From a virus (taxonomy: Duplodnaviria > Heunggongvirae > Uroviricota > Caudoviricetes): a DNA stretch of 64,000 nucleotides. The translations under genes were made by a program, and so were the position numbers. Under the pieces are notes generated by a model, which saw nothing but the letters and a program-made list of their open reading frames with translations, was not told the DNA's origin and searched no databases. Every line of letters begins with the position of its first letter. Position 1 is the stretch's first letter. Shown here piece by piece: positions 1-64,000 of the stretch. The stretch is taken from IMG/VR virus record IMGVR_UViG_3300005613_000005, positions 27,213 through 91,212 of that record. One strand, 5' to 3'.

Positions 1-544
1 AGTAAATAGCTTGAAACTGTATTTTTTCAGTAGCCATACCACGTTTAGTAACTCCACCGTCTATGCGGGTTATTCTACAATCTCTTAAGCGCACAAAAGC
101 TTGTAATGGATCTGTATCATCGAAACTTTTTTGATATACTTCTATGTCAAATTTCATGGCATCTTTCATCTGAGACGGGTCTAAACTTTTGTTAACATGC
201 CCACTATGCATGAACTGATCAAAGCGTGATCCCCATTTATTTCCCCACGTTGGTCCCATAGCCCCTATACCATTTCCTTTGTTAGAAACTCCCGGAGGCG
301 TAGTTCTACCATGAGCTTCCATGAAATCTTTCATGTTTTTGGTGTATCGTATGATAGTAAGTGTACCAGTAACTTTATAAACTAACGGTTCAACGTTAGC
401 AACCTCATACATACCTAATAATTGTGGAGTAGCGTGTTCAACTACTACGCTGTATGAAAAATCGGTAGCGAACGCGATCGTTTTACCGTCGAGTTTTATC
501 TTCGCGTTCGCACCGGTTAAAAAGAAAGGTGATAGCTTAGCCAT
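1..544 (-). CDS. tail tube-like structural protein, paralog 2 (partial; C-terminus beyond window start)
   Basis: Reverse-strand ORF starts at 544..542 (MAKLSPFFLTGANAKIKLDGKTIAF...); shares blocks (F.TGANAK.KL, IRYTK, L.DCR.TR) with product of 555..1103; runs off window edge. Confidence 0.6.
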   Translation of the reverse strand, partial: MAKLSPFFLTGANAKIKLDGKTIAFATDFSYSVVVEHATPQLLGMYEVANVEPLVYKVTGTLTIIRYTKNMKDFMEAHGRTTPPGVSNKGNGIGAMGPTWGNKWGSRFDQFMHSGHVNKSLDPSQMKDAMKFDIEVYQKSFDDTDPLQAFVRLRDCRITRIDGGVTKRGMATEKIQFQAIY

Positions 545-554
545 CTAGATTCCT

Positions 555-1103
555 TTATGAAAGGTCGTCGTCGCCTGAACCTTTTTTATCGAAACTATCG
601 TCATCTTTGTAGATAGCATTAAAAGCAAACTGTTCTACAAGAACGCCACGTTTGTTGATAGCTCCACCTTTACGGGTAAAACGACAATCGTGAAGTTTCA
701 CAACAGCGTCTGAAACGTCAACCGCACCATTGTTGTCGTACTTTTGAAAAATTTCAAGATCAAAAGTTTGTGATGCTAAAAGATCACCAGGATTAACATG
801 TTGTTCACCGGAAGTGCCACTGGGAACTTTGAAATTCCAGTTTCCGATACCGTTGCCGTTAACGGCAGCACCGGCCATGCTTCCTTCTGCAGCTATTTTA
901 GTGTAACGGATAATGCTGAGCGTTCCGTCGACGAAGTATGCAACGGGTTCGTTGCTTACGACCTCATATCGCCCCATCGTTTCAATAGGTATTGTTGTAG
1001 TTGTAACATTGTAACTTACATCTTGTGCGTATGCAAGAGTTATTCCACCTAATTTAACTTTAGCATTTGCACCAGTAATAAAACCAGGTTTTAATCCAGC
1101 CAT
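555..1103 (-). CDS. tail tube protein (candidate)
   Basis: 182-aa ORF immediately downstream (same strand) of tail sheath gene, the canonical sheath->tube order of contractile-tail phages; no motif-level proof. Confidence 0.55.
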   Translation of the reverse strand: MAGLKPGFITGANAKVKLGGITLAYAQDVSYNVTTTTIPIETMGRYEVVSNEPVAYFVDGTLSIIRYTKIAAEGSMAGAAVNGNGIGNWNFKVPSGTSGEQHVNPGDLLASQTFDLEIFQKYDNNGAVDVSDAVVKLHDCRFTRKGGAINKRGVLVEQFAFNAIYKDDDSFDKKGSGDDDLS

Positions 1104-1222
1104 TTAAACTCCTTTTGGGGTTATGGTTCCCCTTACCTAAATATTTTTTTAAGTTAACACTATATTAACTCAATTTTATAATATCATAAAAAATGTTAAA
1201 TATATTATAAGGTCGTGATTAA

Positions 1223-1231
1223 TGGTATAAT
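1223..1231 (+). promoter_or_regulatory. extended -10 promoter element TGGTATAAT
   Basis: TGGTATAAT 7 nt upstream of ATG 1238. Confidence 0.4.
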
Positions 1232-1237
1232 ATAAAT

Positions 1238-2386
1238 ATGATTGATAAAAATAATTTTATATATAAGCTTTCTAAGAACGGAAATCGAAAGAAACGCTAT
1301 AAGGCTTTTTGCGATGAATGTGGCGCAGATCGTGGTTATAAAAAAAGTACGTATGCTAATTATTTATGCCGTCATTGCGCCACGCGTAAAAGCAGTAAAA
1401 AACGAGCAAAGCACATATATGACAATGTTGATTATAATGATTTTGTACGCGTTCCAGCCCCCACTAAAAATAAACCCGATCGAATGTCACTAAAATATAA
1501 AACAAACTGTGTTGAGTGTGGTCGCGATAAAGGATATAGTCGTGCCAAAGATTTTTTAAAACCATGCTTGATATGCGCTGCCAAACTGCGCCATAAAAAA
1601 ATGTCATTAAACAGTAAATTAAAAACCAACATTAAAATATCGTGTACACAACAAAATATTTCTGTAAATAACTTTAACGGTTTTTCTACGCCTAAAAATG
1701 AAAAAGAACGTTCTTTCTTTAAATCAAAAATAAGGCAACAATGTTTCAAAAACGCTAACTACACATGCGACATATATAATGTTAAAGGAGTTGCATTGAA
1801 TGCCCACCATCTATATTCCTGGCATAATAACGAAGATAAGCGCTTTGCTATAGGTAATCTAGTGTGTTTATCAGAAATAGCGCATAAGACTTTCCATCAT
1901 TTATACGGTCATAAAAACAATACTGCGCAGCAATATAAAGAATTTAAAGATAAAATTCAAAAACGTATAAAAAACAAACAAGACCTATATCTAATATGTG
2001 GTGCTCCTGCTTCTGGTAAAACATGGGTGTGTAATCAATTAATGGATATGTTCAATTACATTTCATTTGATAACATCAATAAAAATTATCACGTATATAA
2101 GCTATTGATGGCCAACGACAAACCACTATTATATGATCCCACCATAAAGATCAGTACTTTTACTAAATACTACGGGCATTTATTTAATATAAAGCGTGTG
2201 GTAATAATTGAATCATTAGACACTATACAAAACAGAATGAAACTGCGAAAAGGTAAGGTAACAAAGACGATAAATAATCGCATACAGCGTATGCAGCAAC
2301 TATCAAATGGTGCTGTTTTCTCAGGAACATCTGATCAAGTTTTAGAATATCTTAAAAAAAGTTTAAATAATAAAAAAGGCCGCTGA
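1238..2386 (+). CDS. free-standing HNH endonuclease fused to C-terminal P-loop NTPase (kinase-like) domain
   Basis: N-terminal CxxC pairs (CDECG, CRHC, CVECG, CLIC); HNH block NAHHLYSW..N...IGNLVCL; Walker A GAPASGKTW; AT-rich; opposite strand to flanking tail genes. Confidence 0.7.
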   Translation: MIDKNNFIYKLSKNGNRKKRYKAFCDECGADRGYKKSTYANYLCRHCATRKSSKKRAKHIYDNVDYNDFVRVPAPTKNKPDRMSLKYKTNCVECGRDKGYSRAKDFLKPCLICAAKLRHKKMSLNSKLKTNIKISCTQQNISVNNFNGFSTPKNEKERSFFKSKIRQQCFKNANYTCDIYNVKGVALNAHHLYSWHNNEDKRFAIGNLVCLSEIAHKTFHHLYGHKNNTAQQYKEFKDKIQKRIKNKQDLYLICGAPASGKTWVCNQLMDMFNYISFDNINKNYHVYKLLMANDKPLLYDPTIKISTFTKYYGHLFNIKRVVIIESLDTIQNRMKLRKGKVTKTINNRIQRMQQLSNGAVFSGTSDQVLEYLKKSLNNKKGR

Positions 2387-2400
2387 CTTGAACAGCGGCC
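2378..2400. terminator. bidirectional hairpin between convergent genes
   Basis: GGCCGCTG-acttgaa-CAGCGGCC perfect 8-bp stem between HNH gene (+) and sheath gene (-). Confidence 0.5.
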
Positions 2401-2424
2401 TTAAAAGATCTGTATAAGATCGAC

Positions 2425-4635
2425 TTACGCTTCGCTCTGAGCTCTTGTAAGAGTGATCTCGGCCAAGATAAAGTCGATACCTTCGACAAGAACCACGATA
2501 ACGTTTACGTATATGGTATTGCCAGAGATTCTGACCACCAAGTTTTTAAAACCACTTGGTGCATCAGGTGTAGAAACTGTGATACCTTGAGCAAGATAAG
2601 TTGCTAAGATAGATTCACATGTTCCCTTGACCTCTGCAGCAGAAACCGTGTTCTTAACACCAACGTAGATGTTCTCAAGTTGATTCCTGAAGTCATAAGA
2701 AAGAACGTCAGCAGCGTACTGTACGTTGCCTCGATTATATACCCAATTTGCATCTTTGTTATAGGTTGTGTTATCAACAACGACCCTGTATCCACCGCTC
2801 TGAGGTGCTTCTAAGAAAGTAACACCAGCTTGGATAGCTTCGTCATACTGAAGATCAGGATCAAAGTCGGTTACGATGTCTTCTTCAGCCGCACTCATTG
2901 CTTGTGCAGTATGTCTTAGCCCACTGATGTTCATGTACTTGAATGTTAGAGGTGTTCCAATAGGTGATCCACATCTAGCACCAGCGATTATAGCAGATAA
3001 CATGTGAGGCTGGAACCATTTTATAGTTCCGTACGCGTCGACCTGACGGATGTCCTGGCATAGTAACTGGATCCTTGAAGATGCTAAATTACCAACCTGT
3101 GATTTAACTGTATCAAAAGCTGCCTTATAAGCAAGATATCCCTGACGTTCGGATTTAGACTTTGTCGTCGCCATCAAACTCAAGTGAGTCTTGACTGCCT
3201 GATGAACGCCTGCAATAGTGTATGAAGATCCAGAATCCGTTAAACTATCAGCGATATCGTCTGTAGCGTCTCTTGAGAACAGAGGAACAACACAGTTTAC
3301 CCGGAATTTTGTCAGAGCTTCTAGACCCGCAGTTACGTCAGCTGGTATTGTTGCGCCTTTAACACCACCGGTAAGAGCAGCTTCTGTGATAGCACCGATA
3401 CATCCGCTCTGTGTAGGTGATACTGTTAGTTCACTATGGTATACTAAACTTGAATTTCCAAAGAAGTCGATAACTTCACCATAATCTTTCTTGATACCAA
3501 GAGGTTCAGCAGCAGCGTCAGAAGCGACAGCAGGAGCAGTTGTTACATGGTCTAACCAGTCAACTGAAAGCTGTGCATATAAGCTATCTTCTAATGCTGC
3601 GGTCCATTCAGACTGAAGATTAACAGCATCAACTATGTTCTGTATAGTTGGATACTGACTCTTAGGAAGAGTTATGGTACCAGCGTTAGCACCGCCAGTA
3701 GTTATAAGTTCGATGTTGTCGTCGTCGATCGTCACCTGAGCGTTAGACGCCAATGAATCATGGTTACCTATATTAAGGACTATGTTTCCACCGATAGTAT
3801 CTGATTCTGTGATGAGATCGCGTGTCTGATTTATGGTAACAGTATCAGCGTATTCAACACTTGATCTGTTAACGCCCTCTGACAATCCCCATTTTGTCAA
3901 AGCACTTACACCATCATCGTCAACTTCGATAAACAGTCCGTATCCTCTAGCACGGATGTCAGCAGCTGTATTAGAGTCTGTCATCGTGAACACGAGGTTA
4001 TCACTTCCACCATCGCTGCAGACAACGTCTATGTTACCAACAGCTGCTGGTAGCTGACCATCGACAGATGCTACTAAAGCAGTGATATTTGCAGGTGAAC
4101 CGCTTACTGTGATAGTCGTAACAACACCGTTGATGTTGATATTGAATGATCCGTCAACAGCAGCGCCAAATGAACCGATAGTTGAACCAGTTACTATTGG
4201 AGCAACTTGTGACGTAGCTACGCTTTTCACAGTTATCATGTTTCCACCAATTCCCCATTCGATAGCTTTAACTGTTCCATAGTTATTAGCTAAAGACATG
4301 GAAGCTTGAACTGATGAGTTAGTTTTGTAAATATATAGAGCTTGAGCTCCAGAAGGGATGGCCGCATCACTGGCAGGTGCAAACACAAAACTAGCTGCGT
4401 CTACAATAGGTCCACTGATATATTCATCCCTGATCTCGGAAAGTTGCTCTGGGCTGAAGACAACGTTAGCAATATTAGCTTCCTGATCGCCAGGTTTTCC
4501 ACCGTCGGCTTCACCTATGATAGCAACAATTCCTGTAGGACTTAGGGGAAATCCACCACCAAGGTCAATAGAAACCTTAGAATAACTACCCGGTTTGTAT
4601 ATGGTAGCTCCGTTAAAACTTACATTAATTGCCAT
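2425..4635 (-). CDS. tail sheath protein
   Basis: 736 aa; N-terminus INVSFNGATIYKPGSY and C-terminal domain (..GNVQYAADVLSYDFRNQLENIYVGVKNT..LTRAQ) resemble contractile tail sheath family; size typical. Confidence 0.75.
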   Translation of the reverse strand: MAINVSFNGATIYKPGSYSKVSIDLGGGFPLSPTGIVAIIGEADGGKPGDQEANIANVVFSPEQLSEIRDEYISGPIVDAASFVFAPASDAAIPSGAQALYIYKTNSSVQASMSLANNYGTVKAIEWGIGGNMITVKSVATSQVAPIVTGSTIGSFGAAVDGSFNININGVVTTITVSGSPANITALVASVDGQLPAAVGNIDVVCSDGGSDNLVFTMTDSNTAADIRARGYGLFIEVDDDGVSALTKWGLSEGVNRSSVEYADTVTINQTRDLITESDTIGGNIVLNIGNHDSLASNAQVTIDDDNIELITTGGANAGTITLPKSQYPTIQNIVDAVNLQSEWTAALEDSLYAQLSVDWLDHVTTAPAVASDAAAEPLGIKKDYGEVIDFFGNSSLVYHSELTVSPTQSGCIGAITEAALTGGVKGATIPADVTAGLEALTKFRVNCVVPLFSRDATDDIADSLTDSGSSYTIAGVHQAVKTHLSLMATTKSKSERQGYLAYKAAFDTVKSQVGNLASSRIQLLCQDIRQVDAYGTIKWFQPHMLSAIIAGARCGSPIGTPLTFKYMNISGLRHTAQAMSAAEEDIVTDFDPDLQYDEAIQAGVTFLEAPQSGGYRVVVDNTTYNKDANWVYNRGNVQYAADVLSYDFRNQLENIYVGVKNTVSAAEVKGTCESILATYLAQGITVSTPDAPSGFKNLVVRISGNTIYVNVIVVLVEGIDFILAEITLTRAQSEA

Positions 4636-4692
4636 CTGAGGCCTCCTAAATTCTTCTATTAAATACTAATAAATTATAACATACACACTTTG

Positions 4693-4944
4693 TTAAAAAA
4701 TGATTCCGTATTTTTGTAACGCTTCATCGTATTCCTTAAAAGTCGCTGTAGGACCAAGTCCCCATGCCTTGAAATTAGCTAATATAACTTCTTTGGCATG
4801 AAACCTAGGAATTATCCTGCGTCTTTGAGCCCACCAAACGTCAAAATGGACTTCTTTTTCTATAGGTGCAGCTGTACGTTTTTCTTCTTCCATTTTCTTT
4901 ATAGCTTTGATAGGATCTTTTTCTTTCTTTTTACTCTTAGCCAT
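4693..4944 (-). CDS. hypothetical protein (structural module)
   Basis: 83-aa ORF between sheath and upstream structural genes, Lys-rich N-terminus. Confidence 0.45.
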   Translation of the reverse strand: MAKSKKKEKDPIKAIKKMEEEKRTAAPIEKEVHFDVWWAQRRRIIPRFHAKEVILANFKAWGLGPTATFKEYDEALQKYGIIF

Positions 4945-4987
4945 AATTACTCCTTATATCTATTATATAATGCTACCCACCTTATAC

Positions 4988-5671
4988 TTAAGGTACCCGA
5001 CTGTAATCGATGCCGGAATCATCATCGGGATTACTGCCGTCCTCTTCAGTCTCTTGTGAGTCAAAATCAACGTCGGTTTCAACTTCATCAATCTCTATAC
5101 CATCTTGAAATTCCAGAAGATTTTGAGTAGTACATCTAAATCGTATCCAACGTGTCCATATGTTCTCAGCCATGTACTGACTTTCTTTATTATAGTCGGT
5201 AGCACTCCACGTATGTAATCGTAAACCAAGTCTTTCAGCGACCAATTTTTCTTTGTAAAGTATATGAGATATCATATAATATAGCCAAAGTACCATGTCA
5301 CCGGTACGATCCCCGTGGATACCAATATCTACATTAACTGTAAAAACACCAACTGCCGAATCAAAACCATCTCCCATACCAAAAAAGTCACCCATAGCTG
5401 CTTTACCTTCATCCTCACTTTCACTAGCCAAATGAATGCTGATGCTAGGTACTTGTTTAGCATTAAAGCTCCATGCTTGAACAACCGGTATTTCGGTAGT
5501 AGTGAACCAACTCCATATATCATCAATATAAGATTGTCCAAAATCATCGCTGAGATCGTCTGCCGTATATATCATGAAAATATCGTTGAACGCGTCACGA
5601 TCTTCTCGCAAGTTATCTATACCTTGCTTTATGATTTTCTGGAGAATAGCCTCCGGTATGACAAATGCCAT
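4988..5671 (-). CDS. hypothetical tail/neck-region protein
   Basis: 227-aa ORF in structural operon immediately upstream of sheath; acidic C-terminus; start overlaps stop of 5671..6408. Confidence 0.5.
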   Translation of the reverse strand: MAFVIPEAILQKIIKQGIDNLREDRDAFNDIFMIYTADDLSDDFGQSYIDDIWSWFTTTEIPVVQAWSFNAKQVPSISIHLASESEDEGKAAMGDFFGMGDGFDSAVGVFTVNVDIGIHGDRTGDMVLWLYYMISHILYKEKLVAERLGLRLHTWSATDYNKESQYMAENIWTRWIRFRCTTQNLLEFQDGIEIDEVETDVDFDSQETEEDGSNPDDDSGIDYSRVP

Positions 5672-6408
5672 TATCTCAACTCCCTATACTGATCTATGAT
5701 ATCAAGCGTTGCATTTTCGATATCTTGATCTATGCGATCATTGATATCAATAAGCGCGCCTGTCATATCCATCTTCTTACCAGGGTGAACCCACTGTGTT
5801 TGAGGATTTTGTTTATCGGTCGCTGTTCTGAAGCGCACGGCACCGGTACCTTGTTCGGCAGTGTTTATCGCCTGTCGTCTACTCTCTAAAAATGATTTTG
5901 CTTTACTAAATCCTGTAATCTCCATAGTTCCTCTAAATGATCCTGTTCTCCTGGCATTATCCCTTTCTAACTTGCGCTGTTGAACTTTTTGTCTTCGTTC
6001 CTCGTTCGCTCGTGCTCTCATATCAAATATGTTAGTAGTTCCAGCAGATGTTTTTTCTTTTATCGGTATGTTCTGATATCGTGTACCATCTTTAGCTACT
6101 TTAGCGGTTTTCAATATCTTTGGCAGCATCGGAAACGGTGGTTCTGAAAAATCTGTTTTTCCTGATGACGTACCCAAACGGTATGAAGAAGCGTCTCGCA
6201 TAACTTGCAATTCTTCAACAAACTTGTCAGCACCTATTGCTTCACCGATTTGTGCTGCTTCTAGCATAGCATTGTCTAGTATCTCTTCAACAGCTGCGTT
6301 GATATCATTGCGTGCTAGTTCTATAACATAATCAATATCATTCCAGTCATATCCTTTCCAGCGCAAATCTTCTTTTAACCTATCAAGTTCAAATTCAACG
6401 TTAATCAT
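5671..6408 (-). CDS. hypothetical structural-module protein
   Basis: 245-aa ORF translationally coupled to neighbours. Confidence 0.5.
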   Translation of the reverse strand: MINVEFELDRLKEDLRWKGYDWNDIDYVIELARNDINAAVEEILDNAMLEAAQIGEAIGADKFVEELQVMRDASSYRLGTSSGKTDFSEPPFPMLPKILKTAKVAKDGTRYQNIPIKEKTSAGTTNIFDMRARANEERRQKVQQRKLERDNARRTGSFRGTMEITGFSKAKSFLESRRQAINTAEQGTGAVRFRTATDKQNPQTQWVHPGKKMDMTGALIDINDRIDQDIENATLDIIDQYRELR

Positions 6409-7957
6409 CTATATCAACTTCCCTTGTTTTTCTGATGACACGCGCTTTCATGTCATTGAGGAAGTTTTCTTGATCTAGATGATTCCAATCGTTGGCAAAA
6501 GTAATCCGTATTTTTCCACTAGGAGCGATCTCAATACTAGGTTTTGACAAATAACAGTAGTCGTTGTTCAACAGATCGCGTGATCTAGCAGGGTTTGCAG
6601 ATACAGCCTCAACAGAGACCGGAGCATTACTGAGTTCATCTACTTTCTGTTGAAGTTGTAGTAGCTTTTGTTCTATCTCGTCCAAGTCGTTGCCAGCATC
6701 TGCGTTTAGTTTATTGTGTTGATCAACTAAATGATGCATAGTATTTTCAAGTCGATCAAAGAGTTTCATTATGCGTTTTTCAACTTGCTGAAGATCAACT
6801 GCCATACCGTTTCGTATCTCTTCTCGTATATTCTCAACTTCCTGATATATGTTGGCGATGTTATGACGCTTGTGGTTGTCGATCAAGATGTTTAGACCGC
6901 CGTTTATCGCATCATCGCTCAAGTGTTCCTCACTTAATAATTCTAGGTCTGGTTCATCTTCCGGTAGATACCACTCGAACACGCTCATGAGTTCTGCTGT
7001 CAGTTGAGGAAGTGTTTTATTGGTAAACTGATGTATTACCTTGTGTCCGTCTTCAACACGACCAGAATACATATCGTTAACGTGCTTTCTTATAGCTATC
7101 ATGTAATGATCAAAATGCAGTTGACGAAACTCTTCGTCTTTCATACCTTTGACAGCGTTGTTTATTATACGAAAAGCACCATTGCCTACTAATCTCAAAG
7201 CTTCACCATGACTCACTTCAATGACACCTTCACCTTGACCCATAGTGGTTCGCTTGATGTTCTTCTCTAATTTTTCTTTAGTTAGCATGTACGAAAGACT
7301 TTTTTTGAAATGACAGAAAGGGCTGTCTAGATAAGCTTCTAGCGAAACGCGACAGCATTCACGTAATCTGTCATCATCTATTATCAAACTTGGTTCCATG
7401 AAACGTAAGTTTTTAACTTCTGATTTCTGAGGTTTCATCCTTCCTTTATATGAGTTGCAGAAAAACGATTTACAGTCGTTACCGTTATCTTGAAAACTGT
7501 TTATCTCATGTAGTTCATTAGCTACTAGATTAACCTCTTCTCTCATCTCGCGATGAGCGCCTTCTTCAAAAGTCTCGTCAAAGTTCACGTGTCCGCCAGG
7601 AAAAAGTAACTTGCCGTCGTTGACATCTTCGCCGCACAATATCTTACCGTTTTTATCCACTACTATTACTCCAGCACCTTTGCCTTTATAATATTGTTCA
7701 AACGCTTTTCTTAACTTAGTTTTCTTTTTCTTACGCTCTATCCTAGCTTCTTTTACTTTTTCTTTAGCCCGTGCATGATGGCCTTCTCCCCATGTTCCAC
7801 CAGTATTACTTCCAGATTGTTCCGGCGCATCTTTACCAGGTGACTTATATTTTCCTGCTATCGATTTAGGCGGCGTTCCTCTCGGATGCGAAAACGATTT
7901 GCCATGCAATATCGCCTGCATAAATCTGAATTGCTTTTTACTAACAGCTTTTGGCAT
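6401..7957 (-). CDS. Nudix hydrolase domain protein (518 aa) in structural module
   Basis: Near-perfect Nudix box GHVNFDETFEEGAHREMREEVNL (G-x5-E-x7-REUxEExNU; only the last Gly replaced by Asn); basic N-terminus; coiled-coil-like C-terminal region. Confidence 0.65.
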   Translation of the reverse strand: MPKAVSKKQFRFMQAILHGKSFSHPRGTPPKSIAGKYKSPGKDAPEQSGSNTGGTWGEGHHARAKEKVKEARIERKKKKTKLRKAFEQYYKGKGAGVIVVDKNGKILCGEDVNDGKLLFPGGHVNFDETFEEGAHREMREEVNLVANELHEINSFQDNGNDCKSFFCNSYKGRMKPQKSEVKNLRFMEPSLIIDDDRLRECCRVSLEAYLDSPFCHFKKSLSYMLTKEKLEKNIKRTTMGQGEGVIEVSHGEALRLVGNGAFRIINNAVKGMKDEEFRQLHFDHYMIAIRKHVNDMYSGRVEDGHKVIHQFTNKTLPQLTAELMSVFEWYLPEDEPDLELLSEEHLSDDAINGGLNILIDNHKRHNIANIYQEVENIREEIRNGMAVDLQQVEKRIMKLFDRLENTMHHLVDQHNKLNADAGNDLDEIEQKLLQLQQKVDELSNAPVSVEAVSANPARSRDLLNNDYCYLSKPSIEIAPSGKIRITFANDWNHLDQENFLNDMKARVIRKTREVDIDD

Positions 7958-8010
7958 TGTTATCTCCTATCAACGTATATCATTATAACTCGCTGATATG
8001 CTCAATATTT

Positions 8011-8805
8011 TTATAACTCATCGGCTATCCGTCTTTTAAAATCTCTCTTAACCAGAACTTCTTGCGGTAAACGACGAGCTGTTTTTGTTCCATCTACCAT
8101 CTCTTGTGTTACTCTAAGTTCACGAAGTGTTTGTAGAACTGTATATACAGGATTAGCATAATATGATACGACCAAAACTGTCCCGCGTTGTGTCGCAGTA
8201 TTGTAGGTTGGTTCTTGTCCTGAAACCCATTCTATCTCACCGCTTACTATATTGAAGTGAGTACCTTCAGTATACGGGGTCAACACGTTGTTTTCTACTG
8301 AAGCTATATAATCTACCGCCGTTATCGGATAACGCATTTTTTGACGACTGTTAGAAGTAGGCTCGTATTCTTTGAGTTCCCAAAGGCGAATTTCAAAATC
8401 TGATATAACTAATTGATCATATTCGTTAAAATCTGCCTGTGTACCGTCTTCATATTCGGCAGGAAACGTTATAACGGCTGTACCGACTTCCCACATACCC
8501 TGTTGTTCAAATAAGCGATCAAGTGAATTTCCGGTGAAGATACCCACTATCTCTTTTTCCTCATAGTACAGTATACCGCTATTATCGCATATCTCACAGT
8601 TTGCAGCGTGTGAGTTATTTTCTAAGCTTCTCATGTTAGGGCATGGTGCAGCACGTCGATGCGTAAACCGTATACCTCTGTTTTCTATGAGTTGATCAAA
8701 CGACAGACCCTTGATACTTGGATCCGGAAGTATACCGGGCATCATAGAAGCCGTTGATTTTGCAGAAGCAGTGAACGTACCGCTTGGTTTAGACATCTTG
8801 GACAT
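8011..8805 (-). CDS. hypothetical protein (first gene of minus-strand structural operon in window)
   Basis: 264-aa ORF preceded on minus strand by TGGTATAAT and AGGAG. Confidence 0.55.
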   Translation of the reverse strand: MSKMSKPSGTFTASAKSTASMMPGILPDPSIKGLSFDQLIENRGIRFTHRRAAPCPNMRSLENNSHAANCEICDNSGILYYEEKEIVGIFTGNSLDRLFEQQGMWEVGTAVITFPAEYEDGTQADFNEYDQLVISDFEIRLWELKEYEPTSNSRQKMRYPITAVDYIASVENNVLTPYTEGTHFNIVSGEIEWVSGQEPTYNTATQRGTVLVVSYYANPVYTVLQTLRELRVTQEMVDGTKTARRLPQEVLVKRDFKRRIADEL

Positions 8806-8821
8806 AAAACACTCCTACTTC

Positions 8822-8830
8822 ATTATACCA
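8822..8830 (-). promoter_or_regulatory. extended -10 promoter (TGGTATAAT on minus strand)
   Basis: rc of 8822..8830 = TGGTATAAT followed by gaagtAGGAGtgttttATG of 8805 gene; part of divergent promoter region 8806..8894. Confidence 0.4.
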
Positions 8831-8894
8831 CTTGAAAAGCTTATGCTATATTAATGATAAAACCGTCGATTTTAAAATATTGTATAATATAACA

Positions 8895-9152
8895 ATGGAT
8901 GCCAAACAAATATTGGAAAAAATTATAGAAAATGATGGTAGCTGTGAATGGACTATGACATTAAGAGAAAATATATGTGAACAATGTCCTTTCTCACGCG
9001 ACAAGAATGGTAAGTTAATCTCATGCGTTGACCATATCGTGGGTAATCAGATAACAAACAGTGAAAAACAGATCAACAAATTATATAAACAAGCCGCTGA
9101 ACAACGCCTCACGGATTTACTTATGGAGGAAATGCTCAGTGGATCTAAGTGA
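8895..9152 (+). CDS. small Cys-rich protein (EQCPF motif), paralog 1
   Basis: ORF trimmed to ATG 8895 (MDAKQILEKIIENDGSCEW...ICEQCPFSRDKNG); motif shared with next gene. Confidence 0.5.
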   Translation: MDAKQILEKIIENDGSCEWTMTLRENICEQCPFSRDKNGKLISCVDHIVGNQITNSEKQINKLYKQAAEQRLTDLLMEEMLSGSK

Positions 9153-9354
9153 TAAAGATAAGAAGATATTAGAAGAGATAGTAAAACTTAACGGAAACTG
9201 TTTGGATGGGCGTCCAAGATGTGAGCAATGTCCTTTCAGATCAATATGCTTACCTGAATTTCTAAACCCATTTCCGTTGTCAAAAAATGTTCGTTTAGAG
9301 ATGGCGTTGAAGATATTGGTGCATCATGCCGTCTTTGAGGACGACGATGAGTAA
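9139..9354 (+). CDS. small Cys-rich protein (EQCPF motif), paralog 2
   Basis: Tentative GTG start 9139 (..DKKILEEIVKLNGNCLDGRPRCEQCPFRSIC); aligned start with paralog 1. Confidence 0.4.
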   Translation: MDLSDKDKKILEEIVKLNGNCLDGRPRCEQCPFRSICLPEFLNPFPLSKNVRLEMALKILVHHAVFEDDDE

Positions 9355-9535
9355 GCTAGACGAATACATAAAACAATTTTTTGGAACGCCGCTCACTAGA
9401 AGAATATTGATATACAATTATTTCACCATCGTTGCCAAAGCAGCAGGTTGGAAAGGCAACATAAACGGGAGACGTTTGACAGATGACTTCAAGAGAAAAG
9501 AGAACTCGAGAGCTGTTAAAAAGCATGAGCCATGA
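9326..9535 (+). CDS. hypothetical small protein
   Basis: 69-aa ORF, coupled to neighbours. Confidence 0.3.
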   Translation: MPSLRTTMSKLDEYIKQFFGTPLTRRILIYNYFTIVAKAAGWKGNINGRRLTDDFKRKENSRAVKKHEP

Positions 9536-9665
9536 TGAGATCCATGAAGTTCTAAAGTTATGTGAACCAGACAGGATATTGCTGAGCATGCGCAAGTACG
9601 GGTTTCAACCAGATAAAAAGATAGTGATGGAATATCTGGTCGACGAGATATTACTGGTATCGTGA
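9483..9665 (+). CDS. hypothetical small protein
   Basis: 60-aa ORF; weak LKLCEPDRILL motif. Confidence 0.3.
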   Translation: MTSREKRTRELLKSMSHDEIHEVLKLCEPDRILLSMRKYGFQPDKKIVMEYLVDEILLVS

Positions 9666-9666
9666 T

Positions 9667-9933
9667 ATGATTAAAAGTATCATGAGTAAATTAGCGTTAA
9701 CTTTAGAAGAAGCTACTAAAGCTGATAAATTAGCAAACGACGATTGCGCGTGTTGGTGGAATCTTTGTCTTTTATTAGAAAAACTACAGATATTAGAAGA
9801 TAAAAGCATGATAACATCGTCAGAACTGTACTCGTTCAATTTTTATCGTGAGATGGTACACTTAAAAACAATACGTCCAGATCTTATGTCACAGATAGTC
9901 GCGGCACTAAATAATTTTGGTAAATACGCGTAA
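9667..9933 (+). CDS. small protein, LLxxLxVI-motif family
   Basis: contains NLCLLLEKLQILED. Confidence 0.5.
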   Translation: MIKSIMSKLALTLEEATKADKLANDDCACWWNLCLLLEKLQILEDKSMITSSELYSFNFYREMVHLKTIRPDLMSQIVAALNNFGKYA

Positions 9934-9970
9934 ACAACGTCCGTTCACGTATCATTAGTATAATGGTGAT

Positions 9971-10201
9971 ATGTCTATCAATAAAGACAAATACAAAAAT
10001 GATTACATGAGTATAGAAATTTTGGGTAAGTCTCAGTTAACAGGTGAATATTGTGTCCAGATAAAAGTAACGTCACGACAATACAAGAACGCGTTGAACG
10101 ATCTTGGAACCCACACGACCTGCTATCCTTTAACGCAGAACGCCTGGTATTCTGAAAAACAGTTGAAAGATATCTTTAAACGCTATAACCTTAGGAGATG
10201 A
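9971..10201 (+). CDS. hypothetical protein
   Basis: 76-aa ORF; TATAAT upstream at ~9960. Confidence 0.5.
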   Translation: MSINKDKYKNDYMSIEILGKSQLTGEYCVQIKVTSRQYKNALNDLGTHTTCYPLTQNAWYSEKQLKDIFKRYNLRR

Positions 10202-10202
10202 T

Positions 10203-10499
10203 ATGAAGACAAATCTTATCGCTCTGCGTCGTCTGGACGTTTCCGATTCCGACAATCCAACTTATTACACTTACTATATCCATGGAGAAAAACGCAGGGG
10301 GTGTTTTCACAGGTGTCGCAAGGAACATCTTGTTGGTGACACGAGCATACGTCAAACCAAAGGTACCTTATATGAGGTACGCGTTCACGAAGAACTCGAC
10401 TGGAAAACGGTCGGCAGAGGAGAGTTTGGTCTATGGTTGTCTAGTTTTAACGCTATACGGAAAGAACGAGGTTGGGAACCTATAGTTTTAAGTGATTAA
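10203..10499 (+). CDS. hypothetical protein
   Basis: 98-aa ORF, start 2 nt after previous stop. Confidence 0.5.
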   Translation: MKTNLIALRRLDVSDSDNPTYYTYYIHGEKRRGCFHRCRKEHLVGDTSIRQTKGTLYEVRVHEELDWKTVGRGEFGLWLSSFNAIRKERGWEPIVLSD

Positions 10500-10521
10500 C
10501 TTATAACTCAAAAAAAGTTTT

Positions 10522-10743
10522 ATGATGGAAAGATGGTGCAACAATTTTATGTCAGGTCCTGAACTTGGTATATTAAACTTGTTGTGTGAGTTAAAAATCA
10601 TAAGTGAAACCGTGCGAGCTAATGTAGCAAGCCAGATAGCGTTAGACCGGTTGATGGAATCGATAGAGCGACAAGTATTTAAGAATATGTACGCCAGTCC
10701 CAGTCTTGATGGCTTAGAAAAAATATTGAAAGATGCGACTTAA
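10522..10743 (+). CDS. small protein, LLxxLxVI-motif family
   Basis: LGILNLLCELKIISE. Confidence 0.5.
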   Translation: MMERWCNNFMSGPELGILNLLCELKIISETVRANVASQIALDRLMESIERQVFKNMYASPSLDGLEKILKDAT

Positions 10744-10918
10744 CTATAAAAAGATGTTAGACAAAGCGCAGAAGATAGAAACCATTAACGATTTCATACA
10801 CCTTTTATCGATGTTGGAGGTGATAACACCCATGCGAGCTTTCATATACTCTTCTACTATAGAAGTATACTTTAACCAGCACATAATACCGTGGTGGTCA
10901 TGCGAGGAGGAAGAATAG
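10733..10918 (+). CDS. small protein, LLxxLxVI-motif family
   Basis: FIHLLSMLEVITP. Confidence 0.5.
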   Translation: MRLNYKKMLDKAQKIETINDFIHLLSMLEVITPMRAFIYSSTIEVYFNQHIIPWWSCEEEE

Positions 10919-11085
10919 TGCCGGGACACTACTATTTCAGTGAAGATACCTGGAACATGATAGAAGCGATATACGACCTTCCCGTGTACATCAAACTGGG
11001 ATGCCACTACGAAGCTTATCTGGAAGAGTACATAGAATTTCTAGATCTTCTAGAGGTGTTCAACGCGGGGGAATATGAAGCCTAA
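10891..11085 (+). CDS. small protein, LLxxLxVI-motif family
   Basis: YIEFLDLLEVFNA; true start may be GTG 10918 after GAGGAGG. Confidence 0.45.
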   Translation: MVVMRGGRIVPGHYYFSEDTWNMIEAIYDLPVYIKLGCHYEAYLEEYIEFLDLLEVFNAGEYEA

Positions 11086-11299
11086 GATTATCACGGGTGC
11101 TAGCGCTCGCTTCATGATCAACGGACAACCCGTAGCGTACGCTAAAAACGTGACTTATAGACCTCCAGAAGACGATCTCATGCGTTTCTTCAGCGTGCTG
11201 GTTAAATTATCGATCATCGATGCAGAAACGATACGGGGAATATGGTACGAGCATCAACTCATGACAAACACTGTTAATTACGGTCAATATAAAGTATGA
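11075..11299 (+). CDS. small protein, LLxxLxVI-motif family (divergent)
   Basis: FFSVLVKLSIIDA. Confidence 0.45.
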   Translation: MKPKIITGASARFMINGQPVAYAKNVTYRPPEDDLMRFFSVLVKLSIIDAETIRGIWYEHQLMTNTVNYGQYKV

Positions 11300-11364
11300 A
11301 CTATAGTTCCTGATTAAAATTTTGGGGCCCCCTGGTATGTAAGTTAATTTGGAGTTAAACTCAG

Positions 11365-11541
11365 ATGGTACTATCAAAAACTTTTAACGGCTGTAACATA
11401 TATCCTCCCGGTGTATACCTTGGTATACCGTCTTCAATGGCATACGATCTGCTGATTTTACTGTATAAATTCAACGTGATAACTAGACACGAGGTACGCT
11501 ACATCGACGCCCTGATACGCGCACGTTTCGGTATAATATAA
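11365..11541 (+). CDS. small protein, LLxxLxVI-motif family
   Basis: 58-aa ORF below ORF-track cutoff; AYDLLILLYKFNVITR. Confidence 0.45.
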   Translation: MVLSKTFNGCNIYPPGVYLGIPSSMAYDLLILLYKFNVITRHEVRYIDALIRARFGII

Positions 11542-11543
11542 AC

Positions 11544-11720
11544 ATGATAAAAGAAATTGAGATACCGTATTCATCACCGTTGTACCTATTCCGCTTCGAC
11601 CGCTTCTTGGACCTCTTAGAAAAACTGAGGGTGATACGGTCGTATACCGAGGGCGGTCAATGCTCGCCCCCGTACAAGATATCATACGTGTACGACGTGG
11701 AGATCGACGATGATAGATAA
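11544..11720 (+). CDS. small protein, LLxxLxVI-motif family
   Basis: 58 aa; FDRFLDLLEKLRVIRS; GGTATAAT upstream. Confidence 0.45.
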   Translation: MIKEIEIPYSSPLYLFRFDRFLDLLEKLRVIRSYTEGGQCSPPYKISYVYDVEIDDDR

Positions 11721-11868
11721 CGTCAAGATATGGCGCGGCAATCCAGCAGCAGAGTGCTTGATAAACTACTTTGAGATGGTACGAAACGGCGGAAACTTTT
11801 CCTCAGCCTGCGACCTCGTCAAAGTTTTAATATTGCTGAACGTGATAAAGAACAAGAGGCCACGATGA
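11710..11868 (+). CDS. small protein, LLxxLxVI-motif family
   Basis: 52 aa; DLVKVLILLNVIKN; start overlaps previous stop. Confidence 0.4.
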   Translation: MIDNVKIWRGNPAAECLINYFEMVRNGGNFSSACDLVKVLILLNVIKNKRPR

Positions 11869-12059
11869 AGAGATACGAGCACCTGCGAGAATACAGCATC
11901 CCGCTGCACGACATACACGTCCCGACGATAGAAGAGCGAAAAGAACAACTGCACCTTATAGTACACTTCCTAGAAATATTAAAACACCTCGAAGTCATCC
12001 ACGATTTCGAGATATTGGTCAACTGGGCTTTCACCTACGACCTGAGGATATGGAGATGA
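11865..12059 (+). CDS. small protein, LLxxLxVI-motif family
   Basis: LHLIVHFLEILKHLEVIHD; ATGA overlap with previous. Confidence 0.5.
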   Translation: MKRYEHLREYSIPLHDIHVPTIEERKEQLHLIVHFLEILKHLEVIHDFEILVNWAFTYDLRIWR

Positions 12060-12361
12060 TGAGAGAACAAGAGACCCTAAAAGCTATCACCGTAGACGAC
12101 CTGATCCGCCTACTGCACCGCTTGCAGGTGTTCAACTCCGACGAGTATTTGTGGGAGTGGGTGCCGGACGCTTTCGGGGGTGAGGGTGCCGGGATACCGA
12201 TCAAGATCGAGCGCGTGTCCGTGCGCGGTACTGACCATCGAACGATGTCCGCGGTGGGTGATTTCATGAACCTATTAACTAAATTTGAAGTTATTCGACT
12301 TCGCAGTTTTGAGTGGACGACTTCAGGATATGGCATAGACGTGAAGGTGGAGTTGTACTGA
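12050..12361 (+). CDS. small protein with two LLxxLxVI-type motifs
   Basis: LIRLLHRLQVFNS and FMNLLTKFEVIRL. Confidence 0.5.
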   Translation: MEMMREQETLKAITVDDLIRLLHRLQVFNSDEYLWEWVPDAFGGEGAGIPIKIERVSVRGTDHRTMSAVGDFMNLLTKFEVIRLRSFEWTTSGYGIDVKVELY

Positions 12362-12591
12362 TGACGAACGACGACTGGAGCACGGTGTTCGAGGAGCAGT
12401 TTCGGCTGAGGGCCGATATAAGCTCGTTCTTGAGCGCTTTGTACCTGCTCAAGGTCATCGAGGCTCACCACATCAAGGTAACGATGCAGAACCTCAACAT
12501 ACGCAGCGGTGCGCTCGATCCCTGGTGCAACACGATCACGGAGCGCAGCGCCGACGGCCAGATCATAAAAGTAACGAGGACGGACGTATGA
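12361..12591 (+). CDS. small protein, LLxxLxVI-motif family
   Basis: start trimmed to ATG 12361 (ATGA coupling); FLSALYLLKVIEA. Confidence 0.5.
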   Translation: MTNDDWSTVFEEQFRLRADISSFLSALYLLKVIEAHHIKVTMQNLNIRSGALDPWCNTITERSADGQIIKVTRTDV

Positions 12592-12755
12592 GCTGGTCTC
12601 GGGACATAGAACGCCGCCACGAGCTCATGAACGACATGTTCGAGCTCATGGACCTGCTGCTGGGACTAGAGGTGATCGACAAGGACCATATGGTGGTCGT
12701 AGCTCATTTCTGCATAACCAAGCGAAAGCTCCTGGACCGCTGGAAGAAAGATTAA
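12588..12755 (+). CDS. small protein, LLxxLxVI-motif family
   Basis: start trimmed to ATG 12588 (ATGA coupling); MFELMDLLLGLEVIDK. Confidence 0.5.
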   Translation: MSWSRDIERRHELMNDMFELMDLLLGLEVIDKDHMVVVAHFCITKRKLLDRWKKD

Positions 12756-12758
12756 AAC

Positions 12759-12896
12759 GTGGACCTCAGCTTTTCAGACAAGCAGACCGCATACGACTTC
12801 CTGCGTTTCCTTCGCAGGCTCGGCGCGATAGATGAGTGTTGCTTCTTTTTTGTCGCCTATGAGATGGGCTGCCGCAACTGGGTGTCAGAGATATAA
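12759..12896 (+). CDS. small protein, LLxxLxVI-motif family (GTG start, tentative)
   Basis: AYDFLRFLRRLGAIDE. Confidence 0.3.
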   Translation: MDLSFSDKQTAYDFLRFLRRLGAIDECCFFFVAYEMGCRNWVSEI

Positions 12897-12898
12897 CC

Positions 12899-13018
12899 GT
12901 GGGTACTGATTGGTGTTGGATATTCGATGACCCGCTGCAGAGGCTGTGCTTGTTGAGCGATCTCGGGGTCATAGATTTCGGCACGTTTGAACGAGTCATC
13001 AACGAGATCATGCGATAA
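12899..13018 (+). CDS. small protein, LLxxLxVI-motif family (GTG start, tentative)
   Basis: LQRLCLLSDLGVIDF. Confidence 0.3.
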   Translation: MGTDWCWIFDDPLQRLCLLSDLGVIDFGTFERVINEIMR

Positions 13019-13294
13019 AAATACCAGTAAATTTATATAAATATATATATAGGAAGGTACCGGTACCTTTGCGAGGATATAGTACGTTAGGCCACCGGGC
13101 CCTGTTCTAAAAGAAAAAGCTCGCGCTCGCAGTAGGCTGGCGGGGTACTCGGTACCGACGTGAAGCTTCCTTTTGTTAGTCGAGGCCGGCCGGTACCAGC
13201 CGAAACGAGATGTGCTGCGAGCTGTCATGGCCTCGACCACCGTCAAACGACCGACACGACAGCTCAGACGAGAGACAAAGTTAAGGAGGTCAGT

Positions 13295-13411
13295 ATGGGA
13301 GATAACTTCAGGTTCTACTACTATCTCTACCTGGAAGCTGAGCGGAGCGGTTGCGAGATGACCATGGACTGCTGCCTGATGATGATGAGGTTCTACCGAG
13401 ACGAGTACTGA
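13295..13411 (+). CDS. 38-aa Cys/Met/Tyr-rich peptide
   Basis: AAGGAGG 7 nt upstream of ATG; MGDNFRFYYYLYLEAERSGCEMTMDCCLMMMRFYRDEY. Confidence 0.4.
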   Translation: MGDNFRFYYYLYLEAERSGCEMTMDCCLMMMRFYRDEY

Positions 13412-13449
13412 CCGGACGAAACAGGTATTTAAAACTGAAGGAGGTATTT

Positions 13450-13962
13450 ATGAACCAGAGAGAAGCGGTCTACAAGGCAACCCATGCCGTGCTGAAGGAA
13501 GCCGGCATCAGCTTCGAGGACTATCAAGATGGAGGAGTGAAGGACATCGTGACCGACGAGATGAGGAAGCAGATCATCGGGATCGTGTGCGAGGGTTTCA
13601 AGACTGGTGAGGTGGAGTTGAAGGACACCGAGGCGAACAAGTCAAAGCTCGCCAACGAGAGCGAGCTGAGAGCCTACACCTCTGGCCTGGTGAGCAACTG
13701 GCACCGGAAGGACAAGTGCTTCAACGGGAACGAGACCTACAAGGCCAAGAATCCCGGGAGCAGGGCCGGTCAAGGGGACACGCAGATGAAGAACCTCAAG
13801 CTACTCAAGAAGAAGTTCGAGAACGATCCTCAGAAGATCAAGGACATAGACGCTGCCATCAGCAAGAGGACCGAAGAGCTGAGAGCTGCCAGGACCAAGA
13901 CCATCGAGGTCGACTGGAACGAGATACCGGAAGAGCTAAGGACAGCACTTAAAAGCGAGTAA
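13450..13962 (+). CDS. MNQREAVY-family protein, paralog 1
   Basis: GAAGGAGG SD; start trimmed to ATG 13450; shared blocks SGLVSNW.RKD..FNGN..Y.AKNPGSRAGQGD.QMKNL.LL.K. Confidence 0.65.
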   Translation: MNQREAVYKATHAVLKEAGISFEDYQDGGVKDIVTDEMRKQIIGIVCEGFKTGEVELKDTEANKSKLANESELRAYTSGLVSNWHRKDKCFNGNETYKAKNPGSRAGQGDTQMKNLKLLKKKFENDPQKIKDIDAAISKRTEELRAARTKTIEVDWNEIPEELRTALKSE

Positions 13963-13975
13963 GTTAAGCTAAGAC

Positions 13976-13997
13976 GGGCAGGACCGAGGTCCTGCCC
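13976..13997 (+). terminator. GC-rich hairpin downstream of paralog 1
   Basis: GGGCAGGA-ccgagg-TCCTGCCC; no T-tract, so terminator function uncertain. Confidence 0.35.
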
Positions 13998-14001
13998 TCA
14001 A

Positions 14002-14017
14002 TTGACACTGCTACGCC
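14002..14017 (+). repeat. 16-nt conserved motif TTGACACTGCTACGCC (copy 1 of 4)
   Basis: near-identical copies at 14669, 15297, 30414, each after a gene end/hairpin. Confidence 0.7.
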
Positions 14018-14027
14018 GGGGAGCTCT

Positions 14028-14040
14028 GACCGATCCGATA
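14028..14040 (+). promoter_or_regulatory. phage-specific upstream motif GACCGATCCGATA
   Basis: CCGATCCGA core 32 nt upstream of ATG 14060; recurs upstream of many + strand genes. Confidence 0.5.
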
Positions 14041-14059
14041 GGTCTGCTAGGAGGTGGTT

Positions 14060-14236
14060 ATGAAGAACACGATAGTCATAGACTACATGAGGCGAGAGTT
14101 CATACGGTTCGAGACCGAGAACGGCGACGTTCGCTACCTGTTGTACCTGCCGCTGGGAGCTGTCATAAGTCCTGACATAGACACTATCAAGGCGATCATT
14201 GAAGAGGATGTTGAGTATTTGAAGATCGCGGCTTAA
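14060..14236 (+). CDS. hypothetical protein
   Basis: GGAGGTGG SD; ATG 14060. Confidence 0.5.
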   Translation: MKNTIVIDYMRREFIRFETENGDVRYLLYLPLGAVISPDIDTIKAIIEEDVEYLKIAA

Positions 14237-14247
14237 GTTAAGGGTCG

Positions 14248-14445
14248 GTGATGTCTAACCCCCGTCACCGACCACTTTTTCTGGAACCGAAACGATCAGT
14301 TATCGATGATGAGACCTACAGAGAGTCTGGCTGCCACGAGCGTCGAGCAGCAATGGTAGCGATCTCTGACTGCGATAACGGGCAGGTGTCTTCGCAGCGC
14401 CTGCCCACCTTTTGGAGGGATTATGAAGATACCGATATGGATTAA
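14248..14445 (+). CDS. hypothetical protein
   Basis: 65-aa ORF. Confidence 0.4.
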   Translation: MMSNPRHRPLFLEPKRSVIDDETYRESGCHERRAAMVAISDCDNGQVSSQRLPTFWRDYEDTDMD

Positions 14446-14668
14446 AGTTAAAGACTGGAAGATCTATTTCTCGATGTGGGATACTCTGAACTGGGAGTCG
14501 ATAGACTACGATGAGCTGCACTTCTACTATGAGGATCCCAGATATTCCGTTCACGTGGTAGAATAATCTTATGGGTCGTGAGACCCAGCCGGACCAAAGT
14601 TCTGAGCCAGGAACTCGAGGACTTTACTGTCGGGCGCGTCCGGCGCCCGCAGGTTTCCCTTCAAAACA

Positions 14669-14684
14669 CTGACACTGTTACGCC
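14669..14684 (+). repeat. 16-nt motif CTGACACTGTTACGCC (copy 2)
   Basis: preceded by hairpin CGGGCGC-gtccg-GCGCCCG. Confidence 0.7.
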
Positions 14685-14697
14685 CCAGCCGCCGCTC

Positions 14698-14710
14698 GAC
14701 CGATCCGACC
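14698..14710 (+). promoter_or_regulatory. upstream motif GACCGATCCGACC
   Basis: 52 nt upstream of ATG 14750. Confidence 0.45.
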
Positions 14711-14749
14711 TCTAGTCAGAACAAACAAGAAACTTTAAAGGAGGTTAAC

Positions 14750-15256
14750 ATGAACCAGAGAGAAGCAGTCTACACCATCACACACTCCATCCTCAAAGAG
14801 CATGGGGTAACTTTCGAAGACGGGGACAACATCAGTTCCGTCATGACTGACGAGTACCGCAAGCAGATCATCGAAGCGATCGTCACCAGTTTCCAGTCCG
14901 GCAAGATCGACTTCAAAGATACTCAAGCGAACCAGGAAAAATTAGGTGACGTGAGCAAGCTCCGCAGCTATACTTCCGGTCTCGTGAGCAACTGGTTCCG
15001 CAAGGACCCTCGCTTCAACGGCAACGTCAAGTATGAAGCCAAGAACCCAGGTTCAAGGGCAGGTCAAGGCGACGCGCAGATGAAAAACTTAAGGCTCCTC
15101 AAGAAACAGTACGAGGGGACAGACAAGGTAAAAGACATAGACGCCGCCATAGCCGACCGCACCGCCGAGCTCAGGGCTGCCAAGGCCAAGAAAGTTGAAG
15201 TAGACTACACAGCGATACCCGAAGAACTCAAGGAAGCTCTCGGCATCACCGAATAG
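14750..15256 (+). CDS. MNQREAVY-family protein, paralog 2
   Basis: AAAGGAGG SD; ~60% identical to paralogs 1 and 3. Confidence 0.65.
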   Translation: MNQREAVYTITHSILKEHGVTFEDGDNISSVMTDEYRKQIIEAIVTSFQSGKIDFKDTQANQEKLGDVSKLRSYTSGLVSNWFRKDPRFNGNVKYEAKNPGSRAGQGDAQMKNLRLLKKQYEGTDKVKDIDAAIADRTAELRAAKAKKVEVDYTAIPEELKEALGITE

Positions 15257-15296
15257 GTCAAGATACAGCCGGCCGCAGGTCAACCGCTTGCGGCCA

Positions 15297-15312
15297 CTGA
15301 CACTGCTACGCC
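15297..15312 (+). repeat. 16-nt motif CTGACACTGCTACGCC (copy 3)
   Basis: preceded by hairpin GGCCGCA..TGCGGCC. Confidence 0.7.
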
Positions 15313-15595
15313 TACCGACCCCGGCCGCTCCCGGCTAGGGACCTGAGTGGGCCAACGTCGGTCAGCTCGCAGCCGCCCTCTCCATCTAATAATTTAAACA
15401 AAACGTACCCCAAAACCCCCTAGGGAAAGACGGACCTCCACCGATCCTCACCGTCCCTGACAGGGCTCCGGTGCTGGCCCTCGTCGGTCAAGTTCTTTCT
15501 AAGTTAGTTAGCTTGCAACAGTCTGTGAGCCGCCCCACCCCCGCCCCTTGCTGTCTTTTGATCTAATAAAATCAAGGGCTTACATGGCCTTATGC

Positions 15596-15610
15596 AACCG
15601 ATCCGAATTA
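15596..15610 (+). promoter_or_regulatory. upstream motif AACCGATCCGAATTA
   Basis: 30 nt upstream of ATG 15626. Confidence 0.45.
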
Positions 15611-15625
15611 TCCTCGAGGTGGTGC

Positions 15626-15901
15626 ATGAGTAAGCTGCAAGTAGTGGGAATAGAGTCCCTGGAAAGTCTACCACGAGTAGTTGCCTGGTGGCTGCGGTGT
15701 AGTTCAAGGTTAAGTTCTGTAGAAGCTGCTGCTAGGATTCCTGGTCCGAGGTTGCTGGAGAAGTTGTATGAGTTCTTGACCACGGTAGACGTAGAAATGT
15801 TTCGCAGCGGATATGGCTCTAGAAACCGTGATGCTAAAGCTTACGATGTTCACTTAGAGGTCTTGTTCGATGAGATTTTGAGGAGAAGGGTATTATGGTA
15901 G
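15626..15901 (+). CDS. hypothetical protein
   Basis: ORF trimmed to ATG 15626 downstream of motif and GAGGTGG. Confidence 0.45.
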   Translation: MSKLQVVGIESLESLPRVVAWWLRCSSRLSSVEAAARIPGPRLLEKLYEFLTTVDVEMFRSGYGSRNRDAKAYDVHLEVLFDEILRRRVLW

Positions 15902-16059
15902 AAACTTTATTCTGGGGCGTGTTGGTGTTGAGCTGTCTGGTGATAAGCAGATGCATCACCGGCCTGACGCTGTGCTGGTTTGAATACGGTCGTATAGGGA
16001 AGATGATAGACGACCGAGCGGTTTCAAAGGGAGAGTACCGTGAAAAAAATAGGGGCTGA
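15895..16059 (+). CDS. small hydrophobic protein (tentative)
   Basis: 54-aa ORF MVETLFWGVLVLSCLVISRCITGLTLCWF..; overlaps next gene start. Confidence 0.3.
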   Translation: MVETLFWGVLVLSCLVISRCITGLTLCWFEYGRIGKMIDDRAVSKGEYREKNRG

Positions 16060-16471
16060 AGATCTGAGAAAGTTGTCGCACCGGTATCAGGCTAAGTTCG
16101 CTGTGTTCTGTGCTGAGCAAGTTACTGAATACCTTGATGATGATACTAGAGAACCGGCCTTGAAAGCCATTGAGACCGCTAGACTGTGGTTAGATGGTAA
16201 AGCCACTGGAGAAGACTGTCGCAATGCTGCTGCTGCTGCTGCTGCTGCTGCTGATGCTGCTGCTTATGCTGCTGCTGATGCTGCTGCTGCTGCTGCTGCT
16301 GATGCTGCTGCTGCTGCTGATGCTTATGCTGCTGCTGCTGCTGATGCTGCTGCTTATGCTGCTGTCGATAATAAAAAAGCAACAGTCAAAGCTCAGTGGG
16401 ATTACTACTATGAGCTGCTCAATTTTGATACCAATTTTGAAAATATAGTTTTAGGGAGAGGGACACCGTGA
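16040..16471 (+). CDS. protein with internal Ala/Asp low-complexity repeat
   Basis: GTG start; unique N- and C-terminal regions flank a (GCT)n-encoded AAAAADAAAYAAA tract. Confidence 0.5.
   Translation: MKKIGAEDLRKLSHRYQAKFAVFCAEQVTEYLDDDTREPALKAIETARLWLDGKATGEDCRNAAAAAAAAADAAAYAAADAAAAAAADAAAAADAYAAAAADAAAYAAVDNKKATVKAQWDYYYELLNFDTNFENIVLGRGTP
16226..16365. repeat. imperfect (GCT)n trinucleotide microsatellite, ~140 bp
   Basis: GCTGCT... interrupted by GAT/TAT; encodes poly-Ala/Asp on + strand (poly-Gln/His on the other). Confidence 0.9.
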
Positions 16472-16722
16472 AGAAGTTTATCTGCGATAGATGCTCAAAA
16501 AGGTATAAGCAATGCGAGTTTGATTTTGAACGGGGTATATGTTTAGTTCGTCATGCAGGCATTTTTGAGCTTGAGATATGGCGTCGCGACGATGTCTGGT
16601 ATTGGAGACCAGCAGGAAGTTATACGCCTGTTTATGAAACCGACCCATTCCTGTGCCAGCCGCAGTACGATCGTCTGTATCAAGAATATTTGACAGATAG
16701 AGCGATAGAAGAAGTTTTATGA
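16468..16722 (+). CDS. EEIL-tail family protein 1
   Basis: C-terminus LYQEYLTDRAIEEVL; Cys-rich N-terminus. Confidence 0.55.
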   Translation: MKKFICDRCSKRYKQCEFDFERGICLVRHAGIFELEIWRRDDVWYWRPAGSYTPVYETDPFLCQPQYDRLYQEYLTDRAIEEVL

Positions 16723-16934
16723 GCAAGTACCGTTATTTTAAAGTTGATCTCGGTGTTTTAGATTTCGAGGAGATGGTTGAGAGATTTTATAGATGTTCTG
16801 GTGAGGTCTATTGCGAATTTCCGTTGCGGTGGAACCGTGATTTTATAGAATGGTACAGCGATATTGCTGGTGATTGGGAAAGATACGAGCGGTGGAAAGA
16901 AGTTGGCGAGTCGATCGAAGAGGAAATATTATGA
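16719..16934 (+). CDS. EEIL-tail family protein 2
   Basis: C-terminus ESIEEEIL; ATGA overlap. Confidence 0.55.
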   Translation: MSKYRYFKVDLGVLDFEEMVERFYRCSGEVYCEFPLRWNRDFIEWYSDIAGDWERYERWKEVGESIEEEIL

Positions 16935-17161
16935 AGAGTTTTTGGTGGGCTGGTAACCAGTACGGCGTGGATTTCGATGAGATGGTAGTGTACGATAAAT
17001 TCCATGGTACGGAGCTCATCTACAAGATAGACAATCGTTTTCATTGGTACTATCAAAACAGCGATGATAGAGGAGCGTATAACCTTCATTTTTCAATAAA
17101 ATTAGACAAACTGTATGAGGAATATCTAATGGATAAAGCCGTAGAAGAGGAGTTATTATGA
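16931..17161 (+). CDS. EEIL-tail family protein 3
   Basis: start trimmed to ATGA-coupled ATG 16931; LYEEYLMDKAVEEELL. Confidence 0.55.
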   Translation: MKSFWWAGNQYGVDFDEMVVYDKFHGTELIYKIDNRFHWYYQNSDDRGAYNLHFSIKLDKLYEEYLMDKAVEEELL

Positions 17162-17436
17162 GGAAATACAAGAGACGATGCGAGTTTGACTACTGCGAGT
17201 TCGATTTTGAAGAGATGACGTGCGAGAGTCACTCGGTCGAGACCGATCCCGTGAACGTGCGAACGTGGTCGTTGAAACGAGCACCGTCGATCGCACGGTG
17301 GTGGATGAAAGAGGTTTACGTTGAAGATTCAACAGATAATTTTTGGCAGAACTGTGGTAAGGACTGCAACAAGTGTCAAGAAAGCGCGTACAAACAGTAC
17401 CTGGTCAACAAGTCCATAGACGAGGATGTGTTATGA
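17158..17436 (+). CDS. EEIL-tail family protein 4
   Basis: AYKQYLVNKSIDEDVL. Confidence 0.55.
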   Translation: MRKYKRRCEFDYCEFDFEEMTCESHSVETDPVNVRTWSLKRAPSIARWWMKEVYVEDSTDNFWQNCGKDCNKCQESAYKQYLVNKSIDEDVL

Positions 17437-17672
17437 GCCAAAAATTTACATGGGGCAGTCGGCCAGGAATATGGGAGTGCGAGGTATGCTTCGACAGCAT
17501 GCAGTTGAACACTTATCTTTTTCGGAGTCACATCACCAGGATACATGATAGGTGGTGTGTTGTTGGTACTAACGGGGTTGTTAATCGATTAACCGACGAG
17601 TTCTCAGAAAAGTTAGACGAGCTGTACAAAGAATATCTGATCGATAGATCAATAGAAGAGGAGATTCTATGA
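17433..17672 (+). CDS. EEIL-tail family protein 5
   Basis: start trimmed to ATG 17433; LYKEYLIDRSIEEEIL. Confidence 0.55.
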   Translation: MSQKFTWGSRPGIWECEVCFDSMQLNTYLFRSHITRIHDRWCVVGTNGVVNRLTDEFSEKLDELYKEYLIDRSIEEEIL

Positions 17673-17869
17673 CCTACACTGTTAATTTTGAGAAAATGGC
17701 GATCGTAGATAAAAATACCGGTGAGGAACATAGGATAGAACGATTGGTAAGTGGTCGATGGGTCTCTCCATCTTTTCCAAATCAGTTTTTATTGCTTGCT
17801 GATCGTTATTTTGAAGAAGCCTACCAGGAATGGTTAGTAGATAAAGCTATCCGTGAGGAGATCCTATGA
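17669..17869 (+). CDS. EEIL-tail family protein 6
   Basis: AYQEWLVDKAIREEIL. Confidence 0.55.
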   Translation: MTYTVNFEKMAIVDKNTGEEHRIERLVSGRWVSPSFPNQFLLLADRYFEEAYQEWLVDKAIREEIL

Positions 17870-18090
17870 AGACTTTCGTGTTAGAAAAATCGCGATATAC
17901 CGTAGATTTCGATCGCATGATGATGATGCGGGGTATCAGTGCCGTGTGGTTTATATATAGAGAACATGAGAATCTATGGGGTTCTAAAGACCCTTTGAAC
18001 TGGAGATTTGGTGCGATCGTGGGACGCCAGTTGGAGAAACTGTATCAAGAATGGTTGGTCGAGAAAGCTATAGAAGAGGAGATCCTATGA
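17866..18090 (+). CDS. EEIL-tail family protein 7
   Basis: LYQEWLVEKAIEEEIL. Confidence 0.55.
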   Translation: MKTFVLEKSRYTVDFDRMMMMRGISAVWFIYREHENLWGSKDPLNWRFGAIVGRQLEKLYQEWLVEKAIEEEIL

Positions 18091-18371
18091 CTAAAAAAGA
18101 ACTGATACAAAAGATAGAAAAACACGTGGACGATATATATGAACTGCCGGAGGACGACCGTTTCGGGATCGCGTTGGCCATGTTCGGCAGCAAGCGAGAG
18201 ATCATCGATTGTCTGTTCACACACGTCATAGGTATGGAAGAGCTCGGCGATTACGACTTCGATCAACTCGAATACATCCTCAAGTCGTTGGAACAAGGCT
18301 GGAAAGATAGAGAAGAGAAGATAGCTCAGATCATAGAGAAAGAGGTGATATTATGCGTAAAAAGAAAATGA
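18087..18371 (+). CDS. hypothetical protein
   Basis: ATGA-coupled ATG 18087 (MTKKELIQKIEKH..). Confidence 0.5.
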   Translation: MTKKELIQKIEKHVDDIYELPEDDRFGIALAMFGSKREIIDCLFTHVIGMEELGDYDFDQLEYILKSLEQGWKDREEKIAQIIEKEVILCVKRK

Positions 18372-18517
18372 TCACAAGTTGTGATCAATGCCGAGACAAA
18401 TGTTGCAAGTTTGGACCGGGTCCGTACGAGAAACTGTCCCCAGAAGATTTTTTAGAAAACTACGCGACACTTGAAAGTTACAACACGATGTGCAAGGGCG
18501 TTCACCGACGACGGTAA
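18353..18517 (+). CDS. small Cys-rich protein
   Basis: 54 aa, CDQCRDKCC motif. Confidence 0.35.
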   Translation: MRKKKMITSCDQCRDKCCKFGPGPYEKLSPEDFLENYATLESYNTMCKGVHRRR

Positions 18518-18808
18518 GTGCATGTTGTGGGTACTCCTAATTTTCCTCATGTATGTCGAGTTCATGTATGCAACCAGCGCGTTTTCTCCAAAGAGGAGCT
18601 TGAAGCCATAGACCAGGTACATGATCGCGAGTGTCCGAACTGCGGTTGTGAATGGGTAAGAGGAATCATGTGCAAGAACAAGGACTGGCACGATATCTGC
18701 GAGGTGTGTGGTACGGTTATCAAATGGCGTCGTTCGGTGGTTAAAAAAGGAAAAGTATCGTTAAAGGGTCTGAAGAAAATTGATAAAAAGAAATATAAGA
18801 AACGCTAG
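18518..18808 (+). CDS. zinc-finger protein
   Basis: CPNCGCEW...CEVCG; Lys-rich tail. Confidence 0.5.
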   Translation: MHVVGTPNFPHVCRVHVCNQRVFSKEELEAIDQVHDRECPNCGCEWVRGIMCKNKDWHDICEVCGTVIKWRRSVVKKGKVSLKGLKKIDKKKYKKR

Positions 18809-18820
18809 TAGGAGGTTTAT

Positions 18821-19009
18821 ATGTGGGCTTTTATTTTTGTATTGTACATGGGCATCGGTATATTGTACTGGTTAATGATAAGCAACAGTCGCAAGGCGTC
18901 AACGCGTGTGGGCCAAGTGGTATTTTTTATACCGCTGGTGTTCGTCGCATTTGCCTGTGGTATAGCGGTTTTAGTTGAAAGGATCGTGCAACTGTTCTAT
19001 GAGGATTGA
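18821..19009 (+). CDS. small membrane protein
   Basis: two hydrophobic segments; GGAGG SD. Confidence 0.45.
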   Translation: MWAFIFVLYMGIGILYWLMISNSRKASTRVGQVVFFIPLVFVAFACGIAVLVERIVQLFYED

Positions 19010-19147
19010 TCAGTTGACTGGAACCGAACCGAATAGTTGATAACGATAGGGATAACCCACCAAATACGGGTTCAGTCGTCGCTGAGGTAGGCGGAGAATT
19101 TGGGGCGACTGCGAAAGTTGATCGCGCCCCATTAACTTGGAGGAATT

Positions 19148-19297
19148 ATGGGATGGTTTGAGAGGTTGATGTGCAGGGTTGGCAAACACCACCCAACCAC
19201 CATATATCCTAGAAACCATATAGCATGGGGCGGACGTGATAAGATGAGGGTCTTCTGCATGAACTGTTTCAAGATAATTTGGGTAAGGAAAAGATGA
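19148..19297 (+). CDS. hypothetical small protein
   Basis: GGAGGAATT ATG; 49 aa. Confidence 0.4.
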   Translation: MGWFERLMCRVGKHHPTTIYPRNHIAWGGRDKMRVFCMNCFKIIWVRKR

Positions 19298-19566
19298 TGG
19301 AGATAAACAGCGATATCATGAAGATATGTATGATCATTAACAGGCGCAACGAGCTCATGCGAGAGCGTCAGAGATGTCGTAGTCGTAGGAATTATCGCTT
19401 ACGCCGCTATAAGAGTAAACAAATTTTAAACGAGATTCAAAAGGGAGTGGAAACTTGTTCGTTTCGTGACTATTATTATTGTACGTCGTCGCGTTTAAGA
19501 AATACCAGTGTGATGGATGTCAAGGTAGCGTATAAAAAAGCTGAAATAGATTTTTTTACAGGCTGA
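19279..19566 (+). CDS. hypothetical basic protein
   Basis: 95-aa Arg-rich ORF. Confidence 0.4.
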   Translation: MGKEKMMEINSDIMKICMIINRRNELMRERQRCRSRRNYRLRRYKSKQILNEIQKGVETCSFRDYYYCTSSRLRNTSVMDVKVAYKKAEIDFFTG

Positions 19567-19773
19567 TGTTAAATTACATGAACTAACTATAGAGACGACC
19601 AATGAACTGCGTTCGCTGTTAAAACGAAATAGTTTGATATTAAAGTATGATTTTAGTGAACGTATAGTTGGTTTAACGACCACCAACGGCGATATCATAT
19701 TTGGCGGTGATGATATTGAAAGAATAGCACTTGACAGTACGTTTGAGAAAGAGATTTTGTGTAAGGGTAAAAT

Positions 19774-20001
19774 ATGACTGAGGATGAAATTGTAAAAATT
19801 AAAGAACTGGCGCCTGAAGCTTACAAAGTTTACGGTGCGCCCATAAAAGACAACAAACCTAAACAGCATGTTAAAGACGCATCATGCGCTCGTTGCGGCG
19901 TACGAGGATTGAAAGAATTTATTGCGAAGAATCATGTGTCTATTGGTTACAAGTGTGAATGCGGTATGATAAACATGCGCAGGTATGTGGAGAATAAATG
20001 A
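19774..20001 (+). CDS. zinc-ribbon protein
   Basis: CARCG...CECG. Confidence 0.45.
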   Translation: MTEDEIVKIKELAPEAYKVYGAPIKDNKPKQHVKDASCARCGVRGLKEFIAKNHVSIGYKCECGMINMRRYVENK

Positions 20002-20216
20002 TAGAAGGATGGGTTATAGCTTTAAGCATTGGAATTGGTTTTGGAATTCCCATATTGATATGCGTGCTAGTTGCTTGTTTGAGTGCCGACGCCAACGTCA
20101 ATCATCATGATACTCCTACTAAATTTTCACGCGCCCCCGATAACGTTGAGCATGATGTGGCTAAACTTAAATTCTATAAAGAATATGAATTTTGGCGTGA
20201 CTATCACAAAGAGTGA
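19998..20216 (+). CDS. small membrane protein
   Basis: N-terminal TM segment. Confidence 0.45.
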   Translation: MIEGWVIALSIGIGFGIPILICVLVACLSADANVNHHDTPTKFSRAPDNVEHDVAKLKFYKEYEFWRDYHKE

Positions 20217-20345
20217 TTTCTTCATAATAACCTCCATGGGTCGGGGAAACAGAACCCCGACCACTTTTTCAAATTTAAAATTTTAAAAACCGAAACGACT
20301 ATCTATCGTCTGTTAGTTTTATTTATTTTTTTTAAAGGAGGTCAC

Positions 20346-20849
20346 ATGAACCAAAGAGAAGCTGTTTACACAGCAACGCACAACGTGCTGAAAGAGCACG
20401 GGATTGATTTTGAAGATTACGATAACATCAACGATGTTATGACCGACGATCTTCGCAAGCAGATCACAGCTATAATCTGTGAATCTTTTCAGTCTGGCGA
20501 CGTATCTTTTAAAGATACCCCTGCTAACCAGGCTAAACTCGAGAACGAATCAGGACTTAAAAGCTACGTGAGTGGTTTGGTAAGCAACTGGTTCCGCAAA
20601 GACAAACGTTTCAACGGGAACGTTAAGTACACAGCAAAGAATCCCGGATCAAGAGCTGGTCAGGGAGATCCCCAGATGAAGAACCTCAAGCTCTTAAGAA
20701 AACAGTACGAAGATGACACTGACAAAGTTAAAGAGATCGATGCTGCTATCACAGCTCGTACGGCTGAACTGAAAGTTGCCAAAGCTAAGAAAATTGAAGT
20801 TGATCTGGATGCTATTCCTGCTGAACTTAAAGAAACTCTCGGATTATAA
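20346..20849 (+). CDS. MNQREAVY-family protein, paralog 3
   Basis: AAAGGAGG SD; AT-rich version of the family. Confidence 0.65.
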   Translation: MNQREAVYTATHNVLKEHGIDFEDYDNINDVMTDDLRKQITAIICESFQSGDVSFKDTPANQAKLENESGLKSYVSGLVSNWFRKDKRFNGNVKYTAKNPGSRAGQGDPQMKNLKLLRKQYEDDTDKVKEIDAAITARTAELKVAKAKKIEVDLDAIPAELKETLGL

Positions 20850-20873
20850 TTCAATCTCCTTTCTTTGATATTG

Positions 20874-20908
20874 GGCGGATGTTTCGACGGCATCCGCCTT
20901 TGTTTTTT
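20874..20908 (+). terminator. rho-independent terminator
   Basis: GGCGGATG-tttcgacg-GCATCCGCC followed by TTTGTTTTTT. Confidence 0.6.
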
Positions 20909-20920
20909 ATGGTCATCAGA

Positions 20921-20936
20921 AACCGATCCGAAAAAT
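20921..20936 (+). promoter_or_regulatory. upstream motif AACCGATCCGAAAAAT
   Basis: 30 nt upstream of ATG 20951. Confidence 0.5.
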
Positions 20937-20950
20937 CGTAGAGGAAGTTT

Positions 20951-21289
20951 ATGAAGAACAAGTTAGCTTTACCAAAAGGTAAAAAAGTTAAGAGACCAGG
21001 TCGTCCACCAGATTACATATCCAAACGCGGCATCCCTTATTGGTATGGACCTGACTGGGTCCGTGATCTCAATGGTTCTATAGGTCGTATCAAACCTATA
21101 AAAAGAAAAAATGATTACGGTAACTGTGACGTCAGCCTGATGATGTTGTCTAAGACCGGTAACTTGAGTTTCATACTAGGCAGTATCCAGCGTGAGTTCA
21201 TCAGGTGGCATCAGGACCGTGAGATAGACTATATTTTATTAGGAATAGACGAAGATCAGATGCTGTTGACGGACTGGGAGTACGAATGA
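20951..21289 (+). CDS. hypothetical protein
   Basis: 112 aa. Confidence 0.5.
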   Translation: MKNKLALPKGKKVKRPGRPPDYISKRGIPYWYGPDWVRDLNGSIGRIKPIKRKNDYGNCDVSLMMLSKTGNLSFILGSIQREFIRWHQDREIDYILLGIDEDQMLLTDWEYE

Positions 21290-21804
21290 AGTTAAGTTTT
21301 CTAAGGATAGACAGTTTGTTGTGTCAGCTGATACAATTGTATCACGAAGGTATATCGGTCGACGACGTCGTGCTATACATGGCGAAATTAGGTGAACAAA
21401 TCTTAGAGACCAAACCCAACATCAATACCGGCTGGTGCGTTAGAAAGAATTTAAACCGAGTATGGGTCGTCAAAGGATTTTATCCTGATACTAAAGTACC
21501 GTTGAAGATAACGATCGTGGACGTCAACGTCAGGCACAGGGACAGCCAACACACCTATCCCATCCCATCATCTTATGTTATGAGCGTATATGTTGGCAGC
21601 AGGACCATCTCTCGGTATAATCATAATAGTAATAATTTCATTAAATTAGGTTCCACAGAGATCGCCCAGTTAGAAAAATACGCAGCCGATCGAGAAACGC
21701 GCAGATTGCTGGGTGCTGATGACATGGACGATAAATACAGTGTTAAAAAGCACAGGTTGATGACACCGAAAGGTTTGAAACCTTTGAGGAGGAAAGATGA
21801 CTGA
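21286..21804 (+). CDS. hypothetical protein
   Basis: 172 aa, ATGA-coupled. Confidence 0.5.
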   Translation: MKLSFLRIDSLLCQLIQLYHEGISVDDVVLYMAKLGEQILETKPNINTGWCVRKNLNRVWVVKGFYPDTKVPLKITIVDVNVRHRDSQHTYPIPSSYVMSVYVGSRTISRYNHNSNNFIKLGSTEIAQLEKYAADRETRRLLGADDMDDKYSVKKHRLMTPKGLKPLRRKDD

Positions 21805-22069
21805 TGAATTTAAAGTTTGTCCGGAATGCGGAGCTCAATTGATCGAGACCAAGAACTCAGACGATGGCATATTCGAGCATTTCATGGAGTGTTTAGAATG
21901 TGGCGAACGTTTCAACCTGACTCCACCGAGTTACGACGACGGAGACGATGAAGAAGAGTTTGTGATCAAACCTGAACTACAAGACTACACACAATACTCC
22001 GATTATCCTGAGTACTACGACGCTAATGAAGCTGCTGGTCTTTTAGAACTTGAGGAAGACGATGCCTGA
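21797..22069 (+). CDS. zinc-ribbon protein with acidic C-terminus
   Basis: CPECG..CLECG. Confidence 0.5.
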   Translation: MTDEFKVCPECGAQLIETKNSDDGIFEHFMECLECGERFNLTPPSYDDGDDEEEFVIKPELQDYTQYSDYPEYYDANEAAGLLELEEDDA

Positions 22070-22187
22070 CATGAACAACGATTCGAGATGGATCTGGGCT
22101 TTCATACTGTTATGGGCGATGTTGATATTCATCGCTGAACTAGTTATCGACCGATTCGAAATTTTATAAAACGTGTTGGGGGATTTG

Positions 22188-22892
22188 ATGAGTCAAAGAC
22201 TTATTAACCGAATGAGTCCGAGATATAAAGAAGTTTGTTATGAACTTTTAAAATATATCACTGACGAGTTGGGCAAGATGACTGACTTGAACGTGTACCA
22301 CGTGTACGTGGCTGGTGGTTCGGTGGTCGGTGAGGTCTATAACAAACCGTATAACGACGTAGACGTTTTTATGTCAGTCAACAACTTTGACATGACGCGC
22401 GATCATAACTTTGAAAAGTTTTTCGACAAACTCTGCAATGTCACGAACATCGCTAACAGTAAAGTCACGGAGATGTCTTTCATCAACGGTGATTACGGGC
22501 TTACTTCTATAGCCGCTATCAGGAAAATAGTTAATTTCCCGTACAAAGGATTCAACGTACAGGTTATACTCTGCAACGATGCTTTTCCTTATCGAGTATT
22601 TGATCTTTCGATATGCAGGATCGCCCTGCAATTAAATTGGCAGCGTAAAAAAATGGTATTGTTAAGAACATCTGAGTTTAAAGATTGCATGCGTAAGAAA
22701 AAGATATATATGTACGATACGGCAGCGAGCGTTGATCACTCGTTAAAGAGAATGTACAAATATCTGCAACGATTTACAGATTTCACACCGAAGTTCGAGG
22801 ACGAACTCTACGACCGAGAAGGAACAGAAGATAAGATAACTGATTTCATTAACAGTCTAGAGTTTGAGAAGATAGTCTTGAATGGAAGATAA
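22188..22892 (+). CDS. minimal nucleotidyltransferase-fold protein
   Basis: GGSVVGEVYNKPYNDVDVF fits hG[GS]-x9-13-DhD; start trimmed to ATG 22188 downstream of GACCGATTCGAA motif. Confidence 0.5.
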   Translation: MSQRLINRMSPRYKEVCYELLKYITDELGKMTDLNVYHVYVAGGSVVGEVYNKPYNDVDVFMSVNNFDMTRDHNFEKFFDKLCNVTNIANSKVTEMSFINGDYGLTSIAAIRKIVNFPYKGFNVQVILCNDAFPYRVFDLSICRIALQLNWQRKKMVLLRTSEFKDCMRKKKIYMYDTAASVDHSLKRMYKYLQRFTDFTPKFEDELYDREGTEDKITDFINSLEFEKIVLNGR

Positions 22893-22902
22893 AGGAGGTT
22901 TT

Positions 22903-23118
22903 ATGGAGAGTAAAATCGTTAAGAAAAATGGTTACAGCGTCGGCAGCAGCGTGTTCTTTGAAGCTGTCTCCGACATTGAGATCACAGAAGAGCAAGCCTT
23001 GAAAGAACAACAAAAATTAGGTTATCACCCTGCTGGCTATGGTTTTTACAGGTTCAAGTGTGAACTTCAAGAAAATAAGTTCGTAGCGACTTGGGAATGT
23101 CAGGCGAGCTGTGACTAG
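22903..23118 (+). CDS. hypothetical protein
   Basis: AAGGAGG SD; ATG 22903. Confidence 0.45.
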   Translation: MESKIVKKNGYSVGSSVFFEAVSDIEITEEQALKEQQKLGYHPAGYGFYRFKCELQENKFVATWECQASCD

Positions 23119-23371
23119 TCATCAACGAAAACAGATCATTGATTTTTTAGCTGAGATGGACGCCATGAGGTGGGAATGTTGCGATGAAACTGATTTTATT
23201 AAACTAGCTAAAGAAGGACTTAAAGGACTTAATAGTTACACCGATGAAGAGCTCGTTGAAGAACTAGAATATCATGAAGAAATGTTCGATGATGACGATG
23301 GCATGGCTCGACTGTTGTATGAGATCCGAGCTGACAAAACTATTCATCAGATTTTGGGGGTGGACAAATGA
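23111..23371 (+). CDS. hypothetical acidic protein
   Basis: 86 aa. Confidence 0.45.
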   Translation: MTSHQRKQIIDFLAEMDAMRWECCDETDFIKLAKEGLKGLNSYTDEELVEELEYHEEMFDDDDGMARLLYEIRADKTIHQILGVDK

Positions 23372-23501
23372 AATTTTATGATGCGTTTTTTATGTTTTTC
23401 TTGGGACTCAATCTTTTTTACGGGATTGTATATCGCATGCGATTAAATTTATTCATAGCAGGGATTATGATATTACTTTGGATATTCATGAGGTAAAGAT
23501 T

Positions 23502-23669
23502 ATGGATCAGACCACTCAAGCCTTGAACTATTGGTGGAACCGTTGTTCTGAACTTGAACGGCTTCTCAAAAAATACGAGAAAAAATTCAAGACCGACAAC
23601 GCGTTCGATACCTTAAAACACTTGATCGAGAACTATGAAAAAGGAAAGTATGATGAGCAGAAAAAGTAA
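23502..23669 (+). CDS. hypothetical protein
   Basis: trimmed to ATG 23502. Confidence 0.4.
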   Translation: MDQTTQALNYWWNRCSELERLLKKYEKKFKTDNAFDTLKHLIENYEKGKYDEQKK

Positions 23670-24069
23670 ACGTTCGCCGATTACTCCACAGATTTTTCAA
23701 GAGGTCATCGACGAACTCGAGAACAATCCTAAATGGGCTAAGTACAAGAATCAGACTACGATCGATTGGCTCCAGAAAGCCATAAAACGATGTAAAGAAG
23801 GTCTACCATTTCATCCTGAGATATTAAGAAAATTACTGGGATGTCGCAAGCGCATACTCAACGATACTACAGAATATAGGAACGTTACCGTCAGGGAAAA
23901 GAAAGCAAAGATTAAAGCTGATTTGGATGAACTGACAAAGATCAAGAACGATTACTATTTCAGGCGTGAAGAAGCTAAGGTGAAGGGTGATATGAAAGCT
24001 TACGAAAAATATAAGAAACTGCATCAAGAGGCGATGCAGAGGCAGATGGACTACTACAAGGATCATTGA
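23650..24069 (+). CDS. hypothetical protein
   Basis: ~139 aa, Lys-rich. Confidence 0.45.
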   Translation: MMSRKSKRSPITPQIFQEVIDELENNPKWAKYKNQTTIDWLQKAIKRCKEGLPFHPEILRKLLGCRKRILNDTTEYRNVTVREKKAKIKADLDELTKIKNDYYFRREEAKVKGDMKAYEKYKKLHQEAMQRQMDYYKDH

Positions 24070-24338
24070 TGAAAGAAAAGTTGCAAAAAATAGATTACAT
24101 TTATAAGGCAGACAATAAGTTTACTGAGTTCGATTTTGAACACATGGAGTACAAGATGTACAACGTCCCGTGCGTGTCTTTCATGGAGCATACGGATGAC
24201 GGACTAAAAGGATATCAGTCAAACGAGTTCGGCGGTGAAATGAGAACGTTTAACTCTACGATACAGAAAGCGTATGCTCAATGGTTGATAAACGAGTTTG
24301 AGAGAACGATACTTGGAGCAAACCATGAAACAATGTAG
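24066..24338 (+). CDS. EEIL-tail family protein, divergent member
   Basis: FDFEHM...KAYAQWLINEFERTIL. Confidence 0.45.
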   Translation: MMKEKLQKIDYIYKADNKFTEFDFEHMEYKMYNVPCVSFMEHTDDGLKGYQSNEFGGEMRTFNSTIQKAYAQWLINEFERTILGANHETM

Positions 24339-24849
24339 GATTGCTGTTACTTTAAACTGTAATCTGAGCTGCTCATACTGCTGTATGAGATATCCTGAGG
24401 TGCTGAAGACTTTTAAAGAAGTAGAGACACTAGAGGAGATACCGTTGAAAGACTACTACGCGATCGGCATAACAGGCGGTGAACCGTGGATGGAGTATCG
24501 GAAGGTTATCTCATTGGCGATCTACATAAAGAATTTTTTACGTAAGAAAGAAGTTCCGATTTATTTATACACCAACGGTGTTTTACTGCAACCTGAACAT
24601 TTGAAAGAGATACAGGAGATATGCATCGTACCGTTCGATGGTATCAATATCGGGTGGCATGACAATGCGATATCATATGAAAAAGTAATAGACATCAACA
24701 AGATAGTACCAGTTCGCATTTTGATATGGGAAAAAGAAATCACCGATGACTTTTTAGAGTTCGTAAAAGAACATAATATAAAATATCGTGTATGGAAAAT
24801 GGATGAATGCGATCCGATTAATGAAGACCGATATCTTTTAAAATTATAG
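24325..24849 (+). CDS. small radical SAM protein (activase-like)
   Basis: CNLSCSYC (CxxxCxxC) and GITGGEP; 174 aa. Confidence 0.55.
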   Translation: MKQCRIAVTLNCNLSCSYCCMRYPEVLKTFKEVETLEEIPLKDYYAIGITGGEPWMEYRKVISLAIYIKNFLRKKEVPIYLYTNGVLLQPEHLKEIQEICIVPFDGINIGWHDNAISYEKVIDINKIVPVRILIWEKEITDDFLEFVKEHNIKYRVWKMDECDPINEDRYLLKL

Positions 24850-24864
24850 TTTACTTATAACTGA

Positions 24865-24880
24865 TACCGATCCGATTAAT
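24865..24880 (+). promoter_or_regulatory. upstream motif TACCGATCCGATTAAT
   Basis: 32 nt upstream of ATG 24897. Confidence 0.5.
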
Positions 24881-24896
24881 TATTGACGGAGGGTAT

Positions 24897-25115
24897 ATGA
24901 GAGTTACAAAATTTAAAGTTAAAAATATCAAGGCAAAAGGTCGTCGTGTTAGAAAACACAGTCGTCGTTTGAACCATTCCAAAGAAGAGTGGGCAGTTAT
25001 TGTCGCTCGCATCAACGCTGAAGATAAAGTTCGTCGTGAAAAAGAACAACAATTTCAAAATATTATTAAACAAAGCAAGATCAATTTAGAAAAAGTAAAC
25101 TCTGAAATTAAATGA
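24897..25115 (+). CDS. hypothetical basic protein
   Basis: 72 aa Lys/Arg-rich. Confidence 0.45.
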   Translation: MRVTKFKVKNIKAKGRRVRKHSRRLNHSKEEWAVIVARINAEDKVRREKEQQFQNIIKQSKINLEKVNSEIK

Positions 25116-25172
25116 TTTAAAAATTTACTGAAATTAACATTTTTGTTAACGTAGGTAAAATTTGGAGGAGTT

Positions 25173-25463
25173 ATGAAAGAGTTAGTTCAGTGTCCCTTGT
25201 GTAAACGCGAAGACGAACGAGTTTTACTACGTCCACATTGTAGCAAAAAATACCATGAGTTCATATGTGGACATTGTAAGATAGAATTTTCTTTCGTACG
25301 CAACGAAGATGATATAGAAAAACAACTTAAGAAAGCACTCGACGATTATTTGGTTAAGATCACCGGTGAGACGATGGAAGCTGCCGTGCAACGGATAATG
25401 AATACCATGTCAGAAGAAGATATGTTGAACAGGTTAGACGAACTCAATCAAACCTATCATTGA
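25173..25463 (+). CDS. zinc-finger protein
   Basis: CPLC...CGHC. Confidence 0.5.
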   Translation: MKELVQCPLCKREDERVLLRPHCSKKYHEFICGHCKIEFSFVRNEDDIEKQLKKALDDYLVKITGETMEAAVQRIMNTMSEEDMLNRLDELNQTYH

Positions 25464-25708
25464 GGAGTTTTATGAGTGAGGGTATCGAGTTTAAGATCAT
25501 AACACATAAGTGTGAGACCTGCGGCAAGATAATAGGATCTTACGTTGACGATCACGTACAGGACTGGGATGCTGCAGAGATATGCACGTCCTGTTTTAAA
25601 AAGTATAAAGAAGAAGTAGAGATGTTGTTGCATAAATTGATGGGAAAGAGAGACATCTACACTGAGAACAAGACCGTTAACAAACCGCTTAACATCTACG
25701 AGGAGTGA
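25460..25708 (+). CDS. zinc-finger protein
   Basis: CETCG...CTSC. Confidence 0.5.
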   Translation: MRSFMSEGIEFKIITHKCETCGKIIGSYVDDHVQDWDAAEICTSCFKKYKEEVEMLLHKLMGKRDIYTENKTVNKPLNIYEE

Positions 25709-25971
25709 TTATGTACAAGATAAAGATGAATAAGATAACATCGTCGCACGAGAACTTCAGAGCAGAGATCATTGGCGTAGCACCAGAACTACCGAAAATC
25801 AATAAGAATTTCGTGATAGTCGGTGAACCTCTCGAAGACATGAGTGCGAACGTCCGCACCGTGATCACGTCACCGATCAAGAACATAGACAAGAAGAGCT
25901 CGCAAGAATGGATCGTTACCACCTTAAACTCAACCTATAAGGTTGAATTCTTGGAAGACGAGGAGGAATGA
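25705..25971 (+). CDS. hypothetical protein
   Basis: 88 aa. Confidence 0.5.
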   Translation: MIMYKIKMNKITSSHENFRAEIIGVAPELPKINKNFVIVGEPLEDMSANVRTVITSPIKNIDKKSSQEWIVTTLNSTYKVEFLEDEEE

Positions 25972-26126
25972 TGAAGAGGACTTGGCTTAACAAGCGCAAC
26001 TTGATAGGTGGTTTATTAGCACTGTTGTTTTGGGGGATGTTGTTCTTAGGCATATACCTGAGACGCGTCAACCATTTTAACGGTCATGGTAAGATCGCTG
26101 ATACCATCAATTTTCCCAAGGAGTGA
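25968..26126 (+). CDS. small membrane protein (tentative)
   Basis: 52 aa, one TM segment. Confidence 0.35.
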   Translation: MMKRTWLNKRNLIGGLLALLFWGMLFLGIYLRRVNHFNGHGKIADTINFPKE

Positions 26127-26128
26127 GC

Positions 26129-26350
26129 ATGTGTACTAGTATGAGTGGTTTCTGGTACCTGTCAAAGCACGACAGAAAACTGGGCGACTTCATATACATC
26201 GAGGACGGTGATCACCCGCGCAGGAGACGCAAGAGACCGTTCCTTATTACCGGCATAGCAGCTGATGTACAGATGATAGACGGCAAAGCTTATCGAGAAT
26301 ACTATATAGTTCAACCCAACCGTAGGCGATACGATAGGAGAAAAAGATGA
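26129..26350 (+). CDS. hypothetical basic protein
   Basis: AAGGAG then ATG 26129. Confidence 0.45.
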   Translation: MCTSMSGFWYLSKHDRKLGDFIYIEDGDHPRRRRKRPFLITGIAADVQMIDGKAYREYYIVQPNRRRYDRRKR

Positions 26351-26535
26351 CAGAAAACATATGGTTAGAATTTCCGTGTCGTTATTGTGGTGAGACAATC
26401 AGTCTCCCTTTCTGCATGTTCAACGGGATAGAAGAACCGCACCACTATCGCTGTACCAAGTGCAACAAAGATTTTTATTACATGTACGATCGAGACATGA
26501 GATTCCACTATATTAATGAAGAGGATTTGACATGA
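26347..26535 (+). CDS. zinc-ribbon protein
   Basis: CRYCG...CTKC. Confidence 0.45.
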   Translation: MTENIWLEFPCRYCGETISLPFCMFNGIEEPHHYRCTKCNKDFYYMYDRDMRFHYINEEDLT

Positions 26536-26711
26536 GAGATCCCAAGAGAATTAAACCATTCTTAGATGAATTAGAAAAATTATGGAAGAAATATCCTGAC
26601 ATGCGATTCTTTCAGTTGATAGACTCTATCATCATATGCAACGGAGATCTTTATTACAAGGAAGACGATGAGGCATTGAAGATAATAAAGAAAATAGACT
26701 TTAAACTTTGA
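26532..26711 (+). CDS. hypothetical protein
   Basis: 59 aa. Confidence 0.4.
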   Translation: MRDPKRIKPFLDELEKLWKKYPDMRFFQLIDSIIICNGDLYYKEDDEALKIIKKIDFKL

Positions 26712-26742
26712 CCGAATCGATCAGTATCTGTGAGGGATATAA

Positions 26743-27153
26743 ATGAGAAGATTACTTGTGATACAAGAGCATAATGCGCTTAAGGCCGGAAAGCATTGGG
26801 ACATCCGTTTCGAGGCTCGCGGCGATACGTTCGCCTACGATACCAAACGACCGGAAACCAACGAACCGCGCGGCACGACAGAAAAAGTACTGCGCAGCTT
26901 TGTTATCCCTAAATGCAGATTTCCCAAAAAACGTGAGTATATCCTGGCTATCCAAACCGAAGATCATCCCTGGAAATATAAAGATTTTGAGGGAGAGATA
27001 GAGCAAGGATACGGCAAAGGACACGTTAGACTAGTGTACAACGATGACATTACGGTATACAAGTTCAAAAATGAGAAGATAACTTTTCATTATGGGGGAG
27101 TTGACTACGTTCTTTTCAAGACCAAGAAGAACTGGTTGATGACGAGGAAATAG
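26743..27153 (+). CDS. LigD-type 3'-phosphoesterase domain protein
   Basis: VIQEHNALKAGKHWDIRFE...SFVIPK...AIQTEDHPWKYKDFEGEI..GYGKG matches LigD_N signature (Q.H.A...H.D.R.E ... EDHP..Y..FEG). Confidence 0.6.
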   Translation: MRRLLVIQEHNALKAGKHWDIRFEARGDTFAYDTKRPETNEPRGTTEKVLRSFVIPKCRFPKKREYILAIQTEDHPWKYKDFEGEIEQGYGKGHVRLVYNDDITVYKFKNEKITFHYGGVDYVLFKTKKNWLMTRK

Positions 27154-27154
27154 T

Positions 27155-27304
27155 ATGAGTTACATGTCAAGGTTATATTTAGAGTTAATAGATGAGTTCT
27201 ATAACGAGCACGACCGTGAACCGACGGAAGAAGAGCTGCAGAAATTATTTGAAAATTGGTGTTCTAGACAGATAGAAAAAGCAGAACAACTGGAGGACAG
27301 ATGA
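27155..27304 (+). CDS. hypothetical small protein
   Basis: 49 aa. Confidence 0.35.
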   Translation: MSYMSRLYLELIDEFYNEHDREPTEEELQKLFENWCSRQIEKAEQLEDR

Positions 27305-27504
27305 ATATCTGGTTAGTTTTTGTAGTATTGATACTGGCGGCATCGTTCATCAACGCATACTGGGTGAGTTGCAAAGAGAAACAGTTAGGCAGAGAGTTAA
27401 CCGTCAGTGAATATTTGCTATATAACTTTATTAGTGCTTTTATCGGAGTTATAGTTATATTACTTATCATGTTTTGTCGGTATGAAGGAGGGTTATTGTG
27501 CTGA
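27301..27504 (+). CDS. small membrane protein
   Basis: two TM segments. Confidence 0.45.
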   Translation: MNIWLVFVVLILAASFINAYWVSCKEKQLGRELTVSEYLLYNFISAFIGVIVILLIMFCRYEGGLLC

Positions 27505-27806
27505 ACCATTTTAGAAAATGGAAAGAGACTGAGAACTGGTATTCGGAAGAAGGTGATTGGAGGATAGCTCTTACCAAAGGTAAGAAATGGAAATGGGGAG
27601 TTTTTTATAAAGGTAAATCTCTTAAAAAAAGCAGTGGTTTTACCCATATAATTGAAGCATCTGAAGCTGCACTTATGGCAGTCAACAAGCTTCAAGAGGA
27701 GACGAAAGATGAGAAAGGCGAAAAATCGAAAGCAAGATCGAAAACTAAAGGCAAAAGAGAACAAGAAGCAAAAAGCAGAAAAAGTTGCCAAGCGCAAAGA
27801 GCGTGA
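27498..27806 (+). CDS. hypothetical Lys-rich protein (frame A)
   Basis: GTG start; overlaps alternative frame 27709..27903. Confidence 0.3.
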   Translation: MLNHFRKWKETENWYSEEGDWRIALTKGKKWKWGVFYKGKSLKKSSGFTHIIEASEAALMAVNKLQEETKDEKGEKSKARSKTKGKREQEAKSRKSCQAQRA

Positions 27807-27903
27807 CCGCAGATACCAGGAATGGCTCGATCTTCCCGTAGAAGAGTGGACCGATGCCAGGAAACGCCGAAACGGTATTTCTGTCGATGAAGAGGTAGAA
27901 TAA
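27709..27903 (+). CDS. hypothetical Lys/Arg-rich protein (frame B)
   Basis: ATG 27709; ends 5 nt before next gene. Confidence 0.3.
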   Translation: MRKAKNRKQDRKLKAKENKKQKAEKVAKRKERDRRYQEWLDLPVEEWTDARKRRNGISVDEEVE

Positions 27904-27907
27904 TACA

Positions 27908-28540
27908 ATGAAATGTAAACAGTGTGGTATAATTTTTCGAAAAACTGGTCGCAATCATTTATATTGTTGCAGGAGCTGTCAACAAAAATTTAATCGTCAT
28001 TCTAAAATTGTTGATAAGGTGTGTGTTATATGCGGTGCGACATTTTCTACTAAAGAAGGTTACATAGATAAAAATACGTGTTCTAAAAGATGTTCAAATA
28101 AGCGATATTATATAAACAATAAACAAAGAATAAACAAAAATAGTAGGGAGTATTATCAAAAGAACAAATTAACTCAAAATAAATATAAAAAAGAAAGATA
28201 TCACAGTAATTTAACGGCAAGAGTTAGTAACGTGCTGCGACGTAGATTAGGACACGCTCTTAAAGACAATCAAAAATCAGGCTCAGCTGTTAAAAATTTA
28301 GGATGTACTGTTAAACAACTTAAAGAATACTTGGAAAGCAAATGGTTGCCAGGCATGTCTTGGGATAATTATGGACGGTATAATCCTAAAAGGAAAACAT
28401 GGCATATAGATCATATTCGTCCTTTGAGTAAATTTGATTTAACTAACGAAGAGCAGTTTAAAAAAGCTTGTCATTACACTAATTTACAGCCTATGTGGGC
28501 TGAAGACAATATAAAGAAAAGCAATATGTTGACGAATTAA
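27908..28540 (+). CDS. HNH homing endonuclease
   Basis: N-terminal CKQCG/CCRSC Zn finger; C-terminal GSAVKNLGC...SWDNYG...WHIDHIRPLS..N.QP.W..DN block shared with 40808 and 40009 copies. Confidence 0.7.
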   Translation: MKCKQCGIIFRKTGRNHLYCCRSCQQKFNRHSKIVDKVCVICGATFSTKEGYIDKNTCSKRCSNKRYYINNKQRINKNSREYYQKNKLTQNKYKKERYHSNLTARVSNVLRRRLGHALKDNQKSGSAVKNLGCTVKQLKEYLESKWLPGMSWDNYGRYNPKRKTWHIDHIRPLSKFDLTNEEQFKKACHYTNLQPMWAEDNIKKSNMLTN

Positions 28541-28586
28541 TAGTGCTTTTTATGGGAATAACATGAGAAGAGTAAGGAGAAATTTT

Positions 28587-28886
28587 ATGTTCCATTCATA
28601 TGGTCCTAATCGGTATATTTGTTCAGTTTTTGATGAGATGCGTGAATGCATAAAAACTTTAAACTTTAGCTATATGAAGAGTTTGATAGAAGAGGCTCAG
28701 GTAATGGCTAATCGAATGGAAGCAGCTTTGTCAGACCAGAGCGACGTCAGGGAGCTCAGCGAACAGCGCCGCAAGCTCAACAAAGAGCTGAAAGCCCTGT
28801 ATGAGGAGCGTACCAAGCTCAAGGAAGAGCTAGCTGATCTCAAGAAAACAGCCGGCAAGGACGTCGAGGAAGACGAAGATGAGTAG
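28587..28886 (+). CDS. hypothetical protein
   Basis: trimmed to ATG 28587 after AGGAGA. Confidence 0.45.
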   Translation: MFHSYGPNRYICSVFDEMRECIKTLNFSYMKSLIEEAQVMANRMEAALSDQSDVRELSEQRRKLNKELKALYEERTKLKEELADLKKTAGKDVEEDEDE

Positions 28887-29109
28887 GTTGTACGTGACGT
28901 ACGGCACGGACCGCACCGGCAAGAGCCAGCGCGGTAACGAGTTCGCTGTAGCCGAGGTGCGCTGGGGATCGAAAGGCGACTCCAGGTTGGCCGTGAACGT
29001 CGAGGTGTGGTGGCCGAAGGACCAACCCAAACCCAAGATCCTAGTACGCTACGGCGATGAGTGGATCGATGAGGTTATCGAGGAGACCGTGTTGAAGGAG
29101 ATTGAATGA
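28879..29109 (+). CDS. hypothetical protein
   Basis: 76 aa, GC-rich codons. Confidence 0.45.
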   Translation: MSRLYVTYGTDRTGKSQRGNEFAVAEVRWGSKGDSRLAVNVEVWWPKDQPKPKILVRYGDEWIDEVIEETVLKEIE

Positions 29110-29444
29110 AAGAATACCCGATGATCGAACGAAAACGCCGCGAGATAATAAACTTGAACGAGAACGGGAGACCGACGTCTCTCGTGCGCGAGTTCAACGA
29201 CCATAAACCTCTCAGGCAATCAAAGCGAGATCATCTCAAAGAGATGCGCCGGGGTCTAATAATATTCGCGGCGGGGATAACGATCATGACGCTGTTCGTG
29301 GTGCTCGTTCTGAGACCTTGGGAGAAGGACCTGGTCAAGCGAGCGCACGATATGGTCAAGGAACAGGTCGAGGTAAACCACGATCTGGTCGACCGCTACA
29401 ACGATCTCGCGGACCGGTACCGTGAGCTGTGGAGGTCGAGATGA
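29106..29444 (+). CDS. membrane protein
   Basis: central TM segment. Confidence 0.5.
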   Translation: MKEYPMIERKRREIINLNENGRPTSLVREFNDHKPLRQSKRDHLKEMRRGLIIFAAGITIMTLFVVLVLRPWEKDLVKRAHDMVKEQVEVNHDLVDRYNDLADRYRELWRSR

Positions 29445-29590
29445 GGTGGGCGATAGCGTTGGCCTTACTATTAAGTATAAGCTGTTCCACAACTAAGAAC
29501 TACTACGTCTGCACCGACGACCCGGAGGATCAGGGTCTGTGGGCAGTTCTGGACCAGCTCGCTGAGGAAGACGAAGATGAAGAAGACTAA
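29441..29590 (+). CDS. small lipoprotein-like protein
   Basis: ALLLSISCSTT lipobox-like. Confidence 0.4.
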   Translation: MRWAIALALLLSISCSTTKNYYVCTDDPEDQGLWAVLDQLAEEDEDEED

Positions 29591-29770
29591 GTTCGTGAAG
29601 GACGTTAAAAAAGACTGGAGAGATGGACGGGGATTCCCTCTTGGAGAAGTGGATCAACGCGTATTTAACTTACCGGTTCACGCTCTCGAAAGACATGCCC
29701 AGCGACGAGTGCTTGAGCGAGGCGAGGGCTATACTCAAGGCCATCAGGTCGGGCAAGTTCGGAGGTATAG

Positions 29771-29926
29771 ATGATTAAGAAGGTACTGATCTTGCTGGTG
29801 CTCGGTGCTGTAGGCGGATGGTATGCGGGTATAATTGGTCTGAGCAGTTCAAACGATGTTTACAGCGTTAGTCTTAACGTTGGTAAGATACTAAAATTCA
29901 TAGACGATGTTCGGGAGGACAGATGA
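29771..29926 (+). CDS. small membrane protein
   Basis: TM segment. Confidence 0.35.
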   Translation: MIKKVLILLVLGAVGGWYAGIIGLSSSNDVYSVSLNVGKILKFIDDVREDR

Positions 29927-30117
29927 AAGATAAATTTAAGATAGTAGGTGATTGTCTAGTGTTGGTAGGCAAACGCTTAGTCAAACTAAGCAAAGATCTA
30001 GTGACTCCGCTCAAGGCCATGGGGCCCTTTTTAAAAGAGATTGGGGCATTGATATACGCGGCGACAGTCGATATCATCAAATTAGAAATTCAATGTTTCA
30101 AAGACTTAATTAAATAA
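29923..30117 (+). CDS. hypothetical protein
   Basis: 64 aa. Confidence 0.4.
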   Translation: MKDKFKIVGDCLVLVGKRLVKLSKDLVTPLKAMGPFLKEIGALIYAATVDIIKLEIQCFKDLIK

Positions 30118-30159
30118 GACTTCAAAGCGGGAACATCCGCGACTCATAACCCTCACGTT

Positions 30160-30196
30160 GGTCGTGCTTATTCAAAACGTAAGCACGACCTTTTTT
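30160..30196 (+). terminator. rho-independent terminator
   Basis: GGTCGTGCTTA..TAAGCACGACC + TTTTTT. Confidence 0.6.
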
Positions 30197-30198
30197 AT

Positions 30199-30207
30199 TG
30201 GTATAAT
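30199..30207 (+). promoter_or_regulatory. extended -10 promoter TGGTATAAT
   Basis: 6 nt upstream of ATG 30214. Confidence 0.4.
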
Positions 30208-30213
30208 CTAAGT

Positions 30214-30417
30214 ATGTTTCCTTTTAACTACAACCTAGACAACGATCCTGAATGGGATTACCTCGACGATAAAGACTACGCTGACGGTTTTCGTTTCAAA
30301 AAATACTCAAACAAGAACAAGAAATGTGAATGTGGCTTAGACGCTGCTATCAAAGCTGGTGCTACCGGCGGCAGACACGCTGAGTATTGTCCGAAATACG
30401 AACGCCGCCGCGACTGA
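30214..30417 (+). CDS. hypothetical protein
   Basis: 67 aa; stop TGA lies inside motif copy 4. Confidence 0.45.
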   Translation: MFPFNYNLDNDPEWDYLDDKDYADGFRFKKYSNKNKKCECGLDAAIKAGATGGRHAEYCPKYERRRD

Positions 30418-30428
30418 CACTGCTACGC
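30414..30428 (+). repeat. 16-nt motif CTGACACTGCTACGC (copy 4)
   Basis: overlaps stop of 30214..30417; followed by AAACCGATACGAAT promoter-motif variant. Confidence 0.65.
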
Positions 30429-30495
30429 TCTCCTCTCCGGCCAAAAAGTCAAACCGATACGAATAAAACAAGGATAATTTTATACTGGAGTAATC

Positions 30496-31167
30496 ATGAG
30501 ATTATGGATCGTTGTATTCTTACTTACACTAAGTCTTGACGCCAAGACGATAAGGATAGCGGTCATCGACAGCGGCATACACCGTACAGCATGGGACAAC
30601 AAAGCTCGATATGGTCTATGCAAAAAAGGTCACAAAGACTTTACAGGCACTGGCATAATAGACGACGACGGTCATGGCACTAATGTGTCTAGCTTGATAC
30701 ATTCTAAAGCAAAGAACACGAAATACTGTCAGGTGATAATTAAATTCTATACCTCTAAAAAACCATGGAACATGGACAGATATCTGAGAGCTCTGTTACA
30801 CGCCGTAACCTCTAAGGTAAACATCATTAATATAAGTGCTGCGGGTGACGGTTACAACCCAACTGAGCGTTGGCTAATACGACTTGCGTTCAGAAAAGGT
30901 ATCAAGGTCGTAGTAGCCGCCGGCAACGATGACAAAGATATAAATCTTAATCCAACGTATCCAGCCTCGTATGACAGAAGATTGATCGTGGTTGGTAATA
31001 AAAATAAAAGAGGCGTTCAAGACCACAGCAACTGGGGAAAGATCGTCGACGTTTTTGTGTCGGCGCACGATGTATCAGGAGACTACAATTTCGCTACCCC
31101 AATGTCAGGTACGTCACAAGCTACTGCTTTGGTCAGCGGATTGTTGATCAAAAAATTAAATAAATAG
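30496..31167 (+). CDS. secreted subtilisin-like serine protease (S8), minimal
   Basis: signal peptide; IAVIDSGI (Asp), DDDGHGTNV (His), AAGNDD, GTSQATALVSG (Ser). Confidence 0.75.
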   Translation: MRLWIVVFLLTLSLDAKTIRIAVIDSGIHRTAWDNKARYGLCKKGHKDFTGTGIIDDDGHGTNVSSLIHSKAKNTKYCQVIIKFYTSKKPWNMDRYLRALLHAVTSKVNIINISAAGDGYNPTERWLIRLAFRKGIKVVVAAGNDDKDINLNPTYPASYDRRLIVVGNKNKRGVQDHSNWGKIVDVFVSAHDVSGDYNFATPMSGTSQATALVSGLLIKKLNK

Positions 31168-31175
31168 GAGGAAGT

Positions 31176-31373
31176 ATGTTGATGAGATTGTTGGTGTACG
31201 CGATCTTGTTTATCGTTCCGGCTTATTTCTTAATAAGATGGGCGATAAAGGCGTACAAAAAAGCCGTGTTAGAAGAAAAAGCAGAACAACTAGACGATGA
31301 AAAGTTGTTTGGTAGGCGAATCAACAAATATCTCAAGAACAGGCGTGATATTGAAGAGTTTAAAGAGTTATAA
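31176..31373 (+). CDS. small membrane protein
   Basis: single TM segment. Confidence 0.5.
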   Translation: MLMRLLVYAILFIVPAYFLIRWAIKAYKKAVLEEKAEQLDDEKLFGRRINKYLKNRRDIEEFKEL

Positions 31374-31391
31374 TTTTAAAGAGGAGCTAAC

Positions 31392-32624
31392 ATGAAAAAG
31401 TATTTTATTCTGGGAGCAGCGGTTATCGGCCTGCTGTTTTTACTCTCGTTCGCCGGTAGTGTTTTTGAGACCAATGATCTTGGTTATTATCAGGTTAAAC
31501 AGGCTGCTATAACAGGTGATGTAAGTATAAGAAATGAACCTGGAACTTATCTGCAGAATTTTGGCAACATCAAGACCTATAAGATAGCAGACATATACTA
31601 TTTTTCAAAGCACAGTGAAGAAGGTGGAGATAGTCTGTCAGCAGCACCGATCAAAGTTACGTTCAACGGACGGTCAACCGCTGACATCACGGGTGTTTTA
31701 AAATACAGACTTTCTCGTAAGTTTGAAAATCAAGAGGCGCTTGCAGCAGAATACGGTTCTAATACCGCTGTCAAAGAAGAACTCATAAGACAAGCCGTTA
31801 ACGAAGCCTTGATTCAATCAGCTATTACCATGACAGCAGAGGAAGCTTATGCGCCAAGACTGGCGGAGTTTAAGAAACTGGCCGAAGATCAGTTGAAACA
31901 TGGTATCTACGAGAAATACTCAGAAACCGTTACAATTGAAGATCCAGCAGATCCAACTAAAAAACTAACGGCTAAAGTAGTTAGTGTTAAACGTAATAAA
32001 GACGGCAACCCAACCCTTGATTCTGTATCACCCCTTAAAAAGTACGGAATTGAGATCATACAGTTCACCATCAAGGATATAGATTTTGATGCTAGAACCG
32101 ACGAACTATTTGCTAAGAAAAAGGATGCAGAGATGAAGAAAATCGTAGCAGCTTCTGAAGCTCAAAAAGCTCAGCAAGATGCTATTACGGCTAAAGCACA
32201 AGGAGACGCTAGGATCGCCACTGCAAAAGCGAACGCTGAAGTTGAAAAGAAAACTGCCGTGATCAACGCTCAGAAAGAAAAAGAAGTTGCTGTGTTAGAA
32301 GCTCAGAAAAAATTTGAGGTCGCAGAATTTGAGAAGAAACAAGCCAAAGAAGAAGCCGCTGCTAAATTGGCCAGGGGAGAGGCTATCGCTAGAGTTAATA
32401 AACTTAAAGTAACAGCTGGTCTTACTCCTCAGGAAAGAGCTGAGTACAAGATGAAGACCGCCATCGGCGTAGCAGCTGAACTGGCTAAAGTCAAATTTCC
32501 TGGGATGATGGTACTCGGTGGTGGAAGCAACGGTAAAGGCGCCGTTGATCCTTTCGCTGCTGTTGGACTTGAAACCTTCATGAAAATCAACGATCGTATC
32601 TCCAACAAAGACAACGCGAAATAA
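31392..32624 (+). CDS. SPFH/band-7 (flotillin/YqiK-like) membrane protein
   Basis: N-terminal TM, SPFH-like core, long Ala/Lys/Glu coiled-coil (AEAQKAQQDAITAKAQGDARIATAKANAEVEKK). Confidence 0.6.
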   Translation: MKKYFILGAAVIGLLFLLSFAGSVFETNDLGYYQVKQAAITGDVSIRNEPGTYLQNFGNIKTYKIADIYYFSKHSEEGGDSLSAAPIKVTFNGRSTADITGVLKYRLSRKFENQEALAAEYGSNTAVKEELIRQAVNEALIQSAITMTAEEAYAPRLAEFKKLAEDQLKHGIYEKYSETVTIEDPADPTKKLTAKVVSVKRNKDGNPTLDSVSPLKKYGIEIIQFTIKDIDFDARTDELFAKKKDAEMKKIVAASEAQKAQQDAITAKAQGDARIATAKANAEVEKKTAVINAQKEKEVAVLEAQKKFEVAEFEKKQAKEEAAAKLARGEAIARVNKLKVTAGLTPQERAEYKMKTAIGVAAELAKVKFPGMMVLGGGSNGKGAVDPFAAVGLETFMKINDRISNKDNAK

Positions 32625-32671
32625 CAAGTAGAATAAATTACGGGGGAGCAAATTGCTCCCCCAGAGCTGTT

Positions 32672-32893
32672 ATGGAAATAAAAGATATCGCAAAAATTAA
32701 ATTAGGTATAGACGACGTCTTGGTAGTACAGTTACCAGGTGGTACTAATTGTAGTATCGTAAAGCATGTACGTAAAACTTTGAATAAAATCTTTTTCGGC
32801 AACCAAGTCATAGTGTATTCTGGAGATATCGACTGGAAAATTATTAGCAAAGAAGACATAATCGAAAAGATTATATTAAACGGTGAAGAATGA
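32672..32893 (+). CDS. hypothetical protein
   Basis: 73 aa. Confidence 0.45.
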   Translation: MEIKDIAKIKLGIDDVLVVQLPGGTNCSIVKHVRKTLNKIFFGNQVIVYSGDIDWKIISKEDIIEKIILNGEE

Positions 32894-33135
32894 TAGTTTT
32901 ATTGGTCAAAAAAGGGTTCATTCATCCCACGTACAAGTTCGAGATCAACGATCTTAAAGAACTAGACGAATTATGTCCTGAGCTCAAAAACAGAGGATAT
33001 GAGATATTCGTTGACAAATGTGGTCAGAATTCTCAGGGTGAATACGCTGACAGACAAGGTGATATTCGCTGTGGGTATTGTGGTCATATTATCATAGACG
33101 AAAAGGAATGTCCGTTTTGCAAGAAGATAGTCTAA
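32890..33135 (+). CDS. zinc-ribbon protein
   Basis: CGYCG...CPFC. Confidence 0.45.
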   Translation: MIVLLVKKGFIHPTYKFEINDLKELDELCPELKNRGYEIFVDKCGQNSQGEYADRQGDIRCGYCGHIIIDEKECPFCKKIV

Positions 33136-33368
33136 GATTTTTTGAAACTTCTAATTTCTTGTTTGATTTTCAAGAAATGGTCTGTTATTTCAAAATACAT
33201 ACAGATTACATACACAAAAATTATATATGGAACTATGAACGTCCATTACCGCTTATAATTAAAAACGATCGATTGCGAATTAAGATAACAAAACGACCAC
33301 AAGACCTTATATTCTGTCACGAAACGATTGACGAAGCATACGCTGATTATATATTGTTGAGGGGATGA
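33108..33368 (+). CDS. hypothetical protein (tentative start)
   Basis: in-frame ATG 33108; overlaps previous gene. Confidence 0.35.
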   Translation: MSVLQEDSLRFFETSNFLFDFQEMVCYFKIHTDYIHKNYIWNYERPLPLIIKNDRLRIKITKRPQDLIFCHETIDEAYADYILLRG

Positions 33369-33907
33369 TGATAATAGTAGTTTTCGGAAAGATACGCAGC
33401 GGCAAGACTACGGTCACGGACCTGATTTTAAAATATGCTAAGAAACATAAGATTTCATTGCGAAACAAGCGCTTCGGCGGTCCGATATACGAGTCAGTCA
33501 AAGAGTTCTACGCCAAACATGATTTAAAGTTCAGGAAATTCAGGCCGATGTTCGATGCGATGGGACAAGCTTTGTCCGAGCATACATCGTGGGAAGAAGA
33601 TAAGTTATTGACTTATTTTAAAGAAGATTTTGACCCTGACGAACATATCATAGTCGATGACTGCAGGCGCAAGAAACAAGCTGATTTTTTACGGAAACAC
33701 GGTGCGATATTCATCCAAGTTCGATGCGACGACAACATCCGTAAAAAACGATGTAAATCTGGAGAATGGACGGAAAATCATATAAGCGATGATGACTTGA
33801 TCTTCTACCACAAAGACTACGTGATAATCAACAAACAGTCCAAACGAAAACTGAAAAAAAATGTAGATACTATATGCAAATTGATATTCGGTAAAATATA
33901 TGAGTGA
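33365..33907 (+). CDS. P-loop kinase (polynucleotide/dNMP kinase-like)
   Basis: Walker A VVFGKIRSGKTTV; DDCRRKKQ; ATGA-coupled to downstream phosphoesterase. Confidence 0.55.
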   Translation: MMIIVVFGKIRSGKTTVTDLILKYAKKHKISLRNKRFGGPIYESVKEFYAKHDLKFRKFRPMFDAMGQALSEHTSWEEDKLLTYFKEDFDPDEHIIVDDCRRKKQADFLRKHGAIFIQVRCDDNIRKKRCKSGEWTENHISDDDLIFYHKDYVIINKQSKRKLKKNVDTICKLIFGKIYE

Positions 33908-34488
33908 AATGGTTTATCGCAGACACTCATTTTTTTCATAAAGCAGCTATAAGACACAATCGACGTCCGTTCAAAACAATCGAAGAGATGAACGATCATA
34001 TCGTCAAACAGTGGAACCAGCACATAAAGAAAAAAGATACTGTTTACGTAGTGGGTGATTTTTCCTGGGGTAACCAAGCGATGATCAAAGAGATGGTACA
34101 CAAACTCCACGGCTACAAGATCCTGGTGTTAGGAAACCACGACAAACGAGCGTGGCAGATGATACGTGCCGGCTTTCAGGACGTAAGAGAAAACTTCTAT
34201 ATTGACTTAAACGGCCATCAAGTTTACCTGAGTCATTATCCTTATTATCCCAGTTGGTGGACTCGTTTTAAGTTATGGTGGAACGGATATGCTAAATGGA
34301 AACGATACGCACACAAGACGATGCGTCGCGATGGTCACTGGTTGATACACGGTCACATACACAACAACCGTCACGCGTGGAAGGTTAAAAACAAACAGAT
34401 CAATGTGGGCGTTGACCAATGGGATTTTAAACCTGTATCAGAAAAACAGATATTGGAGATCATAGATGGACGTAAAAAACACGGGTAG
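33904..34488 (+). CDS. calcineurin-like metallophosphoesterase
   Basis: ADTHF, GDF, GNHD, GHIH metal-binding motifs. Confidence 0.65.
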   Translation: MKWFIADTHFFHKAAIRHNRRPFKTIEEMNDHIVKQWNQHIKKKDTVYVVGDFSWGNQAMIKEMVHKLHGYKILVLGNHDKRAWQMIRAGFQDVRENFYIDLNGHQVYLSHYPYYPSWWTRFKLWWNGYAKWKRYAHKTMRRDGHWLIHGHIHNNRHAWKVKNKQINVGVDQWDFKPVSEKQILEIIDGRKKHG

Positions 34489-34795
34489 TTGGGCTCTGTT
34501 CAAAGGTCTGTATCAGACGCGTTTACCTAATCCTTATAATTACTACGATGAGCAACCAGAATGCGATTGCGTACACGTGTGGTTGGGTGATACTTTTTAC
34601 GAATTTTTTGAAGATCCAGGTGATGGTTACAGATCGTTCTGTCGCATCACATCGACCTGCGCGAGACCTGAAAACTCAACGTTCGCGCTAGAAAAGACAC
34701 CGGTCAGGGTATGGGTGGTCGAAGGATCATTTGAACCAGAGTCCGAGTACGCCGATGAACCGTTTGAAGGATTGGTGTTGATAGGCGATGAGTAG
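34466..34795 (+). CDS. hypothetical protein
   Basis: 109 aa. Confidence 0.45.
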   Translation: MDVKNTGSWALFKGLYQTRLPNPYNYYDEQPECDCVHVWLGDTFYEFFEDPGDGYRSFCRITSTCARPENSTFALEKTPVRVWVVEGSFEPESEYADEPFEGLVLIGDE

Positions 34796-35015
34796 ATTTG
34801 ACGATAGGACCTTGGGATGGACGAGATACATAGTCAGCAACCTTGACAAATATCGTGATGATATACTTGATCTAGCAGTTAAGGACCTGACTGGCGTAAT
34901 CGTATGCGGCGAATATGATTTTCAGCGAGATGAGGCTTATCATTTGTTTAAGATCATCGACAAAGAAATAACAAGGCGTCAGATAAACCGAGCTATAGAG
35001 GAACTATTATCATGA
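34788..35015 (+). CDS. hypothetical protein
   Basis: 75 aa. Confidence 0.45.
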   Translation: MSRFDDRTLGWTRYIVSNLDKYRDDILDLAVKDLTGVIVCGEYDFQRDEAYHLFKIIDKEITRRQINRAIEELLS

Positions 35016-35287
35016 CACGTGAAGAAGCATATAAAGAACTGTATTACGTTTTAAATAAAATTCAGCAGCTTGACAACAGCGCCGCGACTGCTGGCATGGG
35101 TATTAAAAGTAAAATTCGCTGGATAATGATCAATTTAACATCGCAAGAATGCGAGATAATCCTTATGTATAATGATATAGTCATAAAAGACAAGACATAC
35201 GTCAACGCGTATCCTCACCCTGATTTGATAGAGGCTATACGTAAGCGTGTGATAGATGAAAATATAAGAAATTTTTTAGAGGAGTAA
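35012..35287 (+). CDS. hypothetical protein
   Basis: 91 aa. Confidence 0.45.
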   Translation: MTREEAYKELYYVLNKIQQLDNSAATAGMGIKSKIRWIMINLTSQECEIILMYNDIVIKDKTYVNAYPHPDLIEAIRKRVIDENIRNFLEE

Positions 35288-35289
35288 GT

Positions 35290-35514
35290 ATGATCAGTTA
35301 TGTTAAAGCTAAAAAAATAGCGGATAAACCTGAAAATGAACTTAAAACATTTAAGGCAGTTAGTGACTACATACGGGCGTTTGCTGACCTAGGTTTTCAC
35401 AACTGCAGTATCCTAGTAGCACCACAGAAAGTAAACCTCGTTGTTAGTAAATTAGAAGAAAGTGGTTTCGACGTGTTCTTCTCTGGTGATTACCTAGAAG
35501 TGGAGTGGTTCTGA
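35290..35514 (+). CDS. hypothetical protein
   Basis: 74 aa. Confidence 0.45.
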   Translation: MISYVKAKKIADKPENELKTFKAVSDYIRAFADLGFHNCSILVAPQKVNLVVSKLEESGFDVFFSGDYLEVEWF

Positions 35515-35753
35515 TGTTTAAGATCGGTGATTTATTAAAGATCAAGATGGACCAGTTTGAGTATCAGTACGGCGGGTGTGCCAACACGACGGTTTACAAA
35601 ACGTTAAAAAAAACGGCTGAGCAGTACAGATATAAAGTTTTGTCCAAAACAGCCGGTTCGTATGAGTTAGAACGCTCCGATGGTCAAGTTGATACTAAGT
35701 CAATACAAGAAGTTCATCAACTTTTAGAGCTAGTTACTTCTGATGACGTTTAG
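35505..35753 (+). CDS. hypothetical protein
   Basis: 82 aa. Confidence 0.45.
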   Translation: MVLMFKIGDLLKIKMDQFEYQYGGCANTTVYKTLKKTAEQYRYKVLSKTAGSYELERSDGQVDTKSIQEVHQLLELVTSDDV

Positions 35754-35910
35754 CAAACTTGTTTTTCTTGGCTTGTTCGTGGTATTTGGAGTGAAGCATG
35801 GTTAGATCAAATGTCGTATACCCACAAAAATTACATTTTATCCACCAGATAAGCTCGGGGTGGTCCTGTAGGATAGCCACGTGGCATACGGGACAGATCT
35901 TTTGCTTCAT
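35734..35910 (-). CDS. zinc-ribbon protein (tentative)
   Basis: 58-aa reverse ORF MKQKICPVCH...CNFCG, convergent with previous gene. Confidence 0.3.
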   Translation of the reverse strand: MKQKICPVCHVAILQDHPELIWWIKCNFCGYTTFDLTMLHSKYHEQAKKNKFAKRHQK

Positions 35911-35964
35911 GCTTACATTATAACACGGGAGGATAGTAAGTTACTATAATAGTTAGGAGATTAT

Positions 35965-36219
35965 ATGAGAAAAATTATTAATTTTTTACCTACTCTGCTG
36001 TCATACGCTATGATCATCAGCGCGTGCTGGTTAACCCTCAACCAGATGGTATATCCTGCGTTTTGGTTGTTCATGGCAGTGCTGTGTTTATCACACTGGG
36101 TCGATGTTACGCGGTTGCGTGATACAATAGAGACTGTAAGAATGGAATCTAGGGATAATCTTAAAAAACAGGTGCAACTTATTGTGAACGCACTTAACAA
36201 TCACCATCACAAGGATTAG
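35965..36219 (+). CDS. small membrane protein
   Basis: two TM segments; AGGAG SD. Confidence 0.45.
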   Translation: MRKIINFLPTLLSYAMIISACWLTLNQMVYPAFWLFMAVLCLSHWVDVTRLRDTIETVRMESRDNLKKQVQLIVNALNNHHHKD

Positions 36220-36221
36220 AA

Positions 36222-36710
36222 ATGAAGTTTTTCAGTGAGATACTATCACCGTTTCTGATATATGCGTTGATATTGATGAGTTTACAACGGTCATGGCCTG
36301 TTCCTGGTCACGTTGACAAATATCTTAAGTTACACGCTGAACAGTGGGTCGTAGAATACAGAAATCGCGTTGACAAGGACTACGAGATGCCGTTCATAAG
36401 CATCAACTTTGGTCCTACCGATCGCGCTAAATCGTCTGCTATCGGCCTGTGTCTTCCCATACCATTCTTTCCTATCGTTTTAATCGATAGAGATTTTTGG
36501 TCTTTCGCGAGTAATCCAGAGAGAGAACAACTTCTCTTTCACGAACTAGGTCACTGTTTGTTGTGGCGTGGTCATACGTCGAAGACGTTTCGAGACGGCA
36601 GGCCCATAAGCATAATGAACCCAGTGTTGATATTATCCGACTATGAGTACATGAGCAATCGTGAGTATTACTTGAACGAATTGTTTGGGGTGGAATCGAT
36701 CAAGGAGTAA
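36222..36710 (+). CDS. zinc metallopeptidase-like protein
   Basis: HELGH (HExxH) with downstream conserved segment. Confidence 0.5.
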   Translation: MKFFSEILSPFLIYALILMSLQRSWPVPGHVDKYLKLHAEQWVVEYRNRVDKDYEMPFISINFGPTDRAKSSAIGLCLPIPFFPIVLIDRDFWSFASNPEREQLLFHELGHCLLWRGHTSKTFRDGRPISIMNPVLILSDYEYMSNREYYLNELFGVESIKE

Positions 36711-36712
36711 TT

Positions 36713-37063
36713 TTGGGACGTAGTAAGTACACAGATAAAGAGATAGAATTGTTAGATAAATTAAAACATGAAAATAGAAAACTCAAAAGAGCATTGAAAG
36801 CCGCGCGCAAGATGCTCGACAGGTATCAGGTAGCTGAAAAAAAAGGTCTGATTGAAGAAGACATAATAGTACCCAGTAAAAAACGTCAGAAAGAGAAAGA
36901 ACTTCGTGACAAATGGCAGTGCTACGAGTGCGATGGTGGCATTCTAGAGCTGATAATCGTTGGCAACCGTTATTTCAGGAAATGCAATGTGTGTGGCAAA
37001 CACACGCGTTCTCAGATATGGGACGAATCAGTAGAAGGGATTCGCGCTAAGTCTCGCGGATAG
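36713..37063 (+). CDS. coiled-coil / zinc-finger protein
   Basis: CYECDGG...CNVCG. Confidence 0.5.
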   Translation: MGRSKYTDKEIELLDKLKHENRKLKRALKAARKMLDRYQVAEKKGLIEEDIIVPSKKRQKEKELRDKWQCYECDGGILELIIVGNRYFRKCNVCGKHTRSQIWDESVEGIRAKSRG

Positions 37064-37193
37064 CTTCTTCATATTCCCAATATGCAATCTGCAGATCATC
37101 GACTATATCATAAAGAACATCGCTGTGTATTATCTTAAGTTTATACAGTAGTCGTACTAGTTCAGCCGCTTGCCAGACTTTTTCATACCTCAT
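37047..37193 (-). CDS. small protein, LLxxLxVI-motif family (outlier copy)
   Basis: 48-aa reverse ORF MRYEKVWQAAELVRLLYKLKIIHSD... Confidence 0.3.
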   Translation of the reverse strand: MRYEKVWQAAELVRLLYKLKIIHSDVLYDIVDDLQIAYWEYEEAIRET

Positions 37194-37336
37194 CAGTTAA
37201 ATTTTAACACGATTTTAGTTGTCAAAAATGTTATAATTAATGTATGAAATGCAACCCAAGTTCTACTCCTAGCACACGTTTTTTAATCAGTAAAACCTAA
37301 TAAATACATACACAATTAACGAAGGGGAAAATTCTT

Positions 37337-39976
37337 ATGTCAGATAAAATGAGTAGTTTTGCAACCAATATCATGCAGATGAAATATTCACATACGAAAG
37401 CTGATGATACTAAAGAAACATGGGAAGATATAGCACGACGAGTCACGAAAAACGTGATGGCTGAAGTGCCGATCGACAGAAAATTAAAGAAAAGGATAGA
37501 ACAGGCAATATGCGATCGAAAATTTATCCCTGCTGGACGGTATCTGTATGCTTGCGGTCGCCAATATCATCAGGTGCAAAACTGTCTGCTTCTAAGAGCA
37601 GAAGACAGTCGAGAAGGTTGGGCAGAGTTACTGCATAAAGCAGCTATGGCACTGATGACCGGTGCGGGAATAGGCATAGACTATTCTGGCATCAGAGCTG
37701 AGGGCAAAAAAGTTCGCAAGACTGGGGGTTTCGCGACGGGACCTTTGGCGTTGATGCAGATGATGAACGAGTGCGGTAGAGGGATAATGCAGGGAGGTTC
37801 ACGACGTTCTGCCATATGGGCTGGATTATCCTGGCAACATCCTGACATACACAAGTTCATAGACGCGAAAAACTGGCCGTCCGAGATACGTGAGCTGAAG
37901 AGCAAGAATTTCAATTTTCCGGCCACGTTGGACGGCACTAATATATCGGTCATACTAGACGATGAATTTTTCAAAGCGTACAACAACGATCGTCATAGTA
38001 AACATGCCCACGCGCATTCAGTGTATTGGGCTACCATCAAGCGTATGCTAAAGACCGGCGAACCTGGATTTTCAGTTAACTTAGGACAGAACTCCAAAGA
38101 AACACTTAGAAATGCTCCAATTCATAGTAATACACATGTACTTACTAAAAATGGTTATAAACAAGTGATAGATATTGTTAATAAGCCAATAACAATTTGG
38201 ACAGGTAAACAATGGGCTCGAGATGTAGTATTTCATAAAACAATTGAAAATGCAGAGTTGATAAAAGTGAAATTTAGCAATAATCGAGAGATTGTATGTG
38301 AACCTAATCATGAATTTCTAGTTGAAAAATATATTGGAAAAGGCAAAAAATATCGTAAATTAGAATCAATTGATCGAGTTCGTGCCATAGATTTACAAGC
38401 TCAAGATATATTACATGTCAGCATGCCTACATATTATGAAAGTTCATTTGATGAAAATGGATATACTTTTGGGTATATATATGGCGATGGATGTTTTCAT
38501 AAAATATTACCTAGAGCTGAAATAACATTTTGTACTACTGAGTCACAAAAATGTTCTAAATATATAAATACTAAATGGCTAACAAAATCAGACGTTTATA
38601 TGGAAAATAGAGGATATCTACAAGCAAATACAAAAAATTTAGATATACTTAAAAATAGATGTAAATCTATGTTTCCCATAGATATATATGCTAAAGACAT
38701 CAATTTTATATGTTCTTTTATAGCTGGCTTATTTGATGCAGACGGTAATTATGTTCAAAAACGACAGTTATTAAGATTAGGTAGTATACACTTTAATTTT
38801 TTAAAAGGAACTCAGCGACTTTTAGATCAAATAGGAATAAGTAGTTCTATTATTAAAGGCAGTACCGGTAATTTTAAAAATAGTTCTAGCAAATCATGGT
38901 TTTTAATTATACATAGTAACTCTATAAAACATTTTCAACAATTAATACCTACAAAAAGAATAAATGTATGTGCTGATAATTATAATCCTTACAGACAAAC
39001 ATTGATTAAAGTTAAATCGATTGGTTTATTGGACGAACACAGTGACGTATATTGCTGTGATACTAAAGTACCAGAACATAGTTTTATGGCTGAAGGAATA
39101 ATAATATCGAACTGCACTGAAGTGTGCAGCGAAGACGATTCTGATATATGCAACCTAGGTTCTATCAATATGGCAGCGATAGACACGATAGAAGAGTTCA
39201 AGAAGGTCGTAGAACTAGCCACTGCGTTCTTGTTGGCAGGTACTCTATACTCCGATGTTCCTTATCCTAAGGTAGATCAGATCCGATCTAAGAATCGTAG
39301 GTTAGGACTAGGAGTGATGGGCGTTCACGAATGGTTGTTGAAACGAGATAAACCATACGCTCCTGACGAAGAACTAGGTAAATGGTTGGAGATATACGCT
39401 ACGTCAACCGAGATAGCAGCGAGGTATGCCGAACAATGGGACATATCTAAGCCTGTTAAAACTCGAGCTATCGCACCTACAGGAACTATTGGTATACTAG
39501 CAGAAACTACTACCGGTATAGAACCAATCTTTGCTGTTGCCTATAAGCGCAGGTATCTCAAACACCATACATGGCATTACGAGTACGTCGTAGATCCATG
39601 CGCGGCTCGACTAATTGAATCAGGAATTCCAGAATATAAAATCGAGGACGCCTTTAAACTATCGGAAGACATTGAGAAACGCGTCCAGTTTCAAGCGTGG
39701 GTGCAGCAGTACGTAGACCATGGCATATCTTCTACTATAAACTTACCGGCGTGGAAATCCCAACACAATAACGATTACAAGATATTACCGTTCGGTGAGA
39801 TGTTGTTGAAATACTTGCCCAAACTACGCGGCATAACGGTTTTTCCAGACGGCAGTCGCAGCGGTCAACCGTTGACTCCTGTCAAATATAGCACAGCGGT
39901 AAAATATACTGGAGAAGTAGTACAAGAACAAGCCGATATATGCTTAATAACTAAAGGTGGATCATGTGGCGAATAG
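37337..39976 (+). CDS. nrdJ: ribonucleotide reductase, class II-like (NrdJ-type), interrupted by an intein
   Basis: N-terminus ETWEDIARRV resembles monomeric class II RNR; no ATP cone; active-site segment ..NLGQN/CTEVCSEDDSDICNLGSINM parallels SNLCLEI...VCNLASL of RNRs; ~340-aa AT-rich insert carries LAGLIDADG (FIAGLFDADGNYV). Confidence 0.7.
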   Translation: MSDKMSSFATNIMQMKYSHTKADDTKETWEDIARRVTKNVMAEVPIDRKLKKRIEQAICDRKFIPAGRYLYACGRQYHQVQNCLLLRAEDSREGWAELLHKAAMALMTGAGIGIDYSGIRAEGKKVRKTGGFATGPLALMQMMNECGRGIMQGGSRRSAIWAGLSWQHPDIHKFIDAKNWPSEIRELKSKNFNFPATLDGTNISVILDDEFFKAYNNDRHSKHAHAHSVYWATIKRMLKTGEPGFSVNLGQNSKETLRNAPIHSNTHVLTKNGYKQVIDIVNKPITIWTGKQWARDVVFHKTIENAELIKVKFSNNREIVCEPNHEFLVEKYIGKGKKYRKLESIDRVRAIDLQAQDILHVSMPTYYESSFDENGYTFGYIYGDGCFHKILPRAEITFCTTESQKCSKYINTKWLTKSDVYMENRGYLQANTKNLDILKNRCKSMFPIDIYAKDINFICSFIAGLFDADGNYVQKRQLLRLGSIHFNFLKGTQRLLDQIGISSSIIKGSTGNFKNSSSKSWFLIIHSNSIKHFQQLIPTKRINVCADNYNPYRQTLIKVKSIGLLDEHSDVYCCDTKVPEHSFMAEGIIISNCTEVCSEDDSDICNLGSINMAAIDTIEEFKKVVELATAFLLAGTLYSDVPYPKVDQIRSKNRRLGLGVMGVHEWLLKRDKPYAPDEELGKWLEIYATSTEIAARYAEQWDISKPVKTRAIAPTGTIGILAETTTGIEPIFAVAYKRRYLKHHTWHYEYVVDPCAARLIESGIPEYKIEDAFKLSEDIEKRVQFQAWVQQYVDHGISSTINLPAWKSQHNNDYKILPFGEMLLKYLPKLRGITVFPDGSRSGQPLTPVKYSTAVKYTGEVVQEQADICLITKGGSCGE
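38093..39112 (+). other. intein with LAGLIDADG homing endonuclease domain inside RNR gene (approximate boundaries)
   Basis: insert begins at Ser after ..LGQN and ends ..IISN immediately before catalytic-type Cys (CTEV); markedly lower GC than flanking extein. Confidence 0.6.
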
Positions 39977-39977
39977 A

Positions 39978-40287
39978 ATTTGCAATAAATGTAAATGTAA
40001 TATAATATATGCTAAAAATTTATGTAAACAATTATAAAACTGGATCAGCGGTTAAAGATCTAGGATGTGATATTAAAGAATTTAAAAAATATATAGAATC
40101 TAAATGGTCACAAGGAATGTCCTGGGATAATTATGGATACAATGGTTGGCATATCGACCATATTATTCCTTTAGTTAATTTTGATTTAACTGATAAAAAG
40201 CAATTAAAAGAGGCTTGTCATTATGGCAATTTACAACCTTTGTGGAAAAATGATAATTTAGAGAAAAGTGGTAATTATGAAAATTAA
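39978..40287 (+). pseudogene. decayed HNH homing endonuclease (frameshifted N-terminal Zn-finger remnant + intact C-terminal HNH block)
   Basis: 39978..40040 encodes ICNKCKCNIIYAKNLCKQL* without start codon in a different frame from 40009..40287 (GSAVKDLGC..WHIDHIIPL..NLQPLW). Confidence 0.5.
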
Positions 40288-40798
40288 AGTACATAAAGAG
40301 GCTGGCTATGAAGAGGCTTTAATGGGACTTTCTTTTAATAAGAATCAACCGTTAGAAAACATGCACGGAGTAGCTGATAAATTAGTTAATAAAGACGGCG
40401 GACATAATAAATTTCTTGAAGCCATTATTATTTGGGTAGAAGTTGAAGCGCCAAGATATATGTGGTCACAAATGGATACCTATAGACTTTCTACCAAACA
40501 AAGCCAAAGCACTATGCATACCATACTAAAACGTCCTCTCACCAAAGATGACTTTAAAGACAGACATATAAGTTGGTGGACCCTCAGACGACTCAACAAA
40601 CTGATTCGGAATCAAGATTTTCATAAATTAAAAAAAGAGCTACCTGAAGGCTTCATGCAGCGCAGGATGTGGTGTATGTCCTATAAAACACTGCGAAACA
40701 TCTACAAACAGCGTAAAAATCATAGATTAAGAGAATGGCATATGTTTTTAAACGCCGTGCTCGACCAAATTCAACATCCAGATTTTATCGTAAGGTAA
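40277..40798 (+). CDS. ThyX-fold (Thy1 family) protein with variant active-site motif
   Basis: GGHNKFLEAIIIWVEVEAPRYMWSQMDTYRLSTKQSQS aligns with ThyX SGHESVLEH..RHRx7S region but RHR replaced by TYR; start trimmed to ATG 40277. Confidence 0.5.
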   Translation: MKIKVHKEAGYEEALMGLSFNKNQPLENMHGVADKLVNKDGGHNKFLEAIIIWVEVEAPRYMWSQMDTYRLSTKQSQSTMHTILKRPLTKDDFKDRHISWWTLRRLNKLIRNQDFHKLKKELPEGFMQRRMWCMSYKTLRNIYKQRKNHRLREWHMFLNAVLDQIQHPDFIVR

Positions 40799-40807
40799 AA
40801 TAATGTA

Positions 40808-41437
40808 ATGAAATGTCAAGAATGTAGTAAAGAATTTGAGTCAAAAGCTCATAACGCGAAATTTTGTTGTAAACGCTGTAGTAATAAACATTGGAAATCC
40901 TGTAATAAAGATAAAATGCGGGAGTACAATTTGAACAGTAAAGAATATAAGAAACGATGGTATATTAAAAATAAAGAGAGAATTAAGAAAAAGAAAGAAA
41001 ATAATAAACAACATCTTAAAGTCTATAACAAACATTGGCAAGAACAAAACAAAGACAAAGTACATCAATACCGTATAAAAAATAAAGAAAAATATCGAAA
41101 AAGACGCAAAGAACGTTATCAAGATGATGTTCAATATAAAATTAAGAAAAATTTAAGAACTCGTTTAAATATAGCTTTAAAAAACAATCATAAATCAGGT
41201 TCTGCTGTTAAAGATCTAGGCTGTTCTATTGAAGATTTTAAATGTTACTTAGAATCTAAGTTTGATGCCCCAATGTCCTGGGACAACTATGGACAGTGGC
41301 ACATAGATCATGTTCAACCTTTAGCTAGTTTTGATCTAACAGACAGAGAACAACTAAAAAAAGCTTGTCATTATAGTAATTTACAACCATTATGGGCTAA
41401 GGATAATCTTCAAAAAAGTAATAAAATTACGAATTAG
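40808..41437 (+). CDS. HNH homing endonuclease
   Basis: paralog of 27908 gene (CQECS/CCKRC, GSAVKDLGC, WHIDHVQPL, NLQPLW). Confidence 0.7.
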   Translation: MKCQECSKEFESKAHNAKFCCKRCSNKHWKSCNKDKMREYNLNSKEYKKRWYIKNKERIKKKKENNKQHLKVYNKHWQEQNKDKVHQYRIKNKEKYRKRRKERYQDDVQYKIKKNLRTRLNIALKNNHKSGSAVKDLGCSIEDFKCYLESKFDAPMSWDNYGQWHIDHVQPLASFDLTDREQLKKACHYSNLQPLWAKDNLQKSNKITN

Positions 41438-41480
41438 TATAATAATAATATACGAATATACTTTAATAAGGGAGAGTTGT

Positions 41481-42182
41481 ATGGCTGAAAAGAACAATTT
41501 GAACGATAATGGAGATGAAACTTGGGTATACAAATTCGATGAAGAAGCAGCTCACAAATTCCGAGTTGACGTTAAGAACAAATCAAAGAGGGATCCCAAC
41601 GCGCCTATCATAGTCTACATCGACTCATACGGTGGAAACGTTGATGGCATGGCTAAGATGATAGATACCATGGACGAGATCCCCAATCCTATCATAACAG
41701 TATGCATGGGAAAATCTATGTCTGCTGGGGCTATCCTGTTGTCGCACGGTGACATGCGTTTCTGTTCAAAGAACAGCAGGATAATGATCCATGAGCTTTC
41801 AGCAGGGGCTTTTGGGAACGTTCGCGACATCGCCAACGATACCGATGAGTTGATGAGGATGAACAGGCATTGGATAGGTTTGCTGGCCAAGAACTGCTGC
41901 ATAAGCGGTGGTTACAACGGTATACGCAAAGTCATAAAAGACAACGACAACCAGAGCATCTATCTGGACGCTGTTATGGCAAAACAGTTCGGCATCGTCG
42001 ATTGCATCGGTGTTCCGACCACCAACGCCGCGGTCTTGTACGAGGTCCTGACGTTAAAAGAAAAAGAAAAGAAACACATGCGCATGGAAGACTTCGAGAA
42101 ACTCCAGAAGAAGATAGCAAAACAGGGTGCTAAGAAAAAAGCACGCAAGAAAAAAGCTACGAAAAAGAAAACTAAAAAATGA
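41481..42182 (+). CDS. ClpP-like serine protease (S14 family-like) with Lys-rich tail
   Basis: IVYIDSYGGNV...CMGKSMSAGAILLSHGD.RF...RIMIHEL matches ClpP core motifs. Confidence 0.6.
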   Translation: MAEKNNLNDNGDETWVYKFDEEAAHKFRVDVKNKSKRDPNAPIIVYIDSYGGNVDGMAKMIDTMDEIPNPIITVCMGKSMSAGAILLSHGDMRFCSKNSRIMIHELSAGAFGNVRDIANDTDELMRMNRHWIGLLAKNCCISGGYNGIRKVIKDNDNQSIYLDAVMAKQFGIVDCIGVPTTNAAVLYEVLTLKEKEKKHMRMEDFEKLQKKIAKQGAKKKARKKKATKKKTKK

Positions 42183-42189
42183 GGTGAGT

Positions 42190-42516
42190 ATGGCTAAATG
42201 GGATCATACGGTAATGGTTATCGAACCGCAGGACGTAGAGTGCGTCTATAAGTTCTGGGACAACTTCGGGTTCAAGATGTCTGATAGTCTCAAGGATGCA
42301 TTAGAGAATTTTAAAGCTGATCCTACTATCGTCACACAGCGTGAGTTAAGAAAACAACTTACAATAGCAACGACTGCCATCAAAGATGAGGCGTTGGCCG
42401 AACTCTTCAAACCTGTCCTAGAAGCCTGTCACGAGAAAGCCGTGGAGATGCAGTTTGAAGACGATATAGACGAGATGCTCCAAGTTGATCCAGACGAAGA
42501 AGGGTATAATAAGTAA
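42190..42516 (+). CDS. hypothetical protein
   Basis: GAGGTGAG SD; ATG 42190. Confidence 0.45.
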   Translation: MAKWDHTVMVIEPQDVECVYKFWDNFGFKMSDSLKDALENFKADPTIVTQRELRKQLTIATTAIKDEALAELFKPVLEACHEKAVEMQFEDDIDEMLQVDPDEEGYNK

Positions 42517-42672
42517 ATGAGTCTGATAATGGTTAGATTTTTAGTAATTATTGGGATGATTGTATTTTTCACTGTACTAGGAACCTCTATGGGATATGCT
42601 ATAGGGTATGAAAAAGCATATATCAAAGCTAAAACTAGTGAGCGAAGAAAAAAAGACCGTCGAAAAACCTAA
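42517..42672 (+). CDS. small membrane protein
   Basis: 51 aa with TM segment. Confidence 0.35.
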   Translation: MSLIMVRFLVIIGMIVFFTVLGTSMGYAIGYEKAYIKAKTSERRKKDRRKT

Positions 42673-42685
42673 AGAAGGAGAAAAC

Positions 42686-43540
42686 ATGAAATTATTTTTA
42701 TTATTGTGTATGCTGCTCGTGGGTACCAGCGCATTCGCCAAAAATGACAAGAAGCTCGACGTTGTTCTAAAAGATGATAACTTTTTTGCGGTTACTTCAG
42801 TCTTTACAGAACGTCTTTTAGAAGACTTCAATCGTAAAGTTATGACTTACGACGGCGATGAGCTCATCGTGTACATCGATAGCCCAGGAGGCAGCGTATT
42901 TTCTGTAGCGCGCATGGTATCTATAATGAGGTCATCTGAGGTTAAATTTACTTGCGTAGCTCGTTTCGCCGCTTCTGCCGCGTTCACGATGTTTCAAGCC
43001 TGCACCAACAGGTATATCTTGTACGATGGTATCATAATGCAGCACAATGCTTCTGGTATTTTCTGGGATGAATTTCCCAGGATCGAAACATTATATACCG
43101 CGATCAAAGATATAGTTACCGATATGGAAACACAGACAGCAAAAAGGATGAAGATGGAGTTCAAGGATTTCAAGGTGGCCATCAACAACAACCTGTGGTT
43201 GTCTAGGATCACCGCTCCAAAATACAACGCGATCGACGCCGTGATAAACACTATAAAATGCGAAGAGTCACTGATCAAGAAAACCATCACTAAAGCAGAA
43301 AGAAAATGCGGTTGGTTCAGCTGTTCGACTACCTATAAAAAATATTCAGCGTGCCCGCTGTTAACCCTTCCTCTTCCCGAACCTCCTAAAAAAGATAAAC
43401 CTGCTGATGATGGATGGTACGACGATGAATTCTACGATGGACATCCTTTATATCTTCCGTTTGATGAAAAAATCAACACGAACATCAAGAACTTCATGCA
43501 CATAGCCCCTTATACTATTAAAGATAAGATCATGAAATAA
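42686..43540 (+). CDS. secreted ClpP/S49-like serine protease paralog
   Basis: AAGGAG SD; signal peptide MKLFLLLCMLLVGTSAFA; LIVYIDSPGGSV...ARFAASAAFTMF...IIMQHN. Confidence 0.55.
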   Translation: MKLFLLLCMLLVGTSAFAKNDKKLDVVLKDDNFFAVTSVFTERLLEDFNRKVMTYDGDELIVYIDSPGGSVFSVARMVSIMRSSEVKFTCVARFAASAAFTMFQACTNRYILYDGIIMQHNASGIFWDEFPRIETLYTAIKDIVTDMETQTAKRMKMEFKDFKVAINNNLWLSRITAPKYNAIDAVINTIKCEESLIKKTITKAERKCGWFSCSTTYKKYSACPLLTLPLPEPPKKDKPADDGWYDDEFYDGHPLYLPFDEKINTNIKNFMHIAPYTIKDKIMK

Positions 43541-43571
43541 CTGATTAAAAATATCGAGCGGGTATAATAAA

Positions 43572-43600
43572 GGTACGGTTGAAAAATCGTACCTTTTTTT
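43572..43600 (+). terminator. rho-independent terminator
   Basis: GGTACGG..CGTACC + TTTTTTT. Confidence 0.5.
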
Positions 43601-43613
43601 ATATGGGGGATTT

Positions 43614-44900
43614 ATGAACGAACTCGATATCCTAGACTTGGTAGAAAACGCGATCGGCAAACAGAAAGAAGCTATCTTAAAAAAGCACAATAAGAACCAG
43701 AGGTTATTTGAGTTACTTGATGCAGCATTAAATTTCAAAAGAAAATTTTACATAAAGAAGTTTGATGACATGGTGACCGGAGTACAAAGCTATGTCCCGT
43801 CATTCCACGATCATTTCATGACATTGCTGACTGATCTAGAAACCAGGGAAATAGTCGGTAACGACGCTATTATACGAGTGACCAATCTGTTGCGAAGTGT
43901 TGGGCCGCAGCAGGCTAAATGGTACTCAAGGGTCATCCGCAAAGATCTTAAGATAGGGTGTAATTTAAGTACGGCTATCAAAGCAGGTTTCGAGATTCCA
44001 AAATTTGAGGTGCAACTCGCCAAAGACGGTAAGAAATGTAAGTGCATCGATAAAATTCTAAAGAACGGCGCGTTCTCGAGTCCCAAGTTTGATGGATACA
44101 GGTGCATCGCTATAATAGAAGATGGTGAGGCTAAATTATTATCTCGCAACGGTACCGTGTTCACCAACTTTCCATCGATAGAAAAGAGTTTAGTAGATAT
44201 GTGGTGGAGCGAAGAACACAACACCAGGTACATCTTCGATGGCGAGATAATGTCGGACGATTTCAACGCCATGCAGCAATCAGCGTTCGCTTCAAAACGC
44301 GGGACGACAGTAGGAGACGTTTCCTATTATATCTTTGACATGATCCCCATAACAGAATGGGAATCTAATGTGTTCACGACCAACGCTAAGGCTCGATATG
44401 AGCGCCTCGAACTCCTGTTTACATGGTCAGAATCAAAGATAAGAAGACTCAACATAACGAATTTAAAATTGGTTGAACACAAACCGGTTTCTACGATGGA
44501 CGAGATCCGGCAGATTGAACGAGAATACATAGAGAACGGTTTCGAGGGGGTGATGTTGAACCCAGATATCCCGTATTACAGGGGCGAAAAATCCAACAAG
44601 ATGTTGAAGTTCAAGACTATGAAATCGATGGACTGCGTAGTATTAGGAGTATATGAAGGTGAAAATGGTAAGAAATTTGAGGGAACATTGGGCGGTGTTA
44701 TAGTTCGTCAGGAAAATGGTATCGAATGTAAAGTTGGCAGTGGTTTTAACGAGATCAAAGGTTCATGGAAAGAGAGAGATGCTATATGGAGAAATCCGGA
44801 CGTGATAATCGGGAGAACGATAGAGGTAAAATATCAAGAAATAGGATCAGAAGGAAGGATGAGGTTTCCCGTGATCATGCGTTTTCGGGACGACAAGTAG
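43614..44900 (+). CDS. ATP-dependent DNA ligase
   Basis: motif I KFDGYR, III FDGEIM, IV EGVMLN, V LKFK. Confidence 0.7.
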   Translation: MNELDILDLVENAIGKQKEAILKKHNKNQRLFELLDAALNFKRKFYIKKFDDMVTGVQSYVPSFHDHFMTLLTDLETREIVGNDAIIRVTNLLRSVGPQQAKWYSRVIRKDLKIGCNLSTAIKAGFEIPKFEVQLAKDGKKCKCIDKILKNGAFSSPKFDGYRCIAIIEDGEAKLLSRNGTVFTNFPSIEKSLVDMWWSEEHNTRYIFDGEIMSDDFNAMQQSAFASKRGTTVGDVSYYIFDMIPITEWESNVFTTNAKARYERLELLFTWSESKIRRLNITNLKLVEHKPVSTMDEIRQIEREYIENGFEGVMLNPDIPYYRGEKSNKMLKFKTMKSMDCVVLGVYEGENGKKFEGTLGGVIVRQENGIECKVGSGFNEIKGSWKERDAIWRNPDVIIGRTIEVKYQEIGSEGRMRFPVIMRFRDDK

Positions 44901-45063
44901 TTACCCTGCGACGTACCCACACGCCTAATAACTGGGCCGTGTTCAGCGGTGACGTACAGATATCTCCGACTTGGTATGGGAACAAGTATCAGGTGATTGA
45001 TCAAGCCAAAGCGTGGATATCATCGTGGACTTGGGAATTGGAGATAGAAGACGAGGAGAAAGA

Positions 45064-45357
45064 ATGAGATACTTAATTTTAGTAAGTTTATTGTTGGTCA
45101 GCTGCAATGTGTCGACTTTCTTTAAAAGTGATCTGTTGTATTGTGCTGAAGAGTCCAGTATGAAAAGAACGTGCGTGAGAGTGATAGAGGGATATCGCGT
45201 CAACAGCCAAGAGATATTAAGTCTTGTCCCTTTGTTACACCAAAATACCGATAAGCAAAACGTAGAGTTCTGTCGCGCTGTGTTGAAGAACGGTAGGATA
45301 CTTGATTTTTCAGCACACTGTGATGATTTTTTTGAGTTTATACAGAAAGTGAGGTAA
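45064..45357 (+). CDS. lipoprotein-like protein
   Basis: LVSLLLVSCN lipobox; start trimmed to ATG 45064. Confidence 0.45.
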   Translation: MRYLILVSLLLVSCNVSTFFKSDLLYCAEESSMKRTCVRVIEGYRVNSQEILSLVPLLHQNTDKQNVEFCRAVLKNGRILDFSAHCDDFFEFIQKVR

Positions 45358-45359
45358 GT

Positions 45360-45575
45360 ATGTACAAATGTGAGAGTTGCGGTAAGACCACCGCGTTAAG
45401 TGAAAAAATGGAACGCGTCGTAACAGAACGTCGCGATCGAGTTTACACGGCTGTGGACAGGCGCGGTAGAGAATACGAGCAGGGTAGAGGCTGGGAGATC
45501 GTGAAAGAGATCGCCGTCTGCAAATCCTGTTTCAAAAAGTATAATAAAACTGATGAAAGTAATACTGACAACTGA
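45360..45575 (+). CDS. zinc-ribbon protein
   Basis: CESCG...CKSC. Confidence 0.45.
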   Translation: MYKCESCGKTTALSEKMERVVTERRDRVYTAVDRRGREYEQGRGWEIVKEIAVCKSCFKKYNKTDESNTDN

Positions 45576-46326
45576 TTTACACGAGGGATTTGATCATAAA
45601 ACAAACCGCATAAACGTCAAGATCATACATGAGATGGCCGAAGAGATCAAAAACGACCCTGACATCAAGGTCATGGTAATAACCGGTGATCTTGCTTCAC
45701 ACAAACAGAAACAATTTCCAAGAATATTAAAGATGCTGCGCTCCAAGATACGGATACCGATCGTGATCGTACGCGGCAATCATGACCTGTGGCAAAGGAT
45801 CAAGGGGAAGTACGATAGGAACGGTTCATGGATCAAAGCCAAACATCCTGAGATACAGACCATATACGATCAACAAAAGATATGGATGAAGGACCAGAGC
45901 GTCCATCATCTTGAAGAGAGCAACTTCGTCATCGATGATGTAGTTTTTGTAGGTTGGGATGGATGGTACCATTCTTTGTTCCCACCCACGAACGACGAGT
46001 ATCACATGATAAACTACACTGAAGGTATACGAACCACTGAATGGCTCACGAAACGAGCCGAGAAAGAGTTCGAAAGGGTCATATACGAAGATACCTACAA
46101 GTATCGCAAAGCGATAGCCGTGACACACATGTCACCGCTGCCCTCGAGTCCCGCGTACCAGGGACACGCGGCAAATCCCAAATTCCTACAGCATATTGTA
46201 AGCAAATATGATTATTTCCTGATAGGACACACGCATCAGCCCACCGATATGGTACTACAAAATTGCCGAATATTAAATGCGGGCAGCGATTATAACAAAC
46301 CACAATACATAATTTTTAAAGTATAA
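45553..46326 (+). CDS. calcineurin-like metallophosphoesterase (second copy)
   Basis: TDLHEG, GDLASH, RGNHD, GHTH motifs. Confidence 0.6.
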   Translation: MKVILTTDLHEGFDHKTNRINVKIIHEMAEEIKNDPDIKVMVITGDLASHKQKQFPRILKMLRSKIRIPIVIVRGNHDLWQRIKGKYDRNGSWIKAKHPEIQTIYDQQKIWMKDQSVHHLEESNFVIDDVVFVGWDGWYHSLFPPTNDEYHMINYTEGIRTTEWLTKRAEKEFERVIYEDTYKYRKAIAVTHMSPLPSSPAYQGHAANPKFLQHIVSKYDYFLIGHTHQPTDMVLQNCRILNAGSDYNKPQYIIFKV

Positions 46327-46375
46327 TAATAATTATGAAACAAAGATAATTTAAGTAAAAATAATAGGATAATTA

Positions 46376-46690
46376 ATGAGCGAGTTTAAAAAGTTTGATC
46401 AAGGAAAACCCAAGTTCAGCCTGATACCGCCAAAAGCACTGCGTTTAGTGGCACACATATTCACGATGGGCGAGAAAAAGTACGGTGCCTACAACCACAT
46501 GAAGGGTACGGACTGGGTCAGGTACTGGGACGCCGCGTCCAGGCACATGAACTCATGGTTGGACCAAGAAGACCTAGATCCTGAGTCAATGAAGAACCAC
46601 CTCGCCCACGCTATCGCCAGTCTCATGATAGAACTAGAGATGATATTACGAGATAAAGGAACAGATAACAGGTACAAAGATGAAGAATAA
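46376..46690 (+). CDS. conserved phage protein (KFSLIPP...YG..NW...DPES..HLAHA family)
   Basis: recognisable conserved phage family; function not assignable from sequence alone. Confidence 0.45.
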   Translation: MSEFKKFDQGKPKFSLIPPKALRLVAHIFTMGEKKYGAYNHMKGTDWVRYWDAASRHMNSWLDQEDLDPESMKNHLAHAIASLMIELEMILRDKGTDNRYKDEE

Positions 46691-46976
46691 GCGACAGATC
46701 AAAGTAGCGTGCCTGCAACGGTTGTTCGATCTCATCGACTGCTGCGACGATGTGGTAAATTTTCTGCTGGAAGAGAAGATAATAGACAAAGAACAGTTAA
46801 AAGACCTCAAGATAGAGTACAACAAAGCTGAATTCTTATACAAGATAATCAAGAAAGCGTTGGACGACGACAAATTATTGCTCGCCGATTTCACCTGGCA
46901 GGTGCTCCCGGACGAGAGAATAATGATAACGTTCGTGACCGAGCGCCAACGTCGCGTTTTCTCACACAACTACTAA
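46680..46976 (+). CDS. hypothetical protein
   Basis: 98 aa. Confidence 0.45.
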   Translation: MKNKRQIKVACLQRLFDLIDCCDDVVNFLLEEKIIDKEQLKDLKIEYNKAEFLYKIIKKALDDDKLLLADFTWQVLPDERIMITFVTERQRRVFSHNY

Positions 46977-47053
46977 GAGCATCGTTCGATTTTAAAAAAG
47001 TACAATATATTTAGAGATTGATATTTAAAAAACGTTTTTGTAAGGAGATTTTT

Positions 47054-47548
47054 ATGGACGCAATCGGTCAGAAACAAGCGGTTCTCAACGCCGTCAAGAA
47101 CATCCTTGGCAATTCTTTCGCATCAGGTGAGACCAACGTAAAAGAGGTTTTAACCTCAGATCAGCTCAACACACTGCGCGACAGAATATACGAGGGCGCG
47201 ATAGACGGTTCAATCGCGTACAACAAGGACACGTCTGATACCAAGGCAGTCCGCAGGTACGTCAACGGCATGATCGACAATCATCTCAGGAAATCGAAGG
47301 AGCTGAACGGGGGAAACATCTACAAGCCGGCGAACACCGGTGCAAAACGTGACGCTACTCTCAAGAACTTGAACAGGTTGCTCAAGAACTATGAGGAAGG
47401 AACTGACGAGTACGATCAGGTCAGCACGGCGATAACGAACCGTCATAACGAGCTAAAAACTATGAGATCAACCAAGAAAAAAGACACGGTGAAAAGTAAA
47501 GTTGATACTGACATAATTCCAGATGAGTTAGCCAGCATCATCGAATAA
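47054..47548 (+). CDS. MNQREAVY-family protein, divergent paralog 4
   Basis: MDAIGQKQAVLNAVKNIL...KPANTGAKRDATLKNLNRLLKNYEEGTDEYDQV...IPDEL parallels family blocks; AAGGAG SD. Confidence 0.5.
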   Translation: MDAIGQKQAVLNAVKNILGNSFASGETNVKEVLTSDQLNTLRDRIYEGAIDGSIAYNKDTSDTKAVRRYVNGMIDNHLRKSKELNGGNIYKPANTGAKRDATLKNLNRLLKNYEEGTDEYDQVSTAITNRHNELKTMRSTKKKDTVKSKVDTDIIPDELASIIE

Positions 47549-47576
47549 ACCCGTACAAGATACGAGGTTTATTCAG

Positions 47577-47617
47577 GCCCGGCAGTTTTCTCTCCCCCTT
47601 CGACTGCCGGGCTTTTT
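47577..47617 (+). terminator. rho-independent terminator
   Basis: GCCCGGCAG...CTGCCGGGC + TTTTT. Confidence 0.6.
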
Positions 47618-47635
47618 ACTGTAGGAGGTACACTT

Positions 47636-47971
47636 ATGACCTTAACGACAAATATACAATCCTTGAGAGCCCTTATAGGAATGCCTGATGGTGACGATTT
47701 TTACTCCGACGAGAACATCGTGCACCGCAAGCGCTTGCAAGCGGTCAGCGGTAGGATCTACTACGAGGTCGTGTTAAGCATGAAAGATGAAGAGCCCGTT
47801 GATAAAGATCTCATAAGTAGAAGATATCGCGAGCGTTTGTGCACGCTCCCGACCAAAGATCTGGAGTATATTTTGTGGGGGCATGAAGAAGGACTCGTAG
47901 TACGACGCGAGGACACTCTGGACGCTATACGTTCTGAGCTCACAGAACGAGGGGTTCTAAACGACGATTAA
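47636..47971 (+). CDS. hypothetical protein
   Basis: TAGGAGG SD. Confidence 0.5.
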   Translation: MTLTTNIQSLRALIGMPDGDDFYSDENIVHRKRLQAVSGRIYYEVVLSMKDEEPVDKDLISRRYRERLCTLPTKDLEYILWGHEEGLVVRREDTLDAIRSELTERGVLNDD

Positions 47972-48123
47972 TCGTTCTTCTTTTGCTTGTACGCGTTACG
48001 CACGTCTTCGTGCGGGGAATTCGAAAGATCTTTATGATCTTCATCACTTAAATGTCCAAAATGATGCTGTACCATTTTCATCTGTCTATTTCTATCACGA
48101 GACCTAACATGTTCACGCATTTT
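47971..48123 (-). CDS. hypothetical small His-rich protein
   Basis: 50-aa reverse ORF coupled to 48113..48595. Confidence 0.3.
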
Positions 48124-48595
48124 TTATCGTTTCAAGACCTTTATGTAACTTGTCTAGTATATCATAGAAATTTTTCTTGAGATCTTTCTCTTTCTTTCGT
48201 TCTTTGAGCTGCCGTTTAGCTTCTTCATCACCGCGTATCGCCCATTCAGTAAGTCTAGCAGCGTTAGCACTGCTGACTTTCGGTTTATGCCCTTTCTCTT
48301 CTTTTACGACTGGAGCACCAACACCTATGCGAGCATCAGACGATCCCTTGCGTCCCAGCTGTGCCTGTGCCATCTGACCAGCGCGCAGATCTTTTATAGA
48401 CCGAGCACCGATCTTTGACTCGGCCGCCGCAGCTGAAGCTTTTATCTTCTTGGCCTTCTTCTCAGCTTCTTTGGTTTCTTTCTCGGACAGTTTTTGGACG
48501 CCTTTCTGAGGACCAGAGGGTCTTATCATTATCCGTCTTACCTTCATGAGGTCTTCGAGTTCCTGCAACGCTTTTCTTACACGAGACTTATCCAT
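48113..48595 (-). CDS. Lys-rich hypothetical protein
   Basis: 160 aa; GATATAAT -10 upstream on minus strand. Confidence 0.5.
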   Translation of the reverse strand: MDKSRVRKALQELEDLMKVRRIMIRPSGPQKGVQKLSEKETKEAEKKAKKIKASAAAAESKIGARSIKDLRAGQMAQAQLGRKGSSDARIGVGAPVVKEEKGHKPKVSSANAARLTEWAIRGDEEAKRQLKERKKEKDLKKNFYDILDKLHKGLETIKNA

Positions 48596-48705
48596 GACAA
48601 TCTCCTAGTATGTTAAAAGAATATATTAAGATTATATCAGTTTTTAAGGTTAGAAAAATTTTTTCCAGATACGTGAAAAATTGCAGTTAGTTAAAAATAA
48701 AAATA

Positions 48706-48714
48706 TGGTATAAT
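48706..48714 (+). promoter_or_regulatory. extended -10 promoter TGGTATAAT for tRNA array
   Basis: ~120 nt upstream of first tRNA. Confidence 0.4.
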
Positions 48715-48836
48715 TAACCCTATGAAACAAACATTGCGCTCCTTATATTTATCGTCATGTAGACCTGATCACAGGTCCAGCGTAGTGTTCTATTTTAGTA
48801 ATAATAGATAATTAAATAAAGTTCACTACTTAGCTT

Positions 48837-48912
48837 GAGTCGGTGGTGATAACGGTAACACGTCAGGCTGTTAACCTGTAAGATCTAGGTTCGATTCCTA
48901 GCCGGCCCGCCA
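48837..48912 (+). tRNA. tRNA-Asn(GTT)-like, possible pseudo-tRNA
   Basis: cloverleaf with A2:C71 acceptor mismatch and weak anticodon stem; loop ctGTTaa; encoded CCA. Confidence 0.4.
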
Positions 48913-48935
48913 AAATTGAATAGGAGATTTAACGA

Positions 48936-49012
48936 GCCACCGTAGCTCAGAATGGCAGAGCGCGGGCCTGAAGAGCCCGGTGTCGGAGTTTCGATACCTC
49001 CCGGTGGCACCA
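48936..49012 (+). tRNA. tRNA-Phe(GAA)
   Basis: acceptor GCCACCG/CGGTGGC, loop ctGAAga, T-loop, CCA. Confidence 0.8.
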
Positions 49013-49046
49013 GGTATTTGAAAAACGAATAGTAGAATGAGATTGT

Positions 49047-49342
49047 GGAGACGGCAAGACCGTTACTGGGAGGTGAAAACCCCTGGAGGATAAAGTCCGG
49101 ACACCGAAGAGCAGCGTAGTGGCTAACGGCCACCCGTCAGGAAGACGAGGACTAGTGGAACAGAGACGAGCCAGTTAAGTCTGGAATGAAACGGCTAAAC
49201 TCTACGCGGTGCAACGCCAAATAGGCTAGCTATTGACCTATGCTCGGGGGACGTTGGCGGGTAGGCGGCAGTGAGCTGGAAGGTAACGACCAGCCCAGAT
49301 AGATTACGGTCGAGGTACAGAATCCGGCTTATTACCGTCTCC
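49047..49342 (+). ncRNA. rnpB: RNase P RNA (bacterial type A-like, reduced)
   Basis: GGAGGATAAAGTCCGGAC (P4 5' strand), GTGGAACAGAGACGAGCC, CGGTGCAACGCCAAATAGGC, GGGTAGGC..CAGTGAGC, GTACAGAATCCGGCTTAT (P4 3' strand); P1 pairing GGAGACGG/CCGTCTCC. Confidence 0.75.
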
Positions 49343-49370
49343 ATCCGGCCAGGAACAATCTCAAAACAAA

Positions 49371-49471
49371 GGAAGACTTATCCGAAAGATTCTGGGTAGC
49401 GGAGACTGTCTTGAAAACAGTTTGGTGAAATATAAGTAGCCGTCAGGGTTCGAATCCCTGGTCTTCCGCCA
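49371..49471 (+). tRNA. tRNA-Ser(TGA), long-arm type, unusually long (101 nt)
   Basis: acceptor GGAAGAC/GTCTTCC, loop ctTGAaa, long variable arm, CCA. Confidence 0.55.
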
Positions 49472-49473
49472 AA

Positions 49474-49557
49474 GGGGTATCTGCGGAGTGGGATCCGCGC
49501 GAGCCTGTAGAGCTCGTGCCGCTGCGCTAGGAGGTTCGATTCCTTAATACCCCACCA
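49474..49557 (+). tRNA. tRNA-Tyr(GTA)
   Basis: acceptor GGGGTAT/ATACCCC, loop ctGTAga, 13-nt variable arm. Confidence 0.7.
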
Positions 49558-49560
49558 GAC

Positions 49561-49636
49561 GCTCACGTAGCCCAACGGGAGAGGCAGCAGCTTCAAACGC
49601 TGAAGAGTGTTGGTTCGAATCCAACCGTGAGTACCA
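49561..49636 (+). tRNA. tRNA with anticodon CAA (Leu-reading) but short variable arm
   Basis: 76 nt, loop ttCAAac, 5-nt variable region, discriminator A. Confidence 0.5.
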
Positions 49637-49637
49637 A

Positions 49638-49714
49638 GCGGAGGTAACCCAACAGGAAGAGGTAGCAGGCTTAAACCCTGTTCAGCATGGGTTCAAATCC
49701 CATCCTCCGCACCA
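49638..49714 (+). tRNA. tRNA with anticodon TAA (Leu-reading), short variable arm
   Basis: acceptor GCGGAGG/CCTCCGC, loop ctTAAac. Confidence 0.55.
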
Positions 49715-49715
49715 C

Positions 49716-49788
49716 GCCTCGGTGGTCTAACAGATAAGGCACTGGTCTTCTAAGCTAATTGATGTGGGTTCGACTCCTACCTGAGACA
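49716..49788 (+). tRNA. tRNA-Arg(TCT)
   Basis: loop ctTCTaa; C2:A71 mismatch and weak anticodon stem; no encoded CCA. Confidence 0.45.
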
Positions 49789-49792
49789 CTAT

Positions 49793-49882
49793 GGAAGGTA
49801 AACTGGCATGGTGCCAGGCTTGCCTGCTAAGCAATGCGCGCTCTTATACGGGCGTATGGTTCGACTCCATTGCCTTCCGCCA
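49793..49882 (+). tRNA. tRNA-Ser(GCT)
   Basis: 90 nt, loop ctGCTaa, long variable arm, CCA. Confidence 0.7.
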
Positions 49883-49973
49883 AGTCTATTTAAAAATATA
49901 GTAAAACAACAATATGCATAATTATGTGCATCAACGGCTGTTTGAACAGCAATGGTAACAGAAAGTAGACATT

Positions 49974-50297
49974 ATGTCTAAAATTAAAGTTAAATTTGAA
50001 GAGCCTAGTTTTTGTAGTTACGACAATGTTTGGAAAATTTCATGGACTATAAACGGACGCAGAACTAATTCTTTCAGTAGTCGTGGCAAAAGAATAGGCC
50101 AGACTATCTCGCCTAAACAAATAGCAAATGAATATCGAGAGGCATTAAAAAGAGGACAAATTGTAGTTGATTTTTTAACTCAAAAAATCACCCGCAAACA
50201 AGCTATCAATAATTTAAAAGACCTGCGATTTCTATGCCCTAAAAACCAAACATCACATTTATTAACATTAGCAGAATTTGCTTTAAATTTACGTTAA
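49974..50297 (+). CDS. hypothetical protein inside tRNA array
   Basis: 107-aa AT-rich ORF between tRNA subclusters. Confidence 0.4.
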   Translation: MSKIKVKFEEPSFCSYDNVWKISWTINGRRTNSFSSRGKRIGQTISPKQIANEYREALKRGQIVVDFLTQKITRKQAINNLKDLRFLCPKNQTSHLLTLAEFALNLR

Positions 50298-50298
50298 T

Positions 50299-50376
50299 TG
50301 GTGTCCTCGACCGGATTTGAACCGGTGTCTCCGGAGTGAAAGTCCGATATCCTAGACCTGACTAGACGACGAGGAC
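50299..50376 (-). tRNA. tRNA-Glu(TTC), opposite strand
   Basis: rc GTCCTCG...ctTTCac...CGAGGAC-A-CCA. Confidence 0.75.
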
Positions 50377-50377
50377 C

Positions 50378-50455
50378 TGGTACTCGGGAGTGGACTTGAA
50401 CCACCGACCTCTGCCTTATCAGAGCAGCGCTACTAACCAACTGAGCTACCCGAGC
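50378..50455 (-). tRNA. tRNA-Ile(GAT), opposite strand
   Basis: rc GCTCGGGTAGCTCAGTTGGTTAG...ctGATaa...GGTTCAAGTCC. Confidence 0.8.
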
Positions 50456-50614
50456 ATGTTCGTTTCTGTTTACAGATTGTATGGGATAACGGGTGCGCGT
50501 TTACGCAACAGACAACTCAACGCACACCTTACATTCGATCTCAATAATAATAAGTTCAAGTGTACGTTTCATCATTAACCCATTATACCACACTTTGTTA
50601 GGTATAAATAATAT

Positions 50615-50812
50615 ATGGATAAGATAAGTAAGTGCGATAAACATCCTAAGTATAATGGATCGAAGAAACCCAGGACTGATTGCGATCAGTGTTGGAAGAT
50701 ATATTTGAAAAAACAAGAACGCAAGAAACGCGTGCCGATCAGACCGACCAAAGTGATACCAGACAAGACCAAGTACACGCGCAAGAAGAAACATAAGAAA
50801 AAAGAGGAGTGA
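50615..50812 (+). CDS. hypothetical basic protein
   Basis: 65 aa Lys-rich. Confidence 0.45.
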   Translation: MDKISKCDKHPKYNGSKKPRTDCDQCWKIYLKKQERKKRVPIRPTKVIPDKTKYTRKKKHKKKEE

Positions 50813-50814
50813 GT

Positions 50815-51093
50815 ATGTCAGTGACAGTAAGTTATCTACTCTCAATGGAAAAAAGTTTAAAAGCCAGGTTAGGCCAACTCAAAGAACTAAGGAGCGAGGT
50901 CTCAACGCTCGAGAGATGGGGCGACAGGGACAAGATCAAAGAACCGCAGTACGATGTAAAGGCGGTAGACAAGATGATAAGCGACATCAACAAGGTCCTG
51001 TTCGAGATCGACCAGAAGATCAAGGAGAGCAACGCTCGCACAAAAATTAAGATTAACGTAGACTATAACGAGTTAATGTCAGAGATCAAGTAA
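50815..51093 (+). CDS. hypothetical coiled-coil protein
   Basis: ATG 50815 after GAGGAG. Confidence 0.45.
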   Translation: MSVTVSYLLSMEKSLKARLGQLKELRSEVSTLERWGDRDKIKEPQYDVKAVDKMISDINKVLFEIDQKIKESNARTKIKINVDYNELMSEIK

Positions 51094-51298
51094 GCGATTA
51101 CTTGCATCCACGACATAGAAGAGGACTGACTTCGATGTCGAGAGAAGAACGTTCCACACTAATGCTGGACGCGTGGTATGACCCCGCATAAAACATTGTT
51201 GTTGATCAGGGGTGCTCACAAATTGTCCGTTGATTGTGGTTGGTTGTTGTCTTTAGTTCTTCTCGTCCTCTTTTTTTTATCACTTAATAAAAATTATA

Positions 51299-51307
51299 TG
51301 GTATAAT
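51299..51307 (+). promoter_or_regulatory. extended -10 promoter TGGTATAAT for second tRNA block
   Basis: upstream of 51500 tRNA block. Confidence 0.4.
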
Positions 51308-51499
51308 GTATTTTATGATTACTAACTTTATAAATCTCATAGTTCAGATACTGAAAGGAACATGTCAAGGCGTGGATACCAACGCCATGGTTCCTTGTCG
51401 TGTGCGTGCTGCCCGACCTATGCGACATATAAAGGCGCCATGGCGTAAGTAATCAAAATCTAGTAAGCAAATCAAATTAAATTTAATAGGTTTTGACGA

Positions 51500-51575
51500 G
51501 GGCTGGTGGTGATAACGGCCAACACGCCGCGCTTGCACCGCGGAGATCAGGGTTCGATTCCCTGCCGGTCCACCA
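51500..51575 (+). tRNA. tRNA-Ala(TGC)
   Basis: acceptor GGGCTGG/CCGGTCC (two G:U), loop ctTGCac. Confidence 0.7.
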
Positions 51576-51612
51576 AGATTTTTGACAACTGAATAGGTAG
51601 ATCATAAAACGA

Positions 51613-51687
51613 TGGGGAATAGTGCAATGGCTAGCACGACGGGCTTTGAACCCGTTAGTGGTGGTTCGAATCCACCTTCCCCAACCA
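51613..51687 (+). tRNA. tRNA-Gln(TTG)
   Basis: U1:A72, loop ctTTGaa. Confidence 0.75.
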
Positions 51688-51688
51688 T

Positions 51689-51764
51689 GCGAGTGTAGCT
51701 CACCGAGAAGAGCGTCGGTCTTCCAAACCGAAGGCAGCGGGTGCAAGTCCCGCCTCTCGCTCCA
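51689..51764 (+). tRNA. tRNA-Gly(TCC)
   Basis: loop ctTCCaa; one acceptor mismatch. Confidence 0.65.
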
Positions 51765-51765
51765 T

Positions 51766-51842
51766 GCCAGAGTAGCCCAATTGGAAGAGGCATACGGCTT
51801 AGACCCGTAGTGTTGTGAGTTCGAATCTCACCTCTGGTACCA
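51766..51842 (+). tRNA. tRNA with anticodon TAG (Leu-reading), short variable arm
   Basis: acceptor GCCAGAG/CTCTGGT, loop ctTAGac. Confidence 0.55.
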
Positions 51843-51843
51843 A

Positions 51844-51920
51844 CTGAGTGTAGCGCAGTCTGGTAGCGCGCCTGGCCTGGGCCCAGGAGGTCGGAGGTTC
51901 GAATCCTCCCACTCAGACCA
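51844..51920 (+). tRNA. tRNA-Pro(TGG)
   Basis: acceptor CTGAGTG/CACTCAG, loop ccTGGgc. Confidence 0.75.
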
Positions 51921-51929
51921 AGTAAACGA

Positions 51930-52004
51930 TGGCGCTTGGTGTAACAGATAGCATATCAGGCTACGAACCTGAAGATGAGGGTGCAATTCCTTCAGTGCCA
52001 ACCA
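51930..52004 (+). tRNA. tRNA-Arg(ACG)
   Basis: U1:A72, loop ctACGaa. Confidence 0.7.
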
Positions 52005-52011
52005 TATATAT

Positions 52012-52086
52012 GCCCGCGTGACCGAGTAGCTTAGGACACGGACTGCAAATCCGTGCACGCTGGTGCAAATCCAGCCGCGGGCTCCA
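52012..52086 (+). tRNA. tRNA-Cys(GCA)
   Basis: acceptor GCCCGCG/CGCGGGC, loop ctGCAaa. Confidence 0.7.
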
Positions 52087-52087
52087 C

Positions 52088-52163
52088 AGACGAGTAGCTC
52101 ACCGAGAAGAGCGCTAGCCTTACAAGCTAGAGGCAGTGGGTGCGAGTCCCTCCTCGTCTACCA
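52088..52163 (+). tRNA. tRNA-Val(TAC)
   Basis: A1:U72, loop ctTACaa. Confidence 0.65.
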
Positions 52164-52164
52164 T

Positions 52165-52244
52165 GGGCGTGTATCGGCTTACTCTTATAAGGTATAGAAA
52201 CCGTAATTGGAGACATGGAGGTTCGAGTCCTCCCACGCCCACCA
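52165..52244 (+). tRNA. atypical tRNA-like gene (anticodon undetermined)
   Basis: perfect acceptor GGGCGTG/CACGCCC and T-arm but no canonical D/anticodon arms. Confidence 0.35.
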
Positions 52245-52245
52245 C

Positions 52246-52319
52246 GCTCCATTAGTTCAGTGGCAGAACTGCTGTCTTGTAAACAGCGTACAGAGGTTCG
52301 ATTCCTCTATGGAGCTCCA
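52246..52319 (+). tRNA. tRNA-Thr(TGT)
   Basis: acceptor GCTCCAT/ATGGAGC, loop ctTGTaa. Confidence 0.8.
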
Positions 52320-52320
52320 G

Positions 52321-52394
52321 GGGCGGTTAGTGTAACGGCAGCACGTCGGCTTCCAAACCCGACAGTTTGGGTTCAAATCCTAAGCCGCCCGCCA
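52321..52394 (+). tRNA. tRNA-Trp(CCA)
   Basis: loop ttCCAaa. Confidence 0.7.
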
Positions 52395-52398
52395 ACGA

Positions 52399-52473
52399 GG
52401 TGCTATAGTGTAGTGGTTATCACGCCGGACTGTCTATCCGGAGACCGGGGTTCGATTCCCCGTAGCACCGCCA
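52399..52473 (+). tRNA. tRNA-Asp(GTC)
   Basis: acceptor GGTGCTA/TAGCACC, loop ctGTCta. Confidence 0.8.
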
Positions 52474-52492
52474 GATAAGGTATAATATCAAC

Positions 52493-52762
52493 GTGATAAC
52501 AACGATCAGTAAAAAAATTTTAGATATACTTTTAAACGTGACCGCAACGAACAGTCATGAAAAATGTCCTTACTGCGAACGAACTTTAAAGTACGACAGG
52601 ATAGTTGAGTGCGATATATACGAATCCGTTCATCCTACCAACTACGGTATGTGGTTTACGTTCACGTATAAAAAATGCCCGTGCAACTACGGCCCTTCTA
52701 CTGTAAGCAATCACTTGATCATCGATCATCTTCTATATAAATTAGGTATCAGGTACACGTAG
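52493..52762 (+). CDS. hypothetical Cys-rich protein inside tRNA array
   Basis: 89-aa ORF (CPYC...CPC); TATAAT upstream. Confidence 0.4.
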   Translation: MITTISKKILDILLNVTATNSHEKCPYCERTLKYDRIVECDIYESVHPTNYGMWFTFTYKKCPCNYGPSTVSNHLIIDHLLYKLGIRYT

Positions 52763-52800
52763 TCAAATTTGAGTTTTTAAACATATTTAAAGACCTAGAT

Positions 52801-52875
52801 GTGACTATAGTGTAACGGTCAGCACGAGAGGTTGTGGTCCTCTAAGTGAGGGTTCGAGTCCCTCTAGTCACCCCA
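52801..52875 (+). tRNA. tRNA-His(GTG)
   Basis: loop ttGTGgt; discriminator C73; no encoded G-1. Confidence 0.75.
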
Positions 52876-52944
52876 GGTCAATAAAAAATTTCCGATCGAA
52901 CGGGGGAAATCTGCAGCTTGGAAATTATACGGTATAATATGTAT

Positions 52945-53020
52945 GGCGGGATAGAGCAGTGGTCAGCTCACAGGTCTCATAAGCCTGGCGTCGGTGGTTC
53001 GAATCCACCTCCCGCTACCA
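52945..53020 (+). tRNA. tRNA-Met(CAT) (elongator-type, or Ile-lysidine)
   Basis: loop ctCATaa; lacks initiator hallmarks. Confidence 0.7.
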
Positions 53021-53051
53021 AATTATCCATTTTTACAAGTATAATTAAAAA

Positions 53052-53423
53052 ATGAAAAAACAGATTATCTTTCAGGACGACTACGACGAGTTCAAGCTCA
53101 ATTTTTGGAGCAACGGTAAAGTAACCACCGTAATAAACTCCTCTGTTTTCAGCTCTCGCTTTTTTTACTTTCTTTTAAATCCCTTCTTGATATTACGATG
53201 GAAACTAAACGACGGTAAGGTTTTTATCCAATATTCGTTAGCAACCCGCGTAATATTTAAGGTATGGTCTATCTTGAACAAAGAGTTCAAGGAAGAATGG
53301 TTAGGTTGGAAAGAAATAAGCCAATGGATGGAAGTCGATGATCCAACTACTCATGACATCAAGAAAGCTTATGACGAGTATGCGAACGATACTATAGAAC
53401 AGCAGATACTGGACGTACGATGA
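53052..53423 (+). CDS. hypothetical protein
   Basis: 123 aa. Confidence 0.5.
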   Translation: MKKQIIFQDDYDEFKLNFWSNGKVTTVINSSVFSSRFFYFLLNPFLILRWKLNDGKVFIQYSLATRVIFKVWSILNKEFKEEWLGWKEISQWMEVDDPTTHDIKKAYDEYANDTIEQQILDVR

Positions 53424-53623
53424 AGAAATCGATAGGGCAATACATATTCATAGACCCAGAAGATCTACCTGATTCACAACACCTTAAAACTACCATAGAT
53501 CGCCTAGAAAAAGACATAGAAGTGTTCCAGCGCCTGAAGAACGACAAGTGGCCGATCGAACATCTCAGGTCGGTTCTGAGCTACCTTAAACTACTGGTCC
53601 AAAAACAGAAGGAGAGAAGATGA
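53420..53623 (+). CDS. hypothetical protein
   Basis: 67 aa. Confidence 0.45.
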   Translation: MKKSIGQYIFIDPEDLPDSQHLKTTIDRLEKDIEVFQRLKNDKWPIEHLRSVLSYLKLLVQKQKERR

Positions 53624-53826
53624 TGGGACGATTACTGTGCTTGATTGGTTTTCACGCTTATGTCCCAGACAAAAAGTACGGCGACGGCTGGGAGATATGC
53701 GCTCGCTGTTCGCAGCGACGTCTGGTTATACGGTGTATGTGGTACGATGACTATAAGAAACTCCCTGACGATGTTAAGGCTAAGGGTAATTTCGTAGGTT
53801 TACCTGACGAATCGGAGGATGTATGA
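53620..53826 (+). CDS. Cys-rich small protein
   Basis: 68 aa. Confidence 0.45.
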   Translation: MMGRLLCLIGFHAYVPDKKYGDGWEICARCSQRRLVIRCMWYDDYKKLPDDVKAKGNFVGLPDESEDV

Positions 53827-54266
53827 AAAAGAAAGCTATCATAGTTGACCTGGACGGAACCTTGTGCAACACCAAGCATCGCAACCATATACTGGAAACA
53901 AATCCCGGCAACTGGGACAAGTTCAACGAGGGTATCCCGTTTGATATCCCCAACCCGTGGTGCATGGAAATAGTAGAGAACTTCGCGAAAGAAGGGTATC
54001 ACATCCTTTTCGTCACCGGCAGAAACTCCAACACACACGACGCTACGGAGCAATGGTTAAGAACTTACCTGAACCCGACCGTCCAATGGGACCTGCACAT
54101 GAGACCCGACCACAACTACATCGCAGATACCATAATTAAAACAAACATCTATTTCACTAAGATACTGCCATTCTACGACGTGGTGTTCTGCGTCGACGAC
54201 AAACGTTCCATATGCGATCTGTGGAGAAGTTTAGGACTAGTAGCCCTTCACTGCGAAGATTACTGA
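53823..54266 (+). CDS. HAD-superfamily phosphatase (polynucleotide 3'-phosphatase / nucleotidase-like)
   Basis: motif I IIVDLDGTL (DxDGT); FVTGR; C-terminal CVDDK. Confidence 0.6.
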   Translation: MKKKAIIVDLDGTLCNTKHRNHILETNPGNWDKFNEGIPFDIPNPWCMEIVENFAKEGYHILFVTGRNSNTHDATEQWLRTYLNPTVQWDLHMRPDHNYIADTIIKTNIYFTKILPFYDVVFCVDDKRSICDLWRSLGLVALHCEDY

Positions 54267-55042
54267 TTCTCGGGGATTATATCTTCGCCCGACTCGTCGA
54301 TGATTATGTCGGGATCAAACTCTTCTTTCTTAGGTACTGTAACATCTATCTTGACTATCCCTTTACGGTTCGTACGCTTATATAAATCTTTGATCAGTTT
54401 CTTGAGTTCTTTTTCGTCGGGCGCATTCGACATCTTAGCTATCCTTGATCTTCGTAAGTTACCCCGCTTCTTGGGTTGAATTATGTTGTCGGCGATTCCC
54501 AACGACACTGCTTCACTCGCGGTTATGTAGACGTCACGCTGCAAGATGTCGTTCCAGAAACTTTCCGGCATATGTGAGTTCTCTGCGAATAGTTTGTCAA
54601 GCTTGCTTTGCAGGTCCTTAGTTGATTTAGCTTCGATCTGTACGTCGGTATGCTTACCCTCTATCTCGTCCAACCCGTCGTGCAACATTATCTCAGTGTT
54701 GGGATATAAGTTCCTTTCATCACATATCGCCATAAGCCAGGTCGCCGCTGATGCTATCTGTCCGCCGCCGAAAAACTTAACCTGACAAGGGCAAGACAGT
54801 ATGACGTCGACCAGACGCAGCATCGACGTGGCACTACCACCGCACGACTGTATATGTAACTCTATAGGTTTCTTAGGATTGTCTGATACTAATAGGTGGA
54901 TAGCTCGAACAGCTTTCTCAACGGTGTTCCAACTGAACTCTTCGTGTCCCTCATCGTTCAACACGCCAAAATATATGCGCCGCATCTTACGATCAAAGTT
55001 TCTCTCAAAAATCTCCTCGACACGGCTGTTTTTATCAGACAT
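54260..55042 (-). CDS. ClpP-like serine protease, third paralog
   Basis: start trimmed to M27 (MSDKNSRV) which has AGGAG + TGGTATAAT upstream; IELHIQSCGGSATSMLRLVDVI...TEIMLHDG. Confidence 0.55.
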   Translation of the reverse strand: MSDKNSRVEEIFERNFDRKMRRIYFGVLNDEGHEEFSWNTVEKAVRAIHLLVSDNPKKPIELHIQSCGGSATSMLRLVDVILSCPCQVKFFGGGQIASAATWLMAICDERNLYPNTEIMLHDGLDEIEGKHTDVQIEAKSTKDLQSKLDKLFAENSHMPESFWNDILQRDVYITASEAVSLGIADNIIQPKKRGNLRRSRIAKMSNAPDEKELKKLIKDLYKRTNRKGIVKIDVTVPKKEEFDPDIIIDESGEDIIPENQ

Positions 55043-55061
55043 CTTCACTCCTATTGATACT

Positions 55062-55070
55062 ATTATACCA
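55062..55070 (-). promoter_or_regulatory. extended -10 promoter (TGGTATAAT on minus strand)
   Basis: rc of 55062..55070 followed by AGGAG and ATG 55042. Confidence 0.4.
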
Positions 55071-55142
55071 CCGTGAACGTAGTATGCTATCGTGCGAGTT
55101 TCAATAACCGATTCGATCAATATTCAGAATTGAGGTGCATGT

Positions 55143-55397
55143 ATGAGCAAAGATACTAAAAAGAAAGTTGAAGAATATCTAGCAAAAGGCGGAAAGATAA
55201 CCAAATGTCCGTCAGAGCCAACACCGGAGAAAGAGATAACTATGAAGCCAAATCACTCTGGACTTGCTAACATAATGACTTTATTAGAAGGCGCTTTATA
55301 CTACGGTGAGCACGCTCGCAAGAAGAAAAAGAGGGATTTATCAAAGATCGATCTCAGTACTATACCTGAAAATCTAAAGAAAAAACTAGGAATATGA
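55143..55397 (+). CDS. hypothetical protein
   Basis: 84 aa; AACCGATTCGATCAA motif variant upstream. Confidence 0.45.
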   Translation: MSKDTKKKVEEYLAKGGKITKCPSEPTPEKEITMKPNHSGLANIMTLLEGALYYGEHARKKKKRDLSKIDLSTIPENLKKKLGI

Positions 55398-55485
55398 TTA
55401 GGATATCAGCACTTTTATATATAATAGACGAACAACGTCGGCAGATAAATATCTTGAAAAAGATCTTGAGGATCTGGAATCTGAC

Positions 55486-55677
55486 ATGCATTGTCTCAAA
55501 GAAGATATGAAAGAACAGGAAAATAATTATTGGGAAAACGAAGCCAATAACTTTGAAAGTCAATGCGACGACCTGCCAGACGACGTAGCGGAAAGGGACG
55601 ATGAGATACAGAGACTAGAAGAACGTATAGAGGAACTAGAAGAGGAGTTAGCAGATTACGTGCTACTGGCTGAATGA
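55486..55677 (+). CDS. acidic coiled-coil small protein
   Basis: 63 aa. Confidence 0.4.
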   Translation: MHCLKEDMKEQENNYWENEANNFESQCDDLPDDVAERDDEIQRLEERIEELEEELADYVLLAE

Positions 55678-56282
55678 AAACGTTTGCGAAGAAGTTTATG
55701 GGCTTTTATATGTTGTTTTTTAGTTAATATTTCTAAATTCCATGGTACATGCAAACCATATATACCCAGATGATTAAATTCACGTAAAGGTATTTTATGG
55801 TGAACAAATCTAGGAATACCATCAGATGATTCAAGTTGTTTTGCTTTTTTATAAATTTCTCTAATTTCTTCATCAAATCCAATTATTGATGAGGATATCT
55901 TAGCGGCTTGACGTTTTCGTACTTTATGTATATATTTTGCTGGATTCTTTTTATATTGTTCACGGCTTACAGCATTTATATGATTTTTGTTCGCGCTTTT
56001 CCATCTTTTATTGACGCTGTAATTATAACCAGGAAATTGTTTTCTGTGATATTGTTGTTGACATTTTTTATTGCAAAATTTTTTATATGGAACAAGAGAG
56101 TTAAGCTTTATGCTACAATTTAGACATGTACGATTTAATAAAAAATTATCTGTTAAAAGTAAATTACGCTCTAATCGTATACATTCTTTACACTTAGAAC
56201 GTACTCCAAATTTACCTGTTTTTTGTTTAGAAAAATACGATAGATTTTTTACTTTACTACATTTTTTGCATATTTTAACCAT
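55656..56282 (-). CDS. HNH homing endonuclease (distinct subfamily)
   Basis: N-terminal CKKCS...CKEC, CLNCS...CNKKC zinc fingers; C-terminal HHKIPLREF...NL..L....H..H. Confidence 0.65.
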   Translation of the reverse strand: MVKICKKCSKVKNLSYFSKQKTGKFGVRSKCKECIRLERNLLLTDNFLLNRTCLNCSIKLNSLVPYKKFCNKKCQQQYHRKQFPGYNYSVNKRWKSANKNHINAVSREQYKKNPAKYIHKVRKRQAAKISSSIIGFDEEIREIYKKAKQLESSDGIPRFVHHKIPLREFNHLGIYGLHVPWNLEILTKKQHIKAHKLLRKRFHSASST

Positions 56283-56303
56283 ATCACTATTATACTACAA
56301 TTT

Positions 56304-56320
56304 GAACCGATCCGATTAAT
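56304..56320 (+). promoter_or_regulatory. upstream motif GAACCGATCCGATTAAT
   Basis: 51 nt upstream of ATG 56355. Confidence 0.5.
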
Positions 56321-56354
56321 GATCGTGAGATTTCAATAATATAAAGGAGGAATA

Positions 56355-57503
56355 ATGAAACCAACTAAAATGTTCGATATCCTGGATCTTGCCTGGGAGG
56401 CCAGGATGAAAGACAGGGTTTTTAATCCCCTGTTCACAGGCGAAGCTGGACTTGGAAAATCTGCTATCGCTCAGCAATGGGTAGCTAAGATGCGCAAGAA
56501 ATACCCGGATTTCGTGTTTTTAGACCTGCGTATCGCTTACATGGAAGCGCCGGACATGATCGGTTTTCCGGAAGCGGACGTCGTCGGCGGTGTTAAGAGA
56601 ACCGTCCACAACATACCGGAGTTCTGGCCCGATGCCGAAGTTAATCCTGATCAAAAAGGGTTGATACTATTTGAAGAACCAAATCGCGGAACTACCGGCG
56701 TCATGAACTGTCTGATGCAGATATTGACTGATCGTAAAGTTCATAAACTCAAGATACCCGACGGTATCATGTTCGCGGCGTGCATCAACCCTGACTCAGC
56801 AGAGTACGATGTCAACCACATGGACGCGGCGCTGAAGAACAGGTTCGAAGAGTTCATAGTCGAGTACGATCATATGGCTTTCATGTCCTACATAGACAAG
56901 CAGAAATGGCACGACGATATCCAAAGGTTCGTCGGCAGTGGTACCTGGATCTATAAACCAACGAAAGAGATCAAGGAAAACGGTAAGTATATATCGCCAA
57001 GAACTTGGGAAAAAGTTGAAGCTGCTCTCGCAGCCGGAGTAAAAGAGGATCGCGGACTGCACAGGACGGTCATGGGCTCTATCCTTGGTAGGGACATCGG
57101 CAATGAGTTCCACAAGTTCTGCTACGAAGAAGCTCCTGTTACGGCTGAAGAACTGCTCGAGAACAAAGAAAAAGCATTGAAAAGATTAAAGAAACAATCT
57201 GACCCGAAACACTATAAAGGCGACATGATCGCCGTTACGGTAGAGTCGATATCAAACATGTATGGTGGTCTCCCAGATACTTGTCCAAAGGACAAGATAG
57301 ACGAGAATCTTATGGCTGAGGTCGCCAAGATAATTCCTTCTGATCAAGCGATCAACCTGTTGAAACAATGTGGTTTCAAACAAAAAGGTGTTAATATCTC
57401 CGCGTACTTCAAGGAGTTCACAAAACGTCATCCAGAACTGGTGACAGTACTGCGCGGTAACATAAAGATAGATCGTGCGCTTAACAAAAAAACAGATAAA
57501 TAA
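56355..57503 (+). CDS. MoxR-like AAA+ ATPase
   Basis: Walker A GEAGLGKS, Walker B LILFEE, sensor NRGTT, MoxR-type C-terminal region. Confidence 0.7.
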   Translation: MKPTKMFDILDLAWEARMKDRVFNPLFTGEAGLGKSAIAQQWVAKMRKKYPDFVFLDLRIAYMEAPDMIGFPEADVVGGVKRTVHNIPEFWPDAEVNPDQKGLILFEEPNRGTTGVMNCLMQILTDRKVHKLKIPDGIMFAACINPDSAEYDVNHMDAALKNRFEEFIVEYDHMAFMSYIDKQKWHDDIQRFVGSGTWIYKPTKEIKENGKYISPRTWEKVEAALAAGVKEDRGLHRTVMGSILGRDIGNEFHKFCYEEAPVTAEELLENKEKALKRLKKQSDPKHYKGDMIAVTVESISNMYGGLPDTCPKDKIDENLMAEVAKIIPSDQAINLLKQCGFKQKGVNISAYFKEFTKRHPELVTVLRGNIKIDRALNKKTDK

Positions 57504-57569
57504 GCACGATCACAAACTGCAGCGGTCTCACCTCCTTTGGCCGCTGCAGAACTTTAAATTGGAGTTGAT

Positions 57570-59051
57570 ATGGCAGATAAAAAGAGACGTATCAGGATTA
57601 CCAAAGAGTTATTGGACGATGAGTTCGTCGAAGTACACGAGCAAGAACAATGTCTTGCGACGACGTTGTACGAGACTACACGATCCCACCCGTTCATGGG
57701 AGCGATACTTCAGTGCTTAAACATAACGTACACTCACGTTCTCCCTACAGCTGGCGTTACGTTCAACGCAGATGCTAAACGCTGGGATCTTTGGATAAAC
57801 CCTAAGTTTTTTTGCCACAAGTTGAACGAAACCCGCGGCGCCAGCGGAAAAAAGATAGGCGATAAAGCAAGAAAAGCCGTTCTATTACATGAACTTTACC
57901 ATATAACAAACAAGCATCCAATGAGGGTGCCTTTCATAAAACTATCGCCGCAGAAACGGCAGCTCATGAACATAGCCGCTGACATGGCGATCAACCAGTT
58001 CATACAGCATCTTCCAAACGGATGTAGCCAATGCCCACCAAAAGAAGCTTTAATGATGGGAGCGGAATGTAAGAACAAGAACTGTTGCGGCAGCACCATA
58101 GACGTCAAAGATTACTATGACGAAGACGACAAGGGCAACAAAAAACCGTGGCCGGAAGGCGAGACCATGGAAAACTACTACGACCGGTTGCTCAGGAGAA
58201 TCCAAGAAGCTGAAGAAAGTGGATGCTGTCAGACCTGCGGCGGCGATGGCATGGAGAAAGACGAGAACGGCGAGAACACCGGCAAGGTTTGTCCTGACTG
58301 CAAGGGTTCGGGAAAAGGGAAAGGAATGCCTAGTACATTGGATTCTCATGACTGGGACGCGTCTGGGGACGAAAGAGATATGTTAGAAGCAACAGAGGAT
58401 CTCGTTAAACGTGCCATGATCAAACAAAGGATGTCCTACGACGACCTTCCAGGTTCCATGAAAGACCTACTAGAAGACATCAAAGCTAGAAAAGCAGAAT
58501 TAGATTATAGAGGTGAGATACTCGCTGCAATCAAGAAATCAGCCTCAGGCCACGAGCGCAAGCATACCTGGTCCAGGAAATCGCGAAGATTCGGCACAAA
58601 AGCTCCTGGAACTAAGGTCGGTGACCTACCAAAACTATCGTTTTACTTGGACACGTCGGGATCAATATCCATAGAAGAGCTTAACGAGTTTCTTGACATA
58701 GTTGATAATTTTCTCAGAGCTGGTTCCAGAAAATGTCACCTGAACATGTTCCATGCCTCTAACTATTTCAGCGAGGAGTACAAACTAGGACGCAGGATCA
58801 AGCGCGAGGAGATAGAGACGGGTGGAACTTGTCTGGAGAGTTCCATGCGCGACGTGTGCAAGCGACGCCCTGACCTGGCAATATTCGTCACGGACGGTTG
58901 CTACGGCGACATCGACATAACCGGTTGGCTACCGCCAGGCATGAACTTCCCGCAGTGCCTGTTCATAATCAGCAGGGAAGGGGATGCTAAACACCCGCTG
59001 GAACGGTTCGGGAAAACGATCAAGATACCAACTACCACCAACGTGAAATAA
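57570..59051 (+). CDS. VWA-domain protein with N-terminal putative metallopeptidase (HExxH) domain, MoxR partner
   Basis: LLHELYH (HExxH) in N-terminal domain; Cys-rich linker; VWA MIDAS DTSGS, TDG. Confidence 0.65.
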   Translation: MADKKRRIRITKELLDDEFVEVHEQEQCLATTLYETTRSHPFMGAILQCLNITYTHVLPTAGVTFNADAKRWDLWINPKFFCHKLNETRGASGKKIGDKARKAVLLHELYHITNKHPMRVPFIKLSPQKRQLMNIAADMAINQFIQHLPNGCSQCPPKEALMMGAECKNKNCCGSTIDVKDYYDEDDKGNKKPWPEGETMENYYDRLLRRIQEAEESGCCQTCGGDGMEKDENGENTGKVCPDCKGSGKGKGMPSTLDSHDWDASGDERDMLEATEDLVKRAMIKQRMSYDDLPGSMKDLLEDIKARKAELDYRGEILAAIKKSASGHERKHTWSRKSRRFGTKAPGTKVGDLPKLSFYLDTSGSISIEELNEFLDIVDNFLRAGSRKCHLNMFHASNYFSEEYKLGRRIKREEIETGGTCLESSMRDVCKRRPDLAIFVTDGCYGDIDITGWLPPGMNFPQCLFIISREGDAKHPLERFGKTIKIPTTTNVK

Positions 59052-59070
59052 GATCGATAAGTCATGTCTG

Positions 59071-59079
59071 TGGTATAAT
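59071..59079 (+). promoter_or_regulatory. extended -10 promoter TGGTATAAT
   Basis: 7 nt upstream of ATG 59086. Confidence 0.4.
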
Positions 59080-59085
59080 TTAAGT

Positions 59086-59625
59086 ATGGAACCATTAGAG
59101 AAGAAATGCCCTCGCTGCGGCAAAGCGTCCGCTAATCCCAACAATCCACAGGGACGATGTTCAGCTTGTTTAAAGAAATTACGTGAAAATAAAAAAAAAC
59201 CAGGACGGTACGAGCACGAACATAAATTAGCTGATGACGCTTTGAGACGCCAAGACGGCAAGACCAAGCAATCAAAAAAGAAAACGTCCGGAAGAGGGTC
59301 CAGGAAATCGATCATTAAGCAAGTTCGTCGCGCCTACAACGAGCACGGCAAAAACACTACGCTCTCGCCCGATCGCAAAGACAACTCGAAAGGTTACTCA
59401 GCGTCGAACACGAGGATGGTTCCCAAAAAATTAAACCGCGGGCGCCACAAGGTCAACCCTGAAAAGCTTAAGAACTGGCACAAACGACTTAAAAAATCAA
59501 GTTTATCACCTAAAAATTTACTCACTCTGATGAGAGCGTGGGCTTATAACCGCGGAGACGAAGAGCTCGCAAAAGCGCTGGAGATAAACGGTCTCGAGCT
59601 GATAAAAGCAATCATAAACATGTAG
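59086..59625 (+). CDS. basic zinc-ribbon protein
   Basis: CPRCG...CSAC; Lys/Arg-rich. Confidence 0.5.
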   Translation: MEPLEKKCPRCGKASANPNNPQGRCSACLKKLRENKKKPGRYEHEHKLADDALRRQDGKTKQSKKKTSGRGSRKSIIKQVRRAYNEHGKNTTLSPDRKDNSKGYSASNTRMVPKKLNRGRHKVNPEKLKNWHKRLKKSSLSPKNLLTLMRAWAYNRGDEELAKALEINGLELIKAIINM

Positions 59626-59648
59626 TATAATAAAATCTCAAATATAGA

Positions 59649-59737
59649 GGGCATGGCAGCAACGCTGGTCCCGTTAGCACCGAGTTGGTCGTAGACCACG
59701 ACCGTAAAAACGAACCTTCCTTGGAAAAACCATGCCC
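59649..59737 (+). other. long imperfect inverted repeat / possible structured RNA
   Basis: GGGCATGG...CCATGCCC closing ~75 nt with inner hairpin GGTCGT-agacc-ACGACC. Confidence 0.35.
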
Positions 59738-59741
59738 ACTT

Positions 59742-59760
59742 GAACCGATCCGATAATTAA
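59742..59760 (+). promoter_or_regulatory. upstream motif GAACCGATCCGATAATTAA
   Basis: follows structured element, precedes terminator-like hairpin and small ORF. Confidence 0.45.
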
Positions 59761-59791
59761 TCATAGAGATAACAGACCTCCTTGAGAAGCG

Positions 59792-59824
59792 CCGGAGGGT
59801 CCTTATACGGGCCTTCCGGTTTTT
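59792..59824 (+). terminator. rho-independent terminator
   Basis: CCGGAGGG..CCTTCCGG + TTTTT. Confidence 0.55.
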
Positions 59825-59836
59825 GATGGATGTAGA

Positions 59837-59998
59837 ATGAATATAAACATATTATTAATAATAATAGGTTTTATGATGACATTAATTGCTATCACATTAC
59901 ATTTTAAGAAAGAAGAACGTCGTATAGCAAATTATTGTAATATGACAAAAGTTGTTATCTTATTAGAAAAATTAAAAATTTTTTGTAAACGGAGTTAA
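59837..59998 (+). CDS. small membrane protein (tentative)
   Basis: 53-aa very AT-rich ORF with TM segment. Confidence 0.3.
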   Translation: MNINILLIIIGFMMTLIAITLHFKKEERRIANYCNMTKVVILLEKLKIFCKRS

Positions 59999-60000
59999 CG

Positions 60001-60225
60001 ATGCCCATACTTGACTTTCACGGTTTGACGGTTAAAGAAGCCAAACGCGTGGTAGAAAAACTAATAGACGACGCGAGATCGTGCGGCGCTACCTACGACT
60101 GCAAGTTCATAACTGGTCAAGGTCGGATCAAGAAAGCTCTGATCAAGTTACTTAAGAAAACTTATGGGTTCAAAGTCTACGAGCAAATATCGAACCCAGG
60201 TGTTATAAAAGTAGAGATCGAGTAG
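60001..60225 (+). CDS. Smr-domain protein
   Basis: LDFHGLTVKEA...ITGQG pattern of small MutS-related domain. Confidence 0.6.
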   Translation: MPILDFHGLTVKEAKRVVEKLIDDARSCGATYDCKFITGQGRIKKALIKLLKKTYGFKVYEQISNPGVIKVEIE

Positions 60226-60232
60226 GAGGTAA

Positions 60233-60865
60233 TTGATGGTCAATATTATAGTAGCAAGTTTTATAAGTTTTGTTCTTGGAATAATACTAACGTTGATTTT
60301 TGTCTACATCATGAGCATGAGACAATTGAAAAAACTGAAACAGGAAGCAGAAAAGATCGACAAAAAAATTAAAGAGACCATCAAGAAAGTTAAGAGTGAA
60401 GCTAATAACCTAATAGATCAACTGCACAACGTCAACACTAAGCAACAACAAATTTTAGAAACTCTGCATTCACCGAATCAGGGTGTTCTGCACGCCAAAC
60501 ACAAGGGAGAGTTGGTCGACGAATATCAGAAACTGGAGGTCGAAAAGATCAATATCCTGGAAGATATAGTCTACAACAAGAAGATAGACGAGACCGTCAA
60601 GATAAACGAAGACGGACAGATTAAAGAGATGAAACTATCTGAGTTTTTAAAAAGGATAAAAGAGGTCGCTGCTGCAAATAACCCACATTACTCCGGCTAC
60701 GATGAAGACAAACAGCTGAAAGAATTTATCAACAACCTTGAGAAATCTAAAAAGAAAGAGCCAGTGAGCAAAAACGGCGGTGTCAAAAGACACGGAAACT
60801 TTTTTGTCATAGACGGTGGTAAAGACAGTTTCGACGACGACAACGGCAGTGGAGGTAACGCATGA
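60233..60865 (+). CDS. membrane-anchored coiled-coil protein
   Basis: N-terminal TM, central coiled coil. Confidence 0.5.
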   Translation: MMVNIIVASFISFVLGIILTLIFVYIMSMRQLKKLKQEAEKIDKKIKETIKKVKSEANNLIDQLHNVNTKQQQILETLHSPNQGVLHAKHKGELVDEYQKLEVEKINILEDIVYNKKIDETVKINEDGQIKEMKLSEFLKRIKEVAAANNPHYSGYDEDKQLKEFINNLEKSKKKEPVSKNGGVKRHGNFFVIDGGKDSFDDDNGSGGNA

Positions 60866-61041
60866 TATATCTGATGTGTCTATGGTTATTTAGTTTAACA
60901 TTTTCATGCTACATATCAAAACAAAACAAACATAAAAATTGGTGGTTCGTTGGAGTTGTAATAGGTAATCTGGCGTTTGTCGCCACCATTGCCATGATGT
61001 GTGCCGCATTGATTATAGTGAGTAAATTTACAGGTAGTTGA
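60862..61041 (+). CDS. small membrane protein
   Basis: two TM segments. Confidence 0.35.
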   Translation: MIYLMCLWLFSLTFSCYISKQNKHKNWWFVGVVIGNLAFVATIAMMCAALIIVSKFTGS

Positions 61042-61042
61042 T

Positions 61043-61360
61043 ATGTCAAACACCATAACAGTTCCTAAATACGATCACGGAGATCGAGTCATAGTCAACG
61101 GGTACCACGGTGAGGTAACATCGTGGCAGTACAACCTAGACTATTACTACTATGAATATAAGATAGCATTCGACGTAGACGGACTAATAGGTGCAAACGG
61201 ATGGTTTCCAGAAGGTAGCTTAGAATCGCTCAGCAAAAACCGTCCGTGGACGAGAACTGTCCAGTATGCGGGACCAAATGGAAATGCACGATATCGCCGG
61301 TCGTCGGAGAAGTATGGAAAGATTGTCCAAAATGCAAGCAGACCAAAGAAAAAATTTTAG
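61043..61360 (+). CDS. hypothetical protein
   Basis: 105 aa. Confidence 0.45.
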   Translation: MSNTITVPKYDHGDRVIVNGYHGEVTSWQYNLDYYYYEYKIAFDVDGLIGANGWFPEGSLESLSKNRPWTRTVQYAGPNGNARYRRSSEKYGKIVQNASRPKKKF

Positions 61361-61369
61361 GAGGTTGAG

Positions 61370-61741
61370 ATGACCATTAAAGAGCTCTATAGAATACTAG
61401 AAACACACATTAAAACTAAACCAAAATACTGTCTAGAATCCATTAAAGTAAGGATACCGATAGCTAAACACAGCATCGGACCAAAGGCTTCAGTAGAAGT
61501 TACTAACGCCTGGTGCGGTTTTGACTGGAACTCTGACTCGTTCTTCGTAGCACCTGAAAAAGATCTGACACCGAAGTCAGAGAACGAGGAGATATGGGAC
61601 GATGCGCGTGAACTGTTGATGTTCATAGCGACTAAACCCGTTAAGAAAGTAACCTATGAAGTTAGACAAGCTCGAAGAATTTTTGAGAGACTAAATATAG
61701 ACTACATGCAATATCAAAGCATATTTCACAAGGAGGATTAG
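61370..61741 (+). CDS. hypothetical protein
   Basis: GGAGG SD. Confidence 0.45.
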   Translation: MTIKELYRILETHIKTKPKYCLESIKVRIPIAKHSIGPKASVEVTNAWCGFDWNSDSFFVAPEKDLTPKSENEEIWDDARELLMFIATKPVKKVTYEVRQARRIFERLNIDYMQYQSIFHKED

Positions 61742-62029
61742 ATGACTGATGTACAGAAACGTTTCGTTGAACTTGAGAAGAAAAAAGTTGAGATCAAGAA
61801 ATACTTCGATAACCTGATTGAAGCTACAGAAGCGGTAGCACAGGAAATCGGTATTGAGGGATCATTTCAGGACGAAGAGGGAACGGTCTATCAGATCGTG
61901 ATTCCCGAAGGTCGTTTCGTCAAGTTTGAGAAGATCGGCTATGTTCGCACTCGCAGGATCGACGAGAAAAAAGGTGATCTCTCTTTGACAAAAGCCAGAG
62001 AACTGGGTTACGTCGTAGAAGGTAAATGA
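61742..62029 (+). CDS. hypothetical protein
   Basis: 95 aa. Confidence 0.45.
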   Translation: MTDVQKRFVELEKKKVEIKKYFDNLIEATEAVAQEIGIEGSFQDEEGTVYQIVIPEGRFVKFEKIGYVRTRRIDEKKGDLSLTKARELGYVVEGK

Positions 62030-62289
62030 TGTCCAACATGCTGGAGAAAGATTGGTCCAAGCTGACCGACGCTGAACTGCAGTACGAGCTGGAACTATGC
62101 GAGCAAGTACTTCACGGCCACGAGTTCTTTGACGGTAAAGAGATGATAAAGATGGTCGGTCTTGAAGATTCTAACTATAAATTAAAAAACGGAAAAGACA
62201 TCTTCTTCAACGCCAGAAAAGTATGGAGGCAGAGGTTAGCGAACGCACAGCGTGAACTGTTAGAACGAAACTTATTAAAAGAGGATTAA
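62026..62289 (+). CDS. hypothetical protein
   Basis: 87 aa. Confidence 0.45.
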   Translation: MMSNMLEKDWSKLTDAELQYELELCEQVLHGHEFFDGKEMIKMVGLEDSNYKLKNGKDIFFNARKVWRQRLANAQRELLERNLLKED

Positions 62290-62290
62290 G

Positions 62291-62722
62291 GTGGGATGCG
62301 ACATACACATGTACATAGAGTACAGACACAACGGTTGTGACTGGCAAGCAGACAAGCACCACGTCGTCAGATCAGAAGACGGTGATTGTCCGCGCGACGT
62401 AGATGCCGCTTGTAGAAAATACGCTTTGTTCGCTGAACTGGCGAATGTCAGGGGATATGGTAACCGTGACATAGATCCACTTGGAATTCCTAAAGACGCC
62501 TCAAAAACTGTTAAAAAAGCCGTGGAATACTGGAGAGACGACGGACACTCGCACTCGTGGATAAGTTTAGAAGACTTTGAAAAGATCTTTAAAACTAAGG
62601 GATGGTACGATGATTCTGTTACTACGACTAAAGCGTTTTTCGATTGGCAAACGAGTCCTGGTAGTTATGGCGGATACCAAGATATCATAAATTACTGTCG
62701 CCGTAGTTATGGCGGATACTAA
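62291..62722 (+). CDS. hypothetical protein truncated by stop inside a 42-bp tandem duplication
   Basis: frame continues ~25 codons past the TAA in duplicated copy. Confidence 0.45.
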   Translation: MGCDIHMYIEYRHNGCDWQADKHHVVRSEDGDCPRDVDAACRKYALFAELANVRGYGNRDIDPLGIPKDASKTVKKAVEYWRDDGHSHSWISLEDFEKIFKTKGWYDDSVTTTKAFFDWQTSPGSYGGYQDIINYCRRSYGGY

Positions 62723-62744
62723 GATATCATAAATTACTGTCGCC
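62661..62744. repeat. 42-bp tandem direct duplication (2 copies, 1 mismatch)
   Basis: GTAGTTATGGCGGATAC(C/T)AAGATATCATAAATTACTGTCGCC x2; the C->T creates TAA. Confidence 0.9.
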
Positions 62745-62901
62745 AGCTCAAAGAACAAGAAGAAGTTATCGACTCTATTATCCTAGGAAAAGGTGCACAA
62801 GGAAAAGTTGACGTACGACTCGTATTTTTCTTCGATAGCTAGAACGATATAACCGAATCGAAATTTTATCGAGAAAATATAAAACGATTACAGGAGTATA
62901 C

Positions 62902-63624
62902 ATGGGAGTTTTTGATGACAAGACCTACGAAGATATGGATTTCGTGTCACAGTTGTGCGAGCCTGTGTTCAACCCGTTGGACGAAAAACTAGCCCAACTT
63001 CCCGACGAGTTCATAATCAACGACGACAACGTGTTCGATTTCGTTGAGGGAGGATATCGCGGACTGCGGACAATAGATTTCGACTTGATATTCAACAAAT
63101 TAACTGAGAGCATCACGATTGACTACGGTAGTAAAAGTGAACTTAAAAGTTGTTTTGATATAGAAATCCAAGTCGATGACGACGCCGTCCTAGACGTAGA
63201 AGAGCGAACATCAAAGGGGATATTCATCCGCGTCTTCAAGATCAAGGAACGGTTCGATGAAAAAGAAACGTTGAGTAAGCTCGGAAGAGAAGGTTTAAGC
63301 AAACTCAATCATGCTGTATATTGTTGTCGTCAGATGGACAAAGGACGCGTCAACGAGATGTTGGAGTTGTTGGGATTAGACGAAGCGCGTCGGTTCAGGT
63401 CCGTAAGAAAAAAAATAGGTTCACTGTACAACGAATTAAAGAAAATAATGGAAGAGAATCGCTGGAACTTGCGAGACATAGAATTGTCCAACAAAGTGTG
63501 TAAATGGATTTACTTGTACATGCGGGACAACAACGGTGCTGCTCTCGTCAACTTCTGTAAGTTAAAAGCGATGACGCACCAGACCGATGCCCCCATATAT
63601 TCTATAGAGGAGGAACAGGTATGA
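62902..63624 (+). CDS. hypothetical protein
   Basis: 240 aa; AACCGAATCGAAATTTT motif variant upstream. Confidence 0.5.
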   Translation: MGVFDDKTYEDMDFVSQLCEPVFNPLDEKLAQLPDEFIINDDNVFDFVEGGYRGLRTIDFDLIFNKLTESITIDYGSKSELKSCFDIEIQVDDDAVLDVEERTSKGIFIRVFKIKERFDEKETLSKLGREGLSKLNHAVYCCRQMDKGRVNEMLELLGLDEARRFRSVRKKIGSLYNELKKIMEENRWNLRDIELSNKVCKWIYLYMRDNNGAALVNFCKLKAMTHQTDAPIYSIEEEQV

Positions 63625-64000
63625 GCGAGATCTTTAAAGCCATAGAAAAACTTCGTCCAAGTAGATCCATATGGAAGCCGAAAGCAAGATCAGAATGGCG
63701 CCATCAAGATAAGATAGCCGCTGTATCTTTTGAATGCATAGGTGAGATCGATCAAGACATGAATGATGATCCAGTAGAACAGCTCGTTCTCGAAAAATAC
63801 AGTGAGGCATGGAACGACACCAATAAGAGATACCACATCGACAGTGACAGAACTTACAATGACGTGAGACGCAGCATGGCTGAAACCATAGTCACGTTGT
63901 TCAGCAATAACCATAAGACCATGCATCCCTTAAAGACTAAAATAGGTAAATGGCTCGTGGACAGTAATTTTTTAACAGCAGGAGACACGGACGACGTGAT
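63621..64000 (+). CDS. hypothetical protein (partial, continues beyond window end)
   Basis: ATGA-coupled ATG 63621; open to window edge. Confidence 0.45.
   Translation, partial: MSEIFKAIEKLRPSRSIWKPKARSEWRHQDKIAAVSFECIGEIDQDMNDDPVEQLVLEKYSEAWNDTNKRYHIDSDRTYNDVRRSMAETIVTLFSNNHKTMHPLKTKIGKWLVDSNFLTAGDTDDV

Follow-up and report, generated by a model that had tools for sequence, protein, structure and literature searches.

A stand-alone LigD-type 3′-phosphoesterase among separate, mostly ordinary nucleotide-pool and DNA-end genes of a large phage

The genes described here resemble parts of several known end-processing systems. The phosphoesterases CkoPE (Candidatus Korarchaeum, 3p4h) and MbaPE (Methanosarcina barkeri, 3p43) are small LigD-type 3′-phosphoesterases (PEs) that lack the N-peptide as well as ligase and polymerase domains; CkoPE favours single-stranded substrates with ribonucleotide ends (PMC3258152). 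Bacterial Pnkp (Pnkp/Hen1, Clostridium thermocellum type) is a single protein that combines a kinase, a metallophosphoesterase and an adenylyltransferase domain. T4 Pnkp (PseT) has an N-terminal 5′-kinase domain and a HAD phosphatase domain, and acts with Rnl1 on tRNAs cut by host anticodon nucleases. Jumbo phages also carry RNA-repair kits, in some of which the HAD or calcineurin-like phosphatases stand alone (PMC7824862).

We analyzed a window of 64,000 nucleotides, which is part of the 157 kb contig of a myovirus-like phage. A sequence-only reading had proposed that six dispersed genes in it form an end-healing and sealing toolkit for broken RNA carrying 2′,3′-cyclic-phosphate and 5′-OH ends, or for DNA ends. 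We found instead individual genes, most of them ordinary for a large phage, and one that is unusual, a stand-alone LigD-type PE.

Six dispersed genes and their families

Domain calls were accepted at the Pfam gathering score, and NCBIfam, PHROGs, the PDB and 50,697 GenBank phage records were searched as well. Gene searches covered the window and ~18 kb of flanks (82 kb of the 157 kb phage). All six ORFs lie where they had been placed, each scored above its Pfam threshold, and the names given to them were right at the superfamily level. The six genes and the context features are as follows.

1238–2386, + strand: HNH-like endonuclease with a C-terminal Walker-A domain (phrog_5200 HNH); context
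26743–27153, + strand: stand-alone LigD-type PE, 136 aa (Pfam LigD_N, NCBIfam LigD_PE_dom)
33365–33907, + strand: predicted T4 gp1-type deoxynucleoside monophosphate kinase (DNMK family), 180 aa (Pfam, phrog_139)
33904–34488, + strand: metallophosphoesterase MPE1, 194 aa (phrog_547/Aquifex aq_1665 family)
37337–40798, + strand: class II ribonucleotide reductase (RNR) with a LAGLIDADG intein, an HNH gene and a Thy1-like gene; context
43614–44900, + strand: T4/SPO1-type ATP-dependent DNA ligase, 428 aa, motif I KFDGYR
45553–46326, + strand: metallophosphoesterase MPE2, 257 aa (Metallophos 59.9 bits; phrog_1649)
46376–46690, + strand: MazZ-like dATP/dGTP pyrophosphohydrolase N-domain (PF18909 8e-31; phrog_801 9.5e-36); context
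48837–53020, strand not given: 22 tRNA genes, none for Lys; context
53052–53826, + strand: three small ORFs (123, 67 and 68 aa) with ATGA overlaps among themselves and with the HAD gene; context
53823–54266, + strand: stand-alone T4 Pnkp-type HAD 3′-phosphatase domain, 147 aa (HAD_PNKP 95.2 bits)

The six genes are spread over 27.5 kb with unrelated genes in between. Of the GenBank phage records, 2,129 contain a homologue of the ligase, 1,901 one of MPE1 and 3,438 one of the HAD protein; finding such genes together in one phage is not remarkable.

The kinase is, by profile, homologue family and fold, a T4 gp1-type dNMP kinase at the family level. It exceeded the Pfam cut-offs for DNMK (43.5 against 27.1 bits) and AAA_18 (38.3 against 29.4 bits) and matched phrog_139, and DNMK was matched by 61 of 66 homologues, compared with just three for AAA_33. 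Homologues are few (133 in 1.84 billion representative proteins), and the protein is very divergent from T4 gp1 (PDB 1dek; DNMK, phrog_139) and shorter (180 versus 241 aa). Fold comparison gave equally good scores with phosphomevalonate kinase from animals and with an AdkA-like archaeal protein, so the assignment stands at the family level and the exact substrate is only predicted. The RNR/Thy1-like region is the nucleotide-metabolism module to which this kinase belongs; the genes found with its closest relative encode adenylosuccinate synthetase and Thy1, and its homologues in GenBank phages adjoin DNA polymerase and RuvC. A Pnkp-type polynucleotide kinase, as the sequence-only reading required, was rejected for this gene on these family grounds and because in hhalign comparison its similarity to the Pnkp profile was confined to the P-loop; a dNMP kinase was the outcome that this reading had itself named as counting against it, and here that assignment holds at the family level.

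The kinase had also been described as ATGA-coupled to MPE1 in the domain pairing of bacterial Pnkp. The ORFs do overlap, but MPE1 starts with GTG at 33904 and the shared sequence is GTGA. As in bacterial Pnkp, a P-loop kinase is followed by a calcineurin-like metallophosphoesterase; however, the likeness ends at the superfamilies and their order, because here they are separate genes of the DNMK and aq_1665/phrog_547 families, neither a ligase-like adenylyltransferase domain nor Hen1 was found, and the adjacency is missing both in the nearest relatives of the kinase and in its GenBank phage homologues. MPE1 scored 37.1 bits for Metallophos_2 (cut-off 27) and 2.3e-46 for phrog_547 and matched aq_1665 over its full length (PDB 1xm7, 3.7e-18), and no Pnkp phosphatase appeared among its PDB matches at E≤1. 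Judged by these matches, it belongs to a family that is ubiquitous in phages and not Pnkp-like.

The ligase was correctly recognized. It matched DNA_ligase_A_M (72.8 bits), DNA_ligase_OB_2 (46.3 bits) and phrog_114 (4e-93), is ~32% identical to SPO1-like ligases, and has T4 DNA ligase as its best PDB match (6dt1, 9e-27); by sequence, the only ligase detected is thus of the T4 DNA ligase type. The HNH protein at 1238–2386 was said to be fused to a P-loop domain. A Walker A motif (GAPASGKT) is indeed present, but AAA_18 and AAA_22 matched below threshold only. Against the Pnkp profile, hhalign aligned 19 P-loop columns at a probability of 24%, and no informative PDB match was obtained; on these comparisons, the protein is not detectably a polynucleotide kinase.

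The HAD protein aligned with the phosphatase domain of T4 Pnkp (5uj0 and 1ltq, 1e-12) and also with Pnkp1 (4xrp). In a phmmer search, the T2 PseT query matched it through residues 157–291 only, which is the whole phosphatase domain, and the catalytic motifs are kept (the DxDGT nucleophile motif, Arg, Ser/Thr-Gly-Arg as TGR, Asp-x3-Lys and Asp-Asp). Unlike T4 Pnkp, it has no N-terminal 5′-kinase domain, and neither a separate Pnkp-type kinase nor an Rnl1 or Rnl2 partner was found in the 82 kb. Stand-alone domains of this HAD_PNKP type are widespread in phages; T1-like phages and contig L014 are examples. The gene had been placed right after the tRNA array; the array does precede it, but three small ORFs, for none of which a family was found, intervene, and the HAD gene is the last in this translationally coupled chain of four.

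The LigD-type phosphoesterase and its viral relatives

The LigD_N signature was confirmed at 46.8 bits (cut-off 31.1), with the expected motifs present, and the best PDB matches are CkoPE (3e-12) and MbaPE. Residues Q8, H10, H18, D20, R22, S52, H75 and Y79 are invariant in 18 homologues and correspond to Gln7, His9, His15, Asp17, Arg19, Ser28, His51 and Tyr55 of CkoPE; all six residues that are mutationally essential in characterized PEs are retained (PMC3082917), as are the Gln and Ser scaffold residues. Like its archaeal relatives, the protein is small and free of the N-peptide and of ligase or polymerase domains, and the 82 kb yielded neither Ku nor a LigD ligase domain or LigD polymerase to partner it. 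Unlike them, it is phage-encoded and has two inserts, one of 2 aa that separates the two metal-binding histidines and one of ~20 aa behind the first active-site strand (HWDIRFE). Both inserts are common to a clade of ~23 metagenomic clusters with 47–60% identity. By sequence comparison, it is a minimised PE of archaeal type, set apart by the insert of its phage clade. No homologue was found in the 50,697 GenBank phages or in PHROGs; its absence from sequenced phages makes it the unusual element of the gene set.

In several independent viral lineages, PE genes adjoin DNA-repair genes. The PE gene is overlapped by an Fpg/Nei/NEIL1-type glycosylase gene in L001 and by an HhH-GPD glycosylase gene in L026, is fused to Pol X in L024, and is flanked by SprT-like proteins in L002–4 and L030. 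In L005–7 it lies in a PolB/UvsX/DnaB module, overlapped by and translationally coupled to a phrog_547 metallophosphoesterase, and in the cellular contig L011 it adjoins AP_endonuc_2. None of these partners (glycosylase, PolX, SprT-like protein or AP endonuclease) was found in the 82 kb of the present phage. That PE is coupled or fused to repair genes in its viral relatives suggests a part in the repair of DNA nicks and gaps.

tRNA repair, nucleotide turnover or cleaning of DNA 3′ ends

In a dispersed tRNA kit acting against host anticodon nucleases, the phosphoesterases would clear 2′,3′-cyclic phosphates and 3′-phosphates, the P-loop kinase would phosphorylate 5′-OH ends, and the ligase would reseal the tRNA. 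A link to RNA is possible, because the HAD gene has a tRNA gene before it in this phage as well as in L014, its only IMG/VR relative, the PE gene of L001 lies ~440 nt downstream of a six-tRNA array, and a canonical RNA ligase, Pnkp and tRNAs are clustered in Streptomyces phage Tribute. Moreover, Pnkp1, to which the HAD protein is homologous, belongs to the Pnkp1-Rnl-Hen1 RNA-repair complex, the nearest relative of the kinase is directly downstream of a nucleotidyltransferase of the RlaP family, which is proposed to work in RNA repair (PMC12776372), RtcB is encoded 1.5 kb away from the PE–PolX fusion, CkoPE has the preference for ribonucleotide ends noted above, and jumbo phages offer a precedent. 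However, the distribution of PNK and HAD enzymes among jumbo phages follows that of RNA ligases (PMC7824862), and searches of the window and its ~18 kb flanks revealed no RNA ligase, Pnkp-type 5′-kinase, RtcB, RlaP or Hen1; all ORFs of at least 250 aa in this DNA were assigned, none of 101 further ORFs matched an RNA ligase in a Pfam scan, and actinophage Rnl and RtcB queries gave no match. The tRNA array also lacks tRNA-Lys, the PrrC target. Taken with the dNMP-type kinase, its unconserved adjacency to MPE1 and the non-Pnkp character of MPE1, this leaves the toolkit and its T4 Pnkp/Rnl1-like role unsupported, and we regard tRNA repair as improbable.

Somewhat less doubtful, although still unlikely, is that the substrates of MPE1, MPE2 and the HAD protein are mononucleotides or cyclic (oligo)nucleotide signals, which these proteins would cleave as nucleotidases or phosphodiesterases in salvage from degraded host nucleic acid or in counter-defence, and that the ligase alone touches DNA ends. 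MPE1 follows the dNMP kinase, and MPE2, rightly called a second metallophosphoesterase, is directly upstream of the MazZ-like gene that marks this neighbourhood, with its RNR/Thy1 module, as one of nucleotide-pool metabolism. MPE2 is rare in GenBank phages, with homologues in just 40 records, chiefly of Vibrio schizo-T4 phages (~25% identity); it has a weak PDB match to SbcD only, and weak NCBIfam matches to cAMP and SpdA 2′,3′-cNMP phosphodiesterases, all far under the cut-offs. The T4 Pnkp phosphatase, for its part, also hydrolyses 3′-dNMPs. Calcineurin-like phosphodiesterases of jumbo phages are predicted counter-nucleotide enzymes (PMC7824862). Nevertheless, the viral PE contexts are those of DNA-repair enzymes, a phrog_547 enzyme is coupled to PE in a replication and recombination module, and the HAD homologue of L014 is directly upstream of an NAD-dependent DNA ligase. 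We know of no mononucleotide role for PE.

We therefore consider it reasonably probable that these are independent genes of the early/middle region, in three groups rather than one system. The first would supply nucleotide-pool enzymes (dNMP kinase, class II RNR, Thy1-like protein, MazZ-like pyrophosphohydrolase, and ThyA just beyond the window edge), with MPE1 and MPE2 located among them. The second would be the replicative and repair ligase, and the third the two 3′-end-cleaning enzymes. PE would bind Mn2+ via H10, H18 and D20 and use R22, H75 and Y79 to hydrolyse a 3′-phosphate or resect a 3′-terminal ribonucleotide, and the HAD protein would remove 3′-phosphates via an acyl-phosphate intermediate formed on Asp9; repair could then be completed from the restored 3′-OH by the phage polymerase and DNA ligase. 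From family and context, restoring 3′-OH at DNA nicks and gaps is most likely the role of PE and probably also that of the HAD protein. We infer the substrates, and any cooperation among the enzymes, from these families, catalytic residues and contexts. Hence, the sequence-only reading is partly supported: its domain calls were right, and what survives is 3′-end cleaning, with DNA-end processing upheld for PE, the HAD protein and the ligase.

Comparison with mammalian base excision repair

If true, this would be a viral single-strand-break or base-excision-type pathway rather than tRNA healing and sealing. Its logic would be that of the mammalian, APE1-independent NEIL1/2-PNKP route, in which a β,δ-lyase glycosylase leaves a 3′-phosphate and a 3′-phosphatase is needed before gap filling and ligation. 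No glycosylase was found in the window, so the analogy rests on relatives, in particular on L001, with its overlapping NEIL1/Nei-type glycosylase and PE genes. In contrast to the mammalian route, the 3′-phosphatase would be a LigD-type PE and not a HAD-type PNKP.

The phage and its six candidate genes

The sequence-only reading had grouped six genes into a toolkit for the healing and sealing of nucleic acid ends. Its sequence observation was sound: all six open reading frames were present, each above the curated Pfam threshold.

Genes under study, with window positions, strand, product and Pfam scores
26743-27153, +, stand-alone LigD-type 3′-phosphoesterase (PE), 136 aa; LigD_N 46.8 bits (cut-off 31.1)
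33365-33907, +, kinase, 180 aa; DNMK 43.5 bits, AAA_18 38.3 bits
33904-34488, +, first metallophosphoesterase (MPE1), 194 aa; Metallophos_2 37.1 bits
43614-44900, +, ligase, 428 aa; DNA_ligase_A_M 72.8 bits, OB_2 46.3 bits
45553-46326, +, second metallophosphoesterase (MPE2), 257 aa; Metallophos 59.9 bits
53823-54266, +, HAD protein, 147 aa; HAD_PNKP 95.2 bits

These genes sit within a long plus-strand block of early and middle genes. The window corresponds to positions ~66,994-130,993, reversed, of the metagenomic contig ena:ERZ27256772:k141_2301005 (157,173 bp). The virus is a tailed phage: the window encodes a tail sheath (phrog_279) at its left end together with virion proteins, and genes resembling those for a tail tube follow beyond that end. 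Pfam placed structural genes in one flank and ThyA with unknowns in the other. We consider the phage novel because a megablast of a 21 kb region found no nucleotide-level relative among 50,697 GenBank phage records. All ORFs of at least 250 aa were assigned. A Pfam search of 101 further ORFs, those that no other scan had covered, returned ten families: Ribonuc_red_lgC, Ribonuc_red_lgN and RNR-II_ins_dom (three ribonucleotide reductase domains), ClpP, LAGLIDADG, intein, radical SAM, Imm5-like, Smr and DUF6674.

Other features of the window
6401-7957, -, 518-aa protein that combines a NUDIX domain (residues 93-192) with a long, coiled-coil-like C-terminal region, set among virion genes (tail sheath 2425-4635, structural protein 8011-8805)
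22173-22892, +, 239-aa protein with the Pol-beta-type nucleotidyltransferase motif AGGSVVG...NDVDVF; modest match to phrog_1614 'nucleotidyltransferase' (1.2e-5)
24298-24849, +, small radical SAM protein, 183 aa, with a CNLSCSYC cluster motif
27908-28540, 40009-40287 and 40808-41437, +, three paralogous HNH-like genes with a common ...SWDNYG...WHIDH... C-terminus
40268-40798, short Thy1-like gene bracketed by the latter two HNH-like genes
within 37337-41437, +, class II (B12) ribonucleotide reductase, split by a LAGLIDADG-containing intein
41481-42182 (+), 42608-43540 (+) and 54260-55120 (-), three ClpP-family protease genes, the first two being neighbours just 5′ of the DNA ligase gene
46376-46690, +, MazZ-like dATP/dGTP pyrophosphohydrolase N-domain, 104 aa (PF18909 8e-31, phrog_801)
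48837-53020 (48.8-53.0 kb), array of 22 tRNA genes, with the Glu and Ile tRNAs on the opposite strand; 19 amino acids are served and tRNA-Lys is absent
56355-59051, +, MoxR/AAA_5-like ATPase followed by a DUF2201 metallopeptidase/VWA-like protein, a conserved two-gene pair in phages

For the 239-aa nucleotidyltransferase, no Pfam, PDB or GenBank-phage match was found. It was rejected as an RlaP homologue, the resemblance being confined to the GS...DxD motif.

The kinase and the two metallophosphoesterases

The kinase matters most to the toolkit idea, since dNMP kinase specificity had been named beforehand as an outcome that would refute it. By family (DNMK and phrog_139), it is of the dNMP kinase type. 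Its match to phrog_139, 'deoxynucleoside monophosphate kinase', extends over the full length (1.5e-18; PHROGs). The protein is very divergent: a word-indexed protein search found the query alone, 133 homologues were obtained only when HMMER was run exhaustively against 1.84 billion representative proteins, and a scan of IMG/VR with the kinase returned no relatives. Among 66 aligned homologues, 61 matched DNMK, to which T4 gp1 belongs, and only three matched AAA_33, the family of Pnkp-like kinases. An AlphaFold2 model built with the homologue alignment was confident (pLDDT 94.1, compared with 44 for the single-sequence model) and had an NMP-kinase fold closest to 1dek, with phosphomevalonate kinase and an AdkA-like protein scoring equally high. 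When a profile built from three genuine phage Pnkp proteins was compared with the kinase family by hhalign, only 25 P-loop columns aligned, those of the Walker A motif, and phmmer with T2 PseT, run at maximum sensitivity, left the kinase out of its matches. All the computational tests that could be applied predict a dNMP kinase and not one of the Pnkp type.

The gene contexts of its relatives agree with a role in nucleotide metabolism. The closest relative (46% identity; metagenomic locus L016) sits with an adenylosuccinate synthetase-like gene and Thy1, and homologues in GenBank phages adjoin DNA polymerase and RuvC. However, an RlaP-family nucleotidyltransferase gene lies immediately upstream of the kinase relative in L016, which cuts against such a role. 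An RNA-repair role has been proposed for the RlaP family (PMC12776372).

The kinase and MPE1 genes had been likened to the domain pairing of bacterial Pnkp. The likeness holds at the superfamily level and fails beyond it, the kinase being DNMK-type and MPE1 aq_1665-type. The overlap of the two genes, read earlier as ATGA, is in fact GTGA, and the start codon of MPE1 is GTG. A conserved operon was rejected because neither of the two nearest kinase relatives is followed by genes related to MPE1. As a caution for annotation, a kinase gene beside a metallophosphoesterase gene can mimic the Pnkp architecture at the superfamily level.

MPE1 belongs to the phrog_547/aq_1665-type phage metallophosphoesterases. 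It matched phrog_547 at 2.3e-46 and aligned end to end (residues 1-191, 3.7e-18) with Aquifex aq_1665 (PDB 1xm7), an uncharacterised protein for which a literature search under 1XM7 returned nothing relevant. No Pnkp entry was found among its PDB matches at E<=1. The metal-binding motifs DTH, GD, GNHD, SH and GHIH are visible in its sequence, and 1,901 GenBank phage records, spread over many host genera, contain a homologue. MPE2 is a member of phrog_1649, found in 40 GenBank phage records only, mostly Vibrio schizo-T4 phages, and it too keeps its metal-binding motifs. Its gene lies directly 5′ of the MazZ-like pyrophosphohydrolase gene; no PurZ was seen in the window.

A LigD-type 3′-phosphoesterase in uncultured phages

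So far, LigD-type PEs are characterised from bacterial NHEJ and from archaea. The superfamily is marked by an eight-stranded beta-barrel fold and by Mn2+-dependent 3′-phosphomonoesterase and 3′-ribonucleoside-resecting activities. The best solved relatives of the phage PE were two minimised archaeal enzymes, CkoPE (3p4h, 3e-12) and MbaPE (3p43, 2e-8). Against the NCBIfam equivalog-domain model LigD_PE_dom, PE reached 55 bits where the cut-off is 144, a shortfall to be expected of a divergent, minimised member. Residues Q8, H10, H18, D20, R22, S52, H75 and Y79 were invariant in an alignment of 18 homologues. In CkoPE, the metal is bound by His9, His15 and Asp17 and the phosphate by Arg19, His51 and Tyr55, with Gln7 and Ser28 as scaffold (PMC3082917). 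The six essential active-site residues of CkoPE (His9, His15, Asp17, Arg19, His51 and Tyr55) are all present in PE, as H10, H18, D20, R22, H75 and Y79, respectively.

In a tblastn search, neither PE nor a typical PE (P0039) matched any of the GenBank phage records. No PHROGs family matched PE, and a phage LigD-type PE did not turn up in our search of the literature. The phage PE clade comprises ~23 clusters at 47-60% identity, with a common 2-aa insert and a ~20-aa insert. The genes beside viral PE genes differ among loci.

Gene contexts of viral PE relatives
L001 (closest IMG/VR relative of PE), PE overlapped by an Fpg/Nei/NEIL1-type glycosylase gene
L026, PE overlapped by an HhH-GPD glycosylase gene
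L024 (IMGVR_UViG_3300031997_000001, 235 kb), 4992-6122, 376-aa PE-Pol X fusion with HHH_8, palm and thumb domains
L002-L004 and L030, PE flanked by SprT-like proteins
L005-L007, PE between a TnsA-like endonuclease and an overlapping phrog_547 metallophosphoesterase, within a PolB/NUDIX/UvsX/DnaB module

The L001 stretch at 1860-4988 holds a six-tRNA array, a GNAT acetyltransferase, PE and the Nei-type glycosylase, PE lying just 3′ of the tRNA array. In L024, an RtcB RNA ligase gene (7640-8809) is found 1.5 kb downstream of the fusion gene.

More distant PEs were cellular, one of them adjoining AP_endonuc_2. A metagenome scan with the PE alignment found 80 loci, mostly of cellular PEs, and single-sequence queries recognised only two kinds of neighbour, an ATP DNA ligase at seven loci and one further SprT-like protein. 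The viral contexts fit the cleaning of 3′ ends at DNA breaks, and they argue that some large phages may carry their own 3′-end-cleaning step for DNA repair. We rejected the idea that the window also encodes the partners of PE elsewhere; searches for Nei, HhH-GPD, PolX, SprT-like, AP endonuclease 2, TnsA-like, RtcB and Rnl proteins found none of them in the 82 kb formed by the window and its flanks.

Proposed roles in RNA repair and in the cleaning of DNA 3′ ends

The best solved relatives of the HAD protein were the phosphatase domain of T4 Pnkp (5uj0, 1ltq) and Pnkp1 (4xrp). Aligned with T4 and T2 Pnkp, it keeps the DxDGT nucleophile motif, the following Arg, the Asp-x3-Lys and the Asp-Asp pair, whereas it has Thr-Gly-Arg where T4 Pnkp has Ser-Gly-Arg. 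It consists of the phosphatase domain alone and lacks the N-terminal P-loop 5′-kinase. Counting fused and stand-alone versions together, 3,438 GenBank phage records hold a homologue. Its gene is the last in a chain of four translationally coupled ORFs that begins 32 nt past the last tRNA. The sole IMG/VR relative (L014; IMGVR_UViG_3300030333_003949, 5789-9186) is also stand-alone (HAD_PNKP 152 bits), and the order there is tRNA-Ala, 137 nt, the phosphatase gene and, directly after it, a split NAD-dependent DNA ligase. Small ORFs interrupt this ligase, among them one with a T5orf172 domain (8002-8367), and the locus looks T5-like in its layout.

The ligase of our phage carries the motif I KFDGYR and matched phrog_114 (4e-93). 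Its nucleotidyltransferase domain (KxDGxR; Pfam A_M), OB domain (OB_2) and, by a weak A_N match, N-terminal DNA-binding domain are those of T4-type ATP-dependent DNA ligases. It is ~32% identical to the DNA ligases of the SPO1 group, and T4 DNA ligase (6dt1) was the best PDB match. The enzyme belongs to the replicative type of phage DNA ligases.

The six genes had been suggested either to mend 2′,3′-cyclic-phosphate/5′-OH breaks, for example in cleaved tRNAs as in T4 Pnkp/Rnl1 repair, or to process DNA ends. The HAD gene adjoins a tRNA in two lineages and an RlaP gene neighbours the kinase relative, and since the search covered 82 kb of the 157 kb contig, we leave a small residual probability to a role in RNA (tRNA) repair. 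However, two indispensable activities, 5′-kinase and RNA ligase, are missing from the 82 kb examined, and the proposed kinase is of the dNMP kinase type, so the toolkit for tRNA healing and sealing does not stand. Pfam and queries with an actinophage Rnl and an RtcB found no RNA ligase in the window and 18 kb of flanking sequence, and no ORF there matched the kinase half of T2 PseT; together, the T2 PseT, actinophage RNA ligase, RtcB and RlaP queries found none of the missing parts of a repair kit. The window yielded no match to an adenylyltransferase or Hen1 family, and Pfam showed no Pnkp kinase, Hen1, Ku or glycosylase among the 101 further ORFs. The HNH gene at 1238-2386, described earlier as fused to a P-loop domain, does encode a Walker A motif, with P-loop family matches below threshold only. 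Its C-terminal P-loop domain was rejected as the missing polynucleotide kinase, since only the Walker A motif aligned with the Pnkp profile (hhalign).

Overall, the genes of the 'toolkit' are independent of one another, and finding them together is unremarkable in a phage this large. Judging from the gene contexts of relatives and the conserved catalytic residues, the best-supported reading is that PE and the HAD phosphatase would clean DNA 3′ ends, which the T4-type ligase would then seal. We further speculate, as a possibility that we consider rather unlikely, that PE marks an undescribed viral 3′-end-cleaning branch of DNA single-strand-break/base-excision repair, maintained by a clade of large uncultured phages with a minimised PE and lineage-specific partners. 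Depending on the lineage, PE would act with a Nei glycosylase, an HhH-GPD glycosylase, a fused PolX, SprT-like proteases or a phrog_547 metallophosphoesterase, and in this phage with the Pnkp-type HAD 3′-phosphatase and the T4-type ligase. Phage DNA that had suffered oxidation or attack by 3′-phosphate-leaving host nucleases would thereby regain ligatable ends. Such a branch, if true, would give the first functional lead for the ubiquitous, uncharacterised phrog_547 phosphoesterase. With the failure of the tRNA-repair toolkit, nothing is added on anticodon nucleases and phage counter-measures; what stays of value is that a LigD-type 3′-phosphoesterase, absent from GenBank phage genomes and PHROGs, is documented in phages.

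The phage genes differ from known end-repair systems in several respects. Bacterial Pnkp/Hen1 unites a kinase, a lambda-phosphatase-like metallophosphoesterase and an adenylyltransferase in one polypeptide and acts with Hen1, whereas the phage has separate genes for a DNMK-type kinase and an aq_1665-like metallophosphoesterase. T4-type Pnkp combines a 5′-kinase with a 3′-phosphatase; the phage HAD protein matches the phosphatase, but a 5′-kinase, fused or separate, was not found in the window or its flanks. In contrast, Streptomyces phage Tribute holds a real kit, in which tRNAs, an RNA ligase and a full-length Pnkp are neighbours, and in jumbo phages PNK and HAD enzymes track the presence of RNA ligase (Iyer et al., PMC7824862). 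In the bacterial NHEJ system, PE comes fused to or accompanied by Ku and by the ligase and polymerase domains of LigD, whereas the phage PE stands alone with its 136 aa; Pfam scans of the window returned neither Ku nor a LigD polymerase family, and the sole ligase is T4-type. The viral PE contexts instead recall the dependence of the mammalian NEIL glycosylases on a 3′-phosphatase.

Follow-up and report, generated by a model that had tools for sequence, protein, structure and literature searches.

The three-gene cluster at positions 30,496 to 32,624 of the 64,000-nucleotide stretch of DNA from a large uncultured phage analyzed here (the window) probably comprises two independent parts within one transcription unit, an exported minimal subtilase and, by accident beside it, an inner-membrane scaffold module resembling HflK/C. 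Within this module, the SPFH protein has a 65-residue membrane protein, not the protease, as its conserved partner. Only these two proteins travel together across ~240 related loci and the protease is thus best taken as a chance neighbor; genome sequence comparison indicates that it came to lie beside the SPFH gene by a rearrangement in this lineage, without a functional pairing of the two.

All three ORFs, 30,496 to 31,167 (223 residues), 31,176 to 31,373 (65 residues), and 31,392 to 32,624 (410 residues), are found on the + strand with the order and sizes given in a previous sequence-only reading of this DNA, are separated by intergenic gaps of 8 and 18 nt, and are each preceded by a Shine–Dalgarno sequence (GGAG, AGGAGG, and GAGGAG, respectively). 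That reading had the operon begin right after a terminator, a promoter, and a 16-nt motif; these three signals are real, but the unit does not begin right at the protease gene. A strong intrinsic terminator that marks the end of the upstream unit (30,160 to 30,190, + strand; 12-bp stem followed by the U-run TTTTTTAT; −19.1 kcal/mol, z = −4.95) precedes an extended −10 promoter-like element, TGGTATAAT (30,199 to 30,207, + strand), present in nine copies in the window versus 0.58 expected by chance and located 7 nt ahead of the start codon region of a 67-residue ORF (30,214 to 30,417, + strand, from the ORF list). Because this ORF comes after the TGGTATAAT promoter and ahead of the protease gene, the unit transcribed from that promoter starts at 30,214, not 30,496, and the ORF is probably its first gene; the encoded protein has no match in Pfam, PHROG, or NCBIfam and no homologue among 157 viral loci. 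The 16-nt motif, ACTGACACTGCTACGC (30,413 to 30,428, + strand), is a candidate phage-specific promoter or regulatory site that overlaps the stop codon of the 67-residue ORF, 68 nt before the protease start. It occurs in four copies, all on the + strand (14,001, 14,668, 15,296, and 30,413; 0.28 expected), the other three of which each follow a GC-rich hairpin, with two of the three found 45 to 70 nt upstream of an ORF start. As read from the sequence, the motif is without a sigma-70 −10 box at the correct spacing, and a structured-RNA interpretation of the copy at 30,413 was rejected since the region folds no better than shuffled sequence (z = +1.0). Downstream of the SPFH gene, a GC-rich hairpin (32,642 to 32,662, + strand; −18.8 kcal/mol, z = −3.24) would terminate only weakly or partially in the + direction; it has no U-tract on that strand and is terminator-like in our scan on the − strand only. 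Spacing and flanking signals make cotranscription plausible and the cluster one probable transcription unit. At near-identity, the locus has no DNA match among 50,697 phage records.

The 223-residue protein is a minimal subtilase (S8 family) with a signal-peptide-like N terminus (residues 1 to 17) followed by a mature domain of ~205 residues. It matches Peptidase_S8 (PF00082) with E = 1e-17 (64.8 bits versus a cut-off of 21.8), a profile of its family retrieves subtilisins in the PDB with E-values down to 1.8e-33, and its predicted structure (AF2 model, pLDDT 94.3) gives Foldseek TMq values of 0.73 to 0.80 to subtilisin, thermitase, and proteinase K. A signal peptide and a complete Asp/His/Ser triad had been claimed for this protein, and both are borne out: the segments IAVIDSGI, DDDGHGTNV, and GTSQATALVSG are all in the translation, and D25, H60, N144, and S207 align to D32, H64, N155, and S221 of subtilisin BPN′, which constitute the triad and the oxyanion Asn. 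These four residues, together with C42 and C78, are invariant across 20 homologues, and the two cysteines may well form a disulfide. A hydrophobic N-terminal segment ~17 residues before the catalytic Asp is conserved in 51 of 54 homologues and, with the invariant Cys pair, suggests that the protease is Sec-exported; it would then act in the periplasm, soluble after export. There is no propeptide, and the signal peptide thus leads straight into the catalytic domain, which stops at BPN′ residue 237 and so is missing the last ~38 residues of subtilisin. No defense-system identity emerged from a PADLOC scan, in which the protease matches only a generic “subtilase” model at 29 bits, with IetS at E = 0.0019, and the SPFH and 65-residue proteins match no defense-system model.

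The 410-residue protein, previously read as an N-terminal transmembrane segment, an SPFH-like core, and a long coiled coil, is confirmed as such by profile and fold. Like the protease, it scores above the Pfam cut-off, here for Band_7 (PF01145; E = 1e-8, 35.8 bits versus 23.6), and it matches PHROG 11908 with E = 2.7e-55. A membrane helix (residues 2 to 24) is followed by the SPFH core (25 to 232), a single helix of 108 residues (234 to 341), a further helix (346 to 365), a Gly-rich linker, and a conserved C-terminal helix. The AF2 model (pLDDT 79.8) matches all cage-forming SPFH structures in the PDB by Foldseek, with HflK/HflC, erlin, prohibitin, flotillin, QmcA, stomatin, and the vault protein at E-values of 3.5e-9 to 1e-4, and the family profile searched against the PDB finds HflC with E = 1.6e-4. 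The HflK and HflC models of NCBIfam are not matched, and this database gives only a 16-bit match to FloT. There is no second SPFH gene in the window, where tblastn with the SPFH protein finds only itself, and the predicted fold suggests assembly of the protein into a homo-oligomeric ring or cage of the HflK/C type at the inner membrane. Lys and Arg residues around the membrane helix average 2.5 on the N-terminal flank versus 1.0 on the C-terminal flank, with the N-terminal flank higher in 113 family members and lower in three; this bias predicts that the SPFH domain is outside the cytoplasm, i.e., in the periplasm.

The intervening 65-residue protein is a single-pass membrane protein, as previously proposed, and ends in a charged helical tail (..IEEFKEL). 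Its predicted topology is N-out/C-in, since the K/R content flanking the membrane helix of these small proteins averages 0.33 on the N-terminal side versus 3.33 on the C-terminal side, which places the tail in the cytoplasm. A profile made from 15 counterparts of the 65-residue protein, with that protein itself left out, has it as the sole significant match among 584 ORFs of the window (E = 9e-10), and the 25 matches of the profile in other loci are all ORFs immediately upstream of an SPFH gene; BLASTP to a spirochaete counterpart gives E = 4e-8. The protein belongs to no Pfam, NCBIfam, or PADLOC family and has no NfeD domain. More broadly, in 34 of 62 nonredundant viral loci the gene immediately upstream of the SPFH gene, in the same orientation, encodes a small protein with an N-terminal transmembrane segment, and gene overlaps of −1, −4, or −8 nt are common. 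The remaining ~45% of viral SPFH loci are without a recognizable small gene of this type directly upstream, a count that rests on crude ORF calling by which some small genes may be missed; the partner is thus frequent, not obligatory. The pair is found in many unrelated phages, including Vibrio phage pVp-1, with a 1-nt gap, and crAss001 (gp92–gp91), and in bacteria (Spirochaetota and others). On the Thiospirochaeta perfilievii chromosome, the gene order is ftsH, a 70-residue gene, and the SPFH gene, and the SPFH homologue behind ftsH in bacteria is 51% identical to the phage protein. This ftsH adjacency is found in only three of the 80 loci from bacteria, which belong to a single spirochaete clade, and was rejected as a general trait of the bacterial homologues; we count it as one evolutionary event, which is a hint and not evidence. 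No conserved protease or NfeD-like neighbor is evident among the neighbor families in bacterial contexts (spirochaete and Fibrobacter clades).

The second exported protease of the window bears on where the S8 gene normally resides. A separate secreted ClpP/S49-like protease at 42,686 to 43,540 (+ strand) had also been proposed, and the gene is indeed there: the product has a signal peptide, MKLFLLLCMLLVGTSAFA, followed by KND, and weak ClpP/S49-type matches, with all ClpP-related matches below curated cut-offs. The S8 gene is usually found near genes for DNA polymerase III alpha, a UvsX-like recombinase, ClpP, ligase, and a second exported protease; the order in the relatives is ClpP, fam65, x, S8, exported protease, and ligase. 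The window keeps this ClpP-to-ligase block without S8, as ClpP (41,481), a fam65 homologue (42,127), the 42,686 gene in the slot where relatives have the S8 gene, and ligase (43,614); homologues of the trypsin-like exported proteases of the relatives are absent from the window.

These comparisons bear most directly on the proposal, raised by the sequence-only reading on the model of HflKC–FtsH and stomatin–NfeD, that the exported subtilase and the SPFH scaffold are a functional pair that could remodel the host envelope; in such a pair, the cage would confine or regulate the protease at the periplasmic face. The genes are adjacent and co-oriented, only 8 and 18 nt separate the three ORFs between the terminator and the hairpin, and both products are predicted to face the periplasm, all of which would allow a functional link specific to this lineage. 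However, we compared the 10 kb on either side of the protease gene in 75 viral loci and of the SPFH gene in 80, and in none of these 155 other loci, crAss001 included, are S8 and SPFH genes found together within 10 kb; among 83 loci from bacteria and MAGs with an SPFH homologue, none has an S8 homologue nearby. Both genes do occur on seven related phage contigs, where they are 13.7 to 24.6 kb apart, and the closest homologues of each protein are likewise unlinked. The known protease partners of SPFH proteins, FtsH and long NfeD, are membrane-anchored, whereas the subtilase has a short hydrophobic segment of the cleavable type, no membrane anchor, and is predicted to be soluble; furthermore, the small protein encoded between the two is not an NfeD. 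One viral locus (L087) has a different exported serine protease-like gene, of ClpP type, directly downstream of its SPFH pair, and this hints at an occasional protease association. It is the only adjacent and exported case, and most ClpP-like genes near SPFH genes encode cytoplasmic ClpP types on the opposite strand, on which grounds a stomatin–NfeD-like link through these neighbors was rejected. Two protease adjacencies in ~62 loci fit the chance expectation, roughly estimated from ~3 exported protease genes among ~250 genes and a span of ±2 genes. The partnership thus fails to find support, and we regard a working protease–scaffold pair as quite improbable.

The wider neighborhood can be set against two further explanations, both of which we consider less persuasive than a chance meeting of the subtilase with a conserved membrane module. 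In one, the small protein and the SPFH protein are a superinfection-exclusion or lysis-timing device that organizes or stiffens the inner membrane and blocks entry of DNA from a later phage or delays the holin, with no FtsH-type client. The module is found in many unrelated lytic phages (crAss-like, T5-like, T4-like, and the myovirus of the window), a breadth that suits a generic envelope function; the crAss001 SPFH gene is two genes upstream of a peptidoglycan hydrolase; and in the window, small membrane and lipoprotein-like ORFs cluster at 29.1 to 29.9 kb, ahead of the SPFH cluster. On the other hand, the genes that flank the cluster serve nucleotide metabolism (dNMP kinase, phosphoesterase, and ribonucleotide reductase), and a lysis cassette next to the cluster was rejected, as none of the ten neighboring ORFs belongs to an endolysin or holin family. 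Cellular homologues are found in ordinary chromosomal contexts, which argues for a housekeeping membrane role over a phage-specific weapon, and the literature offered no support for such a device; we consider this explanation unlikely. We think it very unlikely that the cluster is recently acquired accessory cargo with no coordinated role, in which the protease alone degrades envelope proteins of the host or of competitors and the SPFH pair is a bacterial passenger of little effect on infection. The close neighbors (67-, 73-, and 81-residue ORFs) have no homologue in related loci and the region is thus variable, and the SPFH pair has cellular homologues with 50% identity, as cargo would predict. 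Both families nonetheless recur widely in phages and are well conserved there, with 453 homologues and invariant catalytic residues in the S8 family (mostly metagenomic) and >200 homologues and a PHROG of its own in the SPFH family, which points to selection in viral genomes. Finally, in a more ambitious version, a two-component inner-membrane module of many phage lineages, derived from bacteria in which it can be part of an ftsH operon, would combine a tail-in microprotein with a periplasm-facing SPFH cage so as to blind or cage host FtsH or another inner-membrane quality-control machine and protect phage membrane proteins, with the subtilase recruited here as a periplasmic effector; we give this version little credence.

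The explanation we favor, two independent parts in one unit, can be put as follows. The first part would be a Sec-exported, propeptide-less, C-terminally shortened subtilase working in the periplasm, whose gene in related phages resides elsewhere, beside other exported serine proteases in the ClpP-to-ligase block. The second is a membrane module of two genes that is conserved: the first encodes a small single-pass protein, predicted to be N-out/C-in, and the next a lone SPFH protein that is anchored by its N-terminal helix, with its SPFH and coiled-coil domains predicted in the periplasm. By analogy with cellular SPFH systems, the most likely job of the module in infection would be to enclose an area of the inner membrane and thereby govern access to a client in that membrane, for which host FtsH is the leading candidate.

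This analysis removes an attractive protease–scaffold operon story as unsupported. That the SPFH gene goes with one particular small membrane protein in phages and bacteria, that the SPFH domain is predicted to face the periplasm, and that a cellular copy is linked to ftsH together make a two-protein hypothesis open to testing out of what was a vague annotation. Furthermore, a family of ~205-residue subtilases with a signal peptide, no propeptide, and a truncated C terminus is relevant to minimal protease folding, and a group of large Mx1-like phages is predicted to encode several exported serine proteases.

Placed among known systems, the protease has the Asp–His–Ser triad and oxyanion Asn of subtilisin BPN′ and thermitase in the canonical order and fold, but differs from them in the absence of the I9 propeptide and the last ~38 residues, in the invariant Cys42/Cys78 pair, and in GTSQATA, which replaces GTSMA(S/A)P. 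It is similar in size to QhpE, a minimal subtilase of ~220 residues, and weakly matches the corresponding 219-position NCBIfam model (NF049966); with 53.9 bits versus a cut-off of 165, identity as QhpE was rejected. Annotations of SPFH/Band 7 genes in phage genomes go back to 2006 or earlier, and our literature searches gave annotations and speculation only, with no characterized phage SPFH protein. The closest described counterparts are crAss001 gp91 and pVp-1 gp0097, which are homologues with 29 to 31% identity over 73 to 98% of the length and, as in the window, have a small transmembrane gene directly upstream; crAss-like phages encode a different small-protein family with an IPFYYW motif. 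ORFs of the T4-like phages 44RR, Aeh1, and RB43 carry Band 7 annotations in the literature, a likeness by annotation only, and none of these phage-annotated SPFH proteins has an adjoining S8 protease.

With the stomatin, QmcA, and flotillin–NfeD operons, some of which include a ClpP-class protease domain, the module shares a two-gene arrangement of SPFH and small membrane protein that is often translationally coupled, and the SPFH model matches the fold of QmcA, stomatin, and flotillin. QmcA and the flotillins face the cytoplasm, whereas the phage SPFH protein is predicted to face the periplasm; its small partner has only 50 to 80 residues, without an NfeD or OB-fold domain, and the adjoining protease belongs to the S8 subtilases, whereas the NfeD protease domain is of the ClpP/S49 type and fused to NfeD. 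Compared with HflK/HflC–FtsH of E. coli, in which the SPFH cage is on the periplasmic face of the inner membrane, the phage has a single SPFH gene in place of a K/C pair, a much longer main helix (108 residues), and a 65-residue tail-in membrane protein as the SPFH partner, and FtsH is linked to it only by analogy. The two systems nevertheless share an N-terminal membrane helix, an extracytoplasmic SPFH domain (predicted here), a long coiled-coil helix, and a conserved C-terminal segment, and HflC is both the best sequence-profile match in the PDB and the best fold match of the phage SPFH protein.

The sequence-only reading had described a subtilisin-like (S8) protease, a small membrane protein and an SPFH protein as one operon, and all three ORFs are found exactly where it placed them, on the + strand: the S8 protease (223 aa, 30496-31167), the 65-aa protein (31176-31373) and the SPFH protein (410 aa, 31392-32624), each with a good Shine-Dalgarno sequence before its start codon and separated by gaps of 8 and 18 nt, respectively. 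Upstream, a strong intrinsic terminator (30160-30190; -19.1 kcal/mol, z = -4.95) is followed by the extended -10 promoter word TGGTATAAT (30199-30207), of which the window contains nine copies where 0.58 would be expected (≈15-fold over-represented; sites on both strands at 1223, 8822, 27925, 30199, 48706, 50582, 51299, 55062 and 59071), as would fit a class of promoters that depend on host sigma-70. The 16-nt motif ACTGACACTGCTACGC (30413-30428, +) has the consensus A(C/T)TGACACTG(C/T)TACGC and four copies, all on the + strand (14001-14016, 14668-14683, 15296-15311 and 30413-30428; 0.28 expected). The three other copies each lie directly 3' of a GC-rich hairpin, and two of these sit 45 to 70 nt 5' of an ORF start; a second common element, CCGATCCGA, lies ≈30 nt downstream of two motif copies, and the copy 5' of the S8 gene has the variant CCGATACGA. 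No sigma-70 -10 box was found at the motif copies. The hairpins before three copies and the ORF starts after two make a phage-specific promoter class plausible. The terminator, promoter and motif said to begin the operon are thus real, but a 67-aa ORF missed by that reading (30214-30417), whose stop codon the motif overlaps, intervenes between the promoter and the S8 gene. A GC hairpin that lacks a U-tract on the + strand follows the SPFH gene (32642-32662), and the gene spacing, Shine-Dalgarno sites and flanking signals together make co-transcription of the cluster likely.

The window derives from a 157-kb metagenomic contig of a phage with a contractile tail, whose tail sheath gene points to Myxococcus phage Mx1 as the nearest cultured relative (30% identity); no near-identical DNA to the locus was found among the phage records searched. 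The contig also encodes ribonucleotide reductase with an intein, DNA ligase, ClpP-like genes, RNase P RNA and 20 tRNA genes. Precomputed Pfam matches place a LAGLIDADG endonuclease domain in the intein, which lies in the reductase large subunit (37337-39976, +), and the RNase P RNA is a full-length bacterial class A RNA (49047-49346, +; RF00010, 179.6 bits against a gathering score of 100) within the array of 20 tRNA genes (48837-53017). Just 5' of the terminator lies a cluster of small envelope-type ORFs on the + strand, for none of which a family match was found: a 112-aa protein whose membrane helix is internal and whose tail is a coiled coil (29106-29444), a 53-aa ORF that overlaps the first and encodes a signal sequence and Cys (LLSISC; 29429-29590), and a 51-aa membrane protein (29771-29926). 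The overlapping pair resembles an i-/o-spanin arrangement.

The 223-aa protein is a genuine minimal subtilase, as judged from its Pfam Peptidase_S8 match (E = 1e-17), catalytic residues, fold model and N-terminal layout. The complete triad recognized earlier is borne out by pairwise alignment with subtilisin BPN', in which Asp25, His60, Asn144 and Ser207 align with D32, H64, N155 and S221, and the C-terminal end corresponds to BPN' residue 237. Database homologues number 453, of 215 to 290 aa, almost all of them unnamed proteins from metagenomes; an alignment of 20 shows no variation at the four catalytic positions or at two cysteines (C42 and C78). With a pLDDT of 94.3, the AlphaFold model is of very high confidence, and it matches subtilisins, thermitase and proteinase K with TMq values of 0.73 to 0.80. 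The nearest named small subtilase model is QhpE, an identity that was rejected since the match (53.9 bits) falls far below the cut-off of 165 bits. A hydrophobic N-terminal segment, in keeping with the signal peptide proposed earlier, is present in 51 of 54 homologues, and because it ends ≈17 residues before the catalytic Asp, the protease lacks an I9 propeptide, its signal peptide directly abutting the catalytic domain. We infer that the enzyme is exported and forms a disulfide.

The SPFH assignment of the 410-aa protein passes the Pfam Band_7 threshold (35.8 against 23.6 bits), and the protein also matches PHROG 11908, a family of unknown function (2.7e-55). Its structure model (pLDDT 79.8) is consistent with the N-terminal membrane helix and long coiled coil predicted before, and places a membrane helix at residues 2 to 24, an SPFH core at 25 to 232, a single 108-residue helix at 234 to 341 and a second helix at 346 to 365, followed by a Gly-rich linker and a conserved C-terminal helix. 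Structure comparison gives its highest-ranking matches to HflC, erlin, prohibitin, flotillin, QmcA, stomatin and the vault shell protein, all of which are cage-forming SPFH proteins, and the family profile reaches HflC by sequence (E = 1.6e-4); the modeled architecture is that of cage-forming family members. Since the window harbors no second SPFH gene and the protein matches none of the NCBIfam HflK, HflC or flotillin models, it represents a separate SPFH subfamily, presumably of homo-oligomers. Lys and Arg residues around the membrane helix average 2.5 in the N-terminal flank and 1.0 in the C-terminal flank of 136 family members (113 biased in this direction, three in the opposite one), and this excess predicts a periplasmic SPFH domain.

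To place the two families in genomic context, we retrieved 75 loci with an S8 homologue and 80 with an SPFH homologue from IMG/VR, each with 10-kb flanks, and called and clustered the ORFs of all neighbors. A tblastn search over these loci detects both genes in one locus only for the contig of the window itself. Seven contigs are represented in both sets, with the genes 13.7 to 24.6 kb apart by their reported coordinates. Of the closest homologues, a 56%-identical SPFH protein and the SPFH protein of a 176.6-kb contig lack a neighboring S8 gene, and 45%-identical proteases lack a neighboring Band_7 gene; S8 homologues are likewise absent from all 83 bacterial or MAG loci that carry an SPFH gene. 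The usual neighbors of the S8 gene are replication and repair genes, namely DNA polymerase III alpha (directly upstream in 28 of 73 loci), a UvsX-like recombinase, exonuclease, ClpP and ligase. Another set of loci has, in this order, ClpP, the neighbor family fam65, a gene x, S8, a further serine protease (trypsin-like or S49-like) that is exported or anchored in the membrane, and ligase. The window retains ClpP (41481), a fam65 homologue (42127), an exported ClpP-like protein (42686) and ligase (43614) without S8, which lies 11 kb upstream beside the SPFH pair; the S8-SPFH adjacency is thus the product of a rearrangement specific to this phage, and the S8 protease is an independent gene. The domain calls of the sequence-only reading were thus right and its operon is plausible, but the partnership of an envelope protease with an SPFH scaffold finds no support in other viral, bacterial or MAG loci.

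The retained block harbors two ClpP-fold genes side by side. The product of the first (41481-42182, +) matches Pfam CLP_protease and looks cytoplasmic; that of the second (42686-43540, +), described earlier as a separate secreted ClpP/S49-like protease, has a classic signal peptide if translation starts at 42686, so that with S8 the phage would encode two exported serine-protease-like proteins. In related phages, the S8 gene usually adjoins such a second trypsin-like or S49/ClpP-like protease inside the ClpP-to-ligase block (fetched loci L005-L007, L010, L014, L021, L023, L030, L063 and L067), which suggests a lineage-wide set of periplasmic proteases.

The conserved neighbor of the SPFH gene is a small membrane protein. 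Directly 5' and on the same strand, a protein of ≤130 aa with an N-terminal membrane helix is encoded in 34 of 62 nonredundant viral loci, its stop codon often overlapping the SPFH start by 1, 4 or 8 nt. Many of these share a layout with the 65-aa protein, whose single membrane helix was correctly foreseen: a helix from about residue 2, a basic W..KA(W/Y)KK segment, an acidic helix and a C-terminal ..I..F.. motif. A profile of 15 such sequences, the 65-aa protein excluded, has that protein as its sole significant match among 584 window ORFs (E = 9e-10), and all 25 matches among ≈8000 ORFs of the fetched loci lie immediately upstream of an SPFH gene. Among cultured phages, Vibrio phage pVp-1 has a gene for a 52-aa protein that is separated from its SPFH gene by 1 nt, and crAss001 has the pair gp92-gp91 with a small protein from a different family. 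In the spirochaete Thiospirochaeta perfilievii (CP035807; L158, 7581-11203), ftsH, a gene for a 70-aa tail-in membrane protein and an SPFH gene (51% protein identity to that of the window) lie on one strand, an order also found in L163 and L164; another spirochaete small protein matches the 65-aa protein with E = 4e-8. Lys and Arg average 0.33 before and 3.33 after the small-protein helix, so the charged tails should be cytoplasmic, and neither NfeD nor another known domain was found in these proteins with Pfam or NCBIfam. Small protein and SPFH protein thus form a conserved gene pair common to bacteria and phages. Reports of phage SPFH/Band 7 genes go back to 2006 for T4-like phages (PMC1524935) and also cover Vi01-like phages (PMC10892097), Pseudomonas phages (PMC8540360) and Burkholderia phage CSP3 (PMC10269572), in each case as annotation or with speculation on FtsH and lysogeny; no description of the small partner or of the minimal exported subtilase family was found in the literature collection searched.

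We consider a functional partnership of protease and SPFH protein improbable. The genes are probably co-transcribed and both products should be periplasmic, and L087, the only other locus found with an exported protease-like gene touching the SPFH pair, encodes in a row (9753-12117) an 81-aa small membrane protein, a 413-aa SPFH protein and, directly 3', a 269-aa exported ClpP-like protein; two protease-adjacent cases in ≈62 loci are, however, no more than chance predicts. A role of the pair in superinfection exclusion or lysis timing, for which a peptidoglycan hydrolase two genes away in crAss001 might speak, seems unlikely given that lysis gene families are absent beside the cluster in the window. 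Neutral cargo is an unlikely reading as well, given how well both families are conserved among viral genomes.

We favor, as the probable reading, two modules: the SPFH pair and an independent protease. The protease would most likely act alone in the periplasm, alongside the further exported proteases that this phage lineage encodes. On the periplasmic side of the inner membrane, copies of the SPFH protein would join into a ring or cage; the small protein would have its helix within or beside the membrane area so enclosed and extend its tail into the cytoplasm. Such an assembly may govern access to a client in the inner membrane, for which FtsH is tentatively the best candidate by analogy with E. 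coli, where HflK/C forms a cage that controls access to FtsH, and because one bacterial clade has the pair behind ftsH; as the three loci concerned, out of 80 bacterial ones, are close relatives, this adjacency amounts to one observation. The real unit is the small-protein/SPFH pair, a variant of the SPFH-plus-partner theme that an unrelated minimal subtilase adjoins, with an SPFH domain predicted to be periplasmic like that of HflK/C.

Follow-up and report, generated by a model that had tools for sequence, protein, structure and literature searches.

The ribonucleotide reductase (RNR) gene of this tailed phage is interrupted at its active site, and the locus raises the question of what the interrupting segment is, exactly where it begins and ends, and by which chemistry it could be removed from the protein. 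Our analysis covered the whole 64,000-nucleotide stretch of viral DNA, referred to here as the window, in which a continuous 879-aa open reading frame (ORF) encodes the RNR precursor (Table 1). The initial annotation, made from the sequence alone, had described this frame as a class II-like RNR without an ATP cone, carrying a LAGLIDADG intein at the N-x-C-x-E segment, and that description holds. A protein identical to the precursor, P0006, is encoded on a 157,173-bp ENA metagenome contig.

Table 1. Features of the interrupted RNR gene and its downstream neighbors (window coordinates; the caret marks a splice junction)
Feature	Position	Strand	Details	Basis
RNR precursor ORF (N-extein, intein, C-extein)	37337..39976	+	879 aa plus stop	ORF list, translation
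N-extein	37337..38116	+	aa 1-260, end ..SKETLRNA	alignment to intein-free homologues of 547 aa, unbroken up to ..LRNA
Intein	38117..39112	+	aa 261-592 (332 aa), Pro261 to Asn592	missing from intein-free homologues
Block A	38117..38155	+	PIHSNTHVLTKNG; Pro1 (no N-terminal nucleophile)	Pro1 in 47/47 unique family members
Block B	38279..38323	+	NNREIVCEPNHEFLV; Glu322 (B:7), His325 (B:10), Phe327 (B:12)	family profile versus 6bs8
LAGLIDADG homing-endonuclease domain	38417..38995	+	~aa 361-553	Pfam LAGLIDADG_3, PI-PfuI alignment, Foldseek
LAGLIDADG motif 1	38462-38497	+	YTFGYIYGDGCF, aa 376	
LAGLIDADG motif 2	38708-38752	+	CSFIAGLFDADGNYV	
Block F	39044..39094	+	DVYCCDTKVPEHSFMAE; Cys573 (F:4, codon 39053-39055), His581 (F:13)	47/47 conservation, 6bs8 alignment
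Block G plus +1	39095..39115	+	GIIISN^C; Ile590 (G:5), Ser591 (G:6), Asn592 (G:7), Cys593 (+1)	
C-extein	39113..39976	+	aa 593-879 (CTEVCSEDDSDICNLGSINM... to ...GGSCGE) plus stop	contiguous with intein-free homologues
Short HNH / endonuclease VII-like ORF	40009..40287	+	92 aa, GC 27%	32 nt downstream of RNR stop
Full-length paralogue of the short HNH-like ORF	40808..41437	+	209 aa, AT-rich, GC 28%	

Both segments flanking the insert match RNRs and the insert itself is unrelated to them, as had been claimed. The N-extein (45.3% GC) aligns to residues 62-299 of T. maritima NrdJ, the best PDB relative of the RNR, and the C-extein (44.3-44.4% GC) aligns to residues 322-640, with Cys593 opposite the catalytic Cys322; extein residues invariant across RNRs are retained. 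For the spliced extein, the top family is TIGR02504 NrdJ_Z at 253 bits (cut-off 400) versus 158 bits for NrdE_NrdA. The B12 insertion domain PF21995 scores 25.9 bits on the RNR against a cut-off of 27, and the 879-aa protein gave no ATP-cone match. Of the 11 further window ORFs with 250 aa or more, ten have no match to the small-subunit (NrdB) model Ribonuc_red_sm, and for the remaining one (42608-43540) a precomputed match on the source contig is to a Clp protease, which is consistent with the earlier remark that no nrdB lies nearby. Judged from these alignments and domain matches, the host gene is a class II-like phage RNR without an ATP cone and with a putative dependence on cobalamin. A megablast of the gene against phage records returned no match; its relatives are detectable at the protein level only, the best extein match in phages being 61% (Tunturiibacter phage).

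The spliced sequence is matched by thousands of homologues, the best of them 69-73% identical and many exactly 547 aa long. In the best intein-free homologues, [ET]LRNA stands directly before C-x-E (for example, ...ETLRNA^CTEV...), and [ET..]LRNA occupies the site in 107 of the 109 checked, all 500-600 aa long. Position 3 of the intein N-terminal model TIGR01445 falls opposite aa 263, so position 1 of the intein is Pro261; Ala260 as residue 1 is ruled out by the intein-free alleles. At its other end, the insert closes with ..IISN followed at once by Cys593, just as first noted. Since the N-extein ends ..LRNA260, splicing restores N-A-C-T-E, and the intein-free site is reconstructed as CTTAGAAATGCT^TGCACTGAAGTG. 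Read from these alignments, the insertion is immediately before the catalytic Cys, within the N-x-C-x-E segment.

The initial annotation had instead begun the insert at Ser253, the Ser after ..SVNLGQN, an arrangement that would make it a standard class 1 intein (SKETLRN...) with Ser1 as the nucleophile. The drop in GC does start nearby (change-point ~nt 38068). SKETLRNA (aa 253-260) is nevertheless conserved extein sequence, found in intein-free homologues right before C-x-E, and excising aa 253-592 would remove the Asn of N-x-C-x-E; the placement of position 1 by the N-terminal HMM and the presence of RNA^P in 47/47 relatives likewise oppose this boundary, which we regard as wrong almost beyond doubt. 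The error falls where the mechanism is most affected, for the intein has Pro1 and an invariant Cys in block F and lacks a penultimate His.

With the boundaries placed at Pro261 and Asn592, the insert shows every one of the intein blocks A, B, F, and G, and the extein halves are contiguous, so the intein assignment stands. TIGR01445 scores 25.8 bits on the intein alone, above its cut-off of 24.5; Pfam Intein_splicing reaches 31.9 bits, under its cut-off of 35.8. An AlphaFold model of the intein (pLDDT 84.4, pTM 0.86) has as its top Foldseek matches the endonuclease-bearing inteins TliVMA, PI-PfuI, and PI-SceI (E 3e-17 to 1e-12) and also matches I-DmoI; the splicing-domain family profile matches mini-intein structures as well. 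LAGLIDADG_3 (PF14528) scores 42.5 bits versus a cut-off of 22.5. The sequence FIAGLFDADGNYV, picked out at the outset, is present at aa 461, and a further LAGLIDADG-type motif lies at aa 376. Both motifs, YGDG (Asp384) and FDADG (Asp469), align to PI-PfuI (PDB 1dq3), and their acidic residues are kept in 17/17 and 16/17 relatives, respectively. PI-PfuI, the intein of the archaeal class II RNR of Pyrococcus furiosus, likewise bears an endonuclease and is both the best PDB sequence match to the endonuclease domain (E 2.8e-6) and a top fold match, at just 16% identity over the structural alignment. Going by sequence and modeled fold, the insert combines a HINT splicing domain and, nested in it, a LAGLIDADG homing endonuclease, for which cleavage activity is predicted. 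On DNA, this enzyme would be expected to cleave the catalytic-site codons of intein-free RNR alleles, into which the intein would then be copied.

An exhaustive HMM search together with an IMG/VR scan identified a family of 47 unique relatives that share this RNR insertion site. Every one is metagenomic and most lie on viral contigs; a word-index homologue search gave just 5. Residues T6, V8, T10, and G13 of block A are invariant in the 17 protein-derived members that were aligned. The residue roles established for the class 3 intein Msm DnaBi1 (PDB 6bs8) include Asp62, His65, and Trp67 and the catalytic, branch-forming Cys118 (PMC6195587). The family profile places D/E322, H325, and F327 opposite the first three of these, with Asp or Glu at B:7 in 45/47 members and Phe at B:12 in 46/47. 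Cys573 is invariant across all 47 members, mini-inteins included, and lies opposite Cys118, the family consensus VYCCDVxVPEH aligning with VRCVEVDNPEH without gaps. In HMMER alignments to class 1 inteins, the residue opposite the F:4 Asp is Asp575 instead of Cys573, a two-residue shift in register, and it is the class 3 alignment, spacing, and conservation that support assigning Cys573 to F:4. In block G, Asn is universal at G:7 (47/47), Ser is found at G:6 in 42/47 and His in none, and G:5 is Ile, Val, or Leu in 47/47 and never Thr. The C-terminal Asn592 followed by Cys593 is what an intein requires at this end. Two other cysteines were considered and rejected: Cys574 as the nucleophile, a position that varies between Cys and Ala with Ala in about one-third of the family, and the near-invariant Cys321 of block B as an essential residue, which is Ala or Ser in 15/47.

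Because residue 1 is Pro261 and not the Cys, Ser, or Thr of class 1 inteins, the usual first acyl shift is impossible and this is not a standard class 1 intein; the Pro start points to splicing probably through an internal cysteine, the rare class 3 route. Across 1,701 inteins, class 3 has been defined operationally by the lack of Cys at position 1 and the presence of Cys at F:4 (PMC7891396), and the intein described here has this combination, with no N-terminal nucleophile at all. It departs from the class 3 signature triplet WCT at two of its three residues, at B:12, where Phe327 stands in place of Trp, and at G:5, where Ile590 stands in place of Thr, positions at which 6.1% and 4.6% of known class 3 inteins deviate, respectively (PMC7891396). 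The Ser or Thr that is usual, though not obligatory, at +1 in class 3 is also absent, with Cys593 instead. Taken together, the residues suggest that this is probably a functional class-3-type intein belonging to a non-WCT subfamily. In the first step of the proposed mechanism, Cys573 of block F, aided by His325 and Glu322 of block B, would attack the Ala260-Pro261 bond to form a branched thioester. The N-extein would then be handed to Cys593, and cyclization of Asn592, which in the absence of a penultimate His is probably assisted by His581 of block F, would free the intein. A final S-to-N shift would yield an active 547-aa enzyme with N-A-C-T-E restored.

The Cys at +1 makes a class 2 route chemically possible as well. 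In a KlbA-like mechanism, Cys593 would attack the Ala260-Pro261 amide directly, with Cys573 in an assisting or structural role, replacing the block F Asp. Cys+1 and a non-nucleophilic residue 1 are both class 2 requirements (PMC2807308), the class 3 Trp and Thr are missing, and the splicing domain is not especially near canonical class 3 structures: its profile matches the class 1 intein PabCDC21-1 (E 2.7e-6) better than class 3 6bs8, to which the similarity is weak (E 3.6e-4). Known class 2 inteins, however, combine Ala1 and Cys+1 with Asp at F:4, and of these features only Cys+1 is found here, where Pro1 and a Cys take the other two places. The retention of Cys573 in 47/47 members, including the mini-inteins, and the match of both Cys573 and the acidic B:7 residue to class 3 counterparts also speak against a class 2 assignment, and we consider it unlikely.

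Comparison with characterized class 3 inteins further supports attack by the block F Cys. The MP-Be DnaB intein, the class 3 prototype, has a Pro1 (PMC2807308) exactly as here, and the DxxH of block B in Msm DnaBi1 resembles the acidic-x-x-His of our family. A C-terminal Asn and phage association are common to class 3 inteins and this one, and a LAGLIDADG endonuclease, present here too, occurs in 82.5% of class 3 inteins. In contrast to MP-Be DnaB and Msm DnaBi1, the present intein has Phe rather than Trp at B:12, Ile/Val rather than Thr at G:5, Ser rather than His at G:6, and Cys rather than Ser/Thr at +1, and its host is the catalytic site of an RNR, not the ATPase of a helicase or terminase. 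The class 3 intein of Bvi IcmO also has Cys+1, which is unable to replace the F:4 Cys (PMC5222942). With Cys as the C-extein nucleophile in both Bvi IcmO and the intein here, both branched intermediates would be thioesters. Bvi IcmO differs in being a plasmid-borne mini-intein that keeps the WCT triplet, from which Trp and Thr are absent here, and its Cys+1 does not double as an RNR catalytic Cys. A precedent for the loss of canonical residues is the AceL NrdHF class 3 intein, which splices fast even though the Trp and the two assisting His are missing (PMC7891396). Its host is an RNR gene on a phage-like metagenome contig, probably that of a phage; the intein has MCT in place of WCT, lacks the penultimate His, and is experimentally active. 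Unlike the contiguous intein described here, which bears a LAGLIDADG domain and has the F:13 His, AceL NrdHF occurs naturally as a split intein; its first residue is Ala, it has the G:5 Thr and no F:13 His, and its host is a beta-type chain, NrdHF, not the catalytic alpha chain.

Outside the Pro1 family, the nearest relatives start with Cys. Metagenomic Cys1 inteins of the same RNR clade (P0083, P0095, and P0120) share the identical insertion point, ..RNA^...^CTE, and related inteins are annotated in Vibrio phage ICP1 (nrdA) and in Staphylococcus phages (RNR). Among cultured phages, the intein is matched best, at no more than 27%, by inteins that again start with Cys. The Cys1 inteins are ~26-31% identical to the intein here, with a clearly homologous block A (CVSGDTELLT versus PIHSNTHVLT), a block F Cys, a LAGLIDADG domain, and no penultimate His. 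They differ in having Cys1, Thr at B:7, mostly Thr at G:5, and often Gln instead of Asn at the end. All of these same-site inteins have block A and the block F Cys in common and lack the penultimate His; peculiar to the Pro1 clade are Pro instead of Cys at residue 1 and Asp/Glu instead of Thr at B:7.

Among homologous inteins at this RNR site, the two positions co-vary, Pro1 occurring with an acidic B:7 and Cys1 with Thr at B:7. A neighbor-joining tree recovered the Pro1 clade as monophyletic in 100/100 replicates. The top-scoring relatives outside the family combine a block F Cys with the lack of a penultimate His; a clade predefined by those two features was recovered in 0/100, and we therefore do not claim that the Pro1 inteins are nested within it. 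Tentatively, the Pro1 clade might be a separate class-3-mechanism lineage without the WCT Trp and Thr, derived from Cys1 inteins at the same RNR site by changes of Cys1 to Pro and of B:7 Thr to Asp/Glu, a scenario to which we give less than even weight. Literature searches, with most subscription journals outside their scope, returned no class 3 intein at an RNR catalytic site, and the Pro1 family is apparently undescribed.

In its basics the finding is ordinary, inteins being common in RNRs and class 3 having been recognized since 2010. What is new is a coherent metagenomic family of 47 members in which the two features demanded by class 3 chemistry, the lack of a residue-1 nucleophile and a block F Cys, are joined by the loss of two of the three WCT residues, by a missing penultimate His, and by a Cys+1 that is obligatory and serves as the enzyme's own catalytic Cys. 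If the class 3 mechanism is correct, the sequence definition of class 3 is widened, WCT-based searches would miss the family, and a second natural group with Cys+1 is added. The natural mini-inteins of ~140 aa (138-142 aa) would then be candidate ligation tools working with Cys+1. If the Pro1 lineage arose from same-site Cys1 inteins, the site keeps natural intermediates of a shift from a class 1-like to a class 3 arrangement, and the clade would supply a new class 3 scaffold. Inteins of class 3 have been proposed to be solely convergent, from a separate protease lineage (PMC7664689), and an origin of Pro1 from Cys1 in situ would argue against convergence as the only source. The Pro1 and same-site Cys1 inteins offer a concrete system for the evolution of class 3, an open question in the literature (PMC7664689).

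The reported AT-richness of the insert was borne out, its GC content being 27.8% against 45.3% and 44.3% in the exteins, with GC3 of 11-12% versus 41-45%. The intein is the lowest-GC 996-bp stretch of the window (mean 41.9%, SD 4.8). At other family loci, the intein and its flanks usually differ in GC by only a few points, and by 8 points at the most. The deficit here suggests that the intein was recently acquired by this phage.

Such a compositionally foreign and possibly very recent insertion could also be a non-splicing remnant within a recently disabled ORF, with either the intein or the RNR gene as a whole no longer active; the absence of canonical residues (the penultimate His, B:7 Thr, and a residue-1 nucleophile) would fit this explanation. 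Those same "defects," however, are fixed in 47 diverged relatives (32-47% identical) that conserve the splice residues, and none of the 37 metagenome loci checked has an internal stop. They are shared by the five endonuclease-free mini-inteins of the family (138-162 aa), which keep every splice residue and are selectable for splicing only. The intein frame is open for 332 codons at 28% GC, for which the chance is ~1e-14, with 15-53 stops in the other frames, and both LAGLIDADG acidic residues and the RNR-invariant extein residues are kept. We therefore judge an inactive remnant very improbable and retain the view of a functional intein.

The initial annotation had also reported a decayed HNH endonuclease immediately 3' of the gene. 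A short HNH-like ORF does lie just downstream of the RNR stop codon, with weak matches to Pfam HNH (E 0.016) and to the endonuclease VII family phrog_1035 (E 1e-7), and it shares 66% identity with the last 86 aa of the 209-aa ORF that follows. Its motif is intact, and the supposed decay was not borne out; judged from this alignment, it is a short paralogue of the longer gene. The short ORF is a neighboring mobile-element-like gene, separate from the intein.

The 879-residue ORF matches ribonucleotide reductases (RNRs) at both ends and intein and LAGLIDADG models in its middle, bearing out the initial annotation of a LAGLIDADG intein inside an RNR. The motifs that it cited are in place, with FIAGLFDADG at residue 461 and ..IISN before CTEVCSEDDSDICNLGSINM. 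The closest solved structure to the RNR ends is Thermotoga maritima NrdJ; query residues 17-246 align with chain residues 62-299 and residues 593-848 with 322-640, setting Cys593 opposite the catalytic Cys322. With the spliced query (residues 1-260 joined to 593-879; 547 aa), thousands of RNRs were recovered; the top ones are 69-73% identical and many are exactly 547 aa long. With the insert removed, the extein halves are contiguous with RNRs: intein-free homologues run unbroken through ..SKETLRNA/CTEVTS.. (slashes mark splice junctions), and ..[ET..]LRNA directly precedes C-x-E in 107 of 109 homologues checked (500-600 aa long). The left boundary had been drawn at the Ser after ..SVNLGQN. This is wrong, since SKETLRNA is extein in the intein-free homologues, and a Ser1 intein is thereby excluded. 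Position 3 of the intein N-terminal model TIGR01445, which scores above its cut-off on the intein alone, aligns to residue 263, making Pro261 intein position 1. Because the N terminus had been misplaced, the unusual features of the intein were overlooked. Joining Ala260 to Cys593 by splicing would recreate the catalytic N-x-C-x-E motif as N259-A-C593-T-E, and we are all but certain that this is a functional intein with boundaries at Pro261 and Asn592.

The best model for the spliced extein is TIGR02504 (NrdJ_Z), at 253 bits versus 158 for NrdE/NrdA, below every curated cut-off. As first annotated, no ATP cone was detected on the RNR protein and no NrdB among the scanned other ORFs of at least 250 aa in the window; ORF 42608-43540, outside that scan, has a precomputed Clp-protease match. 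"Class II-like" appears a reasonable description of the enzyme. Among cultured phages, the nearest RNRs belong to Tunturiibacter phage Tunturi_3 (61%) and to Streptomyces phages (~56-58%). The window itself is part of a 157-kb metagenome contig bearing phage-type genes.

The insert is a HINT splicing domain with a LAGLIDADG endonuclease nested inside it. An AlphaFold model of residues 246-607, built from a 9-sequence alignment, has a mean pLDDT of 84.4 and a pTM of 0.86, and its best Foldseek matches in the PDB are endonuclease-bearing inteins, TliVMA (7qsu; E 3e-17) followed by PI-PfuI and PI-SceI, with I-DmoI matching the inner domain. Both LAGLIDADG motifs align to PI-PfuI, including the acidic residues, and relatives retain these (Asp384 in 17/17, Asp469 in 16/17).

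Features of the RNR locus
Feature	Position	Strand	Details
RNR precursor ORF	37337..39976	+	879 aa, uninterrupted
Insert (intein)	nt 38117-39112	+	Pro261-Asn592, 332 aa
HINT splicing domain	~aa 261-360 + 554-592		
Nested LAGLIDADG endonuclease	~aa 361-553		
Short HNH / endonuclease VII-like ORF	40009-40287		92 aa; 32 nt downstream of RNR; GC 27-28%
ThyX-like ORF	40268-40798		176 aa; Pfam Thy1 E 1.5e-4, 22 bits, below cut-off 24.8
HNH / endonuclease VII-like ORF	40808-41437		209 aa; GC 27-28%

Intein residue 1 is Pro; without Cys1 or Ser1, the usual opening N-to-S/O acyl shift cannot take place. The penultimate residue is Ser rather than His. Pro1 is shared with MP-Be DnaB, the prototype class 3 intein, whose block F Cys is indispensable and gives rise to the initial branched intermediate (PMC2807308). 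Block F of the window intein reads DVYCCDTKVPEH. A splicing-domain profile of 17 members of the Pro1 family (inteins at the same RNR site), with the endonuclease deleted, matches the class 3 intein Msm DnaBi1 (PDB 6bs8; E 3.6e-4). In this alignment, D/E322-x-x-H325-x-F327 pairs with Asp62-x-x-His65-x-Trp67 and the invariant Cys573 with Cys118, and block F is gapless (family consensus VYCCDVxVPEH versus VRCVEVDNPEH). Cys118 is the initiating nucleophile of Msm DnaBi1, and its block B DxxH, replacing TxxH, has been proposed to hold the scissile bond in place (PMC6195587). Judged by its residues, the window intein qualifies under the operational definition behind 1,701 class 3 inteins, namely no Cys at position 1 and Cys at position F:4 of block F (PMC7891396).

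We therefore consider a class 3 splicing route probable. Cys573 would attack the Ala260-Pro261 bond, the N-extein would transfer to Cys593, Asn592 would cyclise, probably with help from His581 because there is no penultimate His, and an S-to-N shift would restore the peptide bond. Against this reading, two of the three WCT (Trp-Cys-Thr) signature residues are missing, Phe327 replacing Trp and Ile590 replacing Thr; the profile also finds a better match in the class 1 intein PabCDC21-1 (E 2.7e-6) than in 6bs8, and in alignments to class 1 inteins the block F register shifts, placing Asp575 on F:4. In addition, the +1 residue (the first of the C-extein) is Cys, whereas Ser or Thr is usual in class 3 inteins. 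The main rival is a class 2 route in which Cys593 attacks directly, which we judge unlikely. Bvi IcmO offers a class 3 precedent for Cys+1, and there this residue is unable to replace the F:4 Cys (PMC5222942). For the missing Trp and assisting His, the precedent is AceL NrdHF, which is without Trp and both assisting His residues yet splices within minutes.

A word-index search found only five relatives of the intein, an exhaustive HMM search of 1.84 billion representatives ~20 full-length close relatives, an IMG/VR scan 36 further loci, and GTDB one more (L042); 47 unique inteins were left after duplicates were removed. All 47 are inserted at ..RNA/P...N/C[TC]E and have Pro at A:1, Cys at F:4, Asn at G:7 and Ile, Val or Leu, never Thr, at G:5. 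Phe occupies B:12 in 46, Asp or Glu B:7 in 45, and Ser, never His, G:6 in 42; His at B:10 and F:13 is invariant in the HMM alignment of the 20 members tabulated. Five mini-inteins of 138-162 aa have lost the endonuclease and kept every tabulated splice residue. Such retention would be predicted only of a splicing domain that is functional in its present form, and on this evidence the family is under selection. A dead remnant is thus very improbable, given also that internal stops number zero in the 37 metagenome loci checked. The natural mini-inteins lie in IMG/VR loci L035-L040, at positions 1501 to ~1920-1986, with Pro1, the block F Cys and Ser-Asn/Cys kept.

Clusters were looked up for 10 members, and every one of these traces to JGI, ENA or Logan metagenomes rather than to NCBI or UniRef. 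The only relatives in records of cultured phages are at most 27% identical and start with Cys, such as the inteins in RNR genes of Staphylococcus phages and in the Vibrio phage ICP1 nrdA, which is annotated as "intein-containing". As far as the databases searched show, this is a class-3-type, non-WCT family with Pro1, a block F Cys, Ser-Asn and Cys+1, confined to uncultured-phage RNR genes; we found no description of it in the literature searchable here.

L042 (JBFIDQ010000001.1, a 42-kb contig of a "Chlamydiales bacterium" MAG) is the sole match in 185,579 species-representative genomes and may be phage sequence binned into a bacterial MAG, because its splice motifs are nearly identical to those of the viral contigs L012 and L013. 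The closest relative from the word-index search, at 5001-6674 of metagenome locus L004 (the contig of P0001), lacks the N-terminal 150 aa of the protein, and its C-extein turns into unrelated sequence after ..SDVPHEEV, as if frameshifted, perhaps through an error in assembly. Some Pro1-intein RNRs, namely P0126, P0129, P0132 and P0133 (1169-1184 aa), are long enough for a second intein; the other intein of P0132 has Cys1, and its class 3 signature positions are occupied by Trp, Cys and Thr (..VNN/CFSGDT...ITSN/CVL).

A second intein occupies the identical ..LRNA/.../CTE.. site in three homologues of the same RNR clade (P0083, P0095 and P0120; 862-865 aa). It starts with Cys1 (CVSGDTE(L/I)LT) and ends in Gln rather than Asn (..TGQ/C or ..TEQ/C); block F has a Cys and G:5 is Thr. 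In block A and the endonuclease it is clearly homologous to the Pro1 intein. Among the best 150 HMM matches, many inteins that interrupt class I and II RNRs at the catalytic site (..NP/C.../CGE, ..NL/C.../C.E) share one set of residues: position 1 is Cys, B:7 is Thr, F:4 is Cys, G:5 is mostly Thr, G:6 is Gly, Ser or Ala, and G:7 is Gln or Asn. In a third group F:4 is the canonical Asp and the intein ends in His-Asn. Across these groups, Pro1 and an acidic B:7 thus vary together, as do the block F Cys and loss of the penultimate His. By neighbour joining, the Pro1 clade was monophyletic in 100/100 bootstraps, and a block F Cys clade that might enclose it was recovered in 0/100. If demonstrated, a class 3 mechanism with an evolutionary link to same-site Cys1 inteins would be of greater interest.

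The AT-richness first noted for the insert is real and extreme. Its GC content is 27.8% versus 45.3% and 44.3% for the coding DNA on either side (11-12% versus 41-45% at third positions), the lowest of any 996-bp stretch in the window (mean 41.9%, sd 4.8). At this composition a 332-codon open frame has a chance of ~1e-14, and the other five frames hold 15-53 stops each. In other Pro1-family loci, intein and flank GC usually differ by only a few points and at most by 8, so the 17-point deficit of this copy suggests that the intein came in recently from an AT-rich donor.

Immediately 3' of the RNR gene, the initial annotation had placed a decayed HNH endonuclease. An HNH-like ORF is indeed present; it is a short paralogue of the 209-aa ORF, corresponding to its C-terminal nuclease core (86 aa, 66% identity), and its decay is conjectural. 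With the intein, the two HNH-like ORFs make three low-GC endonuclease-type insertions in 3.4 kb. The ThyX-like ORF between them strongly matches phrog_6721 (unknown function), is much shorter than typical ThyX and shares 20 nt with the end of the short HNH-like ORF. A 14-kb stretch holds three separate ORFs of the ClpP family, resembling head-maturation proteases (41481-42182, 42608-43540 and 54260-55120 (-)), a multiplicity unusual for a phage; two of them adjoin, both with precomputed CLP_protease matches on the source contig. Just upstream of the RNR are small ORFs with paired CxxC motifs (zinc-ribbon-like), at 36713-37063 (+) and 35734-35910 (-), the latter on the strand opposite to all its neighbours.
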